IMG/VR virus record: IMGVR_UViG_3300005253_000053 | Length of the DNA stretch: 64,000 nucleotides | Source: a virus | Taxonomy: Duplodnaviria > Heunggongvirae > Uroviricota > Caudoviricetes | Reading direction: 5' to 3' (one strand) | Part shown: positions 1 to 64,000 of the stretch, in pieces | How positions within the stretch are numbered: the stretch's first letter is position 1 | How the letters are laid out: every line of letters begins with the position of its first letter | Position numbers and translations under genes: made by a program | Notes under the pieces: model-generated | Database searches by the model: none | Told to the model about the DNA's origin: nothing | Seen by the model: only the letters and a program-made list of their open reading frames with translations

Positions 1-45
1 GGGCCAGTTCGCCAAAGGCCTCCTCAGGTGTGTCGTACATCGACA

Positions 46-825
46 TCAGCAGCTATCCAATCCCTTGGCCGCCTCTTCGAGCACGCCTGACAGGTCGTCC
101 AAACTCCCGATGATGATTTTCGAGCCGTCCGTTCTGGTGATCATCGACTGCGGCACCCCGATGATGCCCGACAGGTTGTCCAGGTCGGGGATCTCCAAGT
201 CGGACGAGTCGCCCCGGAAGCTGATGTACTTGATCTCCAGGTTCTGCCAGTAGGCTGAGACGCCCATCTGGTCAATCTCTTTGCGCTCGATGACCTCCAT
301 CAGTTGCCGACGCCACAGGAACAGGTCGCCGGACTCGATCTGAAGCGCCCGCTCCTCCAGCATGTAGCGGCCGAGCTTCATGGTGCCGTCGTGGTTGCGG
401 TCCTTCCCGAACTTCGTCAGGTCGGCCTTCACGGTATCGTCCACGAAGCCGAAGATCAGATACGGCCGGTAGACCCGCTGGTCGTGCAGAGCCTCGCGGA
501 AGAAGTCGGGCCTGCTGAACTGGTCGACCGGCTCGAAGGCCTCGTCCGGCGGCTTCGGGTAGGCCTTCCGCTCCAAGTCAGTAGGCAACAGAAAGTTGAC
601 CGGATCGATGTCCGGCGCGTCGACCACACGGGGTGGTAACGTCGGCGGCAATTCTGGATCGAGGTCGACCGGAGCGACGGGCTGAGTGGCCTTCATCAGC
701 TTCCAGTACGGGATCGGCGCGAGCTTCTGTGCCGCGTACTGGATCGTCTGCTCACGATTGAGCCGGATCTTCTTGTCGAAGTTCGGGAACTGCGGAAAGT
801 TGTTGAAGCCCCGGGTGTCAGCCAT
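46..825 (-). CDS. hypothetical protein, tandem paralog of 825..1493
   Basis: 259-aa ORF. Shares N-terminus MAD..F and the ESGDLFL(W/F)RRQL block with the adjacent ORF. Its start overlaps the stop of the upstream gene. Confidence 0.6.
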   Translation of the reverse strand: MADTRGFNNFPQFPNFDKKIRLNREQTIQYAAQKLAPIPYWKLMKATQPVAPVDLDPELPPTLPPRVVDAPDIDPVNFLLPTDLERKAYPKPPDEAFEPVDQFSRPDFFREALHDQRVYRPYLIFGFVDDTVKADLTKFGKDRNHDGTMKLGRYMLEERALQIESGDLFLWRRQLMEVIERKEIDQMGVSAYWQNLEIKYISFRGDSSDLEIPDLDNLSGIIGVPQSMITRTDGSKIIIGSLDDLSGVLEEAAKGLDSC

Positions 826-1493
826 CAGCCTTCCACCGGCTCAGGGAACACGTTCGCAGGAAGATCCGGAAGCTCCAGGTTGGAGGAGTCTCCGTGCCAG
901 TCATTATACGGCACCTCCAACCACGTCCAGTAGTCGGTGCCGCCGATGCGCCTGGACTCCTTGTAGTCCAGGACCTCGCGCAGTTGCCGCCTGAACAGGA
1001 ACAGGTCGCCGGACTCCGGCAGGTACCCGATCTCCTCCAAAAGCCACCGGCATATCCACAGCGTACCGTCATGCTTGTGGACCGTGCCGAAGCGCGTCAG
1101 CGAGATGTCCTGCTTCTCGTCCACCAGCCCGAACGCCAGGAAGGCCAGATACTCACGCTGGTCGTGCTCGGCTTCGCCGAAGATGTTGACCTGGGTCTTG
1201 TTGAGAATGAGATTCCGAAGCTCTTCCGGGGGTTCCGGATATGCCCGCCGCTTCTGCCTGCTGGATAGCTCAAGCTCCTCGTCGGTGGCCGTGGTCACGT
1301 CCACGAAGTCCACCGTGGGCGGAAGCTCGGTCTCCAGGGGAAACGTAGACACTGGCTGCCCAGGCTTGAGCAGCTTCCAGACCGGTACAGGAGCTAGGCG
1401 TTCGCGGGAGTACTGGACAAGCGCCTCGCGGCCAAGCCGGATGAGCTTGTCGATGTCGGGAAACTGAACGAGAGTCTCGAAACGGTCCGCCAC
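825..1493 (-). CDS. hypothetical protein, tandem paralog of 46..825
   Basis: 222-aa ORF, collinear similarity to 46..825 (LAP.P.WKL.K..QPV, ESGDLFLFRRQL). Confidence 0.6.
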   Translation of the reverse strand: MADRFETLVQFPDIDKLIRLGREALVQYSRERLAPVPVWKLLKPGQPVSTFPLETELPPTVDFVDVTTATDEELELSSRQKRRAYPEPPEELRNLILNKTQVNIFGEAEHDQREYLAFLAFGLVDEKQDISLTRFGTVHKHDGTLWICRWLLEEIGYLPESGDLFLFRRQLREVLDYKESRRIGGTDYWTWLEVPYNDWHGDSSNLELPDLPANVFPEPVEG

Positions 1494-1743
1494 ACGGCAT
1501 TCCCTATCGGTTGTTTACGACCAAAACCGCAGCCGCCTTAATCGGCCGCAGCCACAGCCTCGGTGTCGGACTCCTCCGTAACAGATTCGTCGGCGGCTTC
1601 CTCAACTTCATCGTCCATCGCGCAGTCGTCTTCAAGCGAGATAGACACCGGCTTCTTTAAGGTCTTCTTGAACTAGCCTGACAGACAGCCACCTTGATCG
1701 AGTCGAGACGCGCGGCCAAAGTTTTCCAGACGCCATTCACGGT

Positions 1744-2037
1744 CTATTGCCTTTCGGCGCTCAAGTCACCAGGCTTCAGGATATCCGAGACAGCGATCCC
1801 CTTGTCGAGTTCCCACGCGGCATCGAACGCTTCCGCCTCGGTCCCGGTCAGGATCGAGCGCCATCCAACCGTGTCACTTCCGGTCACCTCACCGTACCTG
1901 ATCTTTGCGGAAGTGCACTTTAACTCGCCGTCGAATCGCATGACCACTTCCGAAACGACGCGGTCGGTCGGCTTTAGCGGAGCAATGGCATTCTCGATTG
2001 GTACTTTCTTAATTGTCACGATGTTCTCCTTACGCAT
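1744..2037 (-). CDS. hypothetical small protein
   Basis: 97-aa minus-strand ORF tiling with neighbours. No motif recognised. Confidence 0.4.
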   Translation of the reverse strand: MRKENIVTIKKVPIENAIAPLKPTDRVVSEVVMRFDGELKCTSAKIRYGEVTGSDTVGWRSILTGTEAEAFDAAWELDKGIAVSDILKPGDLSAERQ

Positions 2038-2644
2038 TCCACGTTTTCACGAGAGATTCCACGGTGCTTTGGACAGAAACGTTCAGCCACTTGGTCGCGG
2101 CACCGGCCACGGTCACGTCGATCTCTAAGTCTCCCGCCGCGTCGGTGACGAAAACCGCCGCAGCATTGGCGAGCATGTCCACGATCAACGTACCTTTGGT
2201 TCCGGCCGCGAGTGTGCCGATTGCCACGGCCGCGCCGCGCTCGGTATCGCTCACCCAGGCGTGGATCAGGGTGGGGGAGTTGATGTTGGCCCCGTTTGCC
2301 CCGAGAATGTTCGCAGTGAATCGGATGACGTCGGCCGCCGTGTCGCCTTCGGTGTCACTGGTCAGCGTGTCGGTCCGACGGATACGACTACTCAAGGTCG
2401 CGTCCAGCTTTATGCCGCTGACCTGCGCGTTGCCTAGCTTCAAACTGTTCACCGCCAAGTTGAGGATCTTGCTGGTGGTCACCGCATCGTCGGCGAGTTC
2501 GAGGGTGTCTATCGCATTGTCGGCCATCTTAACGTTCGTTACGGCATTGTCGGCGAGCTTGTCGGTCGTTATCGAACCATCGCCAGGCGCGCCGCCCTGG
2601 CCGCCGAGGACGCCCAGAACTCCGATTATTCTCAATCCGGCCAT
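2030..2644 (-). CDS. fibre-like protein with phage tail-fibre repeats
   Basis: 204 aa. Six tandem ~10-aa units K[LMI]AD[ND]A[VI][TD] (KLADNAVTNV / KMADNAIDTL / ELADDAVTTS / KILNLAVNSL ...), resembling the tail-fibre repeat of coliphage side fibres. Confidence 0.55.
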   Translation of the reverse strand: MAGLRIIGVLGVLGGQGGAPGDGSITTDKLADNAVTNVKMADNAIDTLELADDAVTTSKILNLAVNSLKLGNAQVSGIKLDATLSSRIRRTDTLTSDTEGDTAADVIRFTANILGANGANINSPTLIHAWVSDTERGAAVAIGTLAAGTKGTLIVDMLANAAAVFVTDAAGDLEIDVTVAGAATKWLNVSVQSTVESLVKTWNA

Positions 2645-2654
2645 TCACTTAACC

Positions 2655-3044
2655 TCATGGAATCGGCGGTAGAATGCCGCTCTGGATCGCCAGGGTCAGC
2701 AGGACTTTCACATCCATGGCCACGCCAGCCGAACGCAAGAAGATCTGCTGAACCCACAGTCCTGCCAGAGAGAACGACCGGGCGCTGGCTGGGGCCAAGA
2801 ACCAGACTGTGCTCCCGCTGACCTGAGTCTTCAGAGAGACCTCAAAGTCGTTAGCCGCATCACCCTCCATGTAGAAACCGGTGATGACGACGTTGCTGCC
2901 CACGAGCGTGGTGATATCGAGTGTGGTCTCAACGGCCGGACTGACATCGAGCGACTCAGTCGATGTGAAGGCCGGGCCTTTTCCGTTGATGTGGCTGCCT
3001 TCACGAATGATGACGCCACCTTCTTGTCCTTGTACGTCGGCCAT
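2655..3044 (-). CDS. hypothetical virion-module protein
   Basis: 129-aa ORF in structural gene run, beta-rich composition. Confidence 0.4.
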   Translation of the reverse strand: MADVQGQEGGVIIREGSHINGKGPAFTSTESLDVSPAVETTLDITTLVGSNVVITGFYMEGDAANDFEVSLKTQVSGSTVWFLAPASARSFSLAGLWVQQIFLRSAGVAMDVKVLLTLAIQSGILPPIP

Positions 3045-3057
3045 GTTTGCAATACTC

Positions 3058-3282
3058 CTAGATCCGTGTCAGCTTGTCTTTCCATTTCGTGGCCTTGGAA
3101 GCCACATCCTCAGGCGGGCAGGCATCCAGCAGGGCCTCGATGAAATCCAGGGCTTCCGGCACGCCGATAGGAACGCCTTCTGGAAGCGACTCAGCCAGCT
3201 TCCGGCCCGCTTCGCCAGACTCACGCGTAAGCTGCCTGCGCAGTTTCTCGGTCCAGGTTGCGAAGTCTTCGATCAGTCCCAT
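3058..3282 (-). CDS. hypothetical small protein
   Basis: 74-aa ORF overlapping the next gene by 10 nt. Confidence 0.35.
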   Translation of the reverse strand: MGLIEDFATWTEKLRRQLTRESGEAGRKLAESLPEGVPIGVPEALDFIEALLDACPPEDVASKATKWKDKLTRI

Positions 3283-3974
3283 CGTGGTGCCGCGTAGGCC
3301 TCCGGCATTCGTTCCAAAACGTCCTCGACCTCTTCGAGTTCCTTGGCAGCGAGGTCGGCCTGACGAGCCATATCCGTCTCGATATTACCCGAAGCTCCCG
3401 GAAGTGGCCCAAGTCGATCAAACGCCTGGACCATCTGCTCTCGCGCACGGCTGCGCAACAGCTTCCGAAAGATCCGGAAGCGGTGCCCCTCGATGTCTTC
3501 GAGCGTCGCGCTCCGCATGATGTGGAACGTGAAGTGCTCCTGGCCGCGCGGATTCCACACGTACAGGATTCTCTCGTTCGGGTCCCACTTCTGATCCTCT
3601 TTTCCGCCGAGCAGCCGGGACCACCGCTCGATGGTCTGGTTGATCTCGAACTGGAAGCGCGGCCCCTGAAGGCTCAGCGCGATGATCTGGATCGGGTAGA
3701 ACGGGGTCAGCGTGCGGTGGATGTCGACCGTGGAGTCCGTGTAGTGGAAATCTCCGACGCCAAACTCGCCCTCCTCTTCTGACAGGTCGATCAACAGCAG
3801 ACCGTCTGGTATCTGGACCTCGCGCGCTTCAATGCGCGGCACAAACGAGCCCCAGATATCGAGAGCGTCGCTGAGGGCGACATCCATATCGGCCTCTTCG
3901 AGCGGGACAAAGGCGCGCAGCTTGCCCAGGTCCCGCGTGACGAGGTCGAACCACTCTGGTTTGGTGCGGGGCAT
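3273..3974 (-). CDS. hypothetical virion-module protein
   Basis: 233-aa ORF with protein-like composition. No motif recognised. Confidence 0.5.
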   Translation of the reverse strand: MPRTKPEWFDLVTRDLGKLRAFVPLEEADMDVALSDALDIWGSFVPRIEAREVQIPDGLLLIDLSEEEGEFGVGDFHYTDSTVDIHRTLTPFYPIQIIALSLQGPRFQFEINQTIERWSRLLGGKEDQKWDPNERILYVWNPRGQEHFTFHIMRSATLEDIEGHRFRIFRKLLRSRAREQMVQAFDRLGPLPGASGNIETDMARQADLAAKELEEVEDVLERMPEAYAAPRWD

Positions 3975-3978
3975 AGGC

Positions 3979-4314
3979 TTACTTCAGCAGTCCGGCTGCC
4001 CTCAGCGCGGTCTTCGCATCATCCCTGTCCGAGCCGTGGAAATTGGCCTTGACCGTCTCGAAGACGTGCCGCTTCTCGTAGCTGGTCAGGGCCTTCCGTA
4101 GCTGGTGAGTGGTCCCCGGGTTGTTCCGCGTGAGCGGGTTCGTCCCGAGCCAGTCCAGGATCGCCTCGACGATCTCGTCCCTGACGTTGGAACCGAAGGG
4201 ATTCGACCCACAGCGCTCCACGGCCACATACTCTGACCGGGGCGGTGCCCCGCCACCCACTCCTTCAGAGAGCAGGCTGCCGGGCATAATGGGCTGGGTA
4301 CGCTTATCGGACAT
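3979..4314 (-). CDS. hypothetical protein
   Basis: 111-aa ORF. GGAGGTGACC sits 5 nt before the ATG. Putative promoter and terminator lie upstream. Confidence 0.45.
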   Translation of the reverse strand: MSDKRTQPIMPGSLLSEGVGGGAPPRSEYVAVERCGSNPFGSNVRDEIVEAILDWLGTNPLTRNNPGTTHQLRKALTSYEKRHVFETVKANFHGSDRDDAKTALRAAGLLK

Positions 4315-4377
4315 AGGTCACCTCCGGGCTATGAAGAGAATACTCGAAAGCGGCTCGGCCCAGCAAACGGGGCAGGT

Positions 4378-4410
4378 AAAGACTTTTTATAGGCCTTTCG
4401 ACCACCTTGA
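4378..4410 (-). promoter_or_regulatory. putative promoter (TAGTCA-17-TATAAA) after the terminator
   Basis: mRNA-sense ...GTAGTCAAGGTGGTCGAAAGGCCTATAAAAAGTC lies between the 4449..4488 terminator and the 4314 start. TATAAAAA resembles a -10 element and the T4 late box TATAAATA. Confidence 0.3.
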
Positions 4411-4448
4411 CTACTTCGGGGCAACCTGGAAGGGGTGCGCCCTCCCGA

Positions 4449-4488
4449 AACCAAAAACGGGACGCCCGGTTTCCCGAGCGCCCCGTTT
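4449..4488 (-). terminator. rho-independent terminator after gene 4501..4986
   Basis: mRNA-sense ACGGGGCGC-loop-GGCGTCCCGTTTTTGGTTT: GC-rich imperfect stem followed by a U-tract. Confidence 0.45.
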
Positions 4489-4500
4489 GAACGCGAGTGC

Positions 4501-4986
4501 TTACGTTCCCGGAGGGGCTTGGCTAATCGGCTTCGTTGGCTGAAGCGGATTGGGCACGCTTGCCTGTGCCGGTCCCGGCCGCAGAGACGAAACGATGTTC
4601 GCCGCCATCTCCGGGTCCCGCTCTGCCAGCATGGCCAGGAAACCCTTGATGGCGTTCGGGTCCATGTTCAGCATGTCGTGGATCGTCGGCCCCGTCGGCA
4701 CGTTACTCCCCCTGATCTCCAGGTAGTCCGGAGCGATCTCCTTGGTGATACTACGCTCGATCCGCGTGAAGTGGTCGAAGAACGGATGCGTCTGGTACAT
4801 CCCCGACCGCAGGGTGGTCTTCTCGTCCGGGATCGCCGGAAAGACCGTGAACGAACCTGGATCGACCGGGTCGGGCAGGTGGACCGGGAACTTCTGCCGG
4901 TTCACGTAGATCCACGTTGACCTGCGTGCTGCTTGCTCTGGCGGAGCTTCCGCCGGACTGCCTTCAATCTGTGGTGTGTCTGCCAT
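4501..4986 (-). CDS. hypothetical protein downstream of capsid gene
   Basis: Start moved to MADTPQIEG (AAGGAG 8 nt upstream). The upstream part of the 189-aa track ORF overlaps the capsid terminator. Confidence 0.5.
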   Translation of the reverse strand: MADTPQIEGSPAEAPPEQAARRSTWIYVNRQKFPVHLPDPVDPGSFTVFPAIPDEKTTLRSGMYQTHPFFDHFTRIERSITKEIAPDYLEIRGSNVPTGPTIHDMLNMDPNAIKGFLAMLAERDPEMAANIVSSLRPGPAQASVPNPLQPTKPISQAPPGT

Positions 4987-5065
4987 CGCTCGTGCTCCTT
5001 TTTTAAGCCCACGATGTTCGCAAGACTGCGGGCAGGAGCCGGTCCCCTGCACCTGTGAGTAGAGT

Positions 5066-5096
5066 AACAAAAAAGGGCCAGGATTGCTCCCGGCCC
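5066..5096 (-). terminator. rho-independent terminator after major capsid gene
   Basis: mRNA-sense GGGCCGGGAGCAATCCTGGCCC followed by TTTTTTGTT, immediately 3' of the capsid stop. Confidence 0.55.
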
Positions 5097-5127
5097 TTTC
5101 TGTGTTCGATCCTGATCAGGTTACGGC

Positions 5128-6633
5128 TTAGGGGCCGAATCCTGCGGAGACGGCGACATTCACAACCTCGCCCGTGGCGAAGAAGTTCGTGTCGACCATG
5201 AACTTCGCGTACTCGGTCCAGAGACCGCGCTGCGTGACGCCGAACGGCTGGACGAGCGGCGGCGAGGTGTAGAACGGGATGTACGGCGCGTACACCAACC
5301 CCGCCTTCAGGAAGCCCGGTCCCCGGTAGCCGACCACGAACCGGTTGGGGTTCGTGCCGCCGCCGACATCCGGCATACGGGGGTCGACGACCACGTCCCA
5401 CTGGCCGTCGATCTTTCCGGCCAGGGTCGGGCCTGCGGTGGCCTTCGTGCCGAAGCTCGGGTCCGGCACGAAGCGCGGCGCACCGATGTCGCGCAGGATC
5501 GAGAGCACCTCGGTCCCGCAGACAACGAAGTTCGGCTGGATCTGCTGCGTCGCCTGATAGACGAGATCCGAAGCCTGGATGATGGCACCGATCAGGCCTT
5601 CCTTGTGCCACTTGAAGGCGAACCCGCCGCCCGTGTTCCGGTTGAAGACCACGTTTCCTGCTGTGGCCTCCTGAACCATGAAGTCGATCAGTTCACGGAC
5701 GATTTCCGCCGTGACCGTCTCCGACATGGACACAACCAGTTCCGCGTCGGCGTCGCCACCGTACTGGCTGCGGAAGTCCGCAACCGTCTTGTGGCTGTAC
5801 TCGATCTGGAGGTTGCGCGGCTCGGCCCGAATCAACTGCTGCTGCAATTCGAGCTTGACCTTCGGGATGAGGGGGTTTCCCTCGGAGTCGTACTTGTACG
5901 TCGTGAGGATCGGAAGTGTGACCGCTCCCGTGAAGGTCATGCCCACGACTGCGCCCGTGAGGTAGTCGATGGTTCCGCCGCCGGTCGTGTCACCGACGAG
6001 CGCGCCGTTGCCATCGTCGCGAACGACGAGAGGCGTGGCGGCCGAGTCGAACATCTCGAACGAACCCGGGCGGATCGGGAAGTACGTGCCGACAAGGCTC
6101 GCGGCCTTGGCGAACGGTCCCGGGGTCGTCCCCGTGAAGCGCGCTTCACGGAAGATGACTTCGTCCGAGTAGTGGAAATTGGTGCCCTGGAACCCGGTCG
6201 TCGCGTCGAAGATCCGGCTTCCCCCGACCAGTTCACCCTTGTCGTTCTCGCGGATGATGCTGTAGTAGAAGACGTTCGAGTGCGGACCGGCCATCGGCTG
6301 AACCGAGGCCAGGACGCTGATGATGTCCTCCTGGAACGCTGCGCGAACCATCGGGAACATCCACTGCTCGAAGCTGCCGAGGTTCACCGCCTTCATCGCC
6401 TCATCCATCTGGCTGAGGTAATTGCCGGTGTTCTCCAGAAGCTGAGCGACGACCGCCTGCTTGTAGGGGTCCTCCATCTCGGCGATGAAGTTCGTGGGAC
6501 GCTTGTGGAAGCGCTTGTCCTTGTAGCGGGACCACTTGCGGATCAAGCCCTGGCGAGCGTCGATGAAATTCGTCACCAGGGTCGACTCTTGCGCCTCGTT
6601 GAGAGGCTGAGCGACTGCTGCGGCCGTACTCAT
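5128..6633 (-). CDS. major capsid protein, T4 gp23-like
   Basis: Blocks collinear with T4 gp23 as I recall it: MVRAAF..SVLASVQPM (T4 MVRRAI..DICGVQPM), GGDADAELVVSMSETVTAEI (GMDADAELSGILATEIMLEI), PNFVVCGTEVLSIL (GNFIIASRNVVNVL), FVVGYRGPG..GLVYAPYI (FTVGYKGPN..GIYYAPYV). Start set at MSTAAAV with GGGAGA 9 nt upstream. N-terminal IAE/LLE sites suggest propeptide cleavage. Confidence 0.85.
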   Translation of the reverse strand: MSTAAAVAQPLNEAQESTLVTNFIDARQGLIRKWSRYKDKRFHKRPTNFIAEMEDPYKQAVVAQLLENTGNYLSQMDEAMKAVNLGSFEQWMFPMVRAAFQEDIISVLASVQPMAGPHSNVFYYSIIRENDKGELVGGSRIFDATTGFQGTNFHYSDEVIFREARFTGTTPGPFAKAASLVGTYFPIRPGSFEMFDSAATPLVVRDDGNGALVGDTTGGGTIDYLTGAVVGMTFTGAVTLPILTTYKYDSEGNPLIPKVKLELQQQLIRAEPRNLQIEYSHKTVADFRSQYGGDADAELVVSMSETVTAEIVRELIDFMVQEATAGNVVFNRNTGGGFAFKWHKEGLIGAIIQASDLVYQATQQIQPNFVVCGTEVLSILRDIGAPRFVPDPSFGTKATAGPTLAGKIDGQWDVVVDPRMPDVGGGTNPNRFVVGYRGPGFLKAGLVYAPYIPFYTSPPLVQPFGVTQRGLWTEYAKFMVDTNFFATGEVVNVAVSAGFGP

Positions 6634-6785
6634 GGTAGTAATCTCCCGTTTCAGTGTAGCACCGCCCACAATGGGGATGCTTTGAAGCGGGAAGGCTGGT
6701 GGCTGGAGTGGCCTCGCGGAGGCTCGTACCACTGGATAGGCATCAGTGGGTCCGAGTACCGCCTTCCTTGACGATTCTTATTTTG

Positions 6786-6803
6786 CCCGACTCCCCTCAG
6801 GGA
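6786..6803. other. perfect GC hairpin between protease/scaffold and capsid genes
   Basis: GACTCCC-CTCA-GGGAGTC, 7-bp stem. Not followed by a U-tract on either strand, so probably an RNA processing or stability element rather than a terminator. Confidence 0.3.
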
Positions 6804-6810
6804 GTCAAAT

Positions 6811-9417
6811 CTACGACCCGCGCTTCTTGCGGGCGATCACGTTCTCCATCAGGAGCGATCCGTCGCCTTTCAGCGGCGCGGTCTCCGGATTCCCCATCTG
6901 GGGCGGCTTCTTCTTGGCTCTCCGAACGCCCACGGGCAGTACAGTCTCTTCAAGCTGCCGCTTCCGTGGCGCTGGCGCGGGCTTCCCGCGCTGCGCTGCC
7001 GGGGCTGCCTCGGTCAGATTCTCTTTGCTTCCGCCGGAGGCGCGATTCAAGTTCTCCATCATGGTCTGGAAACCACTCTTGGACTTCTTGCCTTCGACCG
7101 GGTTCATCGGGACCATGACATAGGCCTGGGCGTCCGGCGCGTCGGCGACCTCGGGCGGGACCTCGAACTTCTGCCCTTCACCCTCGCCCGCGCCCTCGCC
7201 CTCGATGTCATCCACGTCCATGCCGAGATCCAGTTCGTCGTCGCCTTCCTCGTCACCTTCCTCGTCACCTTCCTCGTCGCCGAAGAAATCGCCGCCCATG
7301 TCGTCGCCGCCCATGTCGTCGTCGTCGCCATTGACGTAGTCGTCCACGCCGTCTCTCTCGGCGATCTCGGCCATGCCGATGGACTGTTCGTAGTCGACGC
7401 CGTGGGCCTTCGCGAAGGAGGCCGCAATGTCGTTCTCGGCGATGCCCATGGACTGGAGAGCCTTGTACAGGGTGTCGCCGTCGAAGATCTGGCCGTACGC
7501 ATCGCCATTGACGAGCACGCGGTAGAAGCCGTCCTCTTCGAGGCCGATCTCCACGTTGACCTCTTCCTCGTTGTGCATGCGCACGCGGGTGCCCAGCATC
7601 GCCTCGGCCAGCCCGACCATGCCCGAAACATCCTGGGAGGTCTTGAGCGCCGAACGGCACTGCGCGGTGTCCAGCGCCGGGTTGGCTTCGATGATGCGCT
7701 CCATCGAGGTCTTGAACTGTTCCTCGCGGTAGCGCTTCCCGGTGTCGACAGCCAGCGTCTTCGCAGCTTTCAACTGCTTCTTGATGTGCTGGTTTTCGCG
7801 ACGGAGGCCACGATTCTCGTTCACAAGGCCGACGTTCAACCCGGCCAGAGACTCCATGTCCATATCACCCATCTCCTCGTAGTTGTCGTCGTCGTAGCCC
7901 ATCTCGTCGTGAGCGTAATCCATCTCATCCTGAGGCTGACCCATGCCGCCCGGGTGCACTCCACCCATTTCGTCGCGCGGCATCGGACGACCTCGACGAC
8001 GACGGCGACGCATGGGGTGTCCGCCCATGCCCATTTCCTGGACGATTTCCTCGTCGCCATCAGACTGGTCGCTGGCAACGATGCCCTGAAGATCCTTGAC
8101 CTTCTTGCCCCTGCGGCTGGTCTGCTTGTTCTTGGTGTCGTAGGCGACGTGCATGCCCTTCGCGCCGGGGATCTTCTTCGAGCCTTCCTCGTCGAGGTTG
8201 GCTGCACCGCCCTGAGACTCGGTGCCGATGATCTTGCCGTGCTTCTGACCGGTCTCGCCTGCGGGGACCTTGACGCCGGGCTTCACGCCGGGACCCGGAG
8301 GCGTGCCGTCGTTGGACGTGCCTTCGGGATCTTCGATGTGGCCCTGACCTTCTGCGCCGCCGGGGCCGAGGTTCTGGCCCTTCTTGCCGACAGTCGGGAG
8401 CACGTCGAGTTCGTCGATGGACGGAGACGTGGCAACGCTGAGACCCTTCGCGCCCGACAACGGGGTCGGGTCGGCCTCGTTCATGGCCGCCGTGATGACC
8501 TCAAGGATCTCGTCGCGATGGTGCTGGATCTTGCCCTTCATCGAGGCGGCAAGGTCCAGAGCAGCGCTGTCGGTGAGCGCGGAACGGGCCGAGAACAGAC
8601 CTTCATTCAGCGCGTCGAGTTCCTTCAGGTACTCGGTGAGGTTGCCCTTCGGCTGAATGCTGAGACTGCCCAGCTTCGGCTCCAACCGGCTCAGCCTCGT
8701 GCGGATTTCCGTAAGGTCCATCACCGTGTCTCCTCTGTTCGCAGGAAGTGAGTAGTGAGTCCCGGCAGCCTGCTGCTCTTTCAGGAGCTTGCGCCGAGCT
8801 TCCTGCGCCTCGTTGATGGCTTCCCGAACCGCGCGCGGGAATGCCCCGGGCGTGCTCGGACGAGCCACAATATCCCAAACGATGGTTTCGCGGTCAACAT
8901 CGTCCTGGACAATGTCGGCATCCGCCGGGAAGGCCGGATACTTGGCCCCCTCATTCCGGATGACCGAGCCCTGGGCGCGGCTGGATGCGCCCGTCTCGAC
9001 GTTGGCTTCCCACAGAGCCTCAACGATCTTGCCGTCGGGTGTGGGCAGGGCCTCGAACTCGCCGATGATGGCTGTGTCGGGATCTTCGCCCTGGGCGATG
9101 AGTTCTTCACGCATCCCCGGGAACTTGTCGATGTAGCCAACATCGGTGAGCACGACGGCAAATTTGCGCAGGTCCGGTAGACCATCAGAGGGGTGCTCGA
9201 TGTGCCCACATACGGCACGGCGGCCAACGCGGCCCATGAACTCCCCCGACGTCTCAAACAGGTTCTCGAAGAAGCTCTTCGGGTAAACCCGCTTGTTACC
9301 GTTTAGGGTGTCGTACCGCTGGATGATTCCACGGGCTCTGGTAGCCCCGTTTTCCTGCAAGTTCGACTCGACCAGCTTGAATCGCGTCGCTACGGAGTCC
9401 TCTAGCAATGTTCTCAT
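6811..9417 (-). CDS. prohead protease-like N-terminal domain fused to long acidic scaffold-like region
   Basis: 868 aa. The N-terminal ~150 aa (GIIQRYDTLNGNKRVYPKSFFEN...AVCGHIEHP) is compatible with a prohead protease. The rest is coiled-coil and low complexity (RRRRRRGRP, DEEGDEEGDEEGDDE) with many L/I-x-E sites. It sits immediately upstream of the capsid gene, as T4 gp21/gp22 do. Confidence 0.4.
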   Translation of the reverse strand: MRTLLEDSVATRFKLVESNLQENGATRARGIIQRYDTLNGNKRVYPKSFFENLFETSGEFMGRVGRRAVCGHIEHPSDGLPDLRKFAVVLTDVGYIDKFPGMREELIAQGEDPDTAIIGEFEALPTPDGKIVEALWEANVETGASSRAQGSVIRNEGAKYPAFPADADIVQDDVDRETIVWDIVARPSTPGAFPRAVREAINEAQEARRKLLKEQQAAGTHYSLPANRGDTVMDLTEIRTRLSRLEPKLGSLSIQPKGNLTEYLKELDALNEGLFSARSALTDSAALDLAASMKGKIQHHRDEILEVITAAMNEADPTPLSGAKGLSVATSPSIDELDVLPTVGKKGQNLGPGGAEGQGHIEDPEGTSNDGTPPGPGVKPGVKVPAGETGQKHGKIIGTESQGGAANLDEEGSKKIPGAKGMHVAYDTKNKQTSRRGKKVKDLQGIVASDQSDGDEEIVQEMGMGGHPMRRRRRRGRPMPRDEMGGVHPGGMGQPQDEMDYAHDEMGYDDDNYEEMGDMDMESLAGLNVGLVNENRGLRRENQHIKKQLKAAKTLAVDTGKRYREEQFKTSMERIIEANPALDTAQCRSALKTSQDVSGMVGLAEAMLGTRVRMHNEEEVNVEIGLEEDGFYRVLVNGDAYGQIFDGDTLYKALQSMGIAENDIAASFAKAHGVDYEQSIGMAEIAERDGVDDYVNGDDDDMGGDDMGGDFFGDEEGDEEGDEEGDDELDLGMDVDDIEGEGAGEGEGQKFEVPPEVADAPDAQAYVMVPMNPVEGKKSKSGFQTMMENLNRASGGSKENLTEAAPAAQRGKPAPAPRKRQLEETVLPVGVRRAKKKPPQMGNPETAPLKGDGSLLMENVIARKKRGS

Positions 9418-9715
9418 GCTGCTTCTGCTCCGTCATCCGAATCGGCTCGATCTTGTCGTCGGCTTCTGTTTCGCCGAAGAGGTAGAGTGCCTGCCCATTC
9501 TCGCAAGCGAGCCGTAGGCACTGCTCCCAAAGTTCGAGCCGCATGATCTGCGGGCAACGCCCAAAGTCTTCCGCCCAGATCTCGTAACTCCGCTGGTCGT
9601 CTAACTGGATCTTGACCAGTGGGTATTTGGGCTCGAAGTACACGATGAAGAAAGCAGACTGCTTCCGAACATCGGTCGGTGGAAATCTGCTTCCGCTGCC
9701 ATCCATCTGCACCAT
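9296..9715 (-). CDS. hypothetical protein (possible small prohead core protein)
   Basis: 139-aa ORF. The 3' ~120 nt overlap the start of 6811..9417 in another frame, so one of the two boundaries may be wrong. Confidence 0.3.
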   Translation of the reverse strand: MVQMDGSGSRFPPTDVRKQSAFFIVYFEPKYPLVKIQLDDQRSYEIWAEDFGRCPQIMRLELWEQCLRLACENGQALYLFGETEADDKIEPIRMTEQKQHENIARGLRSDAIQAGRVELAGKRGYQSPWNHPAVRHPKR

Positions 9716-9759
9716 GATGCAGGAGACGGGCTAAACCCGTCAAACCCGCGTCCAGACAA

Positions 9760-10218
9760 TCAGATGTGGCCCTGAGTGACATCCACCAACATCGTGCCTG
9801 TTCCGCTCGTGATCCGAAGGCGCAGGGCGTCCGGCGAGCGCGCGTTCGTCAAAGTCGGCCAGTCGACGATCCGGCGCGACCGGCCCAGGGGTACGACTAC
9901 GTCGCTCGCAATCGAATCCCAGGTCGTGGTCGCGTCGACCTCGGTCTGCTCGACGTTTCCGCCCGTGATGCCGATCTGACGGTCTCGGTTGTCAAAGTCG
10001 AACGCGGCCAGGATCTCGACCGTCAGGCTATCCTCCAGATCCTGGTTCTCGTACTCGAAAATCATGGCCGTGTTCAGGAAAGGCCCACGAAAATAGCGGC
10101 CGTCGGGCTCAGTCGTCGGCGGGAACACCTGGGTGCGGATCGTCTCTTCGCTGTGCAGGAAGAAACGCTGGTTGAAAATGTTGGCAGCCTGAGTCTCGAC
10201 ACCAGGAGCGTTACTCAC
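9760..10218 (-). CDS. hypothetical virion-module protein
   Basis: 152 aa, protein-like composition, overlaps the glycosyltransferase stop by 8 nt. Confidence 0.45.
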   Translation of the reverse strand: MSNAPGVETQAANIFNQRFFLHSEETIRTQVFPPTTEPDGRYFRGPFLNTAMIFEYENQDLEDSLTVEILAAFDFDNRDRQIGITGGNVEQTEVDATTTWDSIASDVVVPLGRSRRIVDWPTLTNARSPDALRLRITSGTGTMLVDVTQGHI

Positions 10219-11398
10219 AGTAGATCTCCTCTCGGCTCAGACGAATGAGCACCGAACTGCCCAGGTCGCCATCTCCGACTCTGTCCCCTGAATCATATGC
10301 CAAGGGCGTCACAACGTCGGATTCTAGCTCTGCTTGCTGTAAAAGCCAAGACGACCGTGGCTCCAAGCTGAGCACTGGAACGGCCCGGCCCTGGATCAGA
10401 TCCTCGGCTACGCCTGCCGTAGGGACGAGAGGCTCTTCCAGGGAAATGGTCCTCGCACCGCGCAGCATCATCGAAACCTGCCGCCCAACGTCCACACCCT
10501 CTTTGAACGGGATCAGTTCGACGCGCTGGTGGGAATACTCTTTGCACTCGAACAAGTCCGCGTCCGTCGCCGTAACCTGGGCAGCGATAACTATAGGCTT
10601 CGATGTAACTTGCGAACACCAGCCGCGCACGGCGGCGAGCGCGTCCGGGCTGTCGTACGGGATGACTACGGCAAGCGCCGGGTCGCCCAGACGCTGAATC
10701 GATTCACGCATCAGCCCCTTGCAAGTGTCTTCCAGCAGGGCTGTGTTGCGGCGCGAAGTCTGTAGTTCGTGCTGCCGGTACTCGTAGAGCTTCTGCGGAA
10801 TGTGAACAAACTGGCAGGTCTCGGCCAGCTTGATCACCAGATCAAAATCTTCGGCCGTGGGCAGTGTCGGATTGACACCTGCGGTTCTGTCGTAGGCCGA
10901 CTTGCGCATCATGCGAAACTGAAAAGCGCACAGACCGGACTGCTGCATACGCCGTAGCGAGAACATACGACGGCAGCGCTTCTCGAAGTGGGGATCGTGC
11001 TTGGAGGGTGCGCCGTCCGATTCGACCCTAAGGTAGTCCGAATAGACCACACCGACTTGTTTGGGGCAGCCTTCCAGAGTGTTAAGAGTCATCGAGAGCG
11101 CTTCGGGAACGATCCGGTCGTCGGCGTCGACCTGACAAAAAAACTCCGAGGCCACTTCGCGGTAGGCTTGCGCGACGCGCCCCGGAGTTCCAAGATGTCC
11201 GTTGGTCAGTAGCTGGAAGCGGCTGTCCCTCTCGGCAAAGGACCGTACGATCTCTCTCGTGCGATCCTGCGAGCCGTCGTCGTAGACCTTGCAGACGAAG
11301 TCTGAGAAGCTCTGCTGCTCAACCGAGCGTAAGCAGTCTTCCAGATATTCCTCGGCGTTGTACGCCGGGACAACGACCGTAACGCGGGAACCGCTCAC
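10211..11398 (-). CDS. family-2 (GT-A) glycosyltransferase
   Basis: VVVPAYNAEEYLEDCLRSVEQQSFSDFVCKVYDDGSQDRT plus a DxD motif (QVDADD), typical GT2 N-terminus. Embedded among structural genes. Confidence 0.8.
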   Translation of the reverse strand: MSGSRVTVVVPAYNAEEYLEDCLRSVEQQSFSDFVCKVYDDGSQDRTREIVRSFAERDSRFQLLTNGHLGTPGRVAQAYREVASEFFCQVDADDRIVPEALSMTLNTLEGCPKQVGVVYSDYLRVESDGAPSKHDPHFEKRCRRMFSLRRMQQSGLCAFQFRMMRKSAYDRTAGVNPTLPTAEDFDLVIKLAETCQFVHIPQKLYEYRQHELQTSRRNTALLEDTCKGLMRESIQRLGDPALAVVIPYDSPDALAAVRGWCSQVTSKPIVIAAQVTATDADLFECKEYSHQRVELIPFKEGVDVGRQVSMMLRGARTISLEEPLVPTAGVAEDLIQGRAVPVLSLEPRSSWLLQQAELESDVVTPLAYDSGDRVGDGDLGSSVLIRLSREEIYCE

Positions 11399-11404
11399 GC
11401 ACGG

Positions 11405-11803
11405 TTAGCCAGCGCCGTAGGTGCCGGTCTGCCGGAAGTTGTCCAGCAGGTCCAGGTCGTCGATGGCGACGCGGAGAACGGACGAGCCGCCCGTGCCCGA
11501 CCCGAAGAGACGCAGGACCGGATCGTTGACCAGTCCCGCGAACTCGATGGGCGCTTCGCCACCGGCCACGATGGTTGTGCTGGTACCGGTGACCGTCACG
11601 AAGGCCGCGCCGCCGCCCGTAACCGGGCTCTGCTGCACTTCCAGGGTGACCGGGAACAGACCCAGGTTCCGGACGAACAGACGACGCACGCGCTGGGCGA
11701 ACTGAATGACAGTTCCCAGTGCCTGATTCGTGTCCGCCGGGACCGCGATCTGTACCTCTGCGGCTTCCGGCCCATAACTCCGACGATTGACAGTGTCTGC
11801 CAC
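11405..11803 (-). CDS. hypothetical small structural-like protein
   Basis: 132 aa, Gly/Thr/Val-rich and beta-like. Confidence 0.45.
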   Translation of the reverse strand: MADTVNRRSYGPEAAEVQIAVPADTNQALGTVIQFAQRVRRLFVRNLGLFPVTLEVQQSPVTGGGAAFVTVTGTSTTIVAGGEAPIEFAGLVNDPVLRLFGSGTGGSSVLRVAIDDLDLLDNFRQTGTYGAG

Positions 11804-11815
11804 GGCTTAACCTCC

Positions 11816-12163
11816 TTAGATTGCGAACTGTGGCTCTGACGGACTATCGTTGTCCGTCCGTTGTACTGCGACCTCAATGGCCACATCCCCGAAGCCGGAC
11901 AAGGCTACGAACGGGGAGGTCGATGTTATCAAATAGCTCTGACCTGCGCCAGGGTTCAGAACGGTCGCGGTTCCCGCGATGTCCGTGAAGGTGACGCCGT
12001 CCTGAGACTCCTGCCACTTCACCGTGGCCGGACCGGTGTCGCCCGTCTCGTTCAGGTGCCGAACCGACATGGTGCGCGGGATCGACGCGGACTGAGTCAG
12101 GCGCAAGACCCGAGCTTCCGTGACGGGTAGCTGGATCTTGATGTTTAGATTCCGAACCGACAT
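11816..12163 (-). CDS. hypothetical small structural-like protein
   Basis: 115 aa, beta-rich composition. Confidence 0.45.
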   Translation of the reverse strand: MSVRNLNIKIQLPVTEARVLRLTQSASIPRTMSVRHLNETGDTGPATVKWQESQDGVTFTDIAGTATVLNPGAGQSYLITSTSPFVALSGFGDVAIEVAVQRTDNDSPSEPQFAI

Positions 12164-12181
12164 CTACGGCTTCGTCCTTGA

Positions 12182-14741
12182 TCAGGGAGCGGCTACGGGC
12201 TCCGCTTCCGGCTCCGGTGCGGGCATGGGTGCTGCACCCGACGCGCCCATATTACCCGGAGCGCCGGGCTCTACGCCACCCATGTCATCAGCCGGTTCTA
12301 CACCCATTCCGTTCTGCTGTAGAGAAGACAGTTTGCCGGGGTAGCGGCGGTTAAACTGCCTCTTATGTTTCTCTACAGCCGTGAGAAAATTTGTGAGACT
12401 GTCCTCGATCTCGGAGATGTGATCCATCATCCGCTGAGCCTGGACGATAAATGTGCCACGTCCGTACTTGCTGCCCACCAGCGACTGAACCTTTCCGACT
12501 TTGCTTAGCCGTATATCCATCAGCCGATTGCGAACTTCGCGGATATCCTCTTCGAGTTCCTCCAGGATCATGGCCGCGTCTTCTGCGTCCTTTTCCCGAA
12601 AGTTCTGCTCGACGATTCCGAGCGCCATGTTGGCGGCCTTGGGTGCGAGATCCGGATTGCGCGTCATGCCCTCGATGAGAGCTTCGACATATTCCTCCGG
12701 ATTCTCAGCCCAAGCGCGCGACAGACGCGCCTCTTTCTGGACCAAAGTTTCCTTCGGCGCACTCGCCCGCGAAGATGCGTTGGTTGCAGGGTGAGCCCCT
12801 CCATCCTGGGACTCGGTCGCCGTCGCGCCCGCCGCCGCCCCGGCCGCGCGAGCGTAGATCTCGTGCGCGAGATTCTGAAGGATTCCCGCGACTTCGAGTT
12901 TCTGCCGCACGTCCTCACCGCAGTTCGGACAGGGTACGCCGCCAGCCGTGTCCGCTCCGGCATCCATTCCCGCACCACCCGCCGGAGCGTCGAGAGGAGG
13001 TGCTTCTGCGGACGGTGGAGGAGGTGGCGGTGGAGCGTCGGGCGGAAGCGGAGGCGGTTCTCCCGCTGTGGGCTCCTCGCCCGCCATTTCCTCGCCGCCC
13101 TCCGGTGGCATCGGCTCTTCGTCGCCTTCCGGCGGTGCTTCGCCTGCCAGTTCCGGTTCCAGGTCGTCGTCTTCTTCTTCCTCGTCTTCGTCCCCGGGGA
13201 ACTGCTCCAGGATCGCGATGGCCTGCTCGGTTGAGATGCCTTCGGCCAACTGTTGCAGATCCATCGGGACGAAGCAGTGCGGGCAGATCTGGAGAGACTC
13301 GTGGTGGCTCTCGTCGTCGTCTTCGATCTCGTCCGCGTGCTTCCCGGCGGCGCTCTTCTCGACAGACTTGCCTGCCACACCAACGCCCGTGCCGACAGCC
13401 TTTCCAAGCGCGCCCGCGCCACGTGCTGCGACGCCACCAATGGAACCGGCGGCGCGACCCGCACCCTTGGCGACGTCAGCCGCTGTCCTGCCCGCTTTGG
13501 CAATGACGGCTCCAACGCCTTCCTGGGCCATGCCGTGCTGCGAGACAACCTGACCGCCGGTCTGGCCGACGATGTCGTTCATGTCCCGCGCGGAATCCGG
13601 GATCTCGCCCAGTTCCGAGTCGGTCACAAAGATGGCCGCGCCGATATCCTCGGCACCGGCCGCAACCGTCTGGTCGGCTTCGTTCTGAAGCGCCTGGAGA
13701 TTCTCCGGCGTGTTTTCGAGGGACTTGGAAACCGCCCAGTCCGTGCCCACGCTCTCGCGCGTAAGCAGGATGGCGAAGCGGCCCTGAGGCTCGGCTTCGG
13801 TCATGGACTCCTGGCTGACCGATTTCTTGTAGGCCAGCATGCGCTTCTGATAGTCCGCATTGCTTTCGCCGGGCTTGCGCTCTGGCTTCAGCGGTCCGGC
13901 CTCGACCTTGCCCTTCGCGGTGCGGCCCGGCGTGGTCTTGCCGCCCTTGTAGACACCGGCACGCCTGATGCCGCCGCCAGCCGCCGCGCGCGGGTCGCCC
14001 CCCGGAACGTAGGCTTCACCGAACGCGCTTTCCATCGAAGAGCGCTTGACCGCCATGACGCCCGGTCCGGGACCGGGAATCTTGGCAACGCCCGCCTGCG
14101 CGCCCTGTGTCTTCTCAAGACCGGCCGGGGCCGTGCCGCCCTGTGGGGCCTTGCCGCCACCCTTGCCGGGTCCGAGATTCGAGCCGCTGACCGAGCCGAC
14201 CTTGGTGCCCGTGTAGTTGCTTCCGGGCACGTTCGGCGGGTAGATGTCGGCGACCTCGATGCCGTCGCTGTGACGTCCGCTGTCGTCGCTCGTGTTCGCG
14301 CCCGGGCTCTTACCGCCGCCATGAGCACCGACCGAAGGTCCTTCCGCGCCACTCTTGGTCGAGGGGTGCTTCGGGTCCTCGTTGTTCTTGCCGTGGCTGC
14401 GGTACTCGGGCGGAAGCTCCTTGCCCTTCGTGTCCACCTTGTCACTGCCCGTCAGGTCTCCGGCCTGGGCCTGCTCGCCCGTCTTGACCTTGAACTTCTC
14501 GGAGCCGGTGCCTTCGGTACCCGTGGGAGCCGCGCTGCTGGGCTTGAAGTTGCCGTAGCCCTGCTCGGTGAGCGCTTCGCGAACCTCCGACGGAACGATG
14601 CCGATGGCTTCGCCCTCGGAGTTGCGCACGAAGAGCAACCGCATGCCGCCCCGGTTGGCAACCAATTCGCCCTCCATCTCCTGGACCGTGTAGCCCAGAT
14701 TCTGGAGAACCTCGGGAAGAGTGTCGTACTGAACCTGCATG
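12182..14741 (-). CDS. large low-complexity acidic/proline-rich protein (internal core or scaffold-like candidate)
   Basis: Start set at MQVQYDTLPEV (AAGGAGAG 5 nt upstream, 10 nt after the upstream stop). It has a Gly/Lys-rich tract and a DEDEEEEDDD..PPPPPPP acidic/polyproline tract. The C-terminus is coiled-coil. Confidence 0.5.
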
Positions 14742-14750
14742 GATCTCTCC

Positions 14751-16418
14751 TTAGACTCGTGCAGCGACTGACTTGATCGCCTTGTCGAGTATATCCGCTT
14801 CCGGTGCCGTCGGCATCGGACATGGTTGATCCGCCCTGGGCTCAAAGATCTCATCCAGGTTCGGCTCGACATCGGTCGCGCCGGGCTTGGGAATCCACAT
14901 CACCCACCAGTCTGAATCGGGATCGGTCGGCGTCGAAAGCAGCCGCGTCTCCGGGTACTCGGTCGACATCCCCGTACGGAGGTTCTCGACCTCCTCCATG
15001 GTCATCTGCGGATGCAACATCACGTAGAGCGATTCCGACTTCGTGTCGAAGACCGTATCCTGGAGCGTATCCAGACTGTTGAGCATGTTCAGCTTTTTGA
15101 CGACGCGGTCCACGATCATGTCGACCGAGTCCGCGCGAACCACACCGTACGTGACCGCTTCGGCCAGGACTTCCTGGGTGTCGCGATACCGGCACTGGTC
15201 GATCTGGTAGGCCTGCATCGCCTCGTATCCGGAGAGGCTGTCGAAGACGCAGAACTTCAGCGCCCGCTTGGTGCGGGCAAAGCCGGTCTTCTTCTTTTCC
15301 TGGATGACGATGATGCCTTCCGTCGGGAGGCCCAGGACCATGGTCTTGGCATTGCGCTTCAGCCAGGGCCGTACGGTCTCCATGCCCTCGGTGAGCTTGG
15401 CAAAGTTGATGTGCATGTCGAGCAGGCCCAGCGGACCGTTGTAGGCCCAGACTTCTCTGCCTTCCGTGTACTTGCTGCGCGGCAGCGTTCCCGAACAGAT
15501 CAGCAGCTTGTTCTCGACCAGGATGCACGGGACGCCGCCCACCTCAGTCAGGTCGACTTGGGCGTGGAACCAGGGCTGGCTCTCGTGCTGGGGCTCGCCC
15601 GGCTTCATGTTGATCCGACCGCTGTGGCTGCGGTTGTACCGGCCCAGGGCGCGGTGGAACTTGTCGCCGGTCTGAGAACGGTGCCAGTCGCGAGCGGCCT
15701 GGATACGCCGCCCCATCCCACGCCGGGAGTTGATCCGGCCCTGGATCTCGCGGTCGACATCCTTGGGAGACTCGCGCGGCGGCTTCAGGCTGAAGTACGA
15801 CATGCCCTTCACCTTGCGGTTGCTCCGCTGCGGCGAGTACGTGCCACCCACCATCATGGAGTGCGGATCGTCCGCCATATCCCCCAGGCCAGGAGCCGCC
15901 GTGGCTTCGCGCAGTGCAGTTTCCCAGGTCGGAAGATCCGGGACGCCGAGTTCGGAGATGCGCTCCCACAGTTCTATGAACTGGCCCTCTTCCTCGATCT
16001 CGACCAGGAGACTGCGGATGAGTGCGTGTACCGCATCGGGAGCGTCTGCGAGATTCTCGCCCCAATCCTGGATCAGGGTGTCCAGGGCCTCGCCGCGCAT
16101 AACGCGCGGAGCGATGATGCCTGCACGAGGTTCGGGTGCCGGGGTCAGGCGGGCCGTGATGTCGCCGACCGCGCCCTGGTCGTACTCACGTTTGTCGGGG
16201 TCGCCGAACGTAGCATCGACGTTCTTACGGCTGTTCCAGAGGATGCACCACCAGTCGGCCTTGATGTCGCCACTGACAAGGCGGCATCCAGACGATCCCG
16301 TGCGGGAACCCTGCTTCCCCGTCCAGTGCTCGCAATTCCCGCAGCGTTCGCTATTGGGATTGCGGGCTTTCTGGTACTGAACCTGGGTCTGATTAAAGAC
16401 CTCTTCGAGCCGGGGCAT
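14751..16418 (-). CDS. large head-module protein with N-terminal zinc ribbon (portal position, unverified)
   Basis: Start set at MPRLEEVF (GGAGG 7 nt upstream). Contains CGNCEHW..C..WWC. 555 aa. No recognisable catalytic motif. Portal assignment is by position and size only. Confidence 0.45.
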   Translation of the reverse strand: MPRLEEVFNQTQVQYQKARNPNSERCGNCEHWTGKQGSRTGSSGCRLVSGDIKADWWCILWNSRKNVDATFGDPDKREYDQGAVGDITARLTPAPEPRAGIIAPRVMRGEALDTLIQDWGENLADAPDAVHALIRSLLVEIEEEGQFIELWERISELGVPDLPTWETALREATAAPGLGDMADDPHSMMVGGTYSPQRSNRKVKGMSYFSLKPPRESPKDVDREIQGRINSRRGMGRRIQAARDWHRSQTGDKFHRALGRYNRSHSGRINMKPGEPQHESQPWFHAQVDLTEVGGVPCILVENKLLICSGTLPRSKYTEGREVWAYNGPLGLLDMHINFAKLTEGMETVRPWLKRNAKTMVLGLPTEGIIVIQEKKKTGFARTKRALKFCVFDSLSGYEAMQAYQIDQCRYRDTQEVLAEAVTYGVVRADSVDMIVDRVVKKLNMLNSLDTLQDTVFDTKSESLYVMLHPQMTMEEVENLRTGMSTEYPETRLLSTPTDPDSDWWVMWIPKPGATDVEPNLDEIFEPRADQPCPMPTAPEADILDKAIKSVAARV

Positions 16419-16467
16419 GCAAGAACCTCCGCTGAGGCTGGTGAGAGCGCCGCAACGCAATGACGCG

Positions 16468-16498
16468 AGTATGCCGGATAGCCGCTGAAAGTGTCAAC
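16468..16498 (-). promoter_or_regulatory. putative sigma70-like promoter (TTGACA-19-CATACT) upstream of 14751..16418
   Basis: mRNA-sense TTGACACTTTCAGCGGCTATCCGGCATACT, then an SD-containing leader. Confidence 0.3.
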
Positions 16499-16904
16499 TC
16501 AGCAGGAGTTTACGACGCTGATCCTGGACCTTGAGAAGGCTGTTGATCGAGGTCGTAAGCTCTTCCCCATCCAGTTCTTTGACGATCTCCGAGGTGATCT
16601 CGTCGGGGATTCCCGCGTCCGGGTCCACCAGGACATGCTTCAGGACAGCCATGTGGACCATCAGAAGCTCCTTCGTCTCCTGGCGGCGGAGCCGCAGAAG
16701 CGCATCCTTCTGGGCCTCGTACAGCTTGGTCATGTGCTGGATCGCGTCCATCTCCAGCACCTCGTCCGGCTCAGCGTTCAGGTCGCCCATGACCTTCTTG
16801 AATGCCATCTCGGCATCCGTGAAGGACAGCTTGGCCAGGAAGGTCGTGGTGTACGCCGACCGGGCCAGATACTTCCGAGCAGTCTTGAGCGTTGACGTGG
16901 CCAA
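16494..16904 (-). CDS. hypothetical helical protein
   Basis: 136-aa ORF. Confidence 0.45.
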   Translation of the reverse strand: MATSTLKTARKYLARSAYTTTFLAKLSFTDAEMAFKKVMGDLNAEPDEVLEMDAIQHMTKLYEAQKDALLRLRRQETKELLMVHMAVLKHVLVDPDAGIPDEITSEIVKELDGEELTTSINSLLKVQDQRRKLLLS

Positions 16905-16905
16905 G

Positions 16906-17124
16906 TTAATCCTCCAGCATCTCGCTGGTCTGGCCGCCGAACACTTCCTCGCGCTGCTCGGCCGACATCTTGTCGTAGCGGACCTTCTGACCCTTGTCGA
17001 GCTTGACGATGTACTCGCCGCTCGCCCGCTCGGTGATGGGTGCGCCCGCGCCGCCCAGGCCGTTGTTGACGCCCAAAGCGATGTCGTTCGCCGACTTGTC
17101 TGTCTTCACTACAATCTTGGCCAT
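16906..17124 (-). CDS. hypothetical small protein
   Basis: Start set at MAKIVVKTD (GGAGAG upstream), 72 aa. Confidence 0.4.
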   Translation of the reverse strand: MAKIVVKTDKSANDIALGVNNGLGGAGAPITERASGEYIVKLDKGQKVRYDKMSAEQREEVFGGQTSEMLED

Positions 17125-17134
17125 GCTGCTCTCC

Positions 17135-17827
17135 TCAGTCCAGGCTCCACCCGTGTTTGATAACGTCCATTGTGTAGGCTGCCCCATGGGTGAACAGGCA
17201 GTCCAGGACTGACATGCGTTCTTGGAATCCAGGATATATCTGGGGGTACGAATGGCAACGAAATCTTTGAAAAACTGCTTGCAAGTTGTGCTGGCGGGCG
17301 TGGTCCGGGAGAAGCCGCTGCTTGAATGCCGAACTGCTCAGGATCACCCGGCCACCCGCCGCGCGGGCGACGTTGAGCGAGAGCGTGAGGAAATCGTCCG
17401 TATCGAGGCTCAGCACCTGGGACGAGTGCGCGATCCGGGTCTTGATGCCCAACCAGTCCCGGATGAGCAGGATCAGCGTGTAGTTGAGATCGAAGACCGT
17501 GGCCGAGGTCTTCAGAGCTTCCCGGATCTCCGGCGCGTACTCTTTCCAGTACGCGGTCTCGCCGTATGTCCCGGCCAGAAGCATCCAGGCCATCTCGATC
17601 TCGTGGAACGGCCGGAGCCGCGCCTCGGCGACCCGCTGCTGGGCGACCTGATTGACCGGGATGACCAGCCACGTCCAGTCGGACTCGGTGCGGATACGGT
17701 TCCGGTTCTGGAAGTGGCGCTTGCGAAAGTAGGTTGTATCGGTGAGGACGAACAGATCCGCGTGCAACAATTGATTCCAGAATCCTAACCATGGGATGAA
17801 CTCTGGTTGGTGGACGCCGACGATCAC
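17135..17827 (-). CDS. WbqC-like family protein (O-antigen/sugar-modification associated)
   Basis: N-terminus (M/V)IVGVHQPEFIPWLGFWNQL matches the WbqC-like family start (MKVAI.QP.F.PY.GYF). GTG start with GGAAGGG upstream. Confidence 0.65.
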   Translation of the reverse strand: MIVGVHQPEFIPWLGFWNQLLHADLFVLTDTTYFRKRHFQNRNRIRTESDWTWLVIPVNQVAQQRVAEARLRPFHEIEMAWMLLAGTYGETAYWKEYAPEIREALKTSATVFDLNYTLILLIRDWLGIKTRIAHSSQVLSLDTDDFLTLSLNVARAAGGRVILSSSAFKQRLLPDHARQHNLQAVFQRFRCHSYPQIYPGFQERMSVLDCLFTHGAAYTMDVIKHGWSLD

Positions 17828-17959
17828 ACGAACCCTTCCGGCGCTCTGGCGACACCTGCGCCCACGCCTCCCGGAGTGCGGTGATGATACTAATTATTGT
17901 GTGCCAAAGAAAAACGGGGACCCCGGCCGAGGTCCCCGCTATATCCGAATGGGGTTGAG

Positions 17960-18346
17960 TCACGCAAAAACAGGCGCGGCCATCTCTGGACGCACCACAA
18001 GCCTCTCGATGCCAATCACTCGACCCAAGTCGGCAGCCTTCTGGGATGCGAAGCGTGCAACGCGCTCGTTGGCTTCCCTGGCGATCTCCGCACTGAGTTG
18101 ATCGATATCCAGGCCGGGGAGCGACTCGACTCCCAGCGACTGGGCAATCTGTCTCGAAAGGTGCGCGGCCGACCACACGTCCGGCGTGGGCGCAGGCAGG
18201 CCAACGTAAATCTCAGCACCTGGGGCCAGGGCTTCGGCCATGGAGAACTGACCCAGCGCATCCTCAGGGCTGTCCGCGAAGATAGGCGTCCACGGACCCT
18301 GGGCGAACTGGGAAACGAGGTAGTCTCTGTATGCTGTCCGGACCAT
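17960..18346 (-). CDS. hypothetical protein
   Basis: Start set at MVRTAYRDY (AGAGGAG upstream), 128 aa. Confidence 0.45.
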   Translation of the reverse strand: MVRTAYRDYLVSQFAQGPWTPIFADSPEDALGQFSMAEALAPGAEIYVGLPAPTPDVWSAAHLSRQIAQSLGVESLPGLDIDQLSAEIAREANERVARFASQKAADLGRVIGIERLVVRPEMAAPVFA

Positions 18347-18360
18347 CGGGGCACTCCTCT

Positions 18361-18382
18361 GACACACAACATATTGTGTGTC
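18361..18382 (-). other. 5'-UTR hairpin
   Basis: GACACAC-AACATATT-GTGTGTC between the promoter and the ATG of 17960..18346. Confidence 0.3.
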
Positions 18383-18396
18383 GTGCCTTTGATACA

Positions 18397-18425
18397 ACAA
18401 TACGATGCGCGTTAGGGTATGTCAA
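18397..18425 (-). promoter_or_regulatory. sigma70-type promoter TTGACA-17-TATTGT
   Basis: mRNA-sense TTGACATACCCTAACGCGCATCGTATTGT. Perfect -35, 17-nt spacer, good -10. Confidence 0.45.
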
Positions 18426-18457
18426 CGATGAGTTGGGGACAGCCTGTGGACAATTGC

Positions 18458-18487
18458 CCTAAGTGCATAGGGGAAGTGCACTTAGGG
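18458..18487 (-). terminator. 10-bp GC hairpin after gene 18504..19058 (no U-tract)
   Basis: CCTAAGTGCA-TAGGGGAAG-TGCACTTAGG. Confidence 0.25.
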
Positions 18488-18503
18488 AGGTGAGAAAATT
18501 TTG

Positions 18504-19058
18504 TCAATCTGACTCGGTATGTCGAGTTTCCGCTAAGGTCCGGATGTCGTCCCTCTCACCGGGGGATACAAAATCCAGTCCCAACTCCTCGAACAGGCTC
18601 TTCTCACAGGGAGTTACGAGCTTCACATCTTCACGCTTCAAGCCCGACGCACCGAACTTCAGACCCTTGCTGCCCGCGAAGACCTCTATCATTTTGACAA
18701 ACGGGACCGGCCCGTTGGCGTGGAGCATGGCCGCGCCCAGTTGCTCGGGCGGGATCACCAACCAGGAGACGTTCCCGTCCTCGAATTCGACGTAGTCGTA
18801 GATCTTGAACTTCTTGATCTTGCAGCCAGTGAACTCAACCTCGGCCCGGGACTTGATCTGAGAACGCACGTCGCCGGAGTCGGCCGTCTCGCTGAGAACG
18901 CCTACCACGCATAGCTGCTTCACCTGGGCCTTCTCCGGCAGGCGGTACAGTTCCCCGCACGGGAACGTCTCGATCACGCCGGTCCCCGCCATGCACGACA
19001 TGATCCGTGCCGCGAGCGACTCAGCGCGCTCGCGGCTCCAAGTTGTCTTAGCCGCCAT
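18504..19058 (-). CDS. hypothetical protein
   Basis: Start set at MAAKTTWSR (AGGAGGA 8 nt upstream), 184 aa. The N-terminal extension in the track ORF overlaps the class A promoter. Confidence 0.5.
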   Translation of the reverse strand: MAAKTTWSRERAESLAARIMSCMAGTGVIETFPCGELYRLPEKAQVKQLCVVGVLSETADSGDVRSQIKSRAEVEFTGCKIKKFKIYDYVEFEDGNVSWLVIPPEQLGAAMLHANGPVPFVKMIEVFAGSKGLKFGASGLKREDVKLVTPCEKSLFEELGLDFVSPGERDDIRTLAETRHTESD

Positions 19059-19082
19059 CGGTGTATCCTCCTGTCCCACCCT

Positions 19083-19112
19083 GTATATCGGATTGGGCGG
19101 GCAATTTCCCCA
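19083..19112 (-). promoter_or_regulatory. class A promoter motif (variant with 25-nt SD leader)
   Basis: plus: ctgtatatcggattgggcgggcaatttcc. Confidence 0.5.
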
Positions 19113-19173
19113 ACTTTTCTGCGACCTTGCCGGTTTGACATTCGCCAAGGCGAGGAGGTATAACGACTTGACC

Positions 19174-19563
19174 ATGGCTTACGGCATCGGACTACGTATC
19201 GAAGGGCACGACTGCGGGAACGCCGCGATCCTCCGCGACGAGGAGGCCGTCCAAGAACTGCTGGTGACCGCGATCCAGGTCGCAGACATGACCCTGCTGG
19301 CCGGGCCGTTCTGCACCGAAGAACTGACTCGGGACATCGGCAAGGGTCCCGGCCTCACAGCCTGCGCGATCCTGTACGAGTCCCACGTTGTCATCCACAC
19401 CTATCCGGAACAGCGGTGGTTCCTGTTCGAGATGACCACCTGCAAAGAGTTCGACTCGGTCCGTGTCGTCAATCTCCTGAGAGCCTGGGCCGACTGCAAG
19501 ACGGTCACCGACTGCACCGTCGTGGGCCACATGTTCCCCGAACCCGTTGAAGCGAATGGCTGA
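19174..19563 (+). CDS. speH: S-adenosylmethionine decarboxylase proenzyme (pyruvoyl-dependent, SpeH/SpeD class 1)
   Basis: GPGLTACAILYESHVVIHTYPE matches the AdoMetDC self-processing Glu-Ser site and the following HT(W/Y)PE block. Start set at MAYGIGL. Confidence 0.65.
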   Translation: MAYGIGLRIEGHDCGNAAILRDEEAVQELLVTAIQVADMTLLAGPFCTEELTRDIGKGPGLTACAILYESHVVIHTYPEQRWFLFEMTTCKEFDSVRVVNLLRAWADCKTVTDCTVVGHMFPEPVEANG

Positions 19564-19825
19564 TCTCCGCGAAACCATGCGCCGCGTCATGTGCCCGCTC
19601 ACCGAGCGTATGACACCCACATCCGTCGTTGGGCTGGCCCGAGCACACAGGCTGGCCGTCTCGGACGCTGAGGTGGTTGTGGACGAATACGGCAAGGACA
19701 AGATCACGCTCTTCCTGACGCAGCCCACCGAAGACAAGTACATCCGGGCCTTCAAGCGCGACCTGCGTAAACGCGATCCCCAAGCCGGTCAGGTCACCGT
19801 CCGAAGCCCAGGCGCAAGAAGGTAA
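19557..19825 (+). CDS. hypothetical protein co-oriented with speH
   Basis: ATGA overlap with the speH stop, 89 aa. Confidence 0.35.
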
Positions 19826-19830
19826 CCGCG

Positions 19831-21885
19831 CTACTTCGGTTTTTTGACCCTCGGGATATTCAGGTTCCCCGCGTGGTACTCCTCAGCCGCGATCAACATC
19901 GGTGCCCACTGGAGGTAGCCCGCCCGCGTGCGCGGGTCCTGAAAGAACTGCTTGTAGTCGCCGGGCTTGTACGCATCGACGTTGAACAGCCGGGACTCCG
20001 GAACGGTGACCGTGGTCCTGAGCGGGCTGTCGTCATCCCATCTGTACCGCCGAAACGACCGCCGCTCACGGAACCAGCGAAAGATGGCCTTCTTCGCCCA
20101 GGGCTGCCACTTGTCAATCTTGGCGATGTAGCCGGGACCTGGATTGCCGTACGGCTTGAAACGCTCATGCCGGTAGTCGCTCCGATTCCGCCAGTCACCG
20201 TCCAGGCGGTTGTTCTCTTTCTCCGCCTCCTTTTCCTGCCAGAGGCCGTCCTGGCCGATGACCACGCTGCCCGTCTTCAGCGATTCGTTGCACTTCCGGC
20301 GGTACGCCTCGAAGTCCGGACGCTCGCCCTCGTACAGCGTGTTGGAATCGTCGTAGACAAGTTCGAGGGCCTGCCCGAAACCTTCGGCACTCCAGAGCTT
20401 GACCGGAAGGTGCGGATGTAGAACATCGGAGCGGTCGAACAGACCTTGGACGATCAGCGCGATCCGGTTGTAGTGCTTGACCCGGTCCTCGACTTCCTTG
20501 AGCGCCTCGTCGAAGTACACGGAGGTGGAGTTGAACGGCTCCCACTCGTTTTCCCTGAAGCTGCTATGGAAATGCGTCTCGAAGTACCCGTCGTACGGAG
20601 CCTTGTCGAGAATATCCCTCCGCTCTCTTATCTGAAATTTGTTGAGATTGTGGGAGCTTTTCCGCAACCGCTTCGGCATGTTCTCTTTGAGCCACTTCTT
20701 CCGCCCCACCAGATTCCGTTTATGCGCAGCCTCAGCATCTGCGTGTTCCTTGCAGAGCGCCTTGAACTCACGGACCGGGATCATCTCCTCCACCTTGTCG
20801 AAGCTCATCTTCGCCATCATCGGTTCGGTCGGGTCGAAGATCTTCCCACTGGGAAACAGCATCAGCCCGAACTCCAGGTCGCACCCCATCCAGTAGACGC
20901 GCTCCCCATTTCGGATGTACAAGTAGGTTTTCTTGTCGGCGTTTTCCAACCCCATGTGGATAAATATCTTCTTCGGATCGCCGCCCCAGTCGCGCGCTTT
21001 CTTCTCCCGCCGAACTTTGAACGACACGATGCAGCGAGGGAATGGGAAGACCCGGTTCAAGTTCTCCGGCTCGCACAGCCATTTGTCGAACTTGTCGAGG
21101 CTATCAAAATCCATCCCACCAAGCTGGTAGTTGAGCAAGCACTCCTCGTCCATGTATAGGCGGCGCTGCATCAGATACAGTTTCTCGGAGATGTCAGCAG
21201 GCTCGCCCTTCTGGATCTGTTTCACGTCTTCAGTGAGACCTGCGTAGATGCTGACGTTGAAGATCCGATCCTGAATGTCATCGACGCAGGATTTCATTGC
21301 GCCTGCCATGGCCTCAAGCGGAACGGCCTCGGCCGACAACCACATCGCTAGGTTTTCATTGGCGCTCCTAATCTCGCTAAACAGTTTCGGAAGGTCCTCA
21401 TCCTTTGCCTTGACCAGCGCATTTTCGTACTTCTTGACGTTGTCGGTCCCGGAGAGCGTAACCAGGGCAGTGCTGGAAGACTCGCTGCGCTCTTCAATAC
21501 CGATCCGGCTACTCACACCCAGCCGGGCCGTGAGGGCTTTCACTTCGGCCATCTTCTCTTCGACCAGAGCTTTGTACTTGTGGACATTCCTACCGATTAC
21601 ATCCTTGGGCTTGGGCTCGTGACGCAGTTCATCGAAGAAGTCGTCGAAGTGAACCCGGCAGTGGCTCTGACCCTGGTGACCTCTCGGAGAATGAAGCTCG
21701 ACGTAGTTGGACCCGATCTCTGTGATGCAACCGAGCCACTCGTACTCGTAATCTTCGTATTTGTCAGTCTCTTCGTTGTACCTACTCTTGGTGTGCTTCA
21801 CCCAGTACCACTGACCGACCTCGGCACCACCTTCGGTGTCGAGGCGGTCAGTGACGGGATTGCGCTTGGCGACTTGCTTGGCCAC
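19831..21885 (-). CDS. large hypothetical protein (684 aa), operon partner of the GHKL ATPase
   Basis: K/R/W-rich, no recognisable motif. Its start lies 2 nt after the stop of 21887..23356. Confidence 0.6.
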   Translation of the reverse strand: MAKQVAKRNPVTDRLDTEGGAEVGQWYWVKHTKSRYNEETDKYEDYEYEWLGCITEIGSNYVELHSPRGHQGQSHCRVHFDDFFDELRHEPKPKDVIGRNVHKYKALVEEKMAEVKALTARLGVSSRIGIEERSESSSTALVTLSGTDNVKKYENALVKAKDEDLPKLFSEIRSANENLAMWLSAEAVPLEAMAGAMKSCVDDIQDRIFNVSIYAGLTEDVKQIQKGEPADISEKLYLMQRRLYMDEECLLNYQLGGMDFDSLDKFDKWLCEPENLNRVFPFPRCIVSFKVRREKKARDWGGDPKKIFIHMGLENADKKTYLYIRNGERVYWMGCDLEFGLMLFPSGKIFDPTEPMMAKMSFDKVEEMIPVREFKALCKEHADAEAAHKRNLVGRKKWLKENMPKRLRKSSHNLNKFQIRERRDILDKAPYDGYFETHFHSSFRENEWEPFNSTSVYFDEALKEVEDRVKHYNRIALIVQGLFDRSDVLHPHLPVKLWSAEGFGQALELVYDDSNTLYEGERPDFEAYRRKCNESLKTGSVVIGQDGLWQEKEAEKENNRLDGDWRNRSDYRHERFKPYGNPGPGYIAKIDKWQPWAKKAIFRWFRERRSFRRYRWDDDSPLRTTVTVPESRLFNVDAYKPGDYKQFFQDPRTRAGYLQWAPMLIAAEEYHAGNLNIPRVKKPK

Positions 21886-21886
21886 G

Positions 21887-23356
21887 CTACGCTTCCTTGA
21901 ACTCGACCGGGAAGATCTCCGGCCGCTCCAGTGCGATCATCACCAGCTTCGCGCCCAGGCGCGTGCAGGCGTTGTAGTACCCCTCCGACAGGTGGTCGCT
22001 CTCGAACTCGTGAGCCAACTCGTGGATCACCAAGTCGGTCACCTTCTCCAGGTTGTCCGGGAACGCCTGGAACCACGCCCGTCCCAGGCGTCGCAAGTTG
22101 AACCGCAGATGCTTGCTGCCGTAGCACGCACCGTAGTTCTGCGGGTCGCGTACAATGTCGACCTCCGGCTCGAACCCCAGGAGCGCTTCGCCAACACGCT
22201 TCGTGTAGGCAATGATGGCCGTCATCTCGGACGTGAGATTCTTGACCCTGATGTCATCTCCATCAGCAGAGAAGATGGCCTTGCTGGTCGGGAACAAGAC
22301 CGAGGACGGCTCCATCGTCTCGAAGCGCTTGGCGTTGCCCCACTCTCCTGAACTGAGCGAGCCGCCCGCCAGGACCGAGAAGCCTTCCGACACGCCACGG
22401 CTGTTGGCCTCGGGGTCCTGTACAGACCAACTGGCGATGTCGTCCCCGTGCCGCTTGTGGATGACCTTGTCGAACGCCTCGGCCTCGATGTTCTCGTCGG
22501 ACGTGGCTGCCCGCACCCAGGCCGCGCCCGCATCGTCGTCTTCCAGTTCCTCGTGGAAGTTATTGACGATCTCGACGCGAAGTGCCTGAAGGTAGGACGG
22601 ACTCACGCTGTCACGGTCGCGCGGCAGCGGGACCTTCTGCTGGACATCGACATGCCACTTGTCGTCGGGCAGGTCACAGACGGGGATGCCCAGTTCGTAC
22701 AGACGCGGCGTGTCGCCCTCTTCAACCTCGTAGAGGACCACGCGCGTCTTGCGCCGGGTGCGACGCATATTGCCTTCATCGTCAGCAAGCTCCGTGGGGA
22801 GCGTGGCCGAGAACTCGCCCACCCTCTCAAGTATGGAGAGAGTCTCGCCGTTGATGATCGTGTGTACGCCTTCCGGCTGGATCACCGTGAACAAGACTTC
22901 CAGGGCTTCGGCGACCTCGTCCTTGTTCATGTAAACGTCGCCCTGGAAGATCGTGCCTCGCTCCAGACCCACGGTGCGCTTAACGCGACGCTGGCCGTCG
23001 GCCTTGAATGAAACGGTGCCCGTCACGGTCTCGATGACGGCACTCTTACAAAGCGAAAGGACTTCCTTTTCGCCGATGCAGAACCGCCCGCGCTTGCGCG
23101 GATCGCCGCGCCTTGATGTCCTCCCGTACAGAGTGTAAGAAGCACTCAAGTCCTCAAACCCGCGCGGGTCGTTGTCCGTGACCCGAATGTGCGCGAGGCC
23201 ACGAGACACGTGCTCGAACTCGACAAGTACATCGGTCGCGTCCGTGTCCCACGCATTGCCCAAGAGTTCCAGCGGTAAGAACGCTGACCCCCTTCGCCGG
23301 GCAACCTGGGCCAGCCCGGCCTTGTCCACCTCAAACCACTCGTTCTTCTTCGCCAT
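21887..23356 (-). CDS. GHKL-family ATPase with C-terminal HELAHE metal-binding motif
   Basis: Bergerat-fold motifs: N-box LELLGNAWDTDA, G1 VTDNDPRGF, G2 RGRFCIGEKE. C-terminal VIHELAHEFESDH (HExxH), reminiscent of zincin or the MutL DQHAxxE endonuclease motif. Confidence 0.6.
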   Translation of the reverse strand: MAKKNEWFEVDKAGLAQVARRRGSAFLPLELLGNAWDTDATDVLVEFEHVSRGLAHIRVTDNDPRGFEDLSASYTLYGRTSRRGDPRKRGRFCIGEKEVLSLCKSAVIETVTGTVSFKADGQRRVKRTVGLERGTIFQGDVYMNKDEVAEALEVLFTVIQPEGVHTIINGETLSILERVGEFSATLPTELADDEGNMRRTRRKTRVVLYEVEEGDTPRLYELGIPVCDLPDDKWHVDVQQKVPLPRDRDSVSPSYLQALRVEIVNNFHEELEDDDAGAAWVRAATSDENIEAEAFDKVIHKRHGDDIASWSVQDPEANSRGVSEGFSVLAGGSLSSGEWGNAKRFETMEPSSVLFPTSKAIFSADGDDIRVKNLTSEMTAIIAYTKRVGEALLGFEPEVDIVRDPQNYGACYGSKHLRFNLRRLGRAWFQAFPDNLEKVTDLVIHELAHEFESDHLSEGYYNACTRLGAKLVMIALERPEIFPVEFKEA

Positions 23357-23532
23357 GCGCTTCTCTCCTGCAAGAAGACCATGATGAATCTTGGGAGGCA
23401 GGGTTCCCCGTCGGTTCCCTTCTCAACCTGTCCGAAAGTAGAGTACCACAGTTCTACAGATTTGTCAATGATTTTCCATAACTTTTTATATGAGTCTCCA
23501 CGGGGCGCACTACGCCACCCACATGGCTCTAC

Positions 23533-23566
23533 CATGTATATCGGATTGGACCGGCTATTTCGCCAA
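23533..23566 (-). promoter_or_regulatory. class A promoter motif (about 175-nt leader to GHKL gene)
   Basis: plus: catgtatatcggattggaccggctatttcgcc. Confidence 0.5.
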
Positions 23567-23567
23567 G

Positions 23568-24257
23568 TTATTCGCCAGGGTTTTCCGGAGCGACCACAGG
23601 GGGTTTCTCAGGCGGAGCTTCCTTGGGATCTCCCGGGCTGGTCGCGGCCCGGTACGCAAGGTAGACGCCCAGGATCGCAGCCCCGATCCCACCAAGCCAG
23701 ATCGGGTTGAGGAACCATGGCACACCCAGCTTGCTGTACTTGTCGTCAGCCTTGGGATCGCCACCGTCGCCGGTTCCCTGGGACGGGATGCCCTGGCTCT
23801 GGTGGACCGGGTCCATCGACGGACGCCAGCCTCTCATCATCTCCTGGTTGATCGTCTCCAGGCCCTTCAGCTTCACGTGGATACGCTCGTTGCCAACGTG
23901 AAGCTGAAGGTCTTTCTCAAACTGCTTGATCTCACCTCGGATCTCGACGAAGACCTTCTCGTGCTCCGAGTCACTCATCCGTGATCCATTTTCGATCTCG
24001 CGGTCACGCTTCTCCAGCTTTTCTTCAAGGCGGTCCATCAGATCCTGGAGACGCTGGGCGACTCCGGAGATCTTCTTATCCAGGTCCTTACTCTCACTTT
24101 CGATGCGTGCGTAGAGCTTGCCAACTTCTTCGGTTATCTTCTTGCGGACATCGCGGTCCTCTTCCTCGCGCTCTCGACGTTCCTTGTCGATAGCCTCGCG
24201 AAGAGCCCGCTCCTTCCGCTCGATCTCGTCTCGGCGTTCTCGTTCTTGTCCGTCCAT
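23568..24257 (-). CDS. coiled-coil protein with C-terminal transmembrane helix
   Basis: Start set at MDGQERERRDEIERKERALRE. E/R/K heptad-rich. C-terminal VPWFLNPIWLGGIGAAILGVYLAY. Confidence 0.5.
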   Translation of the reverse strand: MDGQERERRDEIERKERALREAIDKERREREEEDRDVRKKITEEVGKLYARIESESKDLDKKISGVAQRLQDLMDRLEEKLEKRDREIENGSRMSDSEHEKVFVEIRGEIKQFEKDLQLHVGNERIHVKLKGLETINQEMMRGWRPSMDPVHQSQGIPSQGTGDGGDPKADDKYSKLGVPWFLNPIWLGGIGAAILGVYLAYRAATSPGDPKEAPPEKPPVVAPENPGE

Positions 24258-24540
24258 GGTTAGTCTCGCAGGACACAGTCGTCCCCGCCTCGGATTCGAT
24301 TGTAAACGAGATGGAGCCGCACGCCAACCGAAGAGATTATGTTGCGTAAGTAAGACCTTGCTTTTTACGGTCGGCGTTGATCTTGGAAATCTCTTTGTGG
24401 CGCTGCCGACCCTCGGGAGTTTCCTTCCAGGGCGTGCATCCGCCAACGCACCAGTCCGTGTCGACCGCCAGCTTGAGGCTGGCTTTGGCAAGAGCCGCAC
24501 GGGCCTCGTACCCTCCGAAGAGGGTGGAGTTGAGCATTCA

Positions 24541-24598
24541 CGTAGGCCGCAGACACCGTAGACAGCGAAGAAAATCTTCCCACGGTAGTCTGGCGGCC
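24541..24598. other. long imperfect hairpin (about 15 bp stem with 2 bulges)
   Basis: GGCCGCAGACACCGTAG...CACGGTAGTCTGGCGGCC directly 3' of the stop of gene 24610..24870. Confidence 0.35.
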
Positions 24599-24609
24599 TG
24601 CGAGAGCAT

Positions 24610-24870
24610 TCAGTGATCGCCGTTCGCCGAGATAGCGCCGATCTGGCTCAAGACCGTCTCGACGGTATCGGCAACGATCCGGCGGACCGCCCGAGCCTGC
24701 TTGCGCGTCAAGTCGGGCTTGCCTTTGCTCGTGGTCTCACGACGCACGGTCGCAAGCGAAATCTTCTCGATCCTGCTCTGCTGGGCATCGTCGAAGACCG
24801 GTTTCCGTCCACGCCGCTTCTTCTTTTTCCGGGCCATAGCTTTCCCCCCTACAGGTTTGTGCACATCCAT
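24610..24870 (-). CDS. small basic protein (possible DNA-binding)
   Basis: MDVHKPVGGKAMARKKKKRRGRKP..., 86 aa. An alternative start at MARKKKK (24837) has a GGGGGGAAAG SD. Confidence 0.45.
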   Translation of the reverse strand: MDVHKPVGGKAMARKKKKRRGRKPVFDDAQQSRIEKISLATVRRETTSKGKPDLTRKQARAVRRIVADTVETVLSQIGAISANGDH

Positions 24871-24877
24871 GTGCAGG

Positions 24878-24912
24878 ACATACCTGTATTATCGGATTGC
24901 GGGAGCAATTCC
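24878..24912 (-). promoter_or_regulatory. class A promoter motif
   Basis: plus: catacctgtattatcggattgcgggagcaattcc. The motif ATG is out of frame with the CDS here. Confidence 0.55.
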
Positions 24913-24946
24913 TTTAAGGAAAAATGGTGTAAAAATCCTTTTCTTG

Positions 24947-25164
24947 CTACTTTCCGCCGCAGGCCCGGGCTGCGTTGGCCACCGTGACCACCTCACGGAC
25001 CTTGCGAATCGCCACGGTCTGGTCGGCGCTCTCCGGCGTGTGGTCCCGGATAATCGTGGCGAACGTCTTCCCCGCGTCCCGGATCAACTTGTAGGCGACG
25101 ATGTCTTCGTCGTCCGGCGGGTGGTGGGTGAACCAGTTGTCCAGCATCTCGTCAGTGATCACTT
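24947..25164 (-). CDS. hypothetical small protein
   Basis: GTG start with AGGAG 8 nt upstream and a GTGA overlap with the upstream stop. Confidence 0.35.
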
Positions 25165-25785
25165 GATTACTCCTCCTAAAGTTTCCCAGTAGGCTCCGGG
25201 GATTCCATCCTCCGGATCGGGCCACTCCCAGTAGGCCCAAATCTTCCGCCAGTCCGGATGCGTCTGATCCATCCGCCGCTCGGCCATCTCTTTGGCCACC
25301 TCCGGACTGGTTAGGTGCACGGCGGTGCTCGACCAGACCGACTTCCCGTTCTGGTTGTCCGTGATGTCCAGGTACTCGCTGCCGTCGGGACGCTGCTTAC
25401 AGTCGACCGTGTAGCGCGTCGTCAGCCGAATGGCCCAGTTCGTCGTGCCCGTCTCTTCCGGGTAGAGGACGTGACCGCGCTGCGCGCCCCGGTGGCCGAG
25501 CAAGATGCGCGCCTCGTCCTGCTTGGCTATGAACCACCAACCGAGCGGCAGTCCGATAACGTACAGTCCGCCAAACTGAGAGGGGATGCGCAGGAAACCG
25601 CACTCATCGAACGCGTCCGTATCGTTGGTCCGATCCGTGTGCAGTTCCACCAACGGTGCGCATGTGTCGAAAGCGGCCACCCCGTCGTGTGCCTGGAACG
25701 CATAGTTAATCGCTCCCGGCGGAACGCCTGTGAACAGGGCGATCTTGGTAAGACGATCTGGCGGATTGGCCACGGCAACACTCAT
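25159..25785 (-). CDS. hypothetical protein
   Basis: 208 aa ORF. Confidence 0.5.
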   Translation of the reverse strand: MSVAVANPPDRLTKIALFTGVPPGAINYAFQAHDGVAAFDTCAPLVELHTDRTNDTDAFDECGFLRIPSQFGGLYVIGLPLGWWFIAKQDEARILLGHRGAQRGHVLYPEETGTTNWAIRLTTRYTVDCKQRPDGSEYLDITDNQNGKSVWSSTAVHLTSPEVAKEMAERRMDQTHPDWRKIWAYWEWPDPEDGIPGAYWETLGGVIK

Positions 25786-26517
25786 TCAGTCGGCGACCCA
25801 GGGCTTCGTCGCCTTCAGGAACGCCTCGACTTTTCCCAGGTCAAACCGGCGGTCATCATCGGACCGCACATGGGTCTCGACGTCAATCCAGATCGGACCG
25901 TCCTGGCACACGAAGGCGATCTTCTTCAGTTCTTCCTCGATGTTGTCCGGAGACAGGCCGCCTGCATAGCCACAGTAGACGCGGTTGCGCTCGACTTTGG
26001 GCCACTGGCCTGGAAGCACACCTGCGCCTCCGGACTTATCGAACAGTGGGGCCGCGTCGACGCCGTTACGCTGGGCAATGTCGAGCAAGTGGTTGTTCAG
26101 GTTGCCAAGCTGGAAGATCATCTGCGTCACGTTGACCGGGCGCAGGCGGCGCATGGACTCCATGAAGGTCGACGTGTCGATCTTCTTGATGTACGGCGAG
26201 AAGTTCAACTGGATGCGTCTGAACACCGGCCACACGTCGACCAGCCTGGGGTCCTTGATCATCGACCAATCACCCGCGCAGATGCCCCGTACCCACTTCC
26301 CGCAAACATGGGAAGACAGGTTCAGCTTCTCCTGCTTGCCGACCAGCCCCATGAGCCACTCGGCACTGGGAAAGCGGGGCTTGCTGCCCATGCCGCTGTC
26401 CGACATCAGAATGCCCCACTCGACGAACGGGTAGGCTTCCGAGAGTTCGATGAGGCACTTGACCTCCGTGCTGTCGTCGGCTCCCGTGATTGTGACCCGG
26501 TTCAGGATCTTCTTCAT
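25786..26517 (-). CDS. TIM-barrel protein resembling phosphoribosylanthranilate isomerase (TrpF-like)
   Basis: KKILNRVTITGADD..., GGAGVLPGQW, GGLSPDNI, IDVETHVRSDDDRRFDLGKVEAF are collinear with TrpF blocks (VKICGIT, GGTG, GGLNPDNV, VDVSSGVE). Confidence 0.45.
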   Translation of the reverse strand: MKKILNRVTITGADDSTEVKCLIELSEAYPFVEWGILMSDSGMGSKPRFPSAEWLMGLVGKQEKLNLSSHVCGKWVRGICAGDWSMIKDPRLVDVWPVFRRIQLNFSPYIKKIDTSTFMESMRRLRPVNVTQMIFQLGNLNNHLLDIAQRNGVDAAPLFDKSGGAGVLPGQWPKVERNRVYCGYAGGLSPDNIEEELKKIAFVCQDGPIWIDVETHVRSDDDRRFDLGKVEAFLKATKPWVAD

Positions 26518-26519
26518 GG

Positions 26520-26930
26520 TTATCCTTTCAGAATGCCTCGATCCACCAGTTGCTGTAGGCCGTTGAAGCGCGGCGCAGGAACATCATCTCTCCAGATCCA
26601 CTGCGTATGCTTCGTGGACTCCGGATTCTGCGGCAAAATCCCCAAGTACGGCTTCGACTGGAGGATCGCGCACACGAAATCGTTCTCGTAGTCGACGTAG
26701 GTCATCAACGGCCGGTCGATTTCGACCATGATACCTACCTCTTCCAGGACCTCGCGGATGCCGGTCTGCTCGATAGTCTCGGTTCCCTCGACATGACCAC
26801 CGGGAAACTGCCACAAACCGTTGTACGGCTCGGCAATCCGCCTCGAAAGCAGGTGCTTCTCGGCCCTGAAGTCAACGATGCGTACCGCGACACTGACCGT
26901 TTTGCGTACGGGCGGAGGTTTCATACTCAT
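26520..26930 (-). CDS. NUDIX hydrolase
   Basis: Nudix box GGHVEGTETIEQTGIREVLEEVGI. Starts at the class A motif ATG. Confidence 0.75.
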   Translation of the reverse strand: MSMKPPPVRKTVSVAVRIVDFRAEKHLLSRRIAEPYNGLWQFPGGHVEGTETIEQTGIREVLEEVGIMVEIDRPLMTYVDYENDFVCAILQSKPYLGILPQNPESTKHTQWIWRDDVPAPRFNGLQQLVDRGILKG

Positions 26931-26962
26931 TACATCGGATTGGGACGCCTAAATCGGCAGGT
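26928..26962 (-). promoter_or_regulatory. class A promoter motif
   Basis: plus: catactcattacatcggattgggacgcctaaatcggc. Confidence 0.5.
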
Positions 26963-26977
26963 TTTCTATGACCTGGG

Positions 26978-27256
26978 CTATTTTCGGCAGGTGCCGTCGG
27001 CCTTACGACCGTGTTTGCAACGCTTCCGGTCCTTGAACCAGCGCGGATCTGTACCGAAACCCAGTGAAAGTGACGGTGCGGAGATGGCCTTCCCGGAAGT
27101 GCCGCCGGAAGACATGCCGCCGCCGTTCCCCATGCCCCCTCCGCCGCCCATAGACCCACCAGAAGAGGCCCCGGCACCACCACCGGTACCTCCGGTACCC
27201 CCACCTGCGGCCTGTTCTCTGAGCGCCTTGTAGAGCTTTCCACGTGTAATTCGCAT
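26978..27256 (-). CDS. glycine-rich small protein with C-terminal Cys pair
   Basis: GGGTGGTGGGAGASSGG repeats. Leaderless start 7 nt after TATACT. Confidence 0.4.
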   Translation of the reverse strand: MRITRGKLYKALREQAAGGGTGGTGGGAGASSGGSMGGGGGMGNGGGMSSGGTSGKAISAPSLSLGFGTDPRWFKDRKRCKHGRKADGTCRK

Positions 27257-27295
27257 GGCGACAGTATAACAGAGCCAAAAATTTCAGAAAAGGGG
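27257..27295 (-). promoter_or_regulatory. class B-like promoter (TATACT-N6-ATG)
   Basis: mRNA-sense GAAATTTTTGGCTCTGTTATACTGTCGCCATG. Confidence 0.45.
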
Positions 27296-27548
27296 TGTCC
27301 CGGAATTTGTAAGACAGCCTGAGCCAACATGTTACAGAATTTCGACGCGGATTATTTCGGAATCGCTGAAATCTTTGACCTGGGAATTTCCCAGGTGCCT
27401 GGACGCGCTTGAGGAGTAAGTAAAGCGATAGGGGCGACAAAGACCTTATTTACCTTGTCAACTAAGTTGAATCCTGGACAGGACTTGCGCCCACGAAAAG
27501 ATACGGTAAGGTCTTTACGCCACTTGGGGCCTTAACTGCGCCTCTTTC

Positions 27549-27905
27549 TCAGGCCGTCTGGCGGACACGTTCGACCAGGAAGTTCAGGACGCGCAGGAAG
27601 CCCGCCATGTCGGTCCCGGCCGGGTTTGGACCCTGGGACGGCGGCAGCATCTCGCGCGCCACGTTCAGGCAGACGCGCTTCATCTCCTGAACTGCTACGC
27701 CCTGCATCTCAGCCTTCAGCGGGCCGAGCGCCTCCTCCAACGAGTCGAGGTTGACCTGGGCTTCGTCCCGATCCTGGTCCGCCCCGTAAGCGTACAAGAA
27801 CAGTTGGTCAAGCAGATCCTCACCATCGGCCATTGCCATGGTCGGCCGCTCGGCTTCGTCGAAGAACTCTTCGATGCGCTCTTTCGTTGCGTCGTCAATA
27901 GGCAT
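27549..27905 (-). CDS. hypothetical acidic protein
   Basis: 118 aa. 12-bp palindrome TGTGCATGCACA about 45 nt upstream. Confidence 0.45.
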   Translation of the reverse strand: MPIDDATKERIEEFFDEAERPTMAMADGEDLLDQLFLYAYGADQDRDEAQVNLDSLEEALGPLKAEMQGVAVQEMKRVCLNVAREMLPPSQGPNPAGTDMAGFLRVLNFLVERVRQTA

Positions 27906-28446
27906 TGGACTCTACACTCCCTGCCTCAGGTCGAGGCACTTTTTTGTGCATGCACAAATGAATGTCCCTGATCGCCCTTCCGCTGGTCTCGGGGTACGCC
28001 ATCGGAAGGACGCGCCTAACTTCCTCCTCTAACTTTTGTTGCCCTGGCTCACTATCCACGTGGATGGCGTACTCCAACCACGTTCCGTCTTCCCATAAGA
28101 CGTAGAAACGTGCAAGGGTGTAACTCTCTTTGCCAATAGCCTGACCTGGAGGTGGGCCAAGAATCCAGGTGATCGCAGTATTATTTAACTTTGATCGCGT
28201 GCACACTCGTGTCTTTCCTTGGTGTACCGCATTCCACGTATTTGCAAGGTCAGGCAACCGCTTATGCGCGTCGTTGTACGGGTCTTCAACACCAGACTGC
28301 TTCATGTAGAACCCAAGCTCATTAGCCGTGGGAGGTGTTCTCCCCTCATCCATGTACTTGATCAGATACCCCAAAACGCGCGTGCACAAATCCGAAAGGT
28401 TTGGCAGAAGTTTCCGGTAAGCCTCAATGCTGGTCGGTTTAACCAC
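27895..28446 (-). CDS. hypothetical protein
   Basis: 183 aa. Confidence 0.45.
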   Translation of the reverse strand: MVKPTSIEAYRKLLPNLSDLCTRVLGYLIKYMDEGRTPPTANELGFYMKQSGVEDPYNDAHKRLPDLANTWNAVHQGKTRVCTRSKLNNTAITWILGPPPGQAIGKESYTLARFYVLWEDGTWLEYAIHVDSEPGQQKLEEEVRRVLPMAYPETSGRAIRDIHLCMHKKVPRPEAGSVESNAY

Positions 28447-28960
28447 GAGGCTCCCCGTTCGGCGTCTTGGTCAGATCAGGAATCATGTACGGGTTGATCC
28501 GGAACACGGACGTGTCGGCGAGGCCGAAGCGGACCTCCATGAGCGATTCGTTTTCCGGCGTGGGCTCTCCCGTCGTCGGCCGTAGCTGCCACCAGACCCG
28601 ATCCCAGTAGCTGCCGTACTGATCGTTGCCGCCCCACAGATCGTAGTGCCGGTTCCACAGCGCACCCATCCACATGTCGCGCATAGCTTCGTGACCGAAC
28701 GCTTCCTCGGCGTCGTGGTGACCGAAGACCGCGAGGATGAGCGCCTTGTTGTCGTGGAAGTTGTCAGACTCCACGATCCAGTAATTGTGCTGCCAGTCCA
28801 TCCCGTCGACCCAGACCTCGCCGTAGTAGCCACCCTCCGGGTGACCGAAGCGTGCGACCGGGACGGCCGGGTTCTCGCGCGCGAGCCCATTGTACTTTTC
28901 GTACGCGGCCTCGATGAGGTTGTAGCCGTTGGTGAAGTGTGTAGCGAATCTGACGAGCAT
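28439..28960 (-). CDS. hypothetical Trp/His-rich protein
   Basis: 173 aa. Class A motif 12 nt upstream, no SD. Confidence 0.5.
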   Translation of the reverse strand: MLVRFATHFTNGYNLIEAAYEKYNGLARENPAVPVARFGHPEGGYYGEVWVDGMDWQHNYWIVESDNFHDNKALILAVFGHHDAEEAFGHEAMRDMWMGALWNRHYDLWGGNDQYGSYWDRVWWQLRPTTGEPTPENESLMEVRFGLADTSVFRINPYMIPDLTKTPNGEPRG

Positions 28961-29003
28961 GTAAGAGTCCCTACCCGTGTTATCGGATTGGGAAGGCTAT
29001 TTC
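28961..29003 (-). promoter_or_regulatory. class A promoter motif (variant lacking motif ATG)
   Basis: plus: gtaagagtccctacccgtgttatcggattgggaaggctatttcagc. Confidence 0.5.
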
Positions 29004-29011
29004 AGCAATAA

Positions 29012-29449
29012 TTATTGGAGATTCCACGAAACGGCCCACCCGTCGCCCGGTTTGCCTTCTCCGTCGACTTCGTGGTAGCTGGTGGCCGGAATTTCGTCGA
29101 TACTCTCAAACGCGGTCGCGGAGGGCGTCCCAAAGGCCGAGACCAAGGCCCGGTACGACTTTTGAGACGTCACATCCGCTTCGACCGTCTTCACGCCCCA
29201 CTCTTTCAACGACTGGGCTGCTTTTTGGGCCAGGAGCGTACCGTAGCCCCGGCCGCGATGTGCGGGCTTCACAAAAAGGTTGCCCAGGTGGGATTTCGTG
29301 TCGTCGAGAGTCTCAGTCGTCACGTGGCCGACTTCTTCGCCCGCAAGGTAGGCGCGAAGAGTCAGACCGCCCCAGGGAGCCTTCATCACCTGGAAAGTGA
29401 GGCCCCGGGCTTCGTTGAGGACGGTTCGGATGGCGCGTCGGGAATCCAT
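29012..29449 (-). CDS. GNAT acetyltransferase with N-terminal MDxRRAIRxxLxE tag
   Basis: MDSRRAIRTVLNEA... N-terminus, then GNAT motif A HRGRGYGTLL. Confidence 0.65.
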   Translation of the reverse strand: MDSRRAIRTVLNEARGLTFQVMKAPWGGLTLRAYLAGEEVGHVTTETLDDTKSHLGNLFVKPAHRGRGYGTLLAQKAAQSLKEWGVKTVEADVTSQKSYRALVSAFGTPSATAFESIDEIPATSYHEVDGEGKPGDGWAVSWNLQ

Positions 29450-29495
29450 GGCGGAGAGTATACCCGGATCACCAGATCAGGTAAAATAGGTCCCA
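29450..29495 (-). promoter_or_regulatory. class B promoter (GGGTATACT-N7-ATG)
   Basis: mRNA-sense TTTTACCTGATCTGGTGATCCGGGTATACTCTCCGCCATG. Confidence 0.5.
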
Positions 29496-29512
29496 CCGAA
29501 TGGCGTCGTCAG

Positions 29513-29790
29513 TCATTCTTCGTCATGCCCCACAGCCTGGAACTGGCGGTCGCGACAGTACACCCGAACCAAGCTGTCCCTGATAACTTCGCCCGCATGG
29601 TCTGTCCAACGAAAATGGCACTGGGCACACTCCCGAACGGGAATCGACACGATTAACTGCTGTGCGTCCTTACCGGAGCCCTGCTGAAAAATGTCCGGAG
29701 TCCACTCCGTCGAAACTTCAGCACCGAGGCACTGCGGACAATGCAGCATCTCCTCATAATCCGCATTCGATAAATCAACTGGGTTATCCA
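29513..29790 (-). CDS. zinc-ribbon small protein
   Basis: CPQC...CAQC. GTG start with GGAGG 6 nt upstream, overlapping the upstream stop. Confidence 0.4.
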
Positions 29791-30521
29791 CGCTTCCTCC
29801 TCTTCGTCGGCTTGCGACGAAAACTCCACTCGTCGAACCCGCGCTGCTTGATGCGGTCGTCGTTGCCGACCTCGCCCATATCGCGGTCGGCCATGCCAAG
29901 CACGCCGGACAGGTACATGTGGATCTCCTGGCAGGCGGTATACGAGTCCTTGACCTTCATAAAGCCATAGTCTTTGAGTCGCGGATTGAGGATCAGCTTG
30001 CACTTGCTCTTCTTCGATGACCAACCGCTGAACCAGCCCGATAACCCCGCCTTATCTATGTGCAGGAAGCACGGCACGCGGTACCGCACGAACATGGGCA
30101 AGAGGAAGCCCCACGAGTTCAGATCGAAGAAAGTTTTGAAGTCCACGTCGGAAATTCGCCGCCGCCAGGAGAACGCCCGACGGCTGTTGACATGTTCTCG
30201 TTCCTCCGGAAGAATCTCGTCCAAGTAGGCCATCAGCGGTTCCACTGTGTAGAAGAACTGCGTGGGATTATTTTCGATGGTGTCCAGGAGTTGCGTGACC
30301 TGGACATGCGGGTAGATCTCCCCGCAGAACCCCACAACGCGCCATTCGATCACGTAGTTCTTCTGCTTGTGCGAAGAACTGTGCGAGTAGAGCCGCAGGT
30401 GCCGCGCATCATTCAAGGTGACGTTCACCTCGGATTTCTTGCGCTGGTAGACGCACGTCTTGTCGACGCCGTGCGCCAGGGCCGTGTCGTAGTAGTCGTG
30501 GAATTTCGAGATGATCAGCAT
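29784..30521 (-). CDS. hypothetical protein
   Basis: 245 aa, K/Y/F-rich. Confidence 0.5.
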   Translation of the reverse strand: MLIISKFHDYYDTALAHGVDKTCVYQRKKSEVNVTLNDARHLRLYSHSSSHKQKNYVIEWRVVGFCGEIYPHVQVTQLLDTIENNPTQFFYTVEPLMAYLDEILPEEREHVNSRRAFSWRRRISDVDFKTFFDLNSWGFLLPMFVRYRVPCFLHIDKAGLSGWFSGWSSKKSKCKLILNPRLKDYGFMKVKDSYTACQEIHMYLSGVLGMADRDMGEVGNDDRIKQRGFDEWSFRRKPTKRRKRG

Positions 30522-31225
30522 CAGGAGGGTGCGATTTGAAGCACATCCTCGACGCCGCTGCCGTCCTTCTTCTGGCGGCGGGTGACCAGCGCCATAATGG
30601 GCATTCCGAGGGCCTCTTGAACCTCCGCAGCAAACTGACCGCGAGGTCCCTGCATGCCCACAGCAACCGGCCCGAACGGCTCTCCGATCAGCAGGACGGC
30701 CGAGTCATGGATCTTGGTCTTCTGCTCGTCAGTGATCTTCAAATCGTTGTGCACTTCGATCAGCAATCCCGTCGTCTGGTCGCCGGTCACGGGCGGATTG
30801 ACCAGTTCGGGCTCGAACGGAACGAACACGCCGTTGTGCCGGTCTCGGTTGGCCTGCATCTGATCAGCGGTGTATCCGATGATGAAAACACCCTCGACGT
30901 CGTCCATGTAAATGCCGTGCGGGATCACGGCGGTCAGCGGAGTCTTCGATCCGTCGGGAACGCCTTCCGGCCAGATGTAGCCGTACATGAACTCCAGATC
31001 TGGAGGGCATTTTGCGCTCGGCAGCTTGAAGGGACCGACGAAGCCCGGAAGCTGCTGCTCCAGCGGTGGAGCGAATGCGAAGTGCTCGTCGTCCTTGTAC
31101 TTCTCCTGCAAGTCGGCCGCCGTTTGCTCCGGTGTACGGCCCCGGAGACGCTCAATATCTACCCGGCGTTCGTAGACACTATCCGACGAGGAGTACAGGC
31201 GAATGTAAAAAATACCGCGCAGCAT
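30521..31225 (-). CDS. hypothetical protein
   Basis: 234 aa. Confidence 0.5.
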   Translation of the reverse strand: MLRGIFYIRLYSSSDSVYERRVDIERLRGRTPEQTAADLQEKYKDDEHFAFAPPLEQQLPGFVGPFKLPSAKCPPDLEFMYGYIWPEGVPDGSKTPLTAVIPHGIYMDDVEGVFIIGYTADQMQANRDRHNGVFVPFEPELVNPPVTGDQTTGLLIEVHNDLKITDEQKTKIHDSAVLLIGEPFGPVAVGMQGPRGQFAAEVQEALGMPIMALVTRRQKKDGSGVEDVLQIAPS

Positions 31226-31545
31226 CAGAAACGTCTCCCGGTCGGCCTGTCCTCGTTTTTACACGGCAAACGGGAGACCGTGAACGTGTCGATGACCTTC
31301 CCGTCGCGGACGCGGGCGTAGCCCCAGCACTTGGTCGGACCCTCGGCATCGACGCAGGGCCACTCCCAGGTCCAGCACTCGTCCTGGTCGGTGAAAAACA
31401 GTGTGAAGAGGCACCAAACAGGCAGCATGAGCGGGTGCACGGTGTACACCCGGCGCATACGGCCGTTGGTCGCGGCCTCCAGTTTGACCTTAATCCCCAG
31501 GGCCTCGGGAGGAACCACCCCGAACTTTGGTTTCGTGATCTTCAT
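31225..31545 (-). CDS. hypothetical protein with hydrophobic segment
   Basis: Start placed at the class A motif ATG (MKITKPKFG). The track's upstream extension translates the promoter motif (..KSDNIGM). Confidence 0.45.
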   Translation of the reverse strand: MKITKPKFGVVPPEALGIKVKLEAATNGRMRRVYTVHPLMLPVWCLFTLFFTDQDECWTWEWPCVDAEGPTKCWGYARVRDGKVIDTFTVSRLPCKNEDRPTGRRF

Positions 31546-31582
31546 GCCTATATTATCGGATTTGGGAGGCAAAATAGCCAAG
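31543..31582 (-). promoter_or_regulatory. class A promoter motif
   Basis: plus: catgcctatattatcggatttgggaggcaaaatagcc. Confidence 0.55.
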
Positions 31583-31707
31583 TTATTTCAGGCTGGGGCG
31601 ATCAAGTTCGACCCCAGAACTACTAACTTTCCGCAGTTTTATGTCGTAATCCACGCCGGACCTTGTATTTCCCCGCCCAGCCTCGATGACGATTCCGCCG
31701 ACCATTA

Positions 31708-31965
31708 TCAGGCCTCGTGCGGGTGGACGCCGGTCAACCCAATGAACAGTTCGATGGCGTCAGCAAGGATCTCGAATTCAATCTTTCTGCGCTCTTCCTG
31801 GTCGGCCTTGAAGTCCGTCTGGTCGGTGCTGACACGCGGCTGCTGGACAGCGCTGATGTTTTCCATGCACCGCTTGAACAGCTTCTCGGCCCGCCGGATC
31901 TCCGGGCTGTGCCCGTTGCCCATGAAAATCTGGCGAGTCAACTCAGGAAGCTCCGGTGCGTCCAT
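31708..31965 (-). CDS. hypothetical small protein
   Basis: 85 aa, ATGA-coupled to the upstream gene. Confidence 0.4.
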   Translation of the reverse strand: MDAPELPELTRQIFMGNGHSPEIRRAEKLFKRCMENISAVQQPRVSTDQTDFKADQEERRKIEFEILADAIELFIGLTGVHPHEA

Positions 31966-32246
31966 CAGAGGCTGTCCACGATTTCGTCGTGAACCTCGGC
32001 CGGGATCTGCTCAGTCACGCCCAACCGCTTGAAGGTGTTCCAGGCTTGGCGGCCCTCTTCGGAATGGTTAAGGATCTCAGTGCGGTGGCCGTACTCGCTT
32101 TCGCCATACTTGACTTCGACCCAGTCCAGGTACACGTGCGAGCGTTCAGTACAAAGCGCCCGCAGGTATTCGACGAAATGTGCCCGCTGGCCGTCGCCCT
32201 GGTCGCTCTCGGCCCAGCCCTCCTTGCTGCCGTCCGGCGCGACCAT
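31965..32246 (-). CDS. hypothetical small protein
   Basis: 93 aa, AGGAG 5 nt upstream. In frame with the 36-codon leaderless ORF upstream (32277..32384), separated by a TAG. Confidence 0.45.
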   Translation of the reverse strand: MVAPDGSKEGWAESDQGDGQRAHFVEYLRALCTERSHVYLDWVEVKYGESEYGHRTEILNHSEEGRQAWNTFKRLGVTEQIPAEVHDEIVDSL

Positions 32247-32381
32247 GAAGCTCCTGTAGCGATTGACGCCGTCCTAAACGATCTCGGTGACGAGCATGCC
32301 TAATTCAACGGCCTGGGTACGGGCCTTGTCGAGTTGGGCACCGTGGGCCGTCACTACGATAGCGTGGTGGAGAACGTAGCT

Positions 32382-32418
32382 CATACCTGTGTTATCGGAT
32401 TGGGGCAGCTATATCTCT
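32382..32418 (-). promoter_or_regulatory. class A promoter motif
   Basis: plus: catacctgtgttatcggattggggcagctatatctc. Confidence 0.55.
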
Positions 32419-32963
32419 TGGTAATTTTGAAAATTAGTAAACCGAACGGACCCTGACCACCTCCCCGTACTTCGAGGCCTTGTCCCGGGCCTATTCCTCG
32501 CAGTCCGCTTCGACCCGGTAATCGCGAGTGTACTTCGAGTCGGCAGGCTTCACCGTGACCAGGAAGTGGTACCGGATATGCTGACAGTGGATGTCAAGAT
32601 TGGTCAACGCTGCGGTCATTTCTCTATCTCCAAGAAGATCGAAGTGTTCTCTCCAACGTACGCCACAACCACGTTGAAGTCAAAAAATTCGTCCGCAGTT
32701 TTCCTCAGCGACAGCTTGAGTCATCTGCGCGCAAAGTTCTTCCTCGATAGTCGGGCGTGGGCGGACCCAACCCCAGAGCTTCTGGACGTGGACCCAGGAG
32801 CCCTTCCCGACGACGATCTCGTAAACCCTAGACAGGAAGAGGATGGCCCTGTCCTTGAACGTCGTCACGCAGTAGTAGATCTGAAAAGCGGATCAGCCAC
32901 AGTACTCTCCCAGCGCCAGCATCGCAATGCCGATCAGAATCCAGACCCACCCGTAGCTGTCAC

Positions 32964-33116
32964 TCATGGTTTCTTCCAGACCGAGGTCTTGAAGTAGCAC
33001 TTACGCGAGCAGTAGATCCGAATACCCCACTGCTGAATGCTGATACGCAGTTGCTTGCGCGTGAAGCTCTTCTTGCAGACCGGGCAGGTTTTGGTCTCTT
33101 CAATGGTAGTTGTCAT
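32964..33116 (-). CDS. zinc-ribbon mini-protein (50 aa; not in ORF track)
   Basis: MTTTIEETKTCPVCKK...CSRKC. GGAGAA 6 nt upstream. Confidence 0.35.
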   Translation of the reverse strand: MTTTIEETKTCPVCKKSFTRKQLRISIQQWGIRIYCSRKCYFKTSVWKKP

Positions 33117-33130
33117 CAGGTTCTCCTATT

Positions 33131-33454
33131 TTACTCGCGAGCCATCACACCCAACGCTTGCCATACCAGCTTTCCGATCTCGTTCTCAATCTCGTCTTTG
33201 ATCCGCTCGAACAGGGGCTTCTGGTGCCGCCGTCCCCAGCGCCACGCCGTGCGGGCCTGCTGGTGAATACGCTTCTTCCTAATCCGCCGCCGTGCCTGCA
33301 ACTGCGTCCGCTGAACGAAGTTCTCTGGTGGCACCCACAGCAGCGGCCGATGGAAACCATGCAGGATGTAGGACAACTCCCACACCCACCGGAAGCGGCT
33401 GGGGCAGTCGACCATAGGCCACTCACGAGACTTCCATCCCCGGAGGTCATTCAT
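33131..33454 (-). CDS. hypothetical Arg/Trp-rich protein
   Basis: Start at the class A motif ATG (MNDLRGWKS). The track extension translates the motif (..QSDNIGM). Confidence 0.45.
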   Translation of the reverse strand: MNDLRGWKSREWPMVDCPSRFRWVWELSYILHGFHRPLLWVPPENFVQRTQLQARRRIRKKRIHQQARTAWRWGRRHQKPLFERIKDEIENEIGKLVWQALGVMARE

Positions 33455-33488
33455 ACCTATATTATCGGATTGCGGGGGCTGTTTCGGC
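33452..33488 (-). promoter_or_regulatory. class A promoter motif
   Basis: plus: catacctatattatcggattgcgggggctgtttcggc. Confidence 0.55.
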
Positions 33489-33510
33489 AAGAATTTCTGG
33501 ATCGGGCGAG

Positions 33511-34025
33511 TCACGTGGGCAGTTTGGACAGGTTCGGACCCCACTTCCAGTCAAAACCTTTGATCTGGGCACGTCTTATGAGACGGACCAAGGCTCCCAT
33601 CTCGCGCTTCCGGACGGACTCGTCGAACACCCGGCGCTCCGGGCTTTTGCTGGCCGGGACGGTCATCGTCTTCGGAGGCAGGCAGATCTTGCGAATATTC
33701 TTCGGCGTGCAGTACAGCAGGCCCCACCCGTGCTTCTCAACGTCCTCGGCCTCCAGGACGCCCGGCTGGCACATGTACCAGCGTTCCTGGCCGACGCCAA
33801 ATCCTGGGTTACGGTACTTCTTCCTGCGGTCGGAGTAGAAATCCCCCTTGGTCGCCTTGCACTCGACCAGGATCGACCAGCCGTTGCCGAGCCACCCGAA
33901 CGCGTCAGGCTCCTCCCCAGCGTGCATCGGAAACTCAGACGCGACGGCCTTGCAGTGTTGGATGGTGAGCCACTTGATCGCGCGGCGAACCAGTTCGTCG
34001 TGGTCGAGAACTATCGGCTCCGTCA
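33511..34025 (-). CDS. candidate PD-(D/E)xK nuclease
   Basis: Start set at MTEPIVLDH (ATGA-coupled). EEPDAFGW-x9-ILVECKATKGDF fits the PD...(D/E)xK arrangement. Confidence 0.4.
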
Positions 34026-34307
34026 TACAACACTGGCCGGATCGTCTCCGGGGCCGCCCGCGATACGCTTCTCCAGTCGGTCTGCCTGCTCCCGGAGAGC
34101 CTTCATCATGTCCTCGCGGTTGGCGTTGGAAATCCACTGCATGTTCTTGCCGTCGCCGCCGAACTCGAACATCAGTACACAGAATCCCCAGTCTGGAGGG
34201 CAGTAGCTTTCTTCGATGTGGCTGGCGAGCTTCTGAAGACCGGCGCGGACCATCTCGTGGTACAGGTTGAACGCTTTCTTTTTGTCGTCGGTCCTGGGCA
34301 GATACAC
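34023..34307 (-). CDS. hypothetical small protein
   Basis: 94 aa. Confidence 0.4.
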   Translation of the reverse strand: MYLPRTDDKKKAFNLYHEMVRAGLQKLASHIEESYCPPDWGFCVLMFEFGGDGKNMQWISNANREDMMKALREQADRLEKRIAGGPGDDPASVV

Positions 34308-34326
34308 CTCCCGTCACGGTCCGTCA

Positions 34327-34878
34327 TCAGTCCGTATCCTCACGCAGCTTGCGTATGGCGTGGACGGGGAGCTTGCCCTTGTGAACCCAGACCCGCCATT
34401 CGTCTCGATCCAGTCGGAAAGATTTCAGAGCCTGCACGAGGCCGATGTCCACAACCATCTCGTCGACAGGATCGACCGCGTACCGACTCGCAGCTTTTTG
34501 CGCGAGAGTGATAGTGATCGCATGAACATACAAGGTCCCCCACAACCTACCACGCCGGGGGCCGCGCGAACGGTTCAAGCGTACCCAGCCGCTCGCAATC
34601 ACACGGTCGATCAGGAACGGGTTGTACGATCCTGGAAGATGCTGCTCCTCTCGTGGCCGACCCCTCTTCTGCGGATCAGCCTTTGGATGAGCATCGAATT
34701 CTTCGACCTGGGCGGCGGTCAGCCCAAACCGCTCTGGCTGTTCGCGGATGATCTTGGTGTGTTCCGGCCTCGGTTCTCCAGGTGGGCACACCTCGACGCC
34801 GCTGCCCGGATGGTACCAACCGAGCGTCCCGGAAATCTCGGGCGGCGCGTCACAAAGGGTTTGGCGGATAGCGTTCAC
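34327..34878 (-). CDS. hypothetical protein
   Basis: 183 aa. Confidence 0.45.
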   Translation of the reverse strand: MNAIRQTLCDAPPEISGTLGWYHPGSGVEVCPPGEPRPEHTKIIREQPERFGLTAAQVEEFDAHPKADPQKRGRPREEQHLPGSYNPFLIDRVIASGWVRLNRSRGPRRGRLWGTLYVHAITITLAQKAASRYAVDPVDEMVVDIGLVQALKSFRLDRDEWRVWVHKGKLPVHAIRKLREDTD

Positions 34879-35099
34879 CAGTCCACCCGGGTCAGCGTCT
34901 TCTTCAGATCAGACTGCCGGTAGACGTGGTCCTCGACGACACACCCCACGCAGACGAGCTTCTTCCGGCGTAGCCACATGCCGCGATCCCAGCACCAGAT
35001 CTTTCCGTTGCACCCATACCGGCTGCACGGCACATTCTTGGGCTGGTACCCACAGATCCTAGATCGGCCTCTGCGTCTCGTGCGGAGCATACAAGTCAC
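34875..35099 (-). CDS. Cys-rich small protein
   Basis: 74 aa with 9 Cys (CGYQ..CSRYGCNG..CW..CVGC). Confidence 0.4.
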   Translation of the reverse strand: MTCMLRTRRRGRSRICGYQPKNVPCSRYGCNGKIWCWDRGMWLRRKKLVCVGCVVEDHVYRQSDLKKTLTRVDW

Positions 35100-35401
35100 T
35101 CTACCGTACCAATGAAGCCAATGCCAGAAGGTTCCCTGACGGGATCGCGGGCACCCAGGCCCCGTGACACGCCGATTACGTTGGCTACTTCGAGACTCTC
35201 TGGGGTGCCCCGCCGTATGACGAGCCCGTCAAAGAAGTTGGACCTCGATACGTAGACCCGGTCCCCATCCTTGCCTCCCGGCTGAGTGTACCAAGAGCCG
35301 TCGAACTTGAACCGGCCTCCGTTCTTCAGGGTTCTCCAGCCGCTCCAGATTTCCCCTTCGCAGTAGCTGTCGTATTTAGAGACGGCCATCAGAGTCACCA
35401 C
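35096..35401 (-). CDS. hypothetical small protein
   Basis: 101 aa. Confidence 0.45.
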   Translation of the reverse strand: MVTLMAVSKYDSYCEGEIWSGWRTLKNGGRFKFDGSWYTQPGGKDGDRVYVSRSNFFDGLVIRRGTPESLEVANVIGVSRGLGARDPVREPSGIGFIGTVE

Positions 35402-35709
35402 GCAATGTCGATAGTTACGGTCACCTTAACCAGGGCTGGGACCCAGAGATAGGTGACGCCTTCACCTGCCTTAAAAAATACAAACGCAGTCCGAGACTCA
35501 TAATGCGCATTCCGTTCGTGCGCCGCCGGATTGAACGAGATATCCACCGTGTTCAGAAGCGTGAACATCCGGTAGGTGTGCGTACCGGGCATGACAGCGT
35601 GTACACCGACGTTGTCCGGAAACTCCTTGATGTACTTCTTGATCGGGAGCCACGCCACAACGTTCTTGTCCCGGTCGTAGTAGCCGATCTCCTGGTCACT
35701 GAATTTCAT
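35395..35709 (-). CDS. hypothetical small protein
   Basis: 104 aa. Confidence 0.45.
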   Translation of the reverse strand: MKFSDQEIGYYDRDKNVVAWLPIKKYIKEFPDNVGVHAVMPGTHTYRMFTLLNTVDISFNPAAHERNAHYESRTAFVFFKAGEGVTYLWVPALVKVTVTIDIAW

Positions 35710-35714
35710 CTAGG

Positions 35715-35969
35715 TTACCCCGCGTCAAACATGACGTCGCCGTTCGGACTCATCCGTCGCGGTTTGACGGCCTCGAAGTCCCCGTCGAAATCGAGGAAAT
35801 CAAACTTCGGTCGGAAGTCGCCGTCACCATCGGAGTAGATCGCCACCTCGCGACTGCTGCCGATGTTGCCCAGGTACTGCATGTGCTGAAGCATCGACAG
35901 GAAGTCCGGAACCCAGCGCCGACGACAAGTCATCTTGATCGTCACAGTCACATCTTCAGGAGTGGGCAT
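35715..35969 (-). CDS. hypothetical small acidic protein
   Basis: Start set at MPTPEDVTV (ATGA-coupled). The upstream part of the track ORF is an out-of-frame overlap. Confidence 0.4.
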   Translation of the reverse strand: MPTPEDVTVTIKMTCRRRWVPDFLSMLQHMQYLGNIGSSREVAIYSDGDGDFRPKFDFLDFDGDFEAVKPRRMSPNGDVMFDAG

Positions 35970-36241
35970 CAGTCCCTCGCCTTCTTGATTAGTTTCAACA
36001 GCGCCTTGCACCAGCCCATCCATTTGTCGAGACGTTCCTGGGCCTTCTCGATCTGCCACGGGCGGTTCACGTCCGCTGCCTTCGCGTTGTCGAGCCAGCC
36101 CTGAGACTTCGACACCATGCCATGGACGTACCGCATCAGCCCGTCGATGTCGTTCTGCGTCTGCGGCTTCCCGCAGTCCGGACAGTAGAGCGTCGTGCGG
36201 ACCCTGCCGCAGCACCGGTTCCTTGCGCGCTTGCGCACCAT
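35969..36241 (-). CDS. zinc-ribbon small protein
   Basis: Start set at MVRKRARNRCCGR...CPDCG. AAGGAGG upstream. Confidence 0.4.
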   Translation of the reverse strand: MVRKRARNRCCGRVRTTLYCPDCGKPQTQNDIDGLMRYVHGMVSKSQGWLDNAKAADVNRPWQIEKAQERLDKWMGWCKALLKLIKKARD

Positions 36242-36325
36242 CAGACTCGACCCGCCTCCTTGCAACCCTGGCAGTACGCCTTGCGTCGCTTCCAATCGAC
36301 GGACCAACCTTTACGCTGGGCCAGC

Positions 36326-36640
36326 CTAACACTCCTCCCGGTCGCCAGGAATGTCCAGAATTTCCAGGTCCGGGTCAGGCGTGGCGCACGCTTCGTCAAA
36401 ATCCTTTGCCGCCAGACTCAGCAGCCAGTCCAGAAATGACTCCGCGATGGGGTTTCCCCGAACCGCGTCGAGAATGTCGTACATGACCTCAGTGTGTTCC
36501 GGACCCGTGCGGAACGAGACGACCTTCATGTCGATGCCGAGCTTCCGGCACAGCGCAGCGCCCATGGCAACCATACGTTTGGCTTCGTCACTAGCCACTG
36601 TGTCCTGCCTCCCGTACGTACTTGGCGACGTCGTGCTCAA
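36326..36640 (-). CDS. hypothetical small protein
   Basis: 104 aa. Confidence 0.45.
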   Translation of the reverse strand: MSTTSPSTYGRQDTVASDEAKRMVAMGAALCRKLGIDMKVVSFRTGPEHTEVMYDILDAVRGNPIAESFLDWLLSLAAKDFDEACATPDPDLEILDIPGDREEC

Positions 36641-37613
36641 CCATCATCGCCACCAGATCCTCGAACGAAACGTCCGGTCGCCACTGCAAGACCATACGGG
36701 CCTTGGTCGGATTTGCGTGCAGGACGTGAACTTCCGCCGGGCGGAAGAACTCGGGGTCGATGACGATGTACTTCTCGTAGTCCAGATTGACCACTCCGAA
36801 GGCGGCCTTCACGAAATCTCGAACTGAGTAGGTCTTGCCGGAGCCGACCACGTAGTCGTCAGGCTTCTCCTGCTGGAGCATCAGCCACATGGCCTTCACG
36901 TAGTCTCCGGCAAAGCCCCAGTCGCGCTTGGCGTCGAGATTCCCCAAGTGGAGTTTCTCCGCCTTACCTAGACTAATGGCCGCCGCGCCCCTCGTGATCT
37001 TTCGAGTCACGAACTCCACGCCCCGACGAGGGCTCTCATGGTTGAACAGGATGCCCGAACACGCGAACAGTTTGTAGGCTTGTCGGTACATGCGGGTGAA
37101 CTGGAAGCCTGCCACCTTGCTGATCGCGTAGGGTGATTGGGGATCGAGCGGTGTCTCCTCACTTTGTGGGGCGTCGGTCGAAGCGTTCCCGAACATCTCA
37201 CTCGTGCCTGCAAAGTAGAAACGACAGTCCGGTGCGAGATGCCGCAAAGCCTCCAACAGATGCAATGTGCCGACGGCGTTGATCTGGAACGTATCGAACG
37301 GAGAGTCGAACGACTCCTTGACGAAGCTCTGGGCTCCGAGATGGTAGCACTCGTCCGGCATCACGTTCCGCACCACGTCGAATACGCTGGCGTAGACCTG
37401 CAAATCTCCGCTGTGCAACACCAGATCGTTCGCAATGTGGTGGATGCGACCTGCCCGATCTGCCGGGTCTTCGACAGCCGCTCTCCTGACGAGCCCGTGA
37501 ACTTCGTAGCCCTTCTCCAGCAGAAGCTCAGACAGATACGATCCATCCTGCCCCGTGATTCCAGTAATGAATGCTCTCATGGTCGGCCCCAGCCCCTTCG
37601 GCCATCCGGTCAC
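36591..37613 (-). CDS. gmd: GDP-mannose 4,6-dehydratase
   Basis: MRAFITGITGQDGSYLSELLLEKGYEVHGLVRR..., PYAISK, NHESPRRG, DYVVGSG..SVRDFV, FRPAEV are collinear with E. coli Gmd. The start may be at MRAF (37577). Confidence 0.85.
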   Translation of the reverse strand: MTGWPKGLGPTMRAFITGITGQDGSYLSELLLEKGYEVHGLVRRAAVEDPADRAGRIHHIANDLVLHSGDLQVYASVFDVVRNVMPDECYHLGAQSFVKESFDSPFDTFQINAVGTLHLLEALRHLAPDCRFYFAGTSEMFGNASTDAPQSEETPLDPQSPYAISKVAGFQFTRMYRQAYKLFACSGILFNHESPRRGVEFVTRKITRGAAAISLGKAEKLHLGNLDAKRDWGFAGDYVKAMWLMLQQEKPDDYVVGSGKTYSVRDFVKAAFGVVNLDYEKYIVIDPEFFRPAEVHVLHANPTKARMVLQWRPDVSFEDLVAMMVEHDVAKYVREAGHSG

Positions 37614-37936
37614 CCCGGCGGCATGTCGTCCGGCTCTCCAGTGTTTAGATCGAGGTGCTCGCCTTCGCCCTCATCTGGATACTCGGACAGACCCGCAGTC
37701 CCATGGACGCGCAGATCGGTTTCGTGGACCAGCTTGTAGAACTCCGCCCACATCGACTCCTCGTACTCCTCGGCCGACATGTCGTCAGGCGGAGCGGTCT
37801 GAGCCCCGATCTTCTGATTCGGCGTGCCGGTCTTCTCGTCGTGGTAATCCGCGAAGGCACGCAGCGCCTCGCTGAGACCGCCCTCGAAATCGTCGGGCAG
37901 TCTGAAGTACAGCATGCCGAAGTGAAGGATCTTCAT
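37610..37936 (-). CDS. hypothetical acidic protein
   Basis: Start set at MKILHFGMLYF (shares one nucleotide with the upstream stop), 108 aa. Confidence 0.45.
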   Translation of the reverse strand: MKILHFGMLYFRLPDDFEGGLSEALRAFADYHDEKTGTPNQKIGAQTAPPDDMSAEEYEESMWAEFYKLVHETDLRVHGTAGLSEYPDEGEGEHLDLNTGEPDDMPPG

Positions 37937-38229
37937 CACGCCTTCTCCAGGTTCATCAGCATCTCGATGGCCTCGCTCAGCAGCGACCTCGGGATCGACG
38001 TATCTTCCCACCAGCCGTCTGCATCCTCCAGCATCGACACGCCCAGCACAAAGCCGTTTGGCTCGCCCCGGGTGAGGCAGGGCCTCGGGTAGGTGCCAAT
38101 AGACAGCAGCGGCCACTCCGCGTCGCTTGGACGGTAGATCCGCTTCTCCAACATCTGGTCGAGTGACTTCACCGGCCGGGCCAGGATGTCCAGGTCCTCA
38201 ACTTTGACGCGGGTCCACTCGATGCTCAT
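37936..38229 (-). CDS. hypothetical small protein
   Basis: Starts at the class A motif ATG (MSIEWTRVKVEDL). Confidence 0.4.
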   Translation of the reverse strand: MSIEWTRVKVEDLDILARPVKSLDQMLEKRIYRPSDAEWPLLSIGTYPRPCLTRGEPNGFVLGVSMLEDADGWWEDTSIPRSLLSEAIEMLMNLEKA

Positions 38230-38262
38230 ACCCATGTTATCGGGACGGAGGGGCTATTCGGG
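38227..38262 (-). promoter_or_regulatory. class A promoter motif (degenerate)
   Basis: plus: catacccatgttatcgggacggaggggctattcggg. Confidence 0.45.
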
Positions 38263-38271
38263 CAGGTAAAT

Positions 38272-38787
38272 TTACACGGCGGCTTTTCTACCTCGCTTTC
38301 GCTTGGCCTTGATACGGTCGATGGCGTCGAAAACGATCCGAAGCTCATCGAGGTGCTTCCAGCGTTCGCGCCACTGCTCGGCCTCCTGCAACGCAATTGC
38401 CAACAGGTTCGCGCGCCGATCCGCGTCGCTGAGGATCTCCACGGTGGGAAAGTACGCCCCGCCCTGGGACGTGGGATTCTCCGTGTAGAACGCGCGCACG
38501 ACTGTGGGCTCCTGCTTCCCCATGGGCTTGCGGTAGATCGTGACTTCGATGTTCCGGATGAGGAGCCGCGCCTGCTCCAAGCGATGATCGTTGGCTGCGC
38601 TATGATTATCCCAAGTGAAGAAACTGTGCATCGGACTCTTCTTCGCGTGTGCTCGTCGCAGAACCTCCTCGGGGAGAATCCCGCCCTCGTCTTTCCGGAT
38701 GGTTTCGAGTTCCTGACCGATGTCGTTGGCCAGCGCTTTCTGTACCTTCGTGTACCGAGATCCCTTTTTGAAATTGTACTTCGCCAT
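38272..38787 (-). CDS. hypothetical protein
   Basis: Start set at MAKYNFKKG (GGAGG 7 nt upstream), 171 aa. Confidence 0.45.
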   Translation of the reverse strand: MAKYNFKKGSRYTKVQKALANDIGQELETIRKDEGGILPEEVLRRAHAKKSPMHSFFTWDNHSAANDHRLEQARLLIRNIEVTIYRKPMGKQEPTVVRAFYTENPTSQGGAYFPTVEILSDADRRANLLAIALQEAEQWRERWKHLDELRIVFDAIDRIKAKRKRGRKAAV

Positions 38788-38852
38788 GATGACCTCCAGG
38801 AAAAAGTTGGAGGGAGGACCCCTCCATGGAGCCCTCCCTCGCAACCAAGAAA

Positions 38853-39079
38853 CTACCCAGCCGCAGCGCTGTGCGACTTACGTGTCTTGCCGCCGCTGGC
38901 GACCTGGAAGCCGCCCCACGTGCCGCCCTTCTCCGTACGCCATTCGCCGAGGCCGACGGAGATACCCGCTTCCGCCAGCAAGTTCACGATGGTCGTCTCG
39001 TCGATACGATCCGCGTTGAACAGGATCGACACATTGGTCTTCCATCCCGCAGGGAACTCCCCTCGGTAGCGAAGATCCA
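38853..39079 (-). CDS. hypothetical small protein
   Basis: MDLRYRGEFPAGW..., start uncertain. Confidence 0.3.
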
Positions 39080-39180
39080 TTGGACGTGCCGGGCCTACCG
39101 ATCCATGCCTAACTGCCACTTCTGTCAAACCAACCCTCAACGCTGGAGACACAGCGCTGCCTACCCAACCCAAATTCAGA

Positions 39181-39672
39181 TCATTCCCCTTCCGGCGGAA
39201 TAATGGCGGCTATCAACATCTCTCCAAGTTTTGGCCAGTACTCCTTAAATTTGGAGCCGCCTTTGATATACGTTATCCTGTAGCCACTATCCTCAGCCGA
39301 GTTCGTAGGCCCATTTTTAATGGCGACCCACCCATGCGCCTCCCAGCACTTCAACACCTCGACACGCTGCAAAGTTCGCAACTCAAACTCCGCCACGGCC
39401 AACTGATTGTGGCTGAAGTAGCAGTCGTTATCTTCGCGCCACAGGCAAGTTCGTTTGATGACGTCCAGGATGACGTTCTCTCTCAGCATTCCAACCAAGA
39501 GAGGCATTGCCATAAGACTGGTCAGGATATCGATCTGCTGCTGCTTGTCTGTTGTGAATTTGTGCTCCGCCAAGATATCCAACACAGCGCGAGTCAGACT
39601 CAACGCAGCGAGCCGACGCGTAGAGCCGCTGTTCAGAGGGACCTTGGTAACCGTGATACTGTCTCTACCCAT
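39181..39672 (-). CDS. hypothetical protein, paralog of 46126..46608
   Basis: EVLKCWEAHGWVAIKNG...EYWPKLGEMLIAAIIP matches EVLKYWESKGWVELHAK...EYWPKLLEMLRAVTLP. Starts at the class A motif ATG. Confidence 0.5.
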   Translation of the reverse strand: MGRDSITVTKVPLNSGSTRRLAALSLTRAVLDILAEHKFTTDKQQQIDILTSLMAMPLLVGMLRENVILDVIKRTCLWREDNDCYFSHNQLAVAEFELRTLQRVEVLKCWEAHGWVAIKNGPTNSAEDSGYRITYIKGGSKFKEYWPKLGEMLIAAIIPPEGE

Positions 39673-39705
39673 AATAATATCATCGGATTGGCCGAGCATC
39701 CTGCT
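39670..39705 (-). promoter_or_regulatory. class A promoter motif
   Basis: plus: cataataatatcatcggattggccgagcatcc. Confidence 0.5.
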
Positions 39706-39749
39706 CAGACCAAATCCGAAAAATATTTGGAGACCGCTGAATTTTAGGA

Positions 39750-40142
39750 TCAGCGCAACCTGCGCCCGGTGCCGCCACGGTCCAGTTCTCCCCAGGGGAA
39801 GTACCAGATCTCGAAGTCGTCCGGGAGGTGCTCCGCCAGCCGCTTCGCGACGTGATTTGCCTTCCGGGCGGCCATACGCTGCTCGAAAGCCCACGGCGTG
39901 AGGCTGGCCATGCGCTTCGTAACGTCGATGCGCCCGGCAAACTGCGGGGGTCCTTCCATGCCAACGTCGAGGTGGTAGGTGTCCGGATCGACACCTTCCT
40001 GGCTGGCGAAGCTGAACTGACCATCTGACCACTTCCAGGCGTCGAAGTCCTTGGAGCCGCTGCGGTAGTGGCCGATGTCGGTGTAGTGCTGAGGAGCGGC
40101 CTCGCAGAGCAGCTTACGGATGACTTGGCGGGTGGAGTCCAT
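39750..40142 (-). CDS. MDxTRxAIRxxLxE-tagged protein (candidate packaged internal protein)
   Basis: MDSTRQVIRKLLCEA... The C-terminal module (EGVDP..H....F.GR.D....AARKA..V.KRL...P....WYF) is shared with 40142..41107. Confidence 0.6.
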   Translation of the reverse strand: MDSTRQVIRKLLCEAAPQHYTDIGHYRSGSKDFDAWKWSDGQFSFASQEGVDPDTYHLDVGMEGPPQFAGRIDVTKRMASLTPWAFEQRMAARKANHVAKRLAEHLPDDFEIWYFPWGELDRGGTGRRLR

Positions 40143-41107
40143 CAGTACATTCTCTGCCCAGGCCTGCCGCGTTGCTGCCCGCTGAAGTACCAGACCGCCT
40201 CGACCTCGGGGAACCGGTCGACGAGCCGCTTCACGACGACCTTCGCTTTCCGTGCAGCGATGGGATTGTCGAGCAGGTCCCAGGCCGTGATGCTGGCCTC
40301 GCGCCGCTGAGGGTCGTAGCGTCCGCCGAAGTCAGGAGCGCCCTGAGTGTCGTAAATCAGGTTGTGGAACTTGTTCGGATCGACGCCTTCATCGCTGGCA
40401 ACGCGCAGCCGACCTTCGTCCCAGATCCACGCGTCGGTACCTTCGCCGTGGCCGACGGTGAGGTAGTTGGCGGGGGCTTCGTCCAGGACCGCCTCGGCCC
40501 GGACCAGGGATTTGTCCTGGATCTCGTAGCCCTCAACGGCACCGACGTTCGCATAGTCGAAGCCTTGCAGGACCGCAACTTTCTGTTCGGCGAACCGACC
40601 GTGGACGATGTAGTAGGCAGCCTGCCCAACGACCTCGGTGAACAGCGCAGGCCGGGCTTCCACGGTAGCCAGCTTGGCGTGCGTGTTGTACGCGGCGAGT
40701 TCCCCACGGAGTGTGAACGGCTGACCGCGGGCGATGTGCGTGAAGTAATCGTGGACGGTCCGGAATAGCAGATTGTCCTCGACGCTGAAGACCGGGTGCT
40801 CAGAATCTCCGCTGTAGATTTTTAGAACGCCTGTCTCGCGGAAGTCCCGCTGCATTTCTTCAGACGACTCGTACGGGTCCTCGTCCGTGTACTCGACACG
40901 GGACCGGCCCAGGAACCGGCGAAACAGAATTTTGTTGCTGCTGTTGAGCGCCTCCCAGTGGCGGGCCGCGTCCGGGTCGTAACTGGGAGCCTCCTCGTAG
41001 GCGTCAGCGACGAGCCGCGCGTACTCGTTAAAATCTTTAAGTTCGAGCTTCTCGCGCACGTCCGCTTCGAGAAGCAGCTTCCGGATGGCTGTGCGGGTAG
41101 CGTCCAT
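40142..41107 (-). CDS. MDxTRxAIRxxLxE-tagged protein, 321 aa
   Basis: MDATRTAIRKLLLEA... Its C-terminal ~70 aa are paralogous to 39750..40142. ATGA-coupled. Confidence 0.6.
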   Translation of the reverse strand: MDATRTAIRKLLLEADVREKLELKDFNEYARLVADAYEEAPSYDPDAARHWEALNSSNKILFRRFLGRSRVEYTDEDPYESSEEMQRDFRETGVLKIYSGDSEHPVFSVEDNLLFRTVHDYFTHIARGQPFTLRGELAAYNTHAKLATVEARPALFTEVVGQAAYYIVHGRFAEQKVAVLQGFDYANVGAVEGYEIQDKSLVRAEAVLDEAPANYLTVGHGEGTDAWIWDEGRLRVASDEGVDPNKFHNLIYDTQGAPDFGGRYDPQRREASITAWDLLDNPIAARKAKVVVKRLVDRFPEVEAVWYFSGQQRGRPGQRMY

Positions 41108-41481
41108 CAGATCTTCACGTCCTTCCGCAACGAAATGTGGACACCGGGGTTGATCTCGTCCAGCTTCAACCTGAGCTTGATGACCTCGACCTGATGCGGC
41201 CTGAGATTACGATCCCGCGCGGCGTAGAACGCGGCGTCCTTCGGGCTGTCAGCAACATACGTACCTGCCCGCAGAACGTCGTAATCACTGCGCTTCGGAC
41301 GACCGTGATACAGTTCGACGGTCCCATCGAGCAGGATCGGGATGCCGTGGCGCTCCAGGTACTCGCCTACGGTTTCCTTGCCGAGAACCGGGTGGTCGAG
41401 CCAGACGCGGTTCAGACCCCCCTCGTCGTCGGCATCAGCCTCGTAGAGGATCTTCCGGATGGCTTGGCGGGTGGCGTCCAT
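41107..41481 (-). CDS. MDxTRxAIRxxLxE-tagged protein, 124 aa
   Basis: MDATRQAIRKILYEA... Confidence 0.6.
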   Translation of the reverse strand: MDATRQAIRKILYEADADDEGGLNRVWLDHPVLGKETVGEYLERHGIPILLDGTVELYHGRPKRSDYDVLRAGTYVADSPKDAAFYAARDRNLRPHQVEVIKLRLKLDEINPGVHISLRKDVKI

Positions 41482-41957
41482 CAGCGGCCCTCGATCTTGT
41501 CCGCGACGTTCACCATCTGCGAGAGCATGTTCCGGTAGCCGCCGCCGTGTTCGATGTTGGGGACGTCCGCGCTGTGAACCGCATCGATCTCGGTCTCACC
41601 GCGCTGAAGCGCCTCAATCGCCCGGTGGTGACCGTCCAGTATGAACCAGGCAGCGCGCTTTTCGAGCTTGCTGACCAGGAGCGGACTCTTAGCAGCATGG
41701 TAGGATAACTCCCCTTTCTCGATTTCACTGAAGGTTTTATCAATCTTCGGTTCCCAGGCGTACAGGCTGCGCAGCCGGACGCGCCAGGGTTTTCCCTTGA
41801 TCGCGGCCTCAGCCAACAGACGCTTCACAAGATCGGGTGGGTAGCCCCGGTCAGAGCAGCCAGGAGGGGGTGCGGAGATCGAGCCGTCGCCGACCTGTTG
41901 GAAGACGCCGCGACCCTCGTTGAGGATGGAGCGAATGGCTTTGCGGGTGGGGTCCAT
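41481..41957 (-). CDS. MDxTRxAIRxxLxE-tagged ParB-like nuclease domain protein
   Basis: MDPTRKAIRSILNEG... plus AAWFILDGHHRAIEAL (ParB/Srx DGHHR motif). Confidence 0.65.
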   Translation of the reverse strand: MDPTRKAIRSILNEGRGVFQQVGDGSISAPPPGCSDRGYPPDLVKRLLAEAAIKGKPWRVRLRSLYAWEPKIDKTFSEIEKGELSYHAAKSPLLVSKLEKRAAWFILDGHHRAIEALQRGETEIDAVHSADVPNIEHGGGYRNMLSQMVNVADKIEGR

Positions 41958-42026
41958 CAGTCGTTTAGCATCCGCCGGGATTGTCCTCGTGGAATGAACT
42001 CGTCAGGTCGGCGTAGTGCATCGCAG

Positions 42027-42464
42027 TCAGTCTTCCTTGCCACCGCATACGAGGGCGTTGTAGGTCAGCGCCACAGTCAGCAGGTTGTTGTGCTCGTAGG
42101 ACAGCTTGGGGATCTCCAGCGACCGGAGGGTCATCTGCGGCTCGCCGTCGATGTAGAGCATCCATCGGCCGGTGCGCACCGGCTCCCAGTCCGGGGAGTC
42201 CGGGCTGGTCTCGATGAGGTCGTTGCCGTCCCGGTCGAGGAACTTCAGCACCATCTCGGGGACACGGCTCAGCAGGATCTGCCGGAACGAGACGGGCACC
42301 TCGAAGGCGACCCCCTCGTCGCGCATGTACTGGAGGACTTTCTCAGTGGCCTCTTCACCGATCCGGTCAGCGAGGTTCTGCGCCCACGGGTGGTCCATGG
42401 TCATCAGGTCGTAGGGCGCAGCGTCGAGGATCTGGAAGACGTTGCTGGGCTTCGGGAAGGGCAT
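42027..42464 (-). CDS. hypothetical protein
   Basis: 145 aa. Confidence 0.5.
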   Translation of the reverse strand: MPFPKPSNVFQILDAAPYDLMTMDHPWAQNLADRIGEEATEKVLQYMRDEGVAFEVPVSFRQILLSRVPEMVLKFLDRDGNDLIETSPDSPDWEPVRTGRWMLYIDGEPQMTLRSLEIPKLSYEHNNLLTVALTYNALVCGGKED

Positions 42465-42530
42465 GGCAGGTCTCCTGGTAGGTGGCAGATAGTATACCCG
42501 ACCACCGGACAGGAGGCCAACAGTCAGATA

Positions 42531-43109
42531 TCAGGTCCCGATCTGGTCGGCGTCCACGTACTTGACCTGCTGTCCGCAGCCGATGCAACGGTCGAGCATC
42601 TCGATCCGTCCGTCGTCATCCCGGCGGAGCAGCAGTGTGCCCACCACGCAGAACGGACACTCCCGCGAGAACGAGTCTGCCCGCACCGGCTCCAGGTCAG
42701 CGTAGTAGATCCGGAGGATAGGCTTCTCGATGTTACTTGGCTTCGTCGGCTCAAGTTTCGTCGAAATCAGCACCCGGCTGTAATAGTCGCCCCGGAACCC
42801 CTCAGAGTCGAAACGGGTCCGCTTGGGATCGATAGCATCCGTCGGGTCCATGTAACCCACCCGAGCGCCTGCGTCCTCCAGATGACCGCCGATGATACGA
42901 GCCAAGGTGGTCTTCCCGCAGCCGAGGATACCGCTCAAGGAGATCTCGACCATGCCGTGGCCTTCGACGTTGCAATCTTTCACGAGCGCATCCACCTTCT
43001 CGGCCATCTCCGGAGAGAAGACCTCGTTCCCACGAACAGTGCTCTCCAGGATCTCGTCCTGCGCGCCGTACACGCGGTCTACCAGCTTCTTCCTGTGATC
43101 GTCGTCCAT
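42531..43109 (-). CDS. P-loop nucleotide kinase-like protein with C-terminal zinc ribbon
   Basis: Walker A SGILGCGKTTLARII. CPFC...CIGCG. Possibly two genes, with the kinase starting at MVEISL (about 42953). Confidence 0.5.
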   Translation of the reverse strand: MDDDHRKKLVDRVYGAQDEILESTVRGNEVFSPEMAEKVDALVKDCNVEGHGMVEISLSGILGCGKTTLARIIGGHLEDAGARVGYMDPTDAIDPKRTRFDSEGFRGDYYSRVLISTKLEPTKPSNIEKPILRIYYADLEPVRADSFSRECPFCVVGTLLLRRDDDGRIEMLDRCIGCGQQVKYVDADQIGT

Positions 43110-43153
43110 CGCTACTCCAAGTTGATCGGATCTTCAAGGTCATTCATAGTCAG

Positions 43154-43642
43154 TTACTCCTCAAGAATCTCCGGGTCGTCCAGAACCAAGCCGACGGCGA
43201 CCCCGGCGGCCAGCCCCCACTTGAACTCGTCCATAAACTCAGGCATCTCAGCGTCACGCGCGAGAAGATCCGTCTGCGGGTACACCGCTTCAAGCGCATC
43301 GAACATCCGGATCATCGCCAAACTTTGCTTGGCGTCCGGCCCGTACAGCCCGATCCCGTTGAGGCTAAGGCGAACCATGTCGAGCGCAGCTTCGATGATG
43401 TGGGTAGTCGCCCTGTCCCCGTACTGCTCACGGAATGCCTGCATCGCCTTCTCAGCGACCTGGATTACCATCTTCTTCCCGCTGGTCAAGGTGACGATCC
43501 GGCACGTGGACGGCAGGACTAAGTTCCCGTCAGCGTCAAAAGATGACTGGTTGAGCTTGCAATCCCACAGAGCGATGATCCGCTCGAAGTCCTTCAGCGT
43601 GAAAGTGAGGGGGTTAGTGGTATCAGCCGCTGTACCGCTCAT
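43154..43642 (-). CDS. hypothetical protein
   Basis: 162 aa. Confidence 0.5.
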   Translation of the reverse strand: MSGTAADTTNPLTFTLKDFERIIALWDCKLNQSSFDADGNLVLPSTCRIVTLTSGKKMVIQVAEKAMQAFREQYGDRATTHIIEAALDMVRLSLNGIGLYGPDAKQSLAMIRMFDALEAVYPQTDLLARDAEMPEFMDEFKWGLAAGVAVGLVLDDPEILEE

Positions 43643-43821
43643 CGGGGTGTCTCCTTCTTCCTCAACGCCAGCATACCGCCCGTCGACGAGAGCAGAATCA
43701 GCATCGACGCTCCAAAGCCTGTGAGCAAGTGACTCTCCAACGACTGGCCCGTGGCTCCCAGGTACAGGAAGAACACGGCCATGAGCGTCAGCATGGTGAC
43801 GTTAATTTTGACCAGCAGCAT
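43639..43821 (-). CDS. small membrane protein (2 TM)
   Basis: Start set at MLLVKINVTMLTLMAVFFLYLG... GGAGG 5 nt upstream. Confidence 0.4.
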   Translation of the reverse strand: MLLVKINVTMLTLMAVFFLYLGATGQSLESHLLTGFGASMLILLSSTGGMLALRKKETPR

Positions 43822-44072
43822 CACGCCTCCAGTGGAATCGCCGGGACCCAGGCCCCATGACGGTGAGCCTCGGTATGGGAGCCGTCCGACTTGGCCAGAC
43901 GCTTCTCCCAGACCCGGATGGTGCGCTCCAGCAGCTTCTTGCCGCCCGCGTCCCATTGCCGGAGGCAGTCGACGGCACAGACGACCCCGCGCTCGTCGCC
44001 TTTGTACTCAGCGATCTTTTGGGCAAGATCAGCGATGGCGGCAGCCGGGTTTTTACCGAAACAGATTCTCAT
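43821..44072 (-). CDS. hypothetical small protein
   Basis: 83 aa, ATGA-coupled. Confidence 0.4.
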   Translation of the reverse strand: MRICFGKNPAAAIADLAQKIAEYKGDERGVVCAVDCLRQWDAGGKKLLERTIRVWEKRLAKSDGSHTEAHRHGAWVPAIPLEA

Positions 44073-44284
44073 CAGTCCTTCTCCATGTGCTCGCGGACAC
44101 TCAGTTCTTCTTTAAGCACGTCGTAGTGATCCTGCCACGTGGACGAGTCCTTCGTGAGAAGCTGCGCGGTGTCCACAGGGTTGTCCCAACTGGGATTCTC
44201 CCGGCACGCAAGCAGCCGTTTGCGATAGGCCAGCAGGCGAGGCGTAGTGAGTTTTTTGAGTTCGTCAGCCGTGAGGAGCTTCAT
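44072..44284 (-). CDS. hypothetical small protein
   Basis: Start set at MKLLTADELKK. ATGA-coupled. Confidence 0.4.
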   Translation of the reverse strand: MKLLTADELKKLTTPRLLAYRKRLLACRENPSWDNPVDTAQLLTKDSSTWQDHYDVLKEELSVREHMEKD

Positions 44285-44778
44285 CAGAGCCCCACATCCA
44301 GGGCTTCCTGATGCCGACAGTGATAACAAGTCGAAACCTGCGGATACTGCGTCCAGTGATGGTCTTTATGCCACTCGCGCGGGACGCCCTCCATGCCGCA
44401 CAACGCCTTACCGTGGTAGAGGATGTGGACGATCAGGAACGAACGGGGCTTGGATGTCAAACCGTGCATGCGGGTGGCCGTCTCCAGGTCGTCGGCGAAC
44501 GGCTGAACCAAGCGGTAGCCCACCGACTCACCGCCGCCGGACTGCGTCCCGTCGAGGGCAATCTTGAATATCACAGCGGAAGCGCCATGAGATTGGACCC
44601 GGATCAGGCCCCGGAGGCTCCTTTCACGGTCGTAGGTCGTCATCTCCATGTCGCCGTCGGGCATCGGGTCGTCGGTGAACGGGATCTCGGCGCGGGCCTG
44701 CTCGCAGGCCGCAACAAGCTCGCGGAGGGTCGTCTCGGTGAGAAGAACCCGGGCGGCGTTGATTTGGATCTCAGACAT
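44284..44778 (-). CDS. hypothetical protein with C-terminal Cys/His cluster
   Basis: 164 aa, ...CYHCRH. Confidence 0.5.
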   Translation of the reverse strand: MSEIQINAARVLLTETTLRELVAACEQARAEIPFTDDPMPDGDMEMTTYDRERSLRGLIRVQSHGASAVIFKIALDGTQSGGGESVGYRLVQPFADDLETATRMHGLTSKPRSFLIVHILYHGKALCGMEGVPREWHKDHHWTQYPQVSTCYHCRHQEALDVGL

Positions 44779-45020
44779 CAGGCATCCCTATCCAGGTCGA
44801 CCGCGTCAGCTTCCAGGTACCGCTTAGCGAAGTCGATGACCTCCAGAGTCGTGTTGAACACGAAGCGCTCAGTCGTCGCTTCCTTGCGGATCTTCTCGTC
44901 GAACCCGCGAGTTTTCTTGAGCACCTTGATATCCACGGTGAAGCCATTCTCCACGCGCTTGATCTTGATCTCCCGGTGGGAGGGAGGACCGACCTCAGGC
45001 ATTATGCTAGCATTGGCCAT
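44778..45020 (-). CDS. hypothetical small protein
   Basis: Start set at MANASIMPE. Confidence 0.4.
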   Translation of the reverse strand: MANASIMPEVGPPSHREIKIKRVENGFTVDIKVLKKTRGFDEKIRKEATTERFVFNTTLEVIDFAKRYLEADAVDLDRDA

Positions 45021-45283
45021 CAGGAGTTCTCCTCGATCTCGGCAATGCGCTCCCAGACCCAGTCGGCGTGACAATGATGGGTCGTGTGCGGTCCGGTCAC
45101 GTGGTAGCGCCGCCCATGCTCATGGATCTTCTGGCCCGGCTCTCGCCCTTTGGCCTCCCGGCACCGCTTACACAGGCGGGCGGCGGGACGCTTCAGTTCA
45201 TCAATCCGAACCCGCGTCTCAAGCAACCTGTCCCGCTCCGCTTGGTTCGCCTCGTCTTGTTCTGCGCGCAGGTCAACCACCAT
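45020..45283 (-). CDS. small Cys/His-rich protein
   Basis: 87 aa, CKRC..HHCH. Confidence 0.4.
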   Translation of the reverse strand: MVVDLRAEQDEANQAERDRLLETRVRIDELKRPAARLCKRCREAKGREPGQKIHEHGRRYHVTGPHTTHHCHADWVWERIAEIEENS

Positions 45284-45879
45284 CAGGATTCCTTATTTTT
45301 CTCGTGCACCACTCTGGCGATGGCAATCGGGCATTCGTCGTCGTGTTCCAACTCCTCAGGGTTCACAGACCGGTTGTTGCAGAACTTGCAGGACCAGCCC
45401 CGGACCATTGACTCGATACCCTTGGGGTCCAACTCCAGCCAATCGATATCCGCACTGCCCTTGAGATCGACAAAGACACCTTCGTACCTCGCGGCCACGT
45501 CGAACAGGTTGCTGCACTCCAGGGACATGTGATCCAGGGCGCGAAGGATCTGGTCCCGGACGATCCGCTCGATCTGCGGGCCGTCGTCCACGTCCACGTC
45601 GTTATCTTCGACGAGACCCCTGATCTCACGAGACGCTTCCTCGACGCAAGCCTGGACAACGACGTCCCGCTCGGTCAGAGTCCGGACACGCGTCACACGT
45701 TCGAGCAGTTCGGCGTACTCAGGGATCGCGCTATGTGCGGGCGGCAGCCGCATCACCACTTCGCGCAGGGGCGTCTCTCGTGGCTTGACCTCGGACCCCG
45801 GTGTGACAACGGGTTTCTTGGTCGTGGAGAACACGATGTGTTCGTAATCATCGACCCCTTTGAATTCGTCAGGCATCAA
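45283..45879 (-). CDS. hypothetical acidic protein with C-terminal zinc ribbon
   Basis: 198 aa, CKFC...ECP. Confidence 0.5.
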   Translation of the reverse strand: MMPDEFKGVDDYEHIVFSTTKKPVVTPGSEVKPRETPLREVVMRLPPAHSAIPEYAELLERVTRVRTLTERDVVVQACVEEASREIRGLVEDNDVDVDDGPQIERIVRDQILRALDHMSLECSNLFDVAARYEGVFVDLKGSADIDWLELDPKGIESMVRGWSCKFCNNRSVNPEELEHDDECPIAIARVVHEKNKES

Positions 45880-46091
45880 TCAGGCCTCCTGGACCCCTGA
45901 CCGAAGCCCTTCTCCGGCTCGGCCCCTTCCGCGTGGAAAGTGTGGTCCTGGCGAATCGCGGCAGGCAGGACCACGGTGGAGAGCCACTTGATGGCGTCTG
46001 CGACCGCGCGAGCGTGGCCATGGTCCATGGCCGAGAACGTCTCCTTGCGCTGCGGAAAGCTGCCCATTGTCTCGATTTTGATCAGACCCAT
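45876..46091 (-). CDS. hypothetical small protein
   Basis: 71 aa. Confidence 0.35.
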   Translation of the reverse strand: MGLIKIETMGSFPQRKETFSAMDHGHARAVADAIKWLSTVVLPAAIRQDHTFHAEGAEPEKGFGQGSRRPD

Positions 46092-46125
46092 CGCAGTTCC
46101 TCTTCGGCCTCGAACTCCACGTCAA

Positions 46126-46608
46126 TCACGCAATGGCAGGAAGCGTGACAGCGCGGAGCATCTCCAGGAGTTTGGGCCAATACTCCTCAACTGGAGATCC
46201 ATCTTCGATGTACCGCATGCAGTACACGAAATCCTCTTCGGAGCGTTTGGCATGCAACTCGACCCAACCCTTCGACTCCCAGTACTTTAGAACCTCAATA
46301 CGCTGCAAATACACCAACTCTGTGTGCAGCGCTTCCAACCGGCTTTGAGTGAAGTGGTGGCTATCCACAGTACTCAGCAGGCAGTTCCGGTCAACGACTT
46401 CCAGAATGGTCTCCAGGCTGAGCGTACCGACCAGGGCAGGTAGCTTCTTCAGCTTGTTCATAATCTCCAAGACCTGCTCATCGCGTACCGAGAAATCCCA
46501 GTCTTCCAGGATTCCCTGCACTGCGGTTCCCAGACTAGCTGCGGCCGTAAGCCGGTAGGCCTCCTCACAACGGGGCATCAGAATCCTGTCGTCATCTGGT
46601 CTGCTCAT
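46126..46608 (-). CDS. hypothetical protein, paralog of 39181..39672
   Basis: Starts at the class A motif ATG. Confidence 0.55.
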   Translation of the reverse strand: MSRPDDDRILMPRCEEAYRLTAAASLGTAVQGILEDWDFSVRDEQVLEIMNKLKKLPALVGTLSLETILEVVDRNCLLSTVDSHHFTQSRLEALHTELVYLQRIEVLKYWESKGWVELHAKRSEEDFVYCMRYIEDGSPVEEYWPKLLEMLRAVTLPAIA

Positions 46609-46645
46609 AACAGTATTATCGGATCGGGGCGGCTATTTAGCCAAG
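46606..46645 (-). promoter_or_regulatory. class A promoter motif (canonical: TTGGCT-N18-GATAAT-N6-ATG)
   Basis: plus: cataacagtattatcggatcggggcggctatttagccaa. Confidence 0.55.
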
Positions 46646-46650
46646 GAAAA

Positions 46651-48564
46651 TTATCCGGCAGCGTTTAACCGCTCAACCGCCTTGGAGAACGCAAGAACAC
46701 GTAAGTAGGTAGTGTCTCTCACTTTTCCTGAAATCGCCTCGATGATCTTTTTTGCAGTACACTCGGCGATCCTGGCCCCTCTGGACAGTTCCTTCACAGA
46801 GTATCCCGCACACAGCGAGCGCATCACATGCGTGTCGACGAACACGGGAAGGTCCTCCCAGTGCCGGAGGCATACCTGCATCAGCATCCGCTTAAACAAA
46901 TCCTTTTCCACACTGACCTGGGCACGCGCTATGCCGGAGACAAGCGCGCTGCCCTTCCGAGCCCTAGGTTGCCGTGGGCGATTTACCTTCGGACGCTTGA
47001 CCACGCGAGTCCTCGCCTCTTTCAAGGCCTCGGCCGCTTGCGTGATCTGATCAGCCCAGTGCTGCCGAACCCGACGGCCGGGCTTGTCCAAGTCGTAGAG
47101 GTACTCGTAAATGGTGTACCGTTTCATCCCGGTCACTTCCGCTACAACGCTGGCGGCCATCCCTCGAATCAGTGGCGCAATCTCCGAGAGCAGCACCGAC
47201 CGTATAGGATTACAACGCAGTTGTACTTCCCGAGCCACCTTCGCTGCACAAGCACCCACGCAGTACCGGGACCGCCAGTTGAGCGGGAGGTCCGCCTTGC
47301 AGACGCAACACGCACGATAAGCCAGGGGCAGGTCTGGGCGAACGGTACCAAAAGCTGCCTGACTCACACGAACAATTCCCACGCTGACCTCGGCCACAAC
47401 CTTTTGCTGCGTCTGCCCGGCGGCGTAGCGTTCGCGGATATCGCGGATGAGATCGTCATCGTCGAACCAATCCGGCTTTGGCTCTCGCAGCAACGCCTGT
47501 AACCGATACCGCTCCTTCTGCTTGGCTTCTACGAATTTCTCCAAACATTTCGTAGAACAATAAACCCAGCGACTGGGCGGCAAAGGAGACTTCCCACACT
47601 GCTTACATACGGTGCCAACCTGACTTTCCTTCCGCTCCTTCTTTAGCTCCCTCGACCGCCGAACCCCAGCGACCGCGCGCACCTGGGCGTGTCCCGCCGC
47701 GACACACTCACCCGTACAGTACTTGATGTACTTTCTTGGTCTTCCGAATCGGACGTAGAAGCGGTTGCATTTCGCACACCGTGGAGCGACCCGACCGCGA
47801 CGCGTTCGCTGCTTCTTGCTTGGTGTAACCGGTTTATTGCCTATGAGGAAGTTTGCCGCATCTGCCTGCATTCCGTCGTAAGCGACGTCCAGCGCGGCTT
47901 TGCGAAGACGCACGCGCATAGCCTTCTGCCCACAGCCCCTACGCTGCGTCGAGCTTGGGCAGAACAGGGGCAGCTTGCCACCCTTCGGCGGTCGGCGAGC
48001 TTTGAATGTTTTTTCACAGTGCGCACAGACGATACTGATTGCACGAAGCGGGATCAGGGGAAGGTGCTTGTACGTCTTTCCAACCGCGACAGCGTATACC
48101 GATGCCGAGCAGACATCGAACTCCTCGGCCAGGGAATAGGATGTCTGACCATCCGCCCAACGATCCCGGACTTCCATTACCTCGGCGTCGCTAAACAGTC
48201 CTCTACTGCCCCGACGACTCCGCCCTCTCGGGATAGTCCTTGCCCGGACGTCGTTTTCTATGGCACGCGCCTTACGGATTGCATACTTGGACGCGGCCTC
48301 ACCGATCTGAGGGTACAGCGCCCGGTAGCTCCGCTTCTTAACGACGTCTTTGCAGGCGTCGTCACAGTACTGCTGATTGTAATTCTCGGCGTAAAAAGGC
48401 CCCTCGCAGGCGTTACACTCTCGGGCAGTGTCCCAGGCCCAGGTCTTACCCCGCAAAATATTACCGACGCAGGACTTATCTACGCTGTACGTCTTCGCAA
48501 TACGTGCCCGGCTCCACCCCTGCCGGGCGCGCTTCCGAATCAGATCCGCCCGGCGGCGAGTCAT
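46651..48564 (-). CDS. multi-HTH / multi-zinc-finger DNA-binding protein
   Basis: Three repeats of R(W/Y)A.GQT...(I/V)A......V....V (HTH-like). More than six CxxC pairs. Start set at MTRRRADLIRK (ATGA-coupled). Confidence 0.5.
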   Translation of the reverse strand: MTRRRADLIRKRARQGWSRARIAKTYSVDKSCVGNILRGKTWAWDTARECNACEGPFYAENYNQQYCDDACKDVVKKRSYRALYPQIGEAASKYAIRKARAIENDVRARTIPRGRSRRGSRGLFSDAEVMEVRDRWADGQTSYSLAEEFDVCSASVYAVAVGKTYKHLPLIPLRAISIVCAHCEKTFKARRPPKGGKLPLFCPSSTQRRGCGQKAMRVRLRKAALDVAYDGMQADAANFLIGNKPVTPSKKQRTRRGRVAPRCAKCNRFYVRFGRPRKYIKYCTGECVAAGHAQVRAVAGVRRSRELKKERKESQVGTVCKQCGKSPLPPSRWVYCSTKCLEKFVEAKQKERYRLQALLREPKPDWFDDDDLIRDIRERYAAGQTQQKVVAEVSVGIVRVSQAAFGTVRPDLPLAYRACCVCKADLPLNWRSRYCVGACAAKVAREVQLRCNPIRSVLLSEIAPLIRGMAASVVAEVTGMKRYTIYEYLYDLDKPGRRVRQHWADQITQAAEALKEARTRVVKRPKVNRPRQPRARKGSALVSGIARAQVSVEKDLFKRMLMQVCLRHWEDLPVFVDTHVMRSLCAGYSVKELSRGARIAECTAKKIIEAISGKVRDTTYLRVLAFSKAVERLNAAG

Positions 48565-49202
48565 CTTTTGCGTTTTTTGCTTGCCTTGGTGCGCAATAGC
48601 TGTTGGATCTTCTTGATCACGGTGCCCCGAGTGACGCGGTACCGCGTTCCGGTCGACATAATGGCCCATACGACGCCCTTGTCATCCAGTTCCGCGTCCG
48701 CGACGAACGGGACGGTCTTGCGGGTCCGGTTGAGCGGCAGCTTCGGCCTAGTGAACCCGAGCGCATCCGACAGAGGACGCGGGTCGGCGATCTCCAGGGC
48801 TTTGTCGATGGCCTTGTCGATCTTGACCCGGGTGATGCCGCCCTGGTTCTGCTTGACCCGCAGCATGTTCAGGTAGCTCGCACCGATCCCGCGCATCATG
48901 GCCACCTTGAGCGACTTGTCGGGCAGGTTCCCCCGGCCGACTTCGAGCATCACCTTGAGGTGCTCCAGGCTGCGGAACAGGACGCCGTGCTCGACGAGGC
49001 AGCGGTCCGTGAACTTGACGAACTCCTCGGGGGGCAGCTTATCAGACACTTCGACCATGATGTACGAGACCTCCAGAAGGAAGTCGGACTCGGCCTCCCC
49101 GTACTGGTCGATGATGCGCATCGCGGCGGCTGCGGACTTGACTGCGCGGATCTCCTTCATCGTGGTGTAGGACAGCTTGCGGCGCGTTTTAACTTTGGGC
49201 AC
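48561..49202 (-). CDS. hypothetical basic protein
   Basis: 213 aa. Confidence 0.5.
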   Translation of the reverse strand: MPKVKTRRKLSYTTMKEIRAVKSAAAAMRIIDQYGEAESDFLLEVSYIMVEVSDKLPPEEFVKFTDRCLVEHGVLFRSLEHLKVMLEVGRGNLPDKSLKVAMMRGIGASYLNMLRVKQNQGGITRVKIDKAIDKALEIADPRPLSDALGFTRPKLPLNRTRKTVPFVADAELDDKGVVWAIMSTGTRYRVTRGTVIKKIQQLLRTKASKKRKR

Positions 49203-49635
49203 GGTGCTTCTCCTTGTGTGGAGGTAACATTTTGTACGTAGATTCCATCAGGTCCACCTCGACCAGCTTCGCCAGTTCGTCCGGTAGGGCCATGATGCTC
49301 GTGATGATGTCAAAGTGGTCGGTGACGCCTTCTGCGGTGATGCCATCAGACATGCCGTCCGCGATCCAGTCCATCAGGATCAGGAAGTCCGTCAGATCGT
49401 AGGCAAACCCACTGTCTGCGTGTCGACGCTCCCAATAGCGATCCAGGTACTTCTCGGCGCGGACAACTGCCCCAGCATCGCACAGGGAGGGGTACGCATC
49501 GCAGTGCTGAACGGTCATCTGCTCGACGGTGGCCGTCAGCCACTGCTTGATCTCGTAGCCAGTGCAGATATCAGCGATCTGGGGTACTTCGGCGTCCATA
49601 CCTGTATCATCGGGGTGGCCGGAATCGAAGCTCAT
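49189..49635 (-). CDS. hypothetical acidic protein
   Basis: Starts at the class A motif ATG. Confidence 0.5.
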   Translation of the reverse strand: MSFDSGHPDDTGMDAEVPQIADICTGYEIKQWLTATVEQMTVQHCDAYPSLCDAGAVVRAEKYLDRYWERRHADSGFAYDLTDFLILMDWIADGMSDGITAEGVTDHFDIITSIMALPDELAKLVEVDLMESTYKMLPPHKEKHRAQS

Positions 49636-49671
49636 AATAGTACTATCGGATTCGGACAGCTATTTGGTCAG
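49633..49671 (-). promoter_or_regulatory. class A promoter motif
   Basis: plus: cataatagtactatcggattcggacagctatttggtca. Confidence 0.55.
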
Positions 49672-49684
49672 GTAATTTTGTGGG

Positions 49685-50194
49685 TCAAGCCATCGCCTCC
49701 ACGCAGTTGTACCACCGGCAGGAGCCCTGAGCAATGCCCGACAGCGGCAGTCCACACCCAGGGCAGGGCCTCAACGCGGGCCGGTCCAGTTGGAACTCAG
49801 ACTCCAGGCCGCTCGCCTCGTAGATGCTGCCAGTCAGCAGGTACGGCGGCACCCAGCCCGTACCCCGGCGACCCTCCTCGAAGCCCTTCATCTCGCAGTC
49901 GGAAGGGATCTCCTCGTGAAGAACCGTGAGCCGGTGGGCCGTCACGGGGCACCAATCGTGGATCTTGGCGGCCAGCCGCGCGAACCATTCGATGGGCTGT
50001 GTTTCCTCCAGGTCCTCGGGCTCGATTACGTCCTCCAGGATCATCGTGTCGGCCAGAGCCTGCGGGGTGGAACCGATGTCGTCCAGCGTGAAGTAGCGGA
50101 CCTTGGTAGGGAAATGACTGTGCCATATCCACTTGCCGAGATTGAATAGCTCGCTGTTGTCGATATTGAGAAGGTAGCAGATGTTGGCCCTCAC
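49685..50194 (-). CDS. hypothetical protein with C-terminal zinc ribbon
   Basis: 169 aa, CPGCG...CRWYNC. Confidence 0.45.
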   Translation of the reverse strand: MRANICYLLNIDNSELFNLGKWIWHSHFPTKVRYFTLDDIGSTPQALADTMILEDVIEPEDLEETQPIEWFARLAAKIHDWCPVTAHRLTVLHEEIPSDCEMKGFEEGRRGTGWVPPYLLTGSIYEASGLESEFQLDRPALRPCPGCGLPLSGIAQGSCRWYNCVEAMA

Positions 50195-50267
50195 GCCTTC
50201 TCCAGACTACCCGTTTTCGTCACAGAGCCAGCAGGAGCGGCAAGTTGAATAGTCATCCCGATTCCGT

Positions 50268-50594
50268 TCAGTGGACGAGGGATATGGACTGGAGTAATTC
50301 AGCGGTTTCGTGGATGTCCTTGTTGCGGGTGACGATATGATGTGCGGAAGCGTGCGCGGTCTGCTGACGGGCGAGGGGGAGTTCTCGGTAGACGTGAACG
50401 ACGTATCCATTACTTCCCTTCTTCAGACCCCGGTGGGCCAACGTCGTGACGATGCCATTGTGAAAAGTCAGAAAGAAGCAGTTTTCCGCGCGGGGTCCAT
50501 TGTGGGGGAGGGTAGTCTCTGCCACGGCTGCACGGGTCTTCTGTACGTCGTCAAGTTCAGACCACCTCTTCCAGTCTTTCGTCGGGCGCTTCAT
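50268..50594 (-). CDS. hypothetical small protein
   Basis: 108 aa. Confidence 0.4.
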   Translation of the reverse strand: MKRPTKDWKRWSELDDVQKTRAAVAETTLPHNGPRAENCFFLTFHNGIVTTLAHRGLKKGSNGYVVHVYRELPLARQQTAHASAHHIVTRNKDIHETAELLQSISLVH

Positions 50595-50640
50595 GTCGGG
50601 TCCTCGTCTGACGTCTCCTAAATCATAAAGAGGTAGCAGA

Positions 50641-50748
50641 TGTTACCCATCAGCCTTCATCTGGTCCTTGGCTTTCTTGCGTTCCTTACGACGCGCCTGC
50701 CTGCGGCGCTTCTGAGACGCACTCGCATGTCTGATCTTTGTCCTGGCC
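50641..50748 (-). CDS. very basic 35-aa peptide (not in ORF track)
   Basis: MARTKIRHASASQKRRRQARRKERKKAKDQMKADG. GGAGAGGA 4 nt upstream. Confidence 0.3.
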
Positions 50749-50824
50749 ATTTATCCTCTCCAATGTTCGGCCGCGAAGAGCCGGGCAAGACCAACGAGTA
50801 TCCAAACCCACCAGTACTTGTCGC

Positions 50825-51163
50825 TCACGTCGGCCTCTTCAGCAGGCCCGGCTCCATGCGATTGTACCCGGAGTGCGGGTAGGCGCAGATGCGGCAGCTT
50901 AGCTGCGGAATGACCGACGTATGGCCGCAGTTGGGACAGTCAAAGAACCGGTTCAAGTCGGCCTCCGCCGCCTTTCTCACGGTTTCTTCGTAGCGCGCCT
51001 CCATCAGGTCCTGCGCAGCCTCAAACGCTTCCATTGCCTCAAGAATCTGGCGATACTCCGCATCGCTGAACTCACACAAGGTTCCGTGGGACTCGTCTTC
51101 CTCATCCTCGATCACCGAGAAATGCGGGTAGTGCTCGTCGCAGTCGATTGAGATCTTGGGCAT
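50825..51163 (-). CDS. zinc-ribbon protein
   Basis: Start set at MPKISIDCDEH (AGGAGAGGAG upstream). CPNCG...CRIC. Confidence 0.45.
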   Translation of the reverse strand: MPKISIDCDEHYPHFSVIEDEEDESHGTLCEFSDAEYRQILEAMEAFEAAQDLMEARYEETVRKAAEADLNRFFDCPNCGHTSVIPQLSCRICAYPHSGYNRMEPGLLKRPT

Positions 51164-51195
51164 GGGACGCGCTCCTCTCCTACCCTGTGGCATCT

Positions 51196-51414
51196 TCAGG
51201 CCACGTGGCCTGTCGGTTTCTTGATGGACTCCTCCAGGACGGCCTTCACCTCGATGCGCCAGCGCCCGTGCCAACCGCACTTGTCACAATCCAGAGTCAG
51301 ATCCTCGTCGCGACCCATGTGCCCGCAGTCTACGCTGAACTTCGAGCCGCAGCCCGGACAGGTGGCCCTCACGTGCATGTGGCTAATTTCGCAGTAGTCG
51401 ATCTTGACGTCCAT
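51196..51414 (-). CDS. zinc-ribbon mini-protein
   Basis: CPGCG..C..CDKCG. Starts at the class A motif ATG. Confidence 0.5.
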   Translation of the reverse strand: MDVKIDYCEISHMHVRATCPGCGSKFSVDCGHMGRDEDLTLDCDKCGWHGRWRIEVKAVLEESIKKPTGHVA

Positions 51415-51451
51415 AACAGTGTTATCGGATCGGGACGGCTATTTGGTCAGA
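51412..51451 (-). promoter_or_regulatory. class A promoter motif
   Basis: plus: cataacagtgttatcggatcgggacggctatttggtca. Confidence 0.55.
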
Positions 51452-51487
51452 TAATTTTGCGGGTCAGAGGAGGGAGAGAAATTTCGC

Positions 51488-51823
51488 TTAGTTGCCCCTC
51501 GTACGCGGCTGCCGCGTCTCGGGGTCCATCTCGTACGTCATCACTTCGTTGCAGAAAGTAATCGTCCCGCCGCCAGACAGTTTGCCGTCCCACACCTTGC
51601 CCCACGTCTCGTCTTCCCGCGAGCCAGTGATTGTGACACGGAACCCTACGTGTTCGCCTTCAGCGAGAACCCATGATGCCCCCGTCCAGTCTACACCTTC
51701 CGCCGGTTCCGCAACCCGCTGTCCCAGCGGATAACACAGCACCGTCTTGTTGCTAGGCATGGGAGTCTCGTCTTCAGGAGCCTCAGTGAGGAGGTGTCGG
51801 AGAGCTTTGCGGGTCTGATCCAT
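51488..51823 (-). CDS. MDxTRxAIRxxLxE-tagged protein, 111 aa
   Basis: MDQTRKALRHLLTEA... The track ORF extends upstream through the promoter. Confidence 0.6.
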   Translation of the reverse strand: MDQTRKALRHLLTEAPEDETPMPSNKTVLCYPLGQRVAEPAEGVDWTGASWVLAEGEHVGFRVTITGSREDETWGKVWDGKLSGGGTITFCNEVMTYEMDPETRQPRTRGN

Positions 51824-51885
51824 GGGCAGCAGTATACCTGGATATTCGAGGATTGCGAAATTGAAACGGGCAAAAATTTTGTGTG
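51824..51885 (-). promoter_or_regulatory. class B promoter (GGTATACT-N7-ATG) with upstream AAAATTTT element
   Basis: mRNA-sense CACACAAAATTTTTGCCCGTTTCAATTTCGCAATCCTCGAATATCCAGGTATACTGCTGCCCATG. Confidence 0.5.
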
Positions 51886-51887
51886 GC

Positions 51888-52376
51888 TCAGGTCTGTAGG
51901 TCCAGGCGCAGGAAGATGGCTTCGTAATTCTCCCGGGACTCGCGATGCGTCTCCACAAAGCCAAAACGCTCGTACAAGTGGTGGGCCGCCCGCTCGTCGT
52001 CGAGATCAGACGTAAACAGCTTGAGGCACTCGTAGCCCTCATCCTTGGCCCGCTGAATCGTGAAGCGCAGCAAATCGGTCCCCAGGCCCTGCTTCCGGTG
52101 GTCGGGATGAACGCAGAACCAACCGACCCAGATCGCCTCGGGCGTAGGAATCTCGTTGTAGAAGCCAGTAACCCCAGTGACCACACCGTTTTCAATAGCA
52201 ACCCAGTAGCGAATGTCGGAGCACTCGTGGGCTTCCATGAAATCGGTGTGGGACCCAGGACGGGTGGCCTCCTCAAAGCAGCGCTTGATGGATTCCTGGT
52301 CATCGTCCTTGAACACCTGCTGCGTCAACAGCATGGCCTGATCGGCGAACTCAGCGGTGAGCGGCAAGGGCTTCAC
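51888..52376 (-). CDS. GNAT acetyltransferase
   Basis: VHPDHRKQGLGTDLL (motif A). Start placed at the class A motif GTG. Confidence 0.6.
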   Translation of the reverse strand: MKPLPLTAEFADQAMLLTQQVFKDDDQESIKRCFEEATRPGSHTDFMEAHECSDIRYWVAIENGVVTGVTGFYNEIPTPEAIWVGWFCVHPDHRKQGLGTDLLRFTIQRAKDEGYECLKLFTSDLDDERAAHHLYERFGFVETHRESRENYEAIFLRLDLQT

Positions 52377-52410
52377 AACAGTATTATTGGATCGGAAGGC
52401 CTGTTTACCC
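52374..52410 (-). promoter_or_regulatory. class A promoter motif (GTG variant)
   Basis: plus: cacaacagtattattggatcggaaggcctgtttaccc. Confidence 0.45.
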
Positions 52411-52917
52411 AAGGAAATCCGACTCGGGAAACCTCTTCGCGCGTCGCATGAGAGCCTCAGGCGTCATCCGGGGGTGCATCAGGTCGGTGACATCGACCTT
52501 GATGGCCTCCCGCTGATCCCAGACGTCGAGGTAGACCGTGTCGCCCAGCGTCAGGCCGGGCAGCAGGACGCGCAGGCGATTCAGAACCTCGGAGTCGAGC
52601 GTGGGCACCGTAATCCCGTCGTCGTAGCCGCGAATCCAGCCGTGTTCTAGCGCTTCGGCCTCAACCCGTTGGCGGTCGTGGGGATCGTCGGAAACCGTGC
52701 TCACCTCGTCCAGCAACTCCTCGATGCCCGGGTCGCCAGGGTACATCTCAGGAAAGCGCCTCAAGGCCTCAGCGGCGTGCGTCGTCCAGCCACTCCCAGT
52801 CCAGCCACTCCCAATGTTGATGTACTCGCCGTCGGGCAGGAGCCACCAGCGGCCCAGCCATGTGGACTCGCGGGCCTCGGTGAGGATGGAACGGATGGCG
52901 TGACGGGTGGAATCCAT
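52405..52917 (-). CDS. MDxTRxAIRxxLxE-tagged protein, paralog of 52917..53441
   Basis: MDSTRHAIRSILTEA... WWLLPDGEYINIGSGW and HGWIRGYDDG blocks shared with the neighbour. Confidence 0.6.
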   Translation of the reverse strand: MDSTRHAIRSILTEARESTWLGRWWLLPDGEYINIGSGWTGSGWTTHAAEALRRFPEMYPGDPGIEELLDEVSTVSDDPHDRQRVEAEALEHGWIRGYDDGITVPTLDSEVLNRLRVLLPGLTLGDTVYLDVWDQREAIKVDVTDLMHPRMTPEALMRRAKRFPESDFLG

Positions 52918-53441
52918 TAGGCCTGCCGCGTGACTTGGGCAGGATGCTTTGCCAGCAGAACCGTCTCCACATCGGCGTACATGTACCCACTGCCATATTC
53001 GAGCAGGATTTTGCCCTTCGTGGCACCCCGGTCGAGCAGGAACGTCTGTATACGCCTCAGCGACTCAGCATCGAACTCCAGCATGTCGAAGCCGCCGGTA
53101 TCGGTTACACGAATCCAGCCATCCCGGATCGCCACCTGCTCAGGGTTGTTCATGTAGCGCGCGACGAAGTCAGGCTTCTTGGCGTACTCCCGAGCAATAT
53201 CGGCGTGGACGTCGTACCAGGGGCCGTCGAAGGTCTCGTCCATGATGTCCTGCTCAGAGGCCGACAGGAACCCCCAGTCGATCTCAGCAGCGACGGCCAG
53301 AGCAGCCGCCTCGTGATTCCAGCCACTGTCTTCAACAGTCACAACCTCGCCATCAGGCAGAATCCAGTAATCAGCACGGAGCACGTCGGCAGCATCGGAC
53401 TCAGTGAGCAGCTTTCGGATGGCGTGACGGGTCTGATCCAT
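52917..53441 (-). CDS. MDxTRxAIRxxLxE-tagged protein, paralog of 52405..52917
   Basis: MDQTRHAIRKLLTES... YWILPDGEVVTVEDSGW, DGWIRVTDTG. Confidence 0.6.
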   Translation of the reverse strand: MDQTRHAIRKLLTESDAADVLRADYWILPDGEVVTVEDSGWNHEAAALAVAAEIDWGFLSASEQDIMDETFDGPWYDVHADIAREYAKKPDFVARYMNNPEQVAIRDGWIRVTDTGGFDMLEFDAESLRRIQTFLLDRGATKGKILLEYGSGYMYADVETVLLAKHPAQVTRQA

Positions 53442-53505
53442 GGCGAAAACATCATATCAGGGAATCCGGGGATCTCGAAATTGAAACGGCCCAAAATTTT
53501 GTGTG
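53442..53505 (-). promoter_or_regulatory. class B promoter variant (TATGAT-N9-ATG) with AAAATTTT element
   Basis: mRNA-sense GAACACACAAAATTTTGGGCCGTTTCAATTTCGAGATCCCCGGATTCCCTGATATGATGTTTTCGCCATG. Confidence 0.45.
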
Positions 53506-53511
53506 TTCGGA

Positions 53512-54041
53512 TCAGGCCTCATCCCGTTGGATAGCCTCGTCAAGCGCCTTTACCCAGCCCGACCACTTGTTGTGCCTGCGCTGCGTTGTTTCGAGAGACG
53601 TCTCGGCACGCCGGATCTGTCTGGTGTCGGCCTCCTTACGGGCCTTGTTAAGCCACTCTTGAGCGTTGCGAAGGCGGGTCTCAGTCTGCACCTGATATTT
53701 GTAGCAGTAGCCGCGCAGGCTCGCCAGAGGGGAGGTGTGCAGTTCCATACCGCAGTGCGGACAGAAGCGGGTGTCTCGGTTTTGTCCGCAACAGAAACGA
53801 CGTCCGGCCATGGGGAGAGGACCGATCATACCACGTGCCCAGGTACTGATCTCGGCCTCCGTCGCCGAACCGCAGCGGGGGCGCGCGAGCAAGCGAACAG
53901 ACAAGGCCTCGCGCGGGTGCTCGCCGTCAAGCAGGTCGCGGCCGACTTTTATGTCAGATGAGGATAAGACATTCTTCGCCCCGGTAGTCAGGTCGTCGAA
54001 GCCCGGCAAGTCTCGCACAGGTGTGTCCAGCGGGACGTCCA
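53512..54041 (-). CDS. zinc-ribbon protein
   Basis: Start at the class A motif ATG (MDVPLDTPV). CCGQNRDTRFCPHCG. Confidence 0.5.
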
Positions 54042-54076
54042 TAACAGTATTATCGGCCTGCGAGGGCAATTTGGGC
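54039..54076 (-). promoter_or_regulatory. class A promoter motif
   Basis: plus: cataacagtattatcggcctgcgagggcaatttgggc. Confidence 0.5.
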
Positions 54077-54085
54077 AGGTGAAAA

Positions 54086-54811
54086 TCAGGAAACCAGGAT
54101 CTTAATGCCCAGCCCGGCCTCCAGCTTCTCAACGGTAGAGCGACGAACAGCCTTCTTGCTCTGATAGAATATGTGATAGATCGTGTCTTCCGGCACGCCA
54201 CAAGTCCGCGCAGTCTCGGCCAGATTTCGATCACGCAGAACTTCTCGGACGACCTCAACTGGAACGTTGCGGCCTGCATCCGGACGTGGCATGTCCTCGG
54301 AGGCGTGACGTTTTCCATGACAGTCGGAGCAGAGCCAAAGCACATCCAGGCGACGGCTGTAGTCCTCGTGGTGAGCCTCCAGCCGCCCATCGGCACCACA
54401 CTCCGAACAGCAGTCCGGTTTGACCATACGGCCACGCAGAACAGCGCTCTCAACCGCACTGCGCGCCAGATAGCGGTCACGGTGCTTGGCATACGAACGG
54501 TTCCTGTACTCGCGTTGCTGCTTGTTGATGTGCTCTCGATTATTCGTGGCGTAGGCCTTCGCAGAAGAATTACGACAGTCCCGGCACTGATTCGCGAGAC
54601 CGTCGGCCTTCTTTCGATTTCGATGGTGGGCAGAGATGGGTTGGGTCTGGCGGCACTTCGAGCAACGCTTTACAGCCACGTCCTTACAGTGCGGACACAA
54701 AGTCAGGCCCTCGTCTATCGCATCAGCGAGACGTATGATCCTTGGCTCAGCCATGCAGCTTGCGATCACGTGGTAGTGCTCGTCTTGGCCAGCGAAGTAG
54801 GAAATAAGCAT
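54086..54811 (-). CDS. HNH endonuclease with zinc-binding cysteines
   Basis: CRDCRNSSAKAYATNNREHINKQQREYR and GRLEAHHEDYSRRLDVLWLCSDCHGKRH (HNH H-N-H), plus CPHC/CSKC pairs. Confidence 0.7.
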   Translation of the reverse strand: MLISYFAGQDEHYHVIASCMAEPRIIRLADAIDEGLTLCPHCKDVAVKRCSKCRQTQPISAHHRNRKKADGLANQCRDCRNSSAKAYATNNREHINKQQREYRNRSYAKHRDRYLARSAVESAVLRGRMVKPDCCSECGADGRLEAHHEDYSRRLDVLWLCSDCHGKRHASEDMPRPDAGRNVPVEVVREVLRDRNLAETARTCGVPEDTIYHIFYQSKKAVRRSTVEKLEAGLGIKILVS

Positions 54812-54895
54812 AATGTATCCTCAAAACGTATCTTCTCCAACGTACCAGGAAATTAGGCGATTTCAAAGAGTAAAGGTGAAAAATTTCTGTGTGTT
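54812..54895 (-). promoter_or_regulatory. class B-related upstream region with AAAAATTTC element
   Basis: mRNA-sense GAACACACAGAAATTTTTCACC...TTGAGGATACATTATG, shared with the 51.8 and 53.5 kb copies. Confidence 0.35.
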
Positions 54896-54920
54896 CGCCT
54901 GGGCCACCCCCACCCACCCC

Positions 54921-54964
54921 CTTTCTATCCCACAGGGGACCCCTGATATCCAAGGGATAGAAAG
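54921..54964. repeat. perfect 11-bp inverted repeat with 22-nt spacer
   Basis: CTTTCTATCCC-acaggggacccctgatatccaa-GGGATAGAAAG, with an internal GGGGACCCC palindrome. Confidence 0.5.
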
Positions 54965-55124
54965 GACCCCCCTCCCAGGGGCCGGTGTACCGGCCTGGGG
55001 CGTCACTGGGCTGCCCACCGGCCCGCAGAGCGGGCTTGTGGGTCACAGGTGGCTGGGAGTGAGCGACAACAGGTGTTGAGGTGCACAGGTGAGCGGCAAC
55101 GATGTTCCACGGGGAACAAAGCGG

Positions 55125-55154
55125 CCCCTGATTGCGAGACATGGCAATCAGGGG
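55125..55154. repeat. perfect 11-bp inverted repeat
   Basis: CCCCTGATTGC-gagacatg-GCAATCAGGGG. Confidence 0.45.
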
Positions 55155-55476
55155 CCGCTGGTGTATTGAGGCCGGAAGGCCGAGGTCAGACCACAGCCCT
55201 CCGGCTGGACAGGACCTGCTCGTCTCTGGTGGACGGGTGCAGGAGCTTGGGCTCACTCTACCTCTGGCTGATGGGCGTGTCAACCCTAGCGTTGGGCTGG
55301 CAGTCAGGCTGGCTGACCGAATAGAACCCCTCCGTTGATAGCGCTTCGCTAGGCCTCTCTTATAGAGAGAGTCTAGCGAGAGGCTGTACCCAGATAAAGA
55401 TCATCCAGCGCTCCTTAGCTCTTGACAGACAGAGCCACAGAGTATAAGCTCCCTGAACCAGTTACGGAGAGCCAGA

Positions 55477-56004
55477 ATGGAAGAGCAGTGGAGGGTTATC
55501 CCCAGCGTCCCGTACTACGAGATCAGCGACCATGGTAGGGTTAGACGACTGGTGCCAGCTATTGGTACCTGGGTTGGCAGGGTCAAGACACCCTACGTCA
55601 CAGCCAACGGCTACCTGAAGATCTCGTTGTCCGTGGACAAGAAGAGGTTCCAGCGCTTCGTCCACAGGTTGGTGGCAGAGGCGTTCATCGGTCCGATCCC
55701 AGACCTGCACCACGTCCATCACCTGGACCACGACAAGCAGAACAACCGGGCCACGAACCTGGAATGCCTGTCCCGCCGCCAGAACCAGCAGCTTACCCAC
55801 ACCACGCCGGTCAAGCGCAGCGCCATGGGCGGCATCCCTGAGATGCTGGTCCAGGCCTGGGCCAGGGGCTGGATGTTATGCGACGTGGCCGCTCAGCTTG
55901 AAGTGGACGAGGCACAGCTTAGCCGCTGGCTGCTACGGGAGGAGCTACCCAACGGTCGGCAGGCTGAGATCAGCCAGCGCCTGTGGTCGCTCGTGATAGG
56001 CTAG
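55477..56004 (+). CDS. HNH homing-endonuclease-like protein (NUMOD4-type N-terminus)
   Basis: WRVIPSVPYYEISDHGRVRRL (NUMOD4-like), HRLVAEAFIGPIPDLHHVHHLDHDKQNN (HNH). Confidence 0.75.
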   Translation: MEEQWRVIPSVPYYEISDHGRVRRLVPAIGTWVGRVKTPYVTANGYLKISLSVDKKRFQRFVHRLVAEAFIGPIPDLHHVHHLDHDKQNNRATNLECLSRRQNQQLTHTTPVKRSAMGGIPEMLVQAWARGWMLCDVAAQLEVDEAQLSRWLLREELPNGRQAEISQRLWSLVIG

Positions 56005-56231
56005 GCTACGAGGAGGACCAGCGCTGTGACAAGACCCACGCCAACCACGCCCAGGAATGCTAGGAGGATCAGGAGCCAGAACCCCAGGTACGCCATCATC
56101 GCCGCGAAGATGATCTTCTCCAGGAAGCGCAGCATCAGGCCACTCCCGTTAAGAAGCAGTAGATCCCCACGGCCACGATGAGGACGATCAGGAACAGGGT
56201 GAGGTCGTCGAGTTGGGGCTCGTGCATCAGG
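56001..56231 (-). CDS. two tandem hydrophobic mini-peptides (30 and 44 aa), merged feature
   Basis: MHEPQLDDLTLFLIVLIVAVGIYCFLTGVA (ATGA-coupled to the 329-aa gene), then MLRFLEKIIFAAMMAYLGFWLLILLAFLGVVGVGLVTALVLLVA. Not in the ORF track. Confidence 0.25.
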   Translation of the reverse strand, partial: PDARAPTRRPHPVPDRPHRGRGDLLLLNGSGLMLRFLEKIIFAAMMAYLGFWLLILLAFLGVVGVGLVTALVLLVA

Positions 56232-57216
56232 CCACCGCCTCGACCAGACGGCCAGGGCCGGTGGGCTCAGTTACGAGGTCGCCGCCGAACAGCGCGTGGT
56301 ACCGCGTCGTCGCCTCGACCCAGGCCTCAGCCACGTGGCAGTTGGGAATGCGCTTGCCCTTCACGCCGCTGAGGTAGCGGGCCAGGGCCTTCAGGTCGAA
56401 GCAGGCCGGGGTCGGCCGCACGGTCAGTTGTTCGTACTCGCCATGGTAGCCGTCGCTGAGAACGATCAGCTTGAACTCGAACTCCAGCCTCCACATATCG
56501 GTATCATCTGACACGGTCATATTGCCATGGCTGGTCTCTATGACACCCCCGGCCAGTGGCCCCTCCCACGTTATGGTGTAGCCAGTCGAGGTGTAGCCCT
56601 CACGCGGCTCCACATTCATGCGTGAGAGGCCGTAGCGTTCCTGTGACGCCACGATCTCCACGTCACCATAGGCTCGCTTGGTCCGCTGGCTGAGGAAGTT
56701 CTCCTGAAGCGCAGCGGGCGGGTTGAGCAGTACGTCGATGATCCGGCGGGCCAGTGGCCGCAAGCCGTCACGATACTGATCCACCCGGTCGATGCTGGCG
56801 TAGTCGACCTCGTAGTTGTTGAGCGTATCCATGTAGCCGATTTGCCCGCGACCGTCCGGACGGTCGCTGATCTCGTTGTTCACGTTCCAGGTCTTCCCGG
56901 CATCGCGCCCCTCGGCCCGGGTTGTCTCCCACATGTCGTCCATGCGCCGCTGGCAGAAGATCTGGACGAACTTCTCCAGGTGGTTCTCGTCGCTCGCCAG
57001 CATGGCCAGGGTCTCCGGCCGGTGGCCCGAGATCCACTCCAGCAGGACCATCACGCCGTATTGGTAGTAATCATCCTGGCACAGGGACGGGTCGCGCGTG
57101 ATCCTGGCGAAGCGGGCCGCCACGCGGCCGATGATGATATCGCTGCGCGACAGCACATCTGAGAGGACAGCGTCGGATGACACCGGCGCGTCCGGCAACG
57201 GGAATTTAGGTGGCAT
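56227..57216 (-). CDS. hypothetical protein
   Basis: 329 aa, AGGAGAG 9 nt upstream. Confidence 0.55.
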   Translation of the reverse strand: MPPKFPLPDAPVSSDAVLSDVLSRSDIIIGRVAARFARITRDPSLCQDDYYQYGVMVLLEWISGHRPETLAMLASDENHLEKFVQIFCQRRMDDMWETTRAEGRDAGKTWNVNNEISDRPDGRGQIGYMDTLNNYEVDYASIDRVDQYRDGLRPLARRIIDVLLNPPAALQENFLSQRTKRAYGDVEIVASQERYGLSRMNVEPREGYTSTGYTITWEGPLAGGVIETSHGNMTVSDDTDMWRLEFEFKLIVLSDGYHGEYEQLTVRPTPACFDLKALARYLSGVKGKRIPNCHVAEAWVEATTRYHALFGGDLVTEPTGPGRLVEAVA

Positions 57217-57499
57217 GGGGTGGGGCTCTCCTGCACTCGGGTCCTATCCGCCAGTCACCATACCGGGACGCGCCACGCGCGTCAAGGACTTTTCGTGAGA
57301 TTTGCTACATTTTCTTGTGGGAGTTTATCAACAGGTCGTCAACAACGCCTCCTCCGCCCGGCCGCCAGCGTAGTCAGAGCCAATACCTGTGTAGCATACG
57401 TCCAGTCTCACCGGGGTGGAGCGGAGGAGGGGCCAACGAAGTGTTCAGAAACTCGCGGAAATCTCGCGTGCCAGCGTGACCCCTCGCACCCCCGACACT

Positions 57500-57600
57500 T
57501 ATCTTCTGTCTATGTGTAGGCTATCACTACACTTAGTTGTGTAACACGTTACATTGCTACATATAGCATGCTACATCCTTCTCACCTGCCCGATCCCCAG
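57500..57600. repeat. AT-richer noncoding segment with direct and inverted GCTACAT / TGTGTA repeats
   Basis: tgtgtaggctatcactacacttagttgtgtaacacgttacattgctacatatagcatgctacatcc lies in a 770-bp intergenic gap between divergent genes. Confidence 0.4.
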
Positions 57601-57984
57601 GTCGCTGCACCGTGACCACCCGACATCTGTGTCCGCCGGTGGCGGCTGGTGACTCTGTAACCCGTTGGCCTCATTGACCTCACTCATTGTTGCACTTTTG
57701 TTGCAGTCTTATTTCAATGGGCTGCCGGTAGCCGCTGTCCAAGTTGAGCCGCTGTCTGGACTGGGGGCGCTGGGCTGTCCACATCTTGGACTGCCAGCTT
57801 ATCCACATACTGTCAACATGACCATGTCGTTATGGCGCAGTGACACACCTAACGCATCCCAATCCAGTTCAATTTGGAGCCTATTATTTACATTGAGCCG
57901 TTGTTGTTGCAGTTATTTACAGTTACTGCGTTGAGGGCACCGGCCGCACGGCGGCCCGGCCCATGGGAGGGTGGGAGGATTTAC

Positions 57985-59019
57985 ATGACCAAAAAGCCGT
58001 CCGAATCCGATAATACCTGTATGACCACCGCAGCGACCACCGACGTAGACACGCTCTTCAACCGGTTCGCCAAGATGGCCTCGGACACGTTCAAGCCCAC
58101 CGGCCTGTACCCGGACAGTGCAGTGCTGTCGATGCTTCAGCGGGCTGAGGTGTTCTGCTTCCCCTCCATGCTCACCGCTGAAGAGAGGCCCGAAAGCGCC
58201 ACGATCCTGAAGACTCGCCTGCCCCATAAGGCCTGTGCTATGGTCTCCCCTCGGGCAGTCACAGTGTTCGGTGGTCAAACCTTACACCACGGTCGCCAAG
58301 GCATCGATATCGATACAATCGAGAACCTGGACTCAGCGTGGGGTGCTAGGCTCAAGCGAATCGCTGACAGTACGCAAACAGATCTCAACACGAGTCTCGA
58401 CAGCGTAAAGCTCTGGACAGGGTTCGACTCTGTCGTCATGTACTACCCGGGCGAGAAGACGAGTGGCGACCTGTTGGCCTACGGGTGGGCGTTGCTGGTT
58501 GAGGACGACACCAGTGGTGGTGCAACGAGGATAATCATGCCGCCAAAAGTGGTGATCATGCGTACCGGCAGGAAGCCCGAGCTACTGGTGAGCGACAGGC
58601 AGGACCACGGGATGTCTCATCAGGACGTTAAACTCGTGATAGAGAGCATGGAGCGCCACGCCATGATCGGTATGGGAGAGGTGGCTGTAGCCTCCGCTCC
58701 AATCAGTCGTGTCGTCCTGCGGGAACGTCCTGTCAAGAAGCCCAAGCGTCCTAGCCGGTACATCGGCCGGGTGGGCGAGAAGCCGAGGACCATCCTCATC
58801 GATCCCAGTAACCGTGAGTCCATTCAATACGTTGGTTTGGGTGGGCATCGTGGTCCGCTGCTCGAAGGCCACAAGCGCCGTGGCCACCACCGGACTTACC
58901 GGTCTGAGCGCTATAAGAAGATGCGGGGCAAAACCGCCTGGGTAAAGCCGACGTGGATCGGACCCCGAAACTGGACGGACCATGGACGCGTCTACATCGT
59001 ACAGGTAGTAGGAGGATGA
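57985..59019 (+). CDS. hypothetical protein
   Basis: Start set at MTKKPSESD (GGGAGGA 5 nt upstream), 344 aa. Confidence 0.5.
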   Translation: MTKKPSESDNTCMTTAATTDVDTLFNRFAKMASDTFKPTGLYPDSAVLSMLQRAEVFCFPSMLTAEERPESATILKTRLPHKACAMVSPRAVTVFGGQTLHHGRQGIDIDTIENLDSAWGARLKRIADSTQTDLNTSLDSVKLWTGFDSVVMYYPGEKTSGDLLAYGWALLVEDDTSGGATRIIMPPKVVIMRTGRKPELLVSDRQDHGMSHQDVKLVIESMERHAMIGMGEVAVASAPISRVVLRERPVKKPKRPSRYIGRVGEKPRTILIDPSNRESIQYVGLGGHRGPLLEGHKRRGHHRTYRSERYKKMRGKTAWVKPTWIGPRNWTDHGRVYIVQVVGG

Positions 59020-59023
59020 CAAC

Positions 59024-59326
59024 GTGACTGAGATCAACTGGCGTAGTGCCGACGAGCACATGATTGCTGATGTGGATGACGTGAAGCTGACCGCCTACAA
59101 CCCTATCAACCAGTCTGCCTGGAACGTGGTGGCCAAGCGCCCCGCGTTCGAGGTCGACTACGATGATGTGAAGCGGCAGAGGATTCAGGAAGTCGAAGTC
59201 ACGATGAAGGTCGTTGCTCAGGGTGCCGACACCGAGTCCCTGAACAGTGTGGGGCAGCGGGCTCTGGATGCTCTGGAAGGGATGCGCCGCCGTCTGGAGA
59301 CCGATGTTACTACGGTAGGCGTGTGA
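59024..59326 (+). CDS. hypothetical small protein
   Basis: GTG start with GGAGGA 8 nt upstream, 100 aa. Confidence 0.45.
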   Translation: MTEINWRSADEHMIADVDDVKLTAYNPINQSAWNVVAKRPAFEVDYDDVKRQRIQEVEVTMKVVAQGADTESLNSVGQRALDALEGMRRRLETDVTTVGV

Positions 59327-59342
59327 GGGTCAGAGGCGGGTA

Positions 59343-59756
59343 CTACCGGCCAGTAACTACGTAGCGGCTCTTGAGTTCGTCCCCGTCAACACTGGGATGG
59401 CTGTAGTAGACGCCTCCCTCGGAGGTGTACAGATCCACGTCGAGGGTACTGGTGAACTGGTCTACCGTAGGATCTAGGATGTGACTGCCGACGATCACCC
59501 ATGTGTGGTCCCACTCCTCAAGCTCCTCGAATCCGGGCCGGTCTCCTGTGACTGTGATGAACTGGCCGCCTTGGATCTTTGCCTGGATTCCTTTGGCGCG
59601 GAGAAGTTTGACGAGTCCCTCGGCGGTCTCGCTGCAATCCCCGAACTGGGCAACGTCGCACACGAACTGCTTACGGGCCTGCTTGGCAAGATCAATGGTG
59701 GCGTCCGTGATCGACTCAGTGAGCATCCTGCGTATGACTGTTCTGGTGGAGTCCAT
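59343..59756 (-). CDS. MDxTRxAIRxxLxE-tagged protein, 137 aa
   Basis: MDSTRTVIRRMLTES... ATGA-coupled to the upstream family member. Confidence 0.55.
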   Translation of the reverse strand: MDSTRTVIRRMLTESITDATIDLAKQARKQFVCDVAQFGDCSETAEGLVKLLRAKGIQAKIQGGQFITVTGDRPGFEELEEWDHTWVIVGSHILDPTVDQFTSTLDVDLYTSEGGVYYSHPSVDGDELKSRYVVTGR

Positions 59757-60148
59757 CACATGGCTCTCAACTTCTCAATGAACTCTACGACTTCCAGGTC
59801 TGCGAATTCCCTGTCCTGAAGCCACTCGTACGTGTCGCAGGGGACCTCGTAAGCCATAATGGACCGCGCACCCGACATCATTCTGGCAATCAGCCTGTGG
59901 TGTCCGTCCAGGAGTTTGCCGCACGCGATCCAGATCGGCGGAATGTCTTTGGCCTGCCGGAGCGCCGCGATCTTCTCCGGGTCCTGGTGTAGCTCGTAGG
60001 TCAGTATCTGCCTTGGGTCCTCTTCAACCAATTCGGCGGTCAGGTCGATCCCGGCTGCGCGGGCTTCGTCAACGACCTCCCGTTCCCAGTCCTTGAGAGG
60101 GTCGGCCTCGGTGAGCATCCTGCGTATGGCTGTTCTGGTTGGGTCCAC
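59756..60148 (-). CDS. MDxTRxAIRxxLxE-tagged ParB-like nuclease domain protein
   Basis: (GTG)DPTRTAIRRMLTEA... plus ACGKLLDGHHRLIARM (DGHHR). Leaderless GTG 7 nt after TATACT. Confidence 0.6.
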   Translation of the reverse strand: MDPTRTAIRRMLTEADPLKDWEREVVDEARAAGIDLTAELVEEDPRQILTYELHQDPEKIAALRQAKDIPPIWIACGKLLDGHHRLIARMMSGARSIMAYEVPCDTYEWLQDREFADLEVVEFIEKLRAM

Positions 60149-60200
60149 GGCAGGCAGTATACCCGGTGGGCCTCAGCATGGCGAGTAGAGCCTCTTAGGT
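60149..60200 (-). promoter_or_regulatory. class B promoter (GGGTATACT-N7-GTG)
   Basis: mRNA-sense GCTTGACTCACCTAAGAGG...CCACCGGGTATACTGCCTGCCGTG. Confidence 0.45.
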
Positions 60201-60203
60201 GAG

Positions 60204-60518
60204 TCAAGCCTGCGGCAGGGTGGGTCTGCGTGCCTCTTCAGACCACAGAAGGTTGTAGATGGACCCCCTGTCCAGGATCTCGCTCTGTTCGTACTCCTCG
60301 CCATACCACAGCAGGACGTCGTCGTCGCCCTCTTTACAAAGCGCCAGCAGTTCGTATCTTTGCTCCTGATGGCGTAGCATCGTCACCCTGATGTAGTAGG
60401 CCGTGTATCCGTCTTCAAAGTCATCCGGCGGATCGCTGCATTCCACCTTGAAGTCGTCGCCCCATTGGTTGAGGGCTGTCTCGAAGGCCTCGATTACGTC
60501 GTCAGTCCGGTCAGTCAT
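60204..60518 (-). CDS. hypothetical acidic protein
   Basis: Start set at MTDRTDDVIE (GGAGG upstream). Confidence 0.4.
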   Translation of the reverse strand: MTDRTDDVIEAFETALNQWGDDFKVECSDPPDDFEDGYTAYYIRVTMLRHQEQRYELLALCKEGDDDVLLWYGEEYEQSEILDRGSIYNLLWSEEARRPTLPQA

Positions 60519-60691
60519 ACCATGGGCCTCCGTACCTGGGGTCACGTCGCTTCTCCTTGGCTCGCTTCGCCTTCTGGTCCCTGAGTCGCTTGAGATCCTT
60601 CAGCGTGAACTGTGGCTTCTCGCCGCCCGCCTTGCAGATCTTCACGTAGTTCGCGTAGATCTCGGTCAGCAACTTGTCGCTCTCGATCACG
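60511..60691 (-). CDS. hypothetical small basic protein
   Basis: GTG start, GTGA-coupled. The track N-terminal extension looks out of frame. Confidence 0.3.
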
Positions 60692-60919
60692 GCTGTGGGT
60701 CCTGCGGCCGGGCGAACTCTAACGCAACGCAGGTGTCGCAGACGTCGACGAAGGTCCATTTGTACTCATGGGTTCTGGCCATCCGGTACTCCCACCCGTG
60801 GTGCTTGGCCTCCGCTCTCAACTGGGCTGCCCCGAAGTTGGGCTGCTGGAGACCGCCGAAGTCTGAGAACTGGCGGCCGCAGTGGTCACACAGCAGGTGA
60901 ACGGGGCGCTGGATCATCA
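60687..60919 (-). CDS. zinc-finger mini-protein
   Basis: Start set at MIQRPVHLLCDHCGRQF...CDTC. Confidence 0.4.
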
Positions 60920-61153
60920 GGCCGCCTTCGAGCGTGCCGTTATCAGCAGACACCCGTGCTTGAAGTCGGCTCCGGTGTTCCGCAGCATGTCGGCCATGTG
61001 AGCGAGGTTGATCGTTTCGGCAAGGGCACAGGTGGCTACCGTGGGCACCTCGTAGTAGATGTAACCCGGCCCTTCCTCCACGCCATACGTCACGACCACC
61101 ACAGCCTCGTCGGGAAGGTCTCCGATTGCCGCCTTCAATTCTCCCACGTTCAT
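60917..61153 (-). CDS. hypothetical small protein
   Basis: Start set at MNVGELKAAIG. ATGA-coupled. Confidence 0.4.
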   Translation of the reverse strand: MNVGELKAAIGDLPDEAVVVVTYGVEEGPGYIYYEVPTVATCALAETINLAHMADMLRNTGADFKHGCLLITARSKAA

Positions 61154-61731
61154 ACCTGCTCCCTGATCTTCTTCTGGCCGGAGCCGAGACAGACAGGACA
61201 CTGTACAGTCCCATCGTCACGGGGGCCTGCAAGGATCTGAATCTCCCCACTCCCTTTGCACCGCTCGCACTTACTGACTTCCTTGATACCTTTCCGTAGC
61301 GTCACCGGCGCGGGCATACGCAACGCCGAGAGCGGCACTGACTGCTCGTCGATGTGCTCCCGTACCCTATCGATGTGGTCCCGGATCGCGTACATGGCCT
61401 CGCAGCGCATCTTCGCAGTAGCGTGGGCCATCTTGAAATCAAGGGAGTAGTTGCCCCATTGTGGTCCCTCTAGTTCACTGGCTGCCCGGATTAACTCGTC
61501 CATGTATTCGTCGCACAATCCCATTTCCGCAATCTTCACCTCGGCTTGCGCGACGGCGTCACGCGAGTGACAGAAGTCAGGAAGATGGTCGTCCCCTATC
61601 GACTCGCCACGGCCACGCCCATACGGATGCCAGAGTCGCCAGCCGTGCGGGTTCGCGTCGAACTCCCACTGCATGACGTGTTCGGCCACGAATTGGTTGT
61701 ACTCCCACGTCTCCATCTTCTTGTCAATCAC
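61150..61731 (-). CDS. hypothetical protein, paralog of 62484..62848
   Basis: AHATAKMRCEAMYAIRDHIDRVRE matches VTATARERCEAMYAMREQIERARA. C-terminal CERCKGSG..CPVCLGSG. Confidence 0.5.
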   Translation of the reverse strand: MIDKKMETWEYNQFVAEHVMQWEFDANPHGWRLWHPYGRGRGESIGDDHLPDFCHSRDAVAQAEVKIAEMGLCDEYMDELIRAASELEGPQWGNYSLDFKMAHATAKMRCEAMYAIRDHIDRVREHIDEQSVPLSALRMPAPVTLRKGIKEVSKCERCKGSGEIQILAGPRDDGTVQCPVCLGSGQKKIREQV

Positions 61732-61771
61732 TGCTGGTTCTCCTTCAGAGCCGGTAGTTGGTCACGCTGGA

Positions 61772-62014
61772 TCATGCCGTCACGCCCATCTCCTTCAGCT
61801 TTTCAAAGACATCCTCGGGGATCTTCTCCCAGAAGACGATGTGCCGGAGCTTGTAGCCGCCCTGCTGAGGTTTATGGAGCCAGAGCAGCGGGTGCTTGCT
61901 AGTGATGAGGCTGCGGAAGGCGGGGCCTTGGACATGCCCGCCGTGGTCAGGCGTGCTCAGGTAGTACTGCGTCTCTTCGGTGTAGCAGACGTAGTATCGG
62001 GTCCGGCTGGGCAT
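61772..62014 (-). CDS. hypothetical small protein
   Basis: 80 aa. Confidence 0.4.
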   Translation of the reverse strand: MPSRTRYYVCYTEETQYYLSTPDHGGHVQGPAFRSLITSKHPLLWLHKPQQGGYKLRHIVFWEKIPEDVFEKLKEMGVTA

Positions 62015-62487
62015 CAGTAAAATCCTCCGTCTGGACTGTCAGCGCCATCCTCGACCCTCAAATTGTTGGTCCTCGTTGAGGGTGTGAACGTCTGCCCGCA
62101 CCCGATACACTGAATCTCTCCTGACAATCCCGACATATCATCCTTCCACTTGTAGATCGGAGCGAATACGACCTCGGCGCTGTTGGCCCCACAGTGGGGA
62201 CATATTTCATCGGGATGCTTGGGGTCCTTCTCCTCCGGCCACGTCTCGCCCTTGGGGTCGGCTGGATACTTCAGGTCGCCCTGGGGGTAGGTGAAATGGT
62301 CCATGCGGTCGACGGCCTCCTTCAGTCTGGCCTCTGACCGCTTCAGCCGCTCGCCCTGCATCTTGGCGATCTCCGCGCGGGCTGCCTTCATCGCGTTGTC
62401 GACTCCCTCGGCGCGGCCGATGCGGTAGCCGACCGCTATGCCCACCACGTGGGCGATCAGTATGTAGACCAGAGTCTCGATCATCAT
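62014..62487 (-). CDS. membrane-anchored protein with C-terminal zinc ribbon
   Basis: N-terminal TM (IETLVYILIAHVVGIAVGY). CPHCG...CIGCG. Confidence 0.45.
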   Translation of the reverse strand: MMIETLVYILIAHVVGIAVGYRIGRAEGVDNAMKAARAEIAKMQGERLKRSEARLKEAVDRMDHFTYPQGDLKYPADPKGETWPEEKDPKHPDEICPHCGANSAEVVFAPIYKWKDDMSGLSGEIQCIGCGQTFTPSTRTNNLRVEDGADSPDGGFY

Positions 62488-62848
62488 GCTGCCCTCGCTC
62501 TCTCAATCTGTTCCCGCATGGCGTACATGGCCTCGCAGCGCTCGCGGGCGGTGGCTGTAACCATTGCGAGTTTGGCACGCACGGTCAACTCCTTCAGTCC
62601 CAGGGCACTGAGAATAACGTCGCGCAGCGAGAGCCAGTATCGAGCAGGAATCCCCATCCTTGCGATCTTCGCCTCGGCTCGCGCGGCGGCGTTGAGGTCG
62701 GTGGTGAACAAGGGACAAGTAGGCGCATTAACCCAGGCTCTGCCTTTGGGGTCGTTTTCATCCTTCTTCCAAGCGCGGTTGCCAATCATCACGGACTCGA
62801 CGCCAAAGACGGCGTTCCAGACCCACGCATCCAGTTCGGAGTCAGTCA
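62484..62848 (-). CDS. hypothetical protein, paralog of 61150..61731
   Basis: Start set at MTDSELDAWVWNAVFG (compare METWEYNQFVAEHV). Confidence 0.5.
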
Positions 62849-63121
62849 TTTCAAGGCCTCGTCGATCTGCTCCGGCGTGAAGCTCTCCGGTGCGCGGTCG
62901 GCCTGCTTCCAAAGGGCACGACCTACCTCCTTCAGCCGCTCGATCTCGTCCAGCAGGGTCGCGGTCCTGTAGGCCAGATCGTGCGCCCGTGTCACGCACA
63001 ACTCCCGGTTGCCTTGGCTCCGGTGACGTTGGTAGGATGCCAACAGTTCCCTCGTTCTCGCCAGATCGGTTTCGGTCAGGTGGTCAGTCCTCATAGTGCC
63101 GGTTCTCCTTGCTTCGGTCAC
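62846..63121 (-). CDS. hypothetical small protein
   Basis: 91 aa. Confidence 0.4.
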   Translation of the reverse strand: MTEARRTGTMRTDHLTETDLARTRELLASYQRHRSQGNRELCVTRAHDLAYRTATLLDEIERLKEVGRALWKQADRAPESFTPEQIDEALK

Positions 63122-63321
63122 GTCTTCTCCTCGACGACAGACAGTTCCAGAGAATCGCCCAGAAGCCTCGCTGTGACGGTATTGGACGTATGCGTCGTGT
63201 CCCAGTCTCTGCTGGCCAAATCCAACAACGCCTCCTCGGCGAGACGAACAGCTTCGTCTTTGGATTTGGCCATGACGTTTACATCGACAAGCACATTGAA
63301 TGTGACCCGGTATCTAGCCAT
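63118..63321 (-). CDS. hypothetical small protein
   Basis: 67 aa. Confidence 0.4.
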   Translation of the reverse strand: MARYRVTFNVLVDVNVMAKSKDEAVRLAEEALLDLASRDWDTTHTSNTVTARLLGDSLELSVVEEKT

Positions 63322-63763
63322 CGTGGGCTGCCATCTGGTCGGCCTCTTCCCGGCTGGTCACCGAGTCGCAGTTCTTGCCGTCGTATCGCTCGGCGTGCTC
63401 GCAGCAAACATCGTACTCGGCCACCACGCCCCAGCAGTTGACGTCGATCCGCTTCGTGGCTCGCTCGTGGCAGCAGTAGCACTGCTGGTCGAAGTCGAGA
63501 AGGCCGGTCTTCTTCGTGTAGCTCGTGTGCCACATGCGACCGTACCGTTCGTTGAGGTAGGCCTCGCGATTCTCCTGCTCGGCCCGGTGAATGTGGTTCT
63601 GCTCTACCTGACAGAAGCAGCGGGTGGCCTCCGGGTCGACGTGGTGCCAGCCGTCATCTTGCTTCTCGACGTCCCAGCCATCGCCGCACTGCTTGCAGCG
63701 GCTCCAGGTCAGCGACTTGATCCCGTCGGCCCGGCCACGGTAGTAGTCCTGAGACTCAGGCAT
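63314..63763 (-). CDS. Cys-rich protein
   Basis: Start set at MPESQDYYRG. CKQCG, CFC, CYCCH, CCEH clusters. Confidence 0.45.
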   Translation of the reverse strand: MPESQDYYRGRADGIKSLTWSRCKQCGDGWDVEKQDDGWHHVDPEATRCFCQVEQNHIHRAEQENREAYLNERYGRMWHTSYTKKTGLLDFDQQCYCCHERATKRIDVNCWGVVAEYDVCCEHAERYDGKNCDSVTSREEADQMAAHDG

Positions 63764-64000
63764 CGGTGGGCTCCGGCTCGAACAGAGCGTCGCTGGCTTG
63801 TCGACGAGGACACGTACTCCGATGCGTCGATAGAGGTTCACTGTGCAGCAGGACAGGACACTGGCATGTGCCGTTCCGGATCGTGGTCAGGATCTTGCGA
63901 AGGCGGTCGTTCTCAGCGTCCCGGGCCTTGATCTGTAGTACGTTCATGGCGTTGCCCGTCAGATCCAAGGCCGCCTTCAGCGATTGAACCTTGTCCTTCA
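63756..64000 (-). CDS. partial ORF running off the window end (C-terminal part)
   Basis: The reading frame is open to position 64000: ...KDKVQSLKAALDLTGNAMNVLQIKARDAENDRLRKIL... Confidence 0.3.
   Translation of the reverse strand, partial: KDKVQSLKAALDLTGNAMNVLQIKARDAENDRLRKILTTIRNGTCQCPVLLHSEPLSTHRSTCPRRQASDALFEPEPTDA

Follow-up and report, generated by a model that had tools for sequence, protein, structure and literature searches.

The window, a stretch of 64,000 nucleotides from a large uncultivated phage recovered in a marine-sediment metagenome, was analyzed together with its flanks (~82 kb altogether). The genes for GDP-mannose 4,6-dehydratase (Gmd), a family-2 glycosyltransferase (GT2) and a WbqC-family protein were found where the earlier note had placed them, all on the minus strand and with profile matches far beyond chance. 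The three proteins look catalytically intact by their motifs, and their genes spread across 27 kb. The features considered here are as follows:

5128..6636, minus strand: major capsid protein of the gp23-like type, called at about 501 aa (phrog_138, E=5e-42)
6811..9417, minus strand: prohead protease domain joined to a scaffold-like region that is long, acidic and coiled, 868 aa in total (phrog_207)
9760..10218, minus strand: acidic protein of 152 aa, 17% Ser+Thr, with an 8-nt overlap between its start and the GT2 stop
10211..11398, minus strand: soluble family-2 (GT-A) glycosyltransferase, 395 aa (PF00535)
11405..11803, minus strand: beta-rich protein of 132 aa, 6 nt upstream of GT2, conserved in all three relatives (see below)
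11816..12163, minus strand: beta-rich protein of 115 aa, 21% Ser+Thr, candidate capsid decoration/cement protein and candidate glycosylation acceptor
12182..14872, minus strand: low-complexity (G/A/P/E-rich) protein of ~850-896 aa, candidate scaffold or internal head protein
14751..16460, minus strand: conserved protein of ~555-569 aa, a candidate portal judged from size and position alone
17135..17827, minus strand: WbqC-family protein, 230 aa (PF08889), with a predicted Rossmannoid fold like those of BshC and class I aminoacyl-tRNA synthetases (aaRS)
17913..17940, minus strand: terminator-like hairpin (12-bp stem with 8 G-C pairs, T-run) between DNA-metabolism genes and WbqC
36591..37580, minus strand: GDP-mannose 4,6-dehydratase, 329 aa; solitary, exchanged laterally as a cassette, within an accessory-gene region

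WbqC is the first gene past the hairpin and opens a head-morphogenesis block, in which it is followed by two small genes, the portal candidate (~565 aa), the low-complexity protein (~870 aa), two small beta-rich proteins, GT2, two further small proteins, the protease-scaffold protein and the capsid protein. In a scan by consensus only, the regional total of terminator-like sites equaled the shuffle expectation; the hairpin had the longest stem and was the sole such site on the minus strand, none being found on that strand from WbqC down to the capsid gene. Eight promoter-like sites were detected by consensus against 2.0 expected, all on the minus strand.

Three related contigs covering the head block were obtained from separate samples (JGI, NCBI and Logan; L003-L005). 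The gene order around GT2 and WbqC was identical in all of them, with identities of 52-80% for GT2, 41-77% for WbqC and 75-92% for the capsid protein, and GT2 was more conserved than most of the neighboring genes. GT2 and WbqC belong to the conserved content of the head block in this clade of large phages. The capsid assignment is supported by PF07068, which was found on the orthologs. The protease-scaffold protein matched head maturation proteases (phrog_207, E=7e-20), and its N-terminus resembles gp062 of a distant relative, Bacillus phage vB_BceM-HSE3, the gene of which sits directly upstream of the HSE3 capsid gene. The orthologs of the portal candidate were 36-72% identical in the three relatives, and this protein showed no Pfam, PHROG or PDB match and no similarity to HSE3 gp057. 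The low-complexity protein, possibly a scaffold or an internal head protein, was conserved only in the C-terminal ~240 aa, in L003 and L005, and matched no family. The 115-aa protein was conserved at 48-75% and weakly matched the BPP-1 cement protein in a profile search (3j4u_H, E=0.09). The genes flanking GT2 are small and beta-rich, as had been described; that they encode virion proteins, as was also claimed, is suggested by this weak match, the one piece of evidence for it.

GT2 matched PF00535 with an E-value of 7e-23, and D40, D41, D91, D93, D94, E183 and D184 were invariant among 28 homologs. The catalytic domain (residues 1-~235) is followed by an acidic alpha/beta C-terminal domain (~236-395), which is conserved and found only one weak match outside the phage clade. 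The pI is 5.1 for the whole protein and 4.4-5.1 for the extra domain across all 14 orthologs. No membrane segment was found in GT2; the protein is soluble and thus not GtrB-like, albeit a weak match to a GtrB-like PHROG. Nothing in the analysis points to the use of a GDP-sugar by GT2. The gene is packed tightly, with a 6-nt gap upstream and an 8-nt overlap downstream.

WbqC matched PF08889 with an E-value of 3e-43 and retains the invariant residues of the family; a contig of 224,854 bp bears an identical copy. The proposed tie of the family to perosamine/O-antigen modification found no backing, as no perosamine link was detected and the literature consulted terms the family uncharacterized. 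In a high-confidence structural model, WbqC was nearest to BshC, and also similar to MshC and class I aaRS, with a modest Foldseek TM of 0.49. This similarity is structural only, as no match between WbqC and BshC was obtained by profile search. The model suggests an amide-ligase activity of WbqC with a sugar as substrate. Bacillithiol and mycothiol are made by a glycosyltransferase (BshA/MshA), a PIG-L deacetylase (BshB/MshB) and an aaRS-like cysteine ligase (BshC/MshC), and Vibrio phage V-YDF132 carries a full set of this kind, namely a GT-B transferase, a PIG-L deacetylase and two WbqC paralogs. In contrast, WbqC comprises only a ~230-aa core against 540 aa in BshC, no deacetylase is present in the window and the transferase here is of GT-A type. 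Cellular WbqC genes lie in glycan clusters with glycosyltransferases, and with a DegT aminotransferase in one of the two examined.

The Gmd gene was confirmed, albeit not its start at 37613 (GTG); the ATG at 37580 is most likely, as called on the source contigs. The protein matched PF16363 (E=1e-120 over 15-324 of 340) and Pseudomonas aeruginosa GMD (1RPN, 3e-106), and in the alignment to 1RPN, GxxGxxG, T-S-E and YxxxK all aligned. Its score of 398.5 bits did not reach the TIGR01472 equivalog cut-off of 415. Gmd is a bona fide GDP-mannose 4,6-dehydratase that looks intact. A second phage-like contig carries a copy of 94.5% nucleotide identity, and the next homologs are cellular and at most 65% identical. 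As the identity between the two copies ends with the gene and the flanks are unrelated, we regard Gmd as a recently exchanged, gene-sized cassette. The surrounding genes are small accessory genes, one of which encodes an Acb2/Tad1-like protein. Viral contigs very commonly encode Gmd, which often has partner sugar enzymes beside it, and about half of the viral Gmd loci have no adjacent partner. No further SDR was found in the window; fcl, rmd or per homologs, aminotransferases and deacetylases were not found in the window, the ~10 kb before its start or the 8.5 kb past its end, extending to ~82 kb the earlier statement that Gmd has no reductase, epimerase or aminotransferase partner. Altogether, the idea of a single GDP-6-deoxyhexose toolkit lacks support: two independent units are present, the pair of GT2 and WbqC fixed in the head operon and a solitary Gmd 19 kb off.

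Both functions named in the earlier note, virion glycosylation and remodeling of host glycans, are possible. The former leads for the pair, and the best, albeit tentative, reading is that a head protein receives a decorated sugar through the action of GT2 and WbqC. The two enzymes would be made late, alongside the head proteins. In the cytoplasm, GT2, as a soluble inverting GT-A enzyme, would glycosylate a head protein from a nucleotide-sugar donor, with the Ser/Thr-rich small beta proteins next to GT2 or the capsid protein as candidate acceptors and the clade-specific acidic C-terminal domain as the presumed site of acceptor recognition. WbqC, modeled as a nucleotide-binding ligase, would attach an amino acid or other carboxylate through an amide bond; the substrate would be an amino or uronic sugar, whether still on the donor or already part of the glycan. 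The outcome would be a decorated capsid surface. Gmd, which would turn host GDP-mannose into GDP-4-keto-6-deoxymannose, could feed the pair, with the subsequent steps taken by host enzymes or by an intrinsic reductase activity as in PBCV-1 GMD; no link between the two units was found.

Mycobacteriophage capsid and tail-tube subunits carry glycans (cited in PMC12619734; Freeman et al., 2023, Cell Host Microbe), and phage-encoded glycosyltransferases are, as described there, thought or shown to glycosylate capsid-associated proteins in the bacterial cytoplasm. Those glycans, in the same descriptions, sit on C-terminal tails of the subunits, whereas no Ser/Thr-rich tail of that kind is obvious at the capsid C-terminus here. 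The present system, known from genes alone, also differs in that the transferase gene lies inside the head operon, its product bears an additional domain specific to the clade and its partner is a ligase-like WbqC. Chlorovirus PBCV-1 likewise encodes a GMD (A118R), which also yields GDP-D-rhamnose, together with GMER and glycosyltransferases for the glycans of its major capsid protein Vp54 (PMC5408694). PBCV-1 is, however, a eukaryotic giant virus with GMER accompanying its GMD, whereas Gmd here stands alone, apart from the transferase gene. For head-protein modification, gene position offers weak evidence: in HSE3 the equivalent slot, flanked by a head vertex/portal gene on one side and by the protease-scaffold and capsid genes on the other, is filled by ribonucleotide reductase genes.

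DNA hypermodification, absent from the earlier note, was raised by the contexts of WbqC in isolated phages. GT2 and/or WbqC might act late on phage DNA, first to glycosylate a modified base and then, through the BshC-like ligase, to attach a group by an amide bond; this would protect the genome from host nucleases just before packaging, and Gmd might supply the sugar. We consider this unlikely, albeit with several points in its favor. In all three isolated phages that carry it, WbqC lies in a DNA-metabolism region, among replication and recombination genes: in V-YDF132, where a stretch that begins with RecA goes on, after a gap, to a PIG-L deacetylase and WbqC and, after another gap, to a further WbqC copy, a GT-B glycosyltransferase and a ParB-like gene; near a glycosyltransferase (gp97; WbqC is gp95), a ParB-like nuclease and a methyltransferase in Arthrobacter phage DanielleIgnace; and adjoining helicases in Ralstonia phage RP13. 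WbqC in the window directly follows PolX-thumb-like and CobT-like genes, and ThyX is just upstream in L003. Phage GT-A enzymes that glycosylate 5hmC, with TarP as the top PDB neighbor, co-occur with ParB-like, terminase and epimerase genes (bioRxiv 10.1101/2023.12.21.572611). The DNA-glycosylating enzymes of Pyle et al. (2024) share with GT2 the GT-A fold, the DxD and ED motifs and TarP-like structural neighbors, and occasionally have sugar-nucleotide enzymes nearby. As far as PMC13326640 describes it, post-replicative hypermodification acts late, up to packaging; therefore, co-expression with head genes fits DNA as the acceptor too. On the other hand, neither a thymidylate-synthase-like hydroxymethylase nor 5mYOX/TET nor a C5-methyltransferase was found in ~82 kb, the acidity of GT2 and its extra domain is unfavorable for DNA binding, the glycosyltransferases beside WbqC in other phages are GT-B enzymes unrelated to GT2, and GT2 is translationally packed among head genes without adjoining WbqC.

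Equally improbable in our view is that no pathway is shared, with Gmd standing alone to shift or deplete the host GDP-mannose pool, and GT2 and WbqC having long resided as passengers in the head operon, in a slot that tolerates them, and making another product, such as a small molecule. The solitary mobility of Gmd among accessory and counter-defense-like genes, the partnerless viral Gmd loci, the HSE3 slot and the resemblance of WbqC to an enzyme of bacillithiol synthesis are consistent with this, but GT2 and WbqC occur together in four of four genomes, strongly conserved and with active-site residues intact, and cellular WbqC keeps company with glycosyltransferases.

Less probable still is a role of all three enzymes in changing the LPS, capsule or exopolysaccharide of the infected host, blocking superinfection or reducing the trapping of progeny on debris as proposed for cyanophage LPS gene clusters: all three families are typical of O-antigen/EPS clusters, viral Gmd often has partners, GT2 has its GtrB-like match, and the clusters of cyanophages P-SSM2 (where about 2-3 kb separate Gmd from a GT2), S-SCSM1 and S-SCSM2R, read as cell-surface modifiers (PMC12801897), combine Gmd with GT2-family genes, but those lie away from the structural module, in clusters that also hold several epimerases and transferases, whereas here the genes are dispersed, GT2 and WbqC are fixed in the late structural block rather than in a moron position, GT2 lacks a membrane segment and has a domain specific to the phage clade, and neither a flippase nor a polymerase nor a GtrA/GtrC partner came to light in ~82 kb.

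That Gmd is common in phages and that virions can be glycosylated were already known; the conserved pair of GT2 and WbqC in a head operon, and the link between WbqC and BshC, appear to be new.

The interpretation in the earlier note was supported only in part, as the proposed toolkit of three glycosylation-related genes falls into two separate units. The genes for the family-2 glycosyltransferase (GT2; 10211-11398) and the WbqC-family protein (17135-17827; hereafter WbqC) form a pair conserved in the head operon, an unusual arrangement, and the gene for GDP-mannose 4,6-dehydratase (Gmd) is separate, mobile and solitary, having been exchanged recently between divergent phages. All three genes are genuine: Gmd matched PF16363 (E=1e-120, 403 bits against a cut-off of 27), GT2 matched PF00535 above the gathering score (E=7e-23), and WbqC matched PF08889 (E=3e-43, 148.9 bits against a gathering score of 21.3). 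None of the three products bears a membrane segment.

The window is of ~60% G+C with almost all genes on the minus strand, and was derived from a marine-sediment metagenome (LCGC14; SRR1555743/4). An identical WbqC was found on a 224,854-bp JGI contig, and therefore the genome may be jumbo-sized. No close isolated phage was found; the capsid protein shares no more than 30% identity with that of any isolated phage, and the search of isolated phages for near-identical DNA found none. The members of this clade were sought in IMG/VR with both GT2 and a capsid-protein profile, and none was found. In the JGI metagenomes, the capsid profile gave no match and the GT2 profile recovered a single ortholog fragment of 1.5 kb. 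As core glycosyltransferases are known in the 'moraphage' jumbo lineage, of which the predicted hosts are Bacteroidota (PMC12619734), an affiliation with this lineage was considered and discarded, no link to the phage studied here being found. The genes continue before the start of the window, one of them with a weak match to a T4 baseplate protein. The head genes of the window include the following:

5128-6636: gp23-like major capsid protein
6811-9417, minus strand: prohead protease fused to a scaffold-like region, with long low-complexity stretches rich in G/A/P/E/D
12182-14872, minus strand: long protein with low-complexity stretches of the same kind (runs in the two proteins include PPPPPPPS and DEEGDEEGDEEGDDE)
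14751-16460, minus strand: portal candidate, 569 aa

We identified 14 full-length orthologs of GT2, which share 47-100% identity; the next matches were at ~31% and covered the GT-A domain alone. Three of the orthologs reside on long contigs from unrelated samples, in which the gene order is identical: a PolX-thumb-like gene, WbqC, two small genes, a ~565-aa protein and a ~850-900-aa low-complexity protein, followed by 115-aa and ~134-aa proteins, GT2, ~155-aa and ~137-aa proteins, the protease-scaffold and the capsid protein. GT2 is better conserved than most of its neighbours, being 52-56% identical in two distant relatives against 30-50% for the latter, and it is tightly packed, with a 6-nt gap before it and an 8-nt overlap after it. 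Scans with consensus patterns detected a strong terminator-like hairpin directly upstream of WbqC, no terminator-like site on the minus strand between WbqC and the end of the capsid gene, and eight promoter-like sites (2.0±1.3 expected), all on the minus strand. Thus, WbqC appears to be the first gene of the transcription unit that holds the head genes, as far as such predicted signals go. Nevertheless, the position of GT2 and WbqC should be weighed lightly as evidence for their roles, because Bacillus phage vB_BceM-HSE3 (HSE3; MF418016.1, 36685-39804) carries the genes for the alpha and beta subunits of ribonucleotide reductase at the corresponding place, flanked on one side by a 'vertex protein of head' (vertex/portal) gene and on the other by the protease-scaffold/capsid genes. 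Metabolic genes are therefore tolerated at this place in gp23-like head modules.

Two other members of the block and one gene at its edge deserve a description. The product of 12182-14872 is conserved in the distant relatives only in its C-terminal ~240 aa. The 569-aa portal candidate gave no match to PHROG, Pfam, NCBIfam or PDB profiles, and no hhalign match to HSE3 gp057; its N-terminus contains a conserved Cys-rich segment (CGNCEHW...C...WC) with a sub-threshold HIPIP match, which may be a metal-binding module, a feature that would be unusual in a portal. One of the relatives (L003, a 107-kb JGI contig) encodes a 1089-aa ThyX (1-2884; PF02511) immediately before the PolX-thumb-like gene and WbqC; the part of this ThyX with a faint LAGLIDADG match is probably an intein. 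The window has no counterpart of this gene there.

Gmd was initially called at 36591-37613. Its full-length status was borne out by end-to-end alignment with solved GMDs (best with 1RPN of P. aeruginosa, 3e-106), but the start is most likely the ATG at 37580, at which the gene is called on the source contigs, giving 329 aa. The GxxGxxG of Gmd (GITGQDGSY) aligned with the same NADP(H)-binding motif in 1RPN, 1N7G and 2Z1M. The catalytic T-S-E (AGTSEMFG) and YxxxK (SPYAISK), the loss of which would have spoken against the proposal of the earlier note, are both present in the alignment to the solved enzymes. With the motifs intact, we reject the view that Gmd is a degraded or non-catalytic SDR. 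Gmd scored 398.5 bits with TIGR01472, of which the equivalog cut-off is 415 bits (a deficit of 16.5 bits), but the next-best SDR model was far behind at 106 bits.

Gmd has only one close relative, which is 94% identical at the amino acid level and is encoded on a 4.6-kb phage-like contig (L006), and all the other homologs are cellular and at most 65% identical. The two phage genes are 94.5% identical in DNA (L006 884-1875 corresponding to window 37599-36610), and the homology extends from ~19 nt before the ATG to ~19 nt before the gene end. The flanks of the two copies are unrelated, even when compared as proteins. Such identity confined to the gene between unrelated flanks is the pattern left when divergent phages have recently exchanged a single gene. 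One further gene is common to the two (window 42048-42413; 57% aa identity), lying on the opposite side of Gmd in each.

The neighbours of Gmd are small genes with no family match, and no second SDR was detected in the window by phmmer. The absence of a reductase, epimerase or aminotransferase partner from the window, pointed out previously, holds over a wider range, as the window together with 10 kb before its start and 8.5 kb beyond its end yielded no fcl, rmd, per, manC, aminotransferase or deacetylase gene. Gmd genes are frequent in viral sequences, and at least 597 stretches in IMG/VR encode a relative. Among the 142 nearest-neighbour genes scanned at viral Gmd loci, there were 38 second SDRs and four DegT aminotransferases, besides GT1 and GT11 transferases; therefore, an adjacent partner is present at about half of the loci and lacking at about half, and the locus studied here is of the latter type. 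The Gmd part is ordinary, and illustrates the circulation of single nucleotide-sugar genes among divergent phages.

The middle of the window is occupied by a run of small genes, including two GNATs, a Nudix, HNH endonucleases and a protein with an Acb2/Tad1 hairpin. Some of these and other genes outside the head block are as follows:

46-825 and 825-1493, minus strand: two adjacent paralogs of 259 and 222 aa, downstream of the head genes
19831-21885 and 21887-23356, minus strand: 684-aa protein and a neighbouring gene
24947-25162, minus strand: 71-aa product in the accessory run downstream of Gmd, with a precomputed Pfam match to Acb2_Tad1_hairpin (PF24729)
46651-48669 (minus strand), 54086-54811 (minus strand) and 55477-56004 (plus strand): HNH/endonuclease VII-like genes

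The two paralogs both match one single gene in L003 and L005, two of the three relatives, at 38-44% identity and are a tandem duplication. The PF24729 family comprises anti-CBASS/anti-Thoeris signal sponges. The HNH/endonuclease VII-like genes, of which one is a 672-aa ORF with HNH and HTH matches and another lies on the opposite strand, are likely homing endonucleases dispersed through the accessory region. The 684-aa protein, for which faint CobT_C and weak VWA Pfam matches were seen on an ortholog, is 44% and 39% identical to proteins of Mesorhizobium phage Cp1R7A-A1 and Erythrobacter phage vB_EliS-L02, respectively. As the two phages share just this CobT-like protein with the window, we rejected them as context for it. 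In vB_EliS-L02, an AAA ATPase is encoded upstream of the homolog, suggesting a CobS/CobT-like pair.

Both the PF00535 score and the fold assign GT2 to the inverting GT-A enzymes of family 2. D40, D41, D91, D93, D94, E183 and D184 do not vary among 28 sequences, and represent the nucleotide-binding DD, the metal-binding DxD (DxDD) and the ED catalytic-base region. In the AF2 model (pLDDT 89), the GT-A domain (residues 1-~235) is followed by a second alpha/beta domain (~242-395) bearing the strongly conserved motifs ECxxYSxxRVE and LEPRSSWLLQ. An exhaustive search with this C-terminal domain against 1.84 billion representatives recovered only two clade members and one weak match (E=1.5e-5). In the latter, residues ~244-287 pair with nine repeats within a 3,922-aa protein, which may reflect a repeat module or an artefact of composition. 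The structural neighbours of GT2 use UDP-, dTDP- and GDP-sugar donors and act on polysaccharide, teichoic-acid, lipid and protein acceptors.

WbqC has the invariant residues of its family, Q7, P12, G15, D30, N41, P57, Y88, Y194, Q196 and G215, and the nearly invariant R42-N43-R44. The consulted literature treats the family as uncharacterised beyond its association with O-antigen clusters, no PHROG family covers it, and we found no support for the link to perosamine proposed previously. The phage WbqC heads a head operon instead of residing in an O-antigen or polysaccharide cluster. The two cellular homologs examined both belong to glycan clusters. In one cluster, the neighbours are a DegT aminotransferase, a GT4 transferase, a methyltransferase and a radical-SAM gene; in the other, they comprise glycosyltransferases, methyltransferases and an SDR epimerase. 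The modelled structure places WbqC among the class-I-aaRS-like (HUP) Rossmannoid folds. On the other hand, the profile built from 29 WbqC sequences retrieved no chain of an aaRS, of BshC (the aaRS-like cysteine ligase of bacillithiol synthesis) or of its mycothiol counterpart MshC at E<=10, and the canonical HIGH/KMSKS motifs were not found, the beta1-alpha1 loop (HQPEFIPWLG) lacking HxGH. In the culturable Vibrio phage V-YDF132 (ON075462.1, 56790-62043), a PIG-L/LmbE deacetylase, two WbqC paralogs and a GT-B glycosyltransferase are encoded side by side, flanked by RecA/RNase H-like genes on one side and by a ParB-like gene on the other. The set mirrors the logic of BshB, BshC and BshA in bacillithiol synthesis. 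Our inference for WbqC is a nucleotide-dependent ligase that forms an amide on a sugar, with which the glycan-cluster context of the cellular homologs, the gene set of V-YDF132 and its resemblance to the Bsh enzymes all fit; this mechanistic lead appears new for the family going by the consulted literature. In the window, a glycosyltransferase is present as a possible companion of WbqC, but this is the GT-A enzyme GT2, encoded 5.7 kb away, and no PIG-L was detected in the ~82 kb that cover the window and its extensions.

Altogether, we tentatively propose that GT2 and WbqC are made with the head proteins and modify one of them, a reading that we hold as plausible rather than probable. In this proposal, GT2 would glycosylate the head protein, with acceptor recognition falling to its acidic domain specific to the clade, and an amide-linked group would be added by WbqC. 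The candidate acceptors are the adjacent small, beta-rich and Ser/Thr-rich proteins of 115 aa and 152 aa (Ser+Thr, 21% and 17%, respectively), and the family of the former has a weak match to the BPP-1 capsid cement protein (E=0.09). Precedents for viral self-glycosylation of this kind are found in mycobacteriophages, of which capsid and tail-tube subunits carry glycans (work cited in PMC12619734), and in chlorovirus PBCV-1, in which GMD, GMER and glycosyltransferases for the capsid glycans are encoded by the virus and GMD alone can yield GDP-D-rhamnose (PMC5408694). A more specific scheme, in which this clade of large phages makes a novel type of capsid modification from the head operon, the GT-A enzyme docks on a head protein via the acidic domain and adds the sugar, a BshC-like ATP-dependent WbqC then (amino)acylates that sugar, and the same ligase family with GT-B and PIG-L builds related DNA or protein decorations in Vibrio and Arthrobacter phages, is speculative and we regard it as improbable in its entirety.

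Alternatively, GT2 and/or WbqC could act on the phage DNA. All three isolated phages with WbqC carry it amid replication, recombination and ParB-like genes, with glycosyltransferases nearby in two and a methyltransferase in one. In Arthrobacter phage DanielleIgnace (MT889387.1, genes 91-100), the WbqC-family gene (gp95, annotated as hypothetical) has an exonuclease on one side and a GT-B glycosyltransferase on the other, followed by a ParB-like nuclease and a methyltransferase, which looks like a neighbourhood of DNA-modification type. In addition, GT-A enzymes that glycosylate DNA are known (bioRxiv 10.1101/2023.12.21.572611), and DNA modifications of this sort are made late, up to packaging (PMC13326640). 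Nevertheless, enzymes preparing an acceptor base (a ThyA-like hydroxymethylase/hydroxylase, 5mYOX or a C5-methyltransferase) were absent from the Pfam matches in ~82 kb of a genome of at least 225 kb, and the C-terminal domain of GT2 is acidic in all the 14 orthologs (pI 4.4-5.1), which argues against DNA as the acceptor. We consider DNA hypermodification unlikely. The remodelling of a host glycan is likewise an unlikely alternative; no membrane, flippase or polymerase component was found in the ~82 kb, and the fixed position in the head operon would be left unexplained. A GtrB-type bactoprenol glucosyltransferase for O-antigen seroconversion was rejected, as GT2 has no membrane segment (maximum 19-residue hydropathy, 0.87); no GtrA/GtrC partner gene was found, and the GtrB-like PHROG match spans residues 5-109 only.

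Glycosylation of the virion affects immune recognition in mycobacteriophages, and, to our knowledge, it has been documented mainly in these phages to date. If the modification of a head protein by GT2 and WbqC is true, an environmental lineage unrelated to them, with a transferase hard-wired in its head operon, would show that this strategy is older and broader, and the phage would offer a compact, testable system comprising a single transferase, a single ligase and a few candidate acceptors. The structural link of WbqC to BshC and the class-I aaRSs, as modelled, provides a first mechanistic hypothesis for a widespread family of O-antigen clusters that has had no known function, and also points to a BshA/BshB/BshC-like triad in Vibrio phages.

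Follow-up and report, generated by a model that had tools for sequence, protein, structure and literature searches.

The repeated element of about 45 bp that we call class A, present in 16 copies in the window (the whole 64,000-nucleotide stretch of DNA that was analysed), most probably represents a set of bacterial promoters of the sigma70 family that give leaderless mRNAs, their activity and exact 5' ends being deduced from the sequence. This estimate is meant for the promoter-plus-leaderless core only, the identity of the factor that reads it being judged apart. The kind of element is already known; this instance and a possible phage-encoded sigma factor are new. Within the non-structural region, each copy would head a transcription unit, with transcription starting 7 nt after the -10 hexamer, at a purine. 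For 12 of the 16 copies this +1 purine would be the first base of the start codon, and hence the first gene of the unit would be translated from a leaderless mRNA; the downstream genes of each unit would use ordinary Shine-Dalgarno sites.

The core CCCRATCCGATAATAC was scanned over the window, allowing up to three mismatches and with 100 shuffles as control. It gave 13 matches compared with 0.62 expected, and none of the 100 shuffles reached 13. An iterated weight matrix of 60 nt detected the 16 sites, with scores of 37.7-71.5 bits, and all of them could be aligned without gaps. When the window was rescanned with the matrix at a low threshold, the scores were bimodal, the range of 8-35 bits being empty. 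All 15 positions listed in the initial annotation were recovered by the matrix. Its statement that every copy is on the minus strand is correct for those 15 but not overall, as the sixteenth lies on the plus strand (60-mer 57969-58028). Three further copies were found just past the right end of the window, making at least 19 in about 72 kb.

In the alignment of the 16 copies, the columns G-25, C-14, C-13, A-11 and T-10 were invariant. When columns were counted over 26 sites from the phage and its relatives, C-13 and A-11 were again invariant, and C-14, G-12 and T-10 each occurred in at least 24 sites. The CCGAT core, which spans -14 to -10, thus carries G and not T at -12 (25 of 26 sites), and the T at -7 is weak (only 16 of 26). 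The strongest block extends from -17 to -9, and strong conservation is unbroken from -20 to -6. A pyrimidine occupies -1 in 24 of the 26 sites, and all 26 have a purine at +1, including the copies without a start codon at +1. The spacing is fixed: 18 nt separate the hexamers, and the start codon comes 7 nt after the -10. A conserved box, AAAT(A/T)GCC, occupies -30 to -23 in the spacer, the extended -10 element reads AATCCGATAAT, an A/T-rich tract lies near -40, and in some copies an inverted CGGAT(T/A) precedes the core. The -35 element, described initially as TTGGCT or TTGACC, is present but is better written yTGnCn; of its positions, only T-35 and G-34 show good conservation. The two sub-variants noticed earlier, ACAGGT and ACTGTT, are real: they cluster by genome region, and in a related phage the corresponding region has the sub-variant seen here.

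The start codon was found at the fixed position in 12 copies (11 ATG and one GTG), in frame with ORFs of 36-332 aa; among the 15 copies listed initially the count is 11 (10 ATG and one GTG), as had been claimed. Eleven of the 12 are on the minus strand and are given here with their score and the low end of the 60-mer in brackets. The copy at 26922..26968 (49.9 bits; 26917) has its predicted leaderless ATG at 26924, opening a 134-aa NUDIX protein (NUDIX domain match). The putative leaderless ATG lies at 31545 for the copy at 31543..31589 (57.6 bits; 31538; 106-aa ORF), at 32384 for 32382..32428 (64.7 bits; 32377; 36-aa ORF), at 33454 for 33452..33498 (63.6 bits; 33447; 107-aa ORF) and at 38229 for 38227..38273 (59.7 bits; 38222; 97-aa ORF). 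The consensus scan read the first of these four as TTGGCT-18-GATAAT, and the third reads TTGCCG-18-GATAAT. The weakest copy, 39670..39716 (37.7 bits; 39665), has a poor -35 and spacer and overlaps a strong hairpin (z-score -3.1); its predicted leaderless ATG at 39672 opens a 163-aa ORF that is a paralogue of the 160-aa ORF at 46126-46608. The latter ORF starts at the presumed leaderless ATG 46608 of the copy at 46606..46652 (69.5 bits; 46601; TTGGCT-18-GATAAT), which heads a run of co-oriented genes of about 7 kb. Further along, 49633..49679 (69.1 bits; 49628) would give a leaderless ATG at 49635 (148-aa ORF), 51412..51458 (71.5 bits; 51407) one at 51414 (72-aa zinc-ribbon-like ORF), 52374..52420 (48.8 bits; 52369) a leaderless GTG at 52376 (162-aa acetyltransferase with a GNAT domain) and 54040..54086 (56.1 bits; 54035) an ATG at 54042 (176-aa ORF). 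The plus-strand copy, 57977..58023 (55.7 bits; ATGACC-18-GATAAT), has its predicted leaderless ATG at 58021, opening a 332-aa ORF; the public annotation of this gene (LCGC14_0163720) uses an upstream ATG and gives 344 aa.

The other four copies, also on the minus strand, have later starts, as the initial annotation described. At 19075..19121 (45.6 bits; 60-mer low end 19070), with the -35 at 19108-19113, the -10 at 19084-19089 and a predicted +1 (G) at 19077, the PolX-thumb gene is not leaderless, its GGAGG and ATG coming about 17 nt downstream. The copy at 23528..23574 (54.3 bits; low end 23523; predicted +1 at 23530) precedes a GHKL-type ATPase gene that starts 174 nt downstream (about 175 in the earlier description) and has its own TTGACA-17-TACTCT promoter in between. 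At 24879..24925 (54.3 bits; low end 24874; putative +1 at 24881) the ATG at +1 opens an ORF of just 10 codons, and the gene start is likely the ATG at 24870. The copy at 28970..29016 (62.4 bits; low end 28965), with its presumed +1 (A) at 28972, has an ATG 12 nt downstream and hence a short leader.

All 16 copies in the window and the three beyond its right end are intergenic and co-directed with the downstream gene, and they include one back-to-back divergent pair. No copy was found inside a gene in the window; the sites are confined to the heads of gene runs, filling short intergenic gaps, and non-coding DNA makes up only about 12% of the window by our own gene calls. A motif unrelated to gene starts might have been expected equally on both strands or within genes. 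The copies were instead found between genes, and the one on the plus strand precedes a plus-strand gene. The in-frame starts linked to the motif have no Shine-Dalgarno sequence (anti-Shine-Dalgarno pairing about 0 kcal/mol), and GGAG or GAGG precedes many of the other genes. Location, orientation, geometry, the missing Shine-Dalgarno sequences and conservation in relatives all argue for the initial reading of promoters with leaderless mRNAs.

The motif was also present at corresponding gene positions in related metagenomic phages (four contigs, from two samples). In relatives whose proteins are 77-78% identical, it lies on the gene strand at these positions, twice exactly at a called gene start. 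The counterpart of the 19075..19121 copy is at 8066 in L048, before the PolX-thumb gene of that contig. In L060 the counterpart of the 23528..23574 copy is 98% identical, as against only 78% for the GHKL protein. The counterpart of the 54040..54086 copy, at 4019 in L055, is 88% identical and has the same copy-specific CGCAGGCCGAT deviation. Overall, positional counterparts in related phages are 67-98% identical, compared with a mean of 61% and a maximum of 80% for paralogous copies within the phage. Since copy-specific deviations are kept between phages, the copies are, judged from these comparisons, old and under selection, and not a recent burst.

This result bears on the suggestion, made in the initial annotation, that a promoter cassette has spread recently. 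Such a cassette would have moved through the genome by recombination, in the style of the T4-type promoter-plus-stem-loop cassettes, and its conservation would reflect youth rather than selection. The copies do flank many small genes without known relatives, homing-endonuclease-like genes (46651-48669 and 54086-54811) directly adjoin two of them, and the 160-aa and 163-aa paralogues represent a duplicated pair of promoter and gene. However, no two paralogous copies are identical, their flanks cannot be aligned, and they are less alike than their counterparts in other phages. Moreover, no hairpin common to the class A copies accompanies the motif, the fold z-scores centring near 0. Recent spread is thus very unlikely. 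A non-promoter protein-binding site, such as a repressor site of the stoperator type or a site for replication, partition or packaging, would agree with asymmetric repeats that follow the direction of transcription, but not with the -35/-10 geometry, the fixed distance to start codons, the conserved pyrimidine at -1 and purine at +1, or the confinement to gene-run heads; we give it very little weight. Equally improbable is a promoter for a sigma-independent RNA polymerase encoded by the phage, either single-subunit or of the multisubunit jumbo-phage type. Promoters of phage RNA polymerases are long and highly conserved, the unbroken stretch from -20 to -6 recalls T7-type promoters, and the region examined covers the smaller part of a genome of at least 225 kb. 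Against this, the element is bipartite, reaches -45 and has sigma-like -35/-10 spacing, the approximately 83 kb examined yielded no RNA polymerase gene, and a sigma-fold protein encoded by the phage implies the use of the host core enzyme. The most far-fetched of these readings is an archaeal host, for which AAATAG (-30 to -25) would serve as the TATA box and the leaderless mRNAs would parallel those of haloarchaea. As a TATA box, AAAT(A/T)G would be suitably spaced from the start, and some archaea make leaderless mRNAs as a rule (PMC3986360). The best-conserved block, however, is at -17 to -9 and not at the TATA position, and the same genome has canonical TTGACA-17-TATACT promoters, widespread GGAGG sites, the sigma-fold protein, an Acb2/Tad1-type domain and DnaA-box-like repeats.

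If class A is taken as a set of sigma70-family promoters, the factor that reads it may be the host primary sigma or a dedicated one. In the former case, the AAATAGCC box and the AATCC just before GAT would form the site of a phage regulator that turns all class A promoters on or off jointly, like the MotA box of T4 middle promoters or an early shut-off operator. Across an 18-nt spacer, the hexamers agree with the sigma70 consensus at 9 of 12 positions, AAAT(A/T)GCC lies where sigma normally reads no bases, and the inverted CGGAT(T/A) and the T4-type capsid genes of the phage would also suit a regulator. But -12 and -7 rank among the positions most constrained for the primary sigma, and class A has G at the first and a weak T at the second. 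A separate, better-matching canonical class (class B, TTGACA-17-TATACT in the consensus scan) exists in the same genome. No regulator candidate was found by Pfam or PHROGs, and two multi-HTH proteins encoded beside motifs resemble homing endonucleases. We consider such a regulator possible but doubtful. That a dedicated sigma, and not the host primary sigma alone, reads class A has close to an even chance. The earlier suggestion of a dedicated factor or sigma gains from the sigma28/ECF-like CCGAT core, the separate canonical class and a sigma-like gene within the class A cluster (56227..57216, minus strand). Its 329-aa protein has a sigma domain-2 fold, shows no similarity to known sigmas above family thresholds, and is a plausible candidate for the reader. 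The gene has a class B promoter, TTGACG-17-TATGGT (57257..57285, minus strand; consensus scan), and its leader, about 40 nt long, contains GCAGGAG; promoter and leader are both kept in four related contigs (L055-L058). A two-step cascade may therefore be envisaged, in which the sigma-like gene would be expressed first, from a canonical host-type promoter, and class A would follow.

A comparable scheme is found in phage phiEco32 (gp36) and Salmonella phage 7-11 (gp47), where a few near-alike promoters are read by the host core with a divergent phage sigma and initiate 6-9 bp from the promoter element, the early promoters being served by the host primary sigma. Our phage fits this scheme in having two promoter classes and in encoding its sigma-fold protein, here a candidate reader, behind a host-type promoter. 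Class A differs in being longer (about 45 bp) and more numerous, in serving non-structural genes whereas theirs are late genes, and in its tie to leaderless translation, the term 'leaderless' being absent from the phiEco32/7-11 paper. Among sigma families, sigma28 (FliA/SigD/WhiG) has the -10 consensus GCCGATAA, and ECF promoters have a 'CGA' -10 placed 17 nt after the -35 block. The -10 element of class A resembles both in sequence: tCCGATAA matches the sigma28 consensus at 7 of 8 positions, with conservation fading from CCGAT to A, A and T, and its 'CGA' is also 17 nt after the -35 block. The -35, yTGnCn, is neither TAAA 15 nt upstream (the nearest TAAA-like bases are 3 nt too close) nor an AAC motif, and for this reason we do not claim membership in either family.

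In Deinococcus-Thermus and Actinobacteria, the promoters of leaderless genes are marked by a -10 that keeps a fixed, short spacing to the start codon, beside genes with GGAG (PMC12340547). Class A has the same geometry alongside GGAG ribosome-binding sites, but its -10 is GATAAT after CC and not TANNNT, and it has a full -35 and a conserved spacer. Thermus phage phiYS40, a large myovirus, reportedly expresses many middle and late genes as leaderless mRNAs, in work ascribed to Sevostyanova et al. 2007. T4 has many small genes of unknown function, each with its own promoter conserved past the hexamers and A/T-rich upstream; its middle promoters have a box near -30, and its mRNAs have leaders. 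Class A shares these promoter features, and the phage a T4-type capsid gene. It is, however, mostly leaderless, mismatches the primary-sigma consensus at -12 and, unlike T4-type cassettes, lacks an associated stem-loop or any sign of recent mobility. The stoperators of cluster A mycobacteriophages are numerous asymmetric repressor sites of 13-14 bp, oriented with transcription and many of them far from promoters. Class A is likewise numerous, asymmetric and oriented, but has -35/-10 geometry and a fixed start-codon distance. It may be noted that this jumbo phage is uncultured and has a T4-type capsid, and the longest contig with the same proteins is 224,854 bp.

The window was searched with the 16-nt core of the class A promoter-like motif, and 13 occurrences with up to three mismatches were found against 0.62 expected. 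An iterated 60-nt weight matrix gave 16 window sites, scoring 37.7–71.5 bits. All 15 copies listed in the initial annotation were among them. That annotation had placed the whole class on the minus strand, which is correct for those 15, but the 16th copy (57969–58028) lies on the plus strand. The copies align without gaps and share an 18-nt spacer. The window holds no site between 8 and 35 bits, and hence class A is a discrete class. Three further copies were found on a contig reaching 8.5 kb past the right end of the window, two of which form a back-to-back divergent pair with overlapping upstream halves. It may be noted that in this pair (L052 3736–3821 on that contig; ~68.7 kb in window coordinates) the overlapping −35 and upstream parts form an inverted repeat, and a leaderless ATG follows each promoter. 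Class A is absent from the structural region and from the 5–6 kb left of the window. The two sub-variants noticed earlier are grouped by genome region, with ACAGGT-like copies at 24–38 kb and ACTGTT-like copies at 46–54 kb; ACTGTT is also kept in a related contig matching the 54–58 kb region.

The orientation of the motif is that of the downstream gene in 16 of 16 window copies, in 3 of 3 past the right end and in 8 of 8 in relatives. In the window, the sole plus-strand copy stands before a gene that is itself on the plus strand, as few genes here are, and each half of the divergent pair serves one of two gene runs leading away from it. Equal occurrence on both strands, or occurrence inside genes without relation to gene starts, had been named as grounds for abandoning the promoter reading; all 19 copies of this phage are co-oriented with the downstream gene and lie in short gaps between genes, and the upstream gene often has its stop codon just 2–40 nt before the −35.

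A gene with a leaderless mRNA has its start codon at the 5′ end of the transcript, lacks a Shine-Dalgarno sequence and strongly prefers AUG. At 12 of the 16 window copies a start codon (11 ATG, one GTG) stood at the fixed position, in frame with ORFs of 36–332 aa. No Shine-Dalgarno sequence was found at these starts, for which the predicted anti-Shine-Dalgarno pairing was ~0 kcal/mol, and GGAG, GAGG or GGAGG was found upstream of many other genes in the window. As far as sequence can tell, these in-frame starts at the predicted +1 are those of leaderless genes. For the remaining four copies the gene starts 11–17 nt downstream, in one case preceded by a clear GGAGG, or 174 nt downstream with a second promoter in between; offsets of 10–30 nt and about 175 nt had been proposed before.

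The plus-strand gene at 58021–59019 is publicly annotated (LCGC14_0163720) as 344 aa, from an ATG at 57985 that lies inside the promoter, while the motif predicts a leaderless product of 332 aa. If the promoter reading is right, the motif corrects gene starts, at least one leaderless gene having been annotated too far upstream, and automatic gene callers probably mis-start several leaderless genes. Close relatives of the 332-aa protein were absent from the protein collection, where its only other match was 26% identical over half the length. The 160-aa (46126–46608, minus strand) and 163-aa (39181–39672, minus strand) proteins are paralogues. Since each is the leaderless first gene behind its own class A copy, the promoter-plus-gene unit was duplicated here.

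Twenty-six sites from this phage and its relatives were pooled and numbered with the A of the ATG as +1. An A/T-rich tract (−44 to −38) was followed by a yTGnCn block (T−35 in 25 of 26 sites, G−34 in 19), a spacer box with AAA at −30 to −28, (T/A)(T/A) at −27/−26 and GCC at −25 to −23, and AAT at −17 to −15. The core consisted of C−14 (24 of 26), C−13 (26), G−12 (25), A−11 (26), T−10 (25) and A−9 (24), with weaker A−8 (17) and T−7 (16), and A−6 was present in 24 sites. A pyrimidine at −1 was found in 24 sites and a purine at +1 in all 26. As the same −1/+1 preference was seen in copies without a start codon there, it supports +1 being the transcription start and not merely the translation start.

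Promoters of the sigma70 family have conserved blocks at about −35 and −10, separated by a fixed 16–19 bp spacer, and their transcripts start 6–9 nt after the −10. Class A likewise has two blocks at a fixed 18-nt distance, upstream of genes and co-oriented with them, and several copies were detected by a generic consensus scan as 9/12 matches. The geometry of class A, including a transcription start predicted 7 nt after the −10, matches bacterial promoters of the sigma70 family. The primary sigma, with its TATAAT −10, requires T−12, A−11 and T−7. Class B promoters of the same genome conform to this, and class A does not: although A−11 is invariant, position −12 is G in 25 of 26 sites and T−7 is present in just 16. 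The −10 of sigma28 (FliA) promoters is GCCGATAA, and their −35 TAAA lies 15 nt upstream of it. The class A consensus TCCGATAA (tCCGATAA), in which CCGAT is essentially invariant, agrees with GCCGATAA at 7 of 8 positions, but at the TAAA distance class A has G(G/A/C)C(C/T), the nearest AAA(T) being 11–12 nt upstream. ECF-type promoters combine a −35 containing AAC, a 16–17 nt spacer and a −10 of CGT or CGA. In class A, CGA(T) is found 17 nt after the yTGnCn block, and the AAC motif is absent. Because the −35 is neither TAAA at the right distance nor AAC, membership of the sigma28 or ECF class is not claimed. A sigma28/ECF-like −10 joined to a sigma70-like −35 is uncommon, as are the systematic leaderless starts. 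The sequence TATAAAAAGT, considered as a candidate late promoter of T4-like type, occurred just twice, no more than by chance.

Class B is a canonical TTGACA-17-TA(T/C)ACT class, often with GG before it. Class A differs from it at −14 to −12 (CCG vs GGT), in spacer length (18 vs 17 nt) and in spacer content; two cleanly contrasted promoter classes in one genome are the usual signature of a temporal switch. Three class B promoters (29457–29485, 51831–51859 and 60156–60184, minus strand) place an ATG or GTG 7 nt after the −10 and are leaderless. Leaderless expression is hence not confined to class A and is presumably well tolerated by the host. Four others on the minus strand (~23400–23430, 24299–24327, ~42480–42500 and 53451–53478) have a leader with GGAG, and the one at 57257–57285 (minus strand) has a leader with a Shine-Dalgarno sequence before the gene of a 329-aa protein. 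One of the class B promoters that have a leader with a Shine-Dalgarno sequence precedes the gene of the GHKL protein. An upstream module, CACACAAAATTTTnGnCCGTTTCAAnTTTC, was seen before class B cores (window 51824–51887 and 53442–53511; ~3100–3165 of the related contig L056) and before class A cores in the related contig L055 (~3990–4060 and 5815–5885); a common upstream element can thus seemingly be combined with either class of core.

When a 41-bit degenerate pattern of the motif was searched for, no match was found in JGI metagenomes or in IMG/VR. The pattern ATCCGATAAYAYNNKTATG gave 44 loci in IMG/VR, which were chance matches and an unrelated repeat (43% GC) of IMGVR_UViG_641201329; only 3 of the 44 reached 19–28 bits, and the upstream half of the motif was present in none. 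The repeat, which is over 70 nt long, contains ATCCGATAACACATGTATG and occurs in at least six copies in IMGVR_UViG_641201329_000001 (L008, L032 and L035; 156,922 bp, 43–47% G+C), was set aside as a chance likeness in an unrelated viral genome. Relatives carrying the motif were reached through protein similarity. IMG/VR yielded no relatives in protein-guided scans, whether the query was the GHKL protein, the 332-aa protein, a remote sigma-like homologue or the sigma-like alignment, and neither did JGI metagenomes. The contig L048, syntenic and with a GHKL protein 78% identical, has three motif-like copies on the gene strand, one preceding the PolX-thumb gene as does window copy 19070. Five class A copies, two of them exactly at called gene starts, were found on two contigs of sample SRR24204710, whose sigma-like and GHKL proteins are 77% and 78% identical, respectively. 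Three contigs with a GHKL protein ~50% identical (L049–L051) had neither synteny nor the motif.

Positional counterparts in relatives were 98%, 88% and 67% identical to the window copies, and copy-specific deviations were retained, for example CGCAGGCCGAT at window copy 54035 and at L055 4019. Paralogous window copies, compared with one another, had a mean identity of 61% and a maximum of 80%. As counterparts are closer than paralogues and deviations are kept, we infer that the copies are old, singly inherited and held by selection. These identities argue against the recent spread of a promoter cassette put forward in the initial annotation, and a recent burst of a T4-type mobile promoter-plus-stem-loop cassette does not fit them either; nor do the 16 copies share a structure, their fold z-scores ranging from −3.1 to +0.7 with most near 0. 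Class A as a structured RNA or terminator was rejected for the same reason, a strong hairpin being found only at copy 39665. In four copies the A/T-rich upstream part contains CGGAT(T/A) (39680–39720, 46640–46660, 52410–52425 and 57975–57985), an inverted repeat of the core ATCCG ~33 nt away. Pairing of the two at copy 39665 gives the strong hairpin (z-score −3.1); a U-rich run comes next, and the whole may also serve to terminate transcription of the preceding unit. In L055 (5884–5920 and 9445–9480), two class A copies have in common a conserved 5′-UTR, a ~35-nt leader before the ATG with the sequence (T)CGTTACTT(T)CGTTGCCyGGAGACC.

About 83 kb of a genome of at least 225 kb is visible, and among the visible proteins no sigma was found by Pfam, PHROGs or NCBIfam. 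The 329-aa protein (56227–57216, minus strand) gave no usable match in Pfam, PHROGs or PDB sequence searches, but its predicted fold is that of sigma domain 2. In the AlphaFold model of the first 190 residues the N-terminal four-helix domain had a pLDDT of ~80, and Foldseek placed sigma factors on top, SigL first, though without significance. Seven relatives at 52–80% identity and 17 remote full-length homologues were found. The protein itself had no match at the curated thresholds for Sigma70_r2/r4 and TIGR02937; among 20 family members, sub-threshold matches only were obtained, to Sigma70_r2 in five (best E 0.0098) and to TIGR02937 in four (best E 0.0029), and no other family recurred. A C-terminal motif in the family alignment, FDxKxxADYLG...VRxAWxxL, looks like a putative region 4.2 helix-turn-helix. 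The gene sits mid-cluster among the class A copies, and its promoter, TTGAC(A/G)-17-TAnnnT, is kept with the leader in four related contigs. Because a sigma-like gene within the cluster has a conserved promoter of class B type, the layout fits a cascade in which the host sigma would first make the phage sigma from a host-type promoter, and the phage sigma would then drive class A.

The 329-aa protein is a plausible reader, although the evidence favours class A no more than late promoters. That class A is read by a dedicated sigma at all we consider close to an even chance. It is rather doubtful that a lineage of uncultured jumbo phages has a new and highly divergent sigma family (~300–330 aa) that is first expressed from a host-type promoter and then controls a regulon of its own, with at least 19 promoters whose geometry forces initiation at the start codon; proteins of such a family would combine a sigma domain 2 with a beta-rich insertion and, at the C-terminus, a helix-turn-helix. 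If so, the non-structural programme would be transcribed by the phage's own sigma and translated without Shine-Dalgarno pairing, and the phage could keep expressing genes after disabling host initiation.

The host sigma might instead act with a DNA-binding regulator recognising the −30 box or the AATCC block, an explanation we regard as possible and somewhat unlikely. The multi-helix-turn-helix, zinc-ribbon proteins that lie beside copies, of 672 aa (46651–48669, minus strand, atypical codon usage) and 241 aa (54086–54811, minus strand), were rejected as the regulator, since they resemble homing endonucleases of HNH or endonuclease VII type. An archaeal BRE/TATA promoter is disfavoured: the position of AAATAG fits, but the information peaks at −17 to −9, and not in a main block at about −26 with weak conservation near −10, and the genome has canonical bacterial promoters, Shine-Dalgarno sites and a sigma-fold protein. 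The bipartite −35/−10 form would not be expected of promoters for a sigma-independent phage RNA polymerase, and no phage-type RNA polymerase gene was seen in the ~83 kb visible. Binding sites that are not promoters do not explain the motif, as they leave the fixed start-codon distance and the −1/+1 preference unaccounted for.

Phages of the phiEco32 and 7-11 group rely on the host primary sigma at their early promoters, and a few near-identical promoters, bipartite in 7-11, are read by a divergent phage sigma (PMC8948821). This scheme is the closest documented to the two classes and the sigma-like gene of the present phage. T4 early and middle promoters have a long conserved footprint as class A does, but differ from it in the −10 sequence and in the lack of a leader in class A. 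A −10 next to the ORF, giving leaderless mRNA, is known from Thermus phage phiYS40 and from actinobacteria. The same arrangement is established in Deinococcus-Thermus (PMC12340547). Class A is thus a well-defined phage promoter class, known in kind and new as an instance, and does not overturn current understanding. If the motif is indeed a promoter, it serves to mark out the transcription units in the non-structural half of this uncultivated jumbo phage of the Loki's Castle sediment, and offers a precise DNA target for testing the candidate phage sigma family in vitro with no need of culturing. To our knowledge, systematic use of leaderless mRNA by a phage is documented in few systems only, and another independent case would help to show how widespread that strategy is.

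Exact copies of window proteins are recorded as LCGC14_0163010, LCGC14_0163710 and LCGC14_0163720 (Loki's Castle GC14 marine-sediment metagenome), and others occur in assemblies of SRR1555743 and SRR1555744 from ENA and Logan; among contigs with the same proteins, the longest measures 224,854 bp. The genome has a G+C content of 57–64% and encodes a T4 Gp23-type major capsid protein (5128–6633), at most 30% identical to that of any isolate; the T4 prohead protease was matched weakly. No match came up among 50,697 phage records in a near-identity DNA search with 12 kb. Large structural genes occupy the left 17 kb. To the right of 19 kb, small genes abound, almost all of them on the minus strand and most without known relatives, among which NUDIX, GNAT, GDP-mannose dehydratase, PolX-thumb and Acb2/Tad1-hairpin domains and homing-endonuclease-like genes are scattered. 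Of the last, a third, with the same HNH or endonuclease VII likeness and helix-turn-helix and zinc-ribbon repeats, lies at 55477–56004 (plus strand), and each of the two minus-strand genes ends 7–8 nt short of a class A −35.

The visible sequence has no tRNA genes and therefore gives no host clue from them. Host inference from the GHKL family also failed, its best matches in genomes (37–43% identical) being spread across many phyla, with Planctomycetota frequent. At least 177 homologues were found for this family, the longest of their contigs measuring 557 kb, and it is present in genomes and MAGs from many phyla. The GHKL-ATPase-like protein itself (489 aa; 21887–23356, minus strand) has a C-terminal HExxH-like motif, and the next gene encodes a 684-aa protein (19831–21885, minus strand) with no detectable domains.

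Nine otherwise different proteins (111–321 aa; minus-strand genes at 29449, 40142, 41107, 41481, 41957, 51823, 52917, 53441 and 59756) open with a common peptide of ~15 residues, MD(S/A/Q/P)TR(H/Q/K/T)(A/V)IR(K/S)(L/I)L(T/L/Y/N)E, which ends in L-x-E; several class B promoters precede genes of this group. An L-x-E-like end is typical of the T4 prohead protease cleavage motif and of the capsid-targeting sequence of T4 internal proteins, and by analogy these proteins may be packaged in the capsid and injected with the DNA. Between diverging genes, a 750-bp non-coding region (57217–57968) contains DnaA-box-like repeats of the TGTGGATAA type and other short repeats, and may be a replication origin. 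With up to one mismatch the TGTGGATAA nonamer occurs 15 times in the window against 6 expected, just two of these within the region, and such repeats are commoner in the matching regions of related contigs (L055 930–1545, L056 600–1200, L057 1–400 and L058 1–750). A small protein with the Acb2/Tad1 hairpin domain, a family of anti-CBASS and anti-Thoeris sponges, is encoded at 24947–25162 (minus strand) and also in three related contigs (L048 1637–1918, L059 1492–1707 and L060 1632–1910).

What the first reader, a model, noticed from the sequence alone, without database searches (positions are those of the whole stretch)
19831..23566. Operon of a GHKL-ATPase with C-terminal HELAHE motif plus a 684-aa partner of unknown fold
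21887..23356 has clear Bergerat-fold motifs (LELLGNAWDTDA, DNDPRG, GRFCIG) of the MutL/MORC/Hsp90 ATPase type. It ends with VIHELAHEFESDH, which resembles both zincin HExxH and the MutL endonuclease DQHAxxE block. It is tightly coupled to a 684-aa basic protein with no recognisable motif. The pair is driven by a class A promoter through a roughly 175-nt AT-rich leader.

GHKL-plus-partner pairs recur in defence and anti-defence systems and in DNA topology control. The function here is unknown.
Basis: partly seen in the sequence, partly recalled or inferred. Interest (0 to 1): 0.6.

Follow-up and report, generated by a model that had tools for sequence, protein, structure and literature searches.

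The report
Phage ATPase fused to Wss1-like protease
A large phage encodes an uncharacterised protein that joins a MutL/topoisomerase-type ATPase clamp to a zinc protease resembling the DNA–protein-crosslink protease Wss1. The 684-aa gene next to it is an unrelated orphan gene, not a conserved partner.

Summary
The window comes from a T4-capsid-type large phage. Two translationally coupled genes lie at 21887-23356(-) and 19831-21885(-), behind a recurring phage promoter with a 174-nt leader.

This GHKL-S5-WLM architecture was not found in the literature I could search. The family is widespread: 267 IMG/VR contigs and 123 GTDB species genomes.

The "pair" reading fails. The partner lies within about 10 kb of the GHKL gene in roughly 5 of about 47 independent lineages, each in a different arrangement. 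Complete phage genomes carry either gene alone. Neither gene has a conserved neighbour.

The 684-aa protein belongs to a large orphan family (2,250 clusters at 50% identity) with no match in Pfam, PHROGs, NCBIfam, PADLOC or the PDB.

Best reading: a stand-alone, ATP-gated Wss1-type metalloprotease used in phage-host conflict. This resembles ArdC, but with a GHKL clamp as the targeting and gating module. The substrate is inferred, not shown.

The parts
23537..23566 (-). Phage-specific sigma70-like promoter ('class A'): -35 TTGGCG (23561-23566), 18-nt spacer containing AAATAGCC...CCAATCC, -10 GATATA (23537-23542)
   Evidence: Sequence read. The motif recurs 14 times against 2.7 expected, with 0 of 100 shuffles reaching 14. 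Aligned copies share the whole -35/spacer/-10 element.
23357..23530 (-). About 174-nt 5' leader, unusual for this promoter class, which is mostly leaderless. It contains a second sigma70-like site, TTGACA-N17-TACTCT, at 23440-23468.
   Evidence: No Rfam match. Weak predicted structure, z = -1.6. The surrounding 211-nt intergenic region (23357-23567) is 50% GC against 60% for the window.
21887..23356 (-). Gene for the 489-aa GHKL-S5-WLM fusion protein (ATP-gated zinc metalloprotease candidate)
22997..23356 (-). GHKL (Bergerat) ATP-binding domain, residues about 1-120, including a conserved N-terminal segment (WFEVDKxGLA). Motif I is E30-N34-D37 (23246-23269). Motif II is D61...G66 (23159-23176). 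Motif III, the ATP lid, is G90...G95-E-K97 (23066-23089).
   Evidence: Alignment A1. Conservation in 137 homologues. Alignments to MutL and sacsin motifs. Pfam PF13589 in 45 of 61 homologues.
22607..22996 (-). S5-fold transducer domain, residues about 121-250, with invariant Q240-K241 (22634-22639) as candidate for the phosphate-sensing QxK/Lys loop
22232..22606 (-). Middle alpha/beta domain, residues about 251-375, of unknown function, with a conserved DPSDPEA block (D314, E316)
   Evidence: Secondary structure. Conservation. Weak hit to phrog_6077 of unknown function.
21890..22231 (-). C-terminal Wss1/WLM-like zincin metalloprotease domain, residues about 376-489. The catalytic motif H445-E446-x-x-H449-x5-H455 lies at 21992-22024.
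19831..21885 (-). 684-aa orphan protein, co-transcribed here but not a conserved partner. It has an N-terminal SH3-like beta-barrel (about 26-90), long helices, an alpha/beta core and a basic C-terminal domain (about 571-684).

Best explanation
The 489-aa protein is a single-gene module, not half of a two-gene system. It has four parts: an N-terminal GHKL ATPase, its S5 transducer domain (the ATP-driven dimerising 'clamp' module of MutL, MORC and type II topoisomerases), a family-specific middle domain, and a C-terminal Wss1/WLM-type zinc metalloprotease.

Shown:
- The fold of the GHKL-transducer module and of the zincin domain.
- Near-complete conservation of the ATP-binding and hydrolysis residues and of the HExxHx5H zinc and catalytic residues. 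Both activities are therefore under selection.
- The absence of any conserved neighbouring gene.
- A distribution centred on large and huge phages, with copies in bacterial chromosomes.

Inferred:
- ATP binding dimerises the GHKL domains through the conserved N-terminal segment.
- The transducer relays this to the protease, so that proteolysis is gated or targeted by the ATPase cycle.
- The most likely clients are proteins sitting on DNA. This follows the DNA-dependent proteases Wss1 and SPRTN, the plasmid anti-restriction factor ArdC, and the DNA-clamping GHKL-S5 enzymes.
- In a phage this would serve host takeover or counter-defence, by removing host restriction, defence or nucleoid proteins, or trapped protein-DNA adducts, from DNA.

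The adjacent 684-aa gene is an independent, widespread orphan phage gene. It merely shares the transcript in this lineage.
For: Architecture:
- The AlphaFold2 model has pLDDT 92.8.
- Pfam HATPase_c_3 hits 45 of 61 homologues. Pfam WLM hits 22 of 61 C-terminal domains.

Catalytic competence:
- E30 and N34 are kept in 136/137. D37, D61, G66, G90, G95, K97, Q240 and H445 are kept in 137/137.
- K241 is K or R in all 137. E446 and H449 are kept in 135, and H455 in 134.

Solo gene:
- Across 81 viral and 80 cellular loci there is no conserved neighbour. The best is a serine recombinase in about 23 of roughly 160 loci (20 viral, 3 cellular).
- There is no conserved small upstream ORF.

Conflict flavour:
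- Contexts are variable accessory regions of 100-500-kb phage contigs.
- In the Planctomicrobium chromosome the gene sits beside DUF1998/MZB, helicase and reverse-transcriptase genes.
- A divergent paralogue with the same architecture lies beside RadC in another phage.

Precedent:
- ArdC combines a DNA-binding domain with a Spartan-like protease, overcomes restriction, and occurs in huge phages (PMC7213743; bioRxiv 10.1101/2025.02.27.640493).
Against: - No substrate evidence of any kind exists.
- The protein is acidic in every domain (family median pI 5.9, net charge -8). That gives no support for constitutive DNA binding.
- The window protein itself is below Pfam gathering thresholds for both HATPase_c_3 (15.2 against 25 bits) and WLM (14.9 against 26 bits).
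- Coupling between ATPase and protease is inferred from the fusion only.
- Chromosomal copies near defence-type genes could equally mean a host-defence role.
- The structural equivalence of K241 to the transducer lysine could not be checked, because no coordinates were available.
Confidence: 0.55

Rival explanations
1. One reading: the GHKL protein and the 684-aa protein form a dedicated two-component system of the defence or anti-defence GHKL-plus-partner type, working as a complex.
For: - In the window the genes are separated by 1 nt and share one promoter.
- The GHKL-zincin gene is the single most frequent neighbour of the partner family. It occurs in 5 loci in the BLAST clustering, while no other family exceeds 3.
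- One further locus (L211/L212) has a divergent GHKL-zincin paralogue about 5 kb from a partner homologue.
- The partner has a basic C-terminal domain that the acidic GHKL protein lacks.
Against: - Only about 5 of about 47 independent partner loci, and 3 of 81 GHKL loci, have the other gene within 8-10 kb. The five arrangements all differ: adjacent, 3.7 kb, 2.9 kb, divergent, and opposite strand at 5 kb.
- That frequency is about what random placement in 100-450-kb genomes gives.
- On contig 3300027985_000843 the two genes are about 233 kb apart.
- Complete phage genomes carry one gene without the other.
- Family sizes and conservation differ strongly. The partner is 45-52% identical across more than 1,200 proteins.
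Confidence: 0.1
2. Hsp90-like chaperone-protease: the GHKL-S5 module clamps protein clients rather than DNA, and the zincin processes or degrades them. Clients could be phage proteins during assembly or host proteins during takeover.
For: - The Pfam SACS domain hits 16 of 61 homologues, and NCBIfam gives a sacsin N-terminal hit for the window protein.
- The acidic charge resembles Hsp90.
- Jumbo phages are known to encode peptidase-fused chaperone systems (PMC7824862).
Against: - The gene is not in the structural or morphogenesis module here. The capsid and prohead protease genes lie at 5128-9417, about 12 kb away, with metabolic genes in between.
- Its position is variable elsewhere.
- The best structural match of the protease is the DNA-dependent Wss1, not a processing protease.
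- No Hsp90 middle or C-terminal dimerisation domains are present.
Confidence: 0.2
3. Defence, abortive-infection or superinfection-exclusion effector: the protein protects its carrier (a prophage or bacterium, or a phage against competitors). It would cleave an essential host or invader protein when triggered, as the zincin Lit does.
For: - The family is present in 123 GTDB species genomes, including complete chromosomes.
- The Planctomicrobium copy lies next to DUF1998/MZB, helicase and reverse-transcriptase genes, a typical defence-island composition.
- A DNA methyltransferase family recurs in 9 loci.
- Prokaryotic GHKL-S5 ATPases are typically components of restriction systems (PMC2292703).
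Against: - There is no hit to any of 5,027 PADLOC models.
- Most copies are in lytic-looking huge-phage contigs with no defence neighbours.
- Only one chromosomal context of three examined looked defence-like.
- The chromosomal copies may be prophage-borne; this was not resolved.
Confidence: 0.13
4. MutL-like nicking endonuclease: the C-terminal HELAHE...DH block is a metal-binding nuclease site like DQHA(x)2E(x)4E of MutL/PMS2.
For: - There is a superficial motif resemblance.
Against: - The C-terminal domain folds as a zincin (helix, three strands, active-site helix, helix).
- It matches Wss1, minigluzincins, M48 and BepA and Pfam WLM, YgjP and SprT.
- The invariant pattern is HExxHx5H.
Confidence: 0.02

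Closest known systems
Wss1 / WLM-domain and SPRTN (SprT) DNA-protein-crosslink metalloproteases
   Different: No SUMO, ubiquitin, Cdc48-binding or Zn-binding DNA sub-domains are present. It is fused instead to a GHKL-S5 ATPase. It is of phage or bacterial, not eukaryotic, origin. The window sequence is below the Pfam WLM threshold. DNA dependence is untested.
ArdC (plasmid R388 anti-restriction protein; also in huge phages)
   Same: It is carried by a mobile element. A Spartan-like metalloprotease domain sits C-terminal to a targeting domain. ArdC has a documented role in overcoming host restriction (PMC7213743) and is found in huge phages.
   Different: ArdC's N-terminal module is a small ssDNA-binding domain with no ATPase. 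Its third zinc ligand is Glu rather than His. No sequence relationship was detected here.
MORC / paraMORC / MutL N-terminal GHKL-S5 ATPase modules
   Same: GHKL domain plus S5 transducer, with all nucleotide-binding motifs and a conserved basic residue after the transducer sheet. Prokaryotic members are mobile and conflict-associated (PMC2292703).
   Different: Known prokaryotic members are fused to or linked with nucleases, helicases and methylases. No peptidase fusion is reported in that survey. No conserved helicase, nuclease or methylase neighbour occurs here. MORC-specific signature motifs were not tested.
T4 rIIA/rIIB (phage GHKL protein plus partner)
   Same: rIIA has an N-terminal GHKL domain with a variable C-terminal region and works with a second protein (PMC7824862). 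This phage has a T4-type capsid.
   Different: hhalign of the family against T4 rIIA aligns only the generic GHKL core (probability 1.7%). The 684-aa protein shows no similarity to rIIB. rIIA has no zincin domain.
Hsp90 / sacsin-type GHKL chaperones
   Different: No Hsp90 middle or C-terminal domains, no DnaJ or HEPN as in sacsin, and the protease fusion is absent from those families.

Membership tests
GHKL (Bergerat-fold) ATPase superfamily | Motif I ExxxNxxD (catalytic Glu, Mg-binding Asn) | tested here: met
   E30-L-L-G-N34-A-W-D37 at 23246-23269. E30 and N34 are kept in 136/137 and D37 in 137/137. The motif aligns to MutL and sacsin motif I.
GHKL (Bergerat-fold) ATPase superfamily | Motif II (DxGxG-type adenine contact) and motif III (Gly-rich ATP lid) | tested here: met
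   D61-N-D-P-R-G66 and G90-R-F-C-I-G95-E-K97. All are kept in 137/137. Motif III aligns to sacsin KvGrFGiG.
GHKL (Bergerat-fold) ATPase superfamily | Bergerat fold by structure comparison | tested here: met
   [not shown]
GHKL (Bergerat-fold) ATPase superfamily | Pfam HATPase_c_3/HATPase_c above the curated threshold | tested here: inconclusive
   The window protein scores 15.2 bits against a cut-off of 25. However, 45 of 61 homologues hit PF13589 at E <= 0.01, best 7.6e-8.
GHKL-S5 clamp ATPases (MutL / MORC / type II topoisomerase ATPase modules) | S5-fold transducer domain following the GHKL domain, supplying a conserved basic residue to the gamma-phosphate | tested here: inconclusive
   The two-domain alignment covers 220-260 residues to ParE 43K, MutL-NTD and MORC2. 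Q240-K241 is invariant or K/R. The spatial equivalence of K241 could not be checked without coordinates.
WLM / Wss1-like zincin (Pfam PF08325, minigluzincin type) | HExxH active-site helix with a third His six residues after the second (HExxHx5H) | tested here: met
   H445-E-L-A-H449-E-F-E-S-D-H455. These are the only invariant residues in 61 independent C-terminal domains. They are kept in 134-137 of 137 homologues.
WLM / Wss1-like zincin (Pfam PF08325, minigluzincin type) | Compact zincin fold matching Wss1 | tested here: met
   [not shown]
WLM / Wss1-like zincin (Pfam PF08325, minigluzincin type) | Pfam WLM above the gathering threshold | tested here: not met
   The window domain scores 14.9 bits against 26. 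22 of 61 members hit at E <= 1, best 1.5e-5. YgjP-like (5 members) and SprT-like (3 members) also hit. I therefore call it Wss1/WLM-like, not a Pfam WLM member.
WLM / Wss1-like zincin (Pfam PF08325, minigluzincin type) | DNA-dependent proteolysis of DNA-bound proteins | not testable with these tools
   This needs biochemistry. The charge analysis gives no support for DNA binding.
MutL C-terminal endonuclease | DQHA(x)2E(x)4E metal site in the MutL C-terminal dimerisation/nuclease fold | tested here: not met
   [not shown]
T4 rIIA/rIIB pair | Homology of both proteins to rIIA and rIIB | tested here: not met
   hhalign of A1 against rIIA gives probability 1.7%, covering the GHKL core only. A3 against rIIB gives probability 0.2%.
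Known anti-phage defence systems (PADLOC-DB v2) | Match to any component model | tested here: not met
   No hit for either protein at E <= 1.
ArdC anti-restriction family | N-terminal ssDNA-binding domain plus C-terminal gluzincin (HExxH...E) | tested here: not met
   The N-terminus is GHKL-S5, not the ArdC ssDNA-binding domain. The third zinc ligand is His, not Glu. The similarity is functional and architectural only.
   A full-length partner is nearby in 3 of 81 GHKL loci and a GHKL-zincin in about 5 of about 47 partner lineages. All arrangements differ. The two genes are 233 kb apart on one contig. Each occurs alone in complete genomes.

The most novel reading that the evidence does not exclude
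The GHKL-S5-WLM protein is a new class of phage counter-defence enzyme. It would be an ATP-driven clamp that loads onto DNA (or onto a DNA-bound host complex) and uses its tethered Wss1-type protease to cut restriction, defence or nucleoid proteins off the DNA. That would make it a prokaryotic-virus analogue of eukaryotic DNA-protein-crosslink proteolysis, with the ATPase replacing ubiquitin, SUMO or Cdc48 as the targeting and gating device.

A bolder add-on: the 684-aa orphan protein, with its basic C-terminal domain, is a facultative nucleic-acid adaptor for it in some lineages.
Probability: 0.2. Interest if true: 0.8.

Novelty: new variant of a known kind. Interest (0 to 1): 0.55.

Why it matters
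GHKL-S5 ATPases (MutL, MORC, topoisomerase II, Hsp90) and Wss1/SPRTN proteases are each intensively studied. A natural fusion of the two was not found in the literature I could search.

If the ATPase cycle gates or targets the protease, this family would be a compact, single-chain, nucleotide-controlled protease. It would also be a simple model for how GHKL clamps hand clients to effectors.

Its abundance in large and huge phages (267 IMG/VR contigs), and its scattering through bacterial chromosomes, point to a role in phage-host conflict. That could add a proteolytic mechanism to the anti-restriction repertoire beyond ArdC.

Separately, the 684-aa neighbour belongs to one of the larger well-conserved phage protein families that still has no function and no structural relative (2,250 clusters at 50% identity). 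It is a good target for structure determination.

The finding also shows that tight adjacency in one genome is a poor guide to functional partnership in huge phages.

Tried and rejected
**Known family matches**
- PADLOC, NCBIfam and PHROGs scans of both proteins gave nothing usable.
- rIIA/rIIB identity was rejected by hhalign.
- The MutL endonuclease reading of HELAHE was rejected on fold and motif.

**Neighbour searches**
- A hidden conserved partner was sought by all-against-all clustering of neighbours in 81 viral, 80 cellular and 46 partner loci. None was found.
- A conserved small ORF immediately upstream, suggested by 136-aa ORFs in L208 and L210, was rejected. The largest cluster holds 3 of 114 loci.

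**The 684-aa partner**
- The profile search of 1.84 billion representatives found only full-length relatives.
- The ten longest relatives have no Pfam domain in their extensions.
- A permissive Pfam scan of 53 members shows no recurring hit.
- An 'RNA-repair neighbourhood' idea arose from RNA ligase, Metallophos and peptidyl-tRNA hydrolase genes immediately downstream in three loci. It was not borne out by further contexts.
- Virion-proteomics data for the vB_EliS-L02 homologue could not be read, because the supplements are not held.

**The leader**
- No Rfam hit and weak predicted structure.

**Literature**
- Searches for a GHKL-zincin, WLM or SprT fusion found none.

Full report
**1. What is in the sequence**

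The window is part of a large tailed phage. It encodes a T4-type Gp23 major capsid protein (5128-6732, E 6.5e-43) and an S77-type prohead protease domain. Most genes are short and on the minus strand. The 489-aa product is identical to a 'marine sediment metagenome LCGC14' protein recorded on a contig of up to 225 kb.

The two ORFs of the finding exist exactly as described. The 489-aa ORF ends in TAG. One base later the 684-aa ORF starts with GTG, preceded by AGGA. Downstream of the 684-aa gene, plus-strand ORFs converge on it, including an S-adenosylmethionine decarboxylase. The unit is therefore a two-gene operon.

Surrounding genes are auxiliary-metabolism genes: WbqC-like, Pol-beta-type nucleotidyltransferase, PRAI-like and NUDIX.

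**2. The promoter and leader**

The 211-nt gap upstream contains the sequence cTTGGCG-AAATAGCC-ggtCCAATCC-GATATA. The core pattern CCAATCCGATRWA, allowing up to 2 mismatches, occurs 14 times in the window against 2.7 expected. None of 100 shuffles reaches 14, and 12 hits are on the coding strand.

Aligned copies share a whole sigma70-like -35/spacer/-10 element. At 8 of 13 sites an ATG lies exactly 6 nt after the -10 hexamer, so most transcripts of this class are probably leaderless.

The 211-nt intergenic region containing that leader is 50% GC against 60% for the window. The leader has no Rfam match and weak predicted structure, z = -1.6. It contains a second consensus-like promoter, TTGACA-N17-TACTCT.

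**3. The 489-aa protein is a GHKL-S5 ATPase fused to a Wss1-like zincin**

- **Single-sequence scans.** These are only suggestive: HATPase_c_3 at E 0.022, YgjP-like at 0.18, WLM at 0.19, and sacsin N-terminal at 0.002.
- **Family-level scans.** These are clear. 45 of 61 homologues hit PF13589 (best 7.6e-8), 22 hit PF02518 and 16 hit the sacsin domain.
- **Structure.** An AlphaFold2 model built on 61 sequences has pLDDT 92.8 and pTM 0.81.
- **Independent domain test.** In a separate alignment of 61 C-terminal domains taken from viral loci, the only invariant residues are H-E-x-x-H-x5-H. 22 of these domains hit Pfam WLM (best 1.5e-5), 5 hit YgjP-like and 3 hit SprT-like. The other recurrent peptidase hits are also zincin families.

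Across 137 distinct homologues from viral and cellular loci, conservation is as follows:

| Site | Residues | Kept |
|---|---|---|
| ATPase | D37, D61, G66, G90, G95, K97, Q240 | 137/137 |
| ATPase | E30, N34 | 136/137 |
| ATPase | K241 | 130 K, 7 R |
| Protease | H445 | 137/137 |
| Protease | E446, H449 | 135/137 |
| Protease | H455 | 134/137 |

Both active sites are thus maintained by selection.

A family-specific middle domain (residues about 251-375, with a conserved DPSDPEA block) remains unassigned.

**4. The 'pair' is local, not conserved**

I fetched 80 IMG/VR loci carrying the GHKL-WLM gene with up to 10 kb on each side.

- A full-length homologue of the 684-aa protein is nearby in only three loci. 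In L001 it lies 3.7 kb upstream. In L059 and L060 it is divergently oriented. None reproduces the window's arrangement.
- Clustering all neighbouring ORFs shows no conserved neighbour. The most frequent is a serine recombinase, in 20 of 81 loci.
- The same holds when 80 loci from GTDB genomes are added.
- There is no conserved small upstream ORF.

Conversely, in the partner loci the GHKL gene is the commonest neighbour, but it is still rare.

I then found a divergent 564-aa paralogue with the same architecture. It has GHKL by hhalign at probability 85%, and a C-terminal LLLHEFGH...H motif, and it lies 5 kb from a partner homologue. BLAST could have missed such paralogues, so I repeated the test with HMMs.

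- GHKL-zincin genes lie within about 8 kb of the partner in about 5 of about 47 independent lineages, counting the window and L001, in five different arrangements.
- That is roughly what random placement in 100-450-kb genomes would give.
- On one 372-kb contig the two genes are about 233 kb apart.
- Complete genomes of Mesorhizobium phage Cp1R7A-A1 and Erythrobacter phage vB_EliS-L02 encode the partner (44% and 39% identity) but no detectable GHKL-WLM.
- The 485-kb uncultured phage record LR745208.1 encodes the GHKL-WLM but not the partner.

The known phage GHKL-plus-partner pair, T4 rIIA/rIIB, is not what this is.

**5. The 684-aa protein**

It belongs to a large and well conserved family.

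- More than 1,200 proteins are 45-52% identical over the full length.
- There are 2,250 clusters at 50% identity, 975 of them with E <= 1e-30.
- There are dense invariant blocks.
- No library recognises it: Pfam, PHROGs, NCBIfam, PADLOC and PDB sequences all give nothing, both for the protein and for 53 relatives.
- BFVD holds only one relative, also uncharacterised.
- It is neutral rather than basic (pI 7.0), but has a conserved basic C-terminal domain with pI of about 9.8.
- Its neighbours are variable and lean towards nucleic-acid metabolism: DNA ligase, RusA, RNA ligase, Metallophos, peptidyl-tRNA hydrolase and tRNA arrays.

My low-confidence guess is a nucleic-acid-associated early protein. 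Its function is open.

**6. How the GHKL-WLM protein most likely works**

Shown:
- The GHKL-transducer and zincin folds.
- Intact catalytic residues for both activities.
- Solo-gene status.
- A distribution in large phages and some bacterial chromosomes.

Inferred, from established knowledge of MutL, GyrB, MORC and Hsp90:
- ATP binding closes an N-terminal dimer. The conserved N-terminal segment WFEVDKxGLA may act as the strap.
- The transducer, possibly through K241, senses the gamma-phosphate.
- This cycle gates or positions the C-terminal Wss1-type protease.

By analogy with Wss1, SPRTN and ArdC (PMC7213743), the favoured clients are proteins on DNA. The favoured role is host takeover or counter-defence.

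Against the DNA part, every domain of the protein is acidic, and Hsp90-type structures score almost as well as DNA-clamp types. A chaperone-protease acting on free proteins therefore remains a serious rival.

One chromosomal copy, in Planctomicrobium, sits among DUF1998/MZB, helicase and reverse-transcriptase genes. This keeps a defence role on the table.

**7. Comparison with what is known, and novelty**

The survey that defined prokaryotic MORC and paraMORC GHKL-S5 proteins reports links to nucleases, helicases and methylases, but no peptidase (PMC2292703).

The comparative study of jumbo phages lists stand-alone SprT-like and ArdC-like peptidases, and GHKL proteins of the topoisomerase and rIIA types, but no fusion (PMC7824862).

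Full-text searches for GHKL together with zincin, WLM, SprT, Wss1 or metallopeptidase found no description of this architecture.

I therefore rate it a new variant of known kinds: a new domain architecture built from two well-known modules. It forms a sizeable uncharacterised family, with 267 IMG/VR contigs and 123 GTDB species genomes, and it is essentially absent from cultured phages.

**8. Verdict**

GHKL and zincin are right, while the MutL endonuclease reading and the functional pair are not.

Interest is 0.55. This is a credible, testable, previously undescribed ATP-gated Wss1-like protease of phages, beside a large orphan protein family, but there is no functional evidence yet.

Noticed in passing
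window, minus strand: 17940, 19084, 23537, 24888, 26931, 28979, 31552, 32391, 33461, 39679, 46615, 51421; plus strand: 58002: A phage-specific sigma70-like promoter class, cTTGgcg-AAATAGCC-nnCCAATCC-GATAAT, gives 14 core hits against 2.7 expected. At 8 of 13 sites an ATG follows the -10 hexamer by exactly 6 nt, implying leaderless mRNAs for many genes of this phage. The GHKL operon, with its 174-nt leader, is an exception.
   Followed up: partly
[not shown]
   Followed up: yes
L211:14122-15816 (-) (also L212, truncated): A divergent 564-aa paralogue has the same GHKL + C-terminal zincin architecture (LLLHEFGHDNASGTGHDH). It lies next to a RadC gene and about 5 kb from a homologue of the 684-aa protein. 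This suggests a broader superfamily of GHKL-zincin fusions in phages.
   Followed up: partly
L011:8070-9386 (+); L006:7241-8680 (+) and relatives (clusters 14 and 10): Two other families of about 440-480-aa proteins with GHKL-like motifs (ELVQNAVDA......EFVSNAIDR) lie within 0.2-1 kb of the GHKL-WLM gene in 5-6 loci each. Several GHKL paralogues may therefore cluster in some huge phages.
   Followed up: no
L142:12261-21377 (Planctomicrobium sp. SH664 chromosome): The chromosomal GHKL-WLM copy is flanked by a DUF1998/MrfA-Zn-binding protein (609 aa), a large helicase (1139 aa) and a 1276-aa reverse-transcriptase protein. This neighbourhood looks like a defence island.
   Followed up: partly
window 18504-19175 (-) and 18991-19563 (+): Two ORFs with genuine Pfam hits overlap on opposite strands if their longest starts are used: a Pol-beta-type nucleotidyltransferase on the minus strand and an S-adenosylmethionine decarboxylase on the plus strand. 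The promoter at 19084 and an SD-ATG at about 19062 indicate that the minus-strand gene starts later than its longest ORF. A phage-encoded AdoMet decarboxylase is itself unusual.
   Followed up: partly
window 23146-23535 (-): A 129-aa ORF starts 1 nt after the -10 hexamer, runs through the leader and overlaps the first 210 nt of the GHKL gene in another frame. It is probably not expressed as such, because its ATG is too close to the -10. It could be a small upstream ORF; a 4-codon mini-ORF also starts 12 nt after the -10.
   Followed up: no
window 6811-9417 (-): An 868-aa protein has only an N-terminal S77 prohead-protease match (residues 29-196, E 1.5e-4). That is far longer than T4 gp21, so the C-terminal about 670 residues are unassigned.
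   Followed up: no
window 10211-11398, 17135-17827, 36591-37613 (all -): The phage carries sugar and surface-modification genes: a family-2 glycosyltransferase, a WbqC-like protein and a GDP-mannose 4,6-dehydratase (E 1e-120).
   Followed up: no
L001:6692-8557 (+): In a related phage, a 621-aa gene with a faint LAGLIDADG hit lies between the partner homologue and the GHKL-WLM gene. It may be a homing-endonuclease or intein-type insertion that separates the two genes.
   Followed up: no
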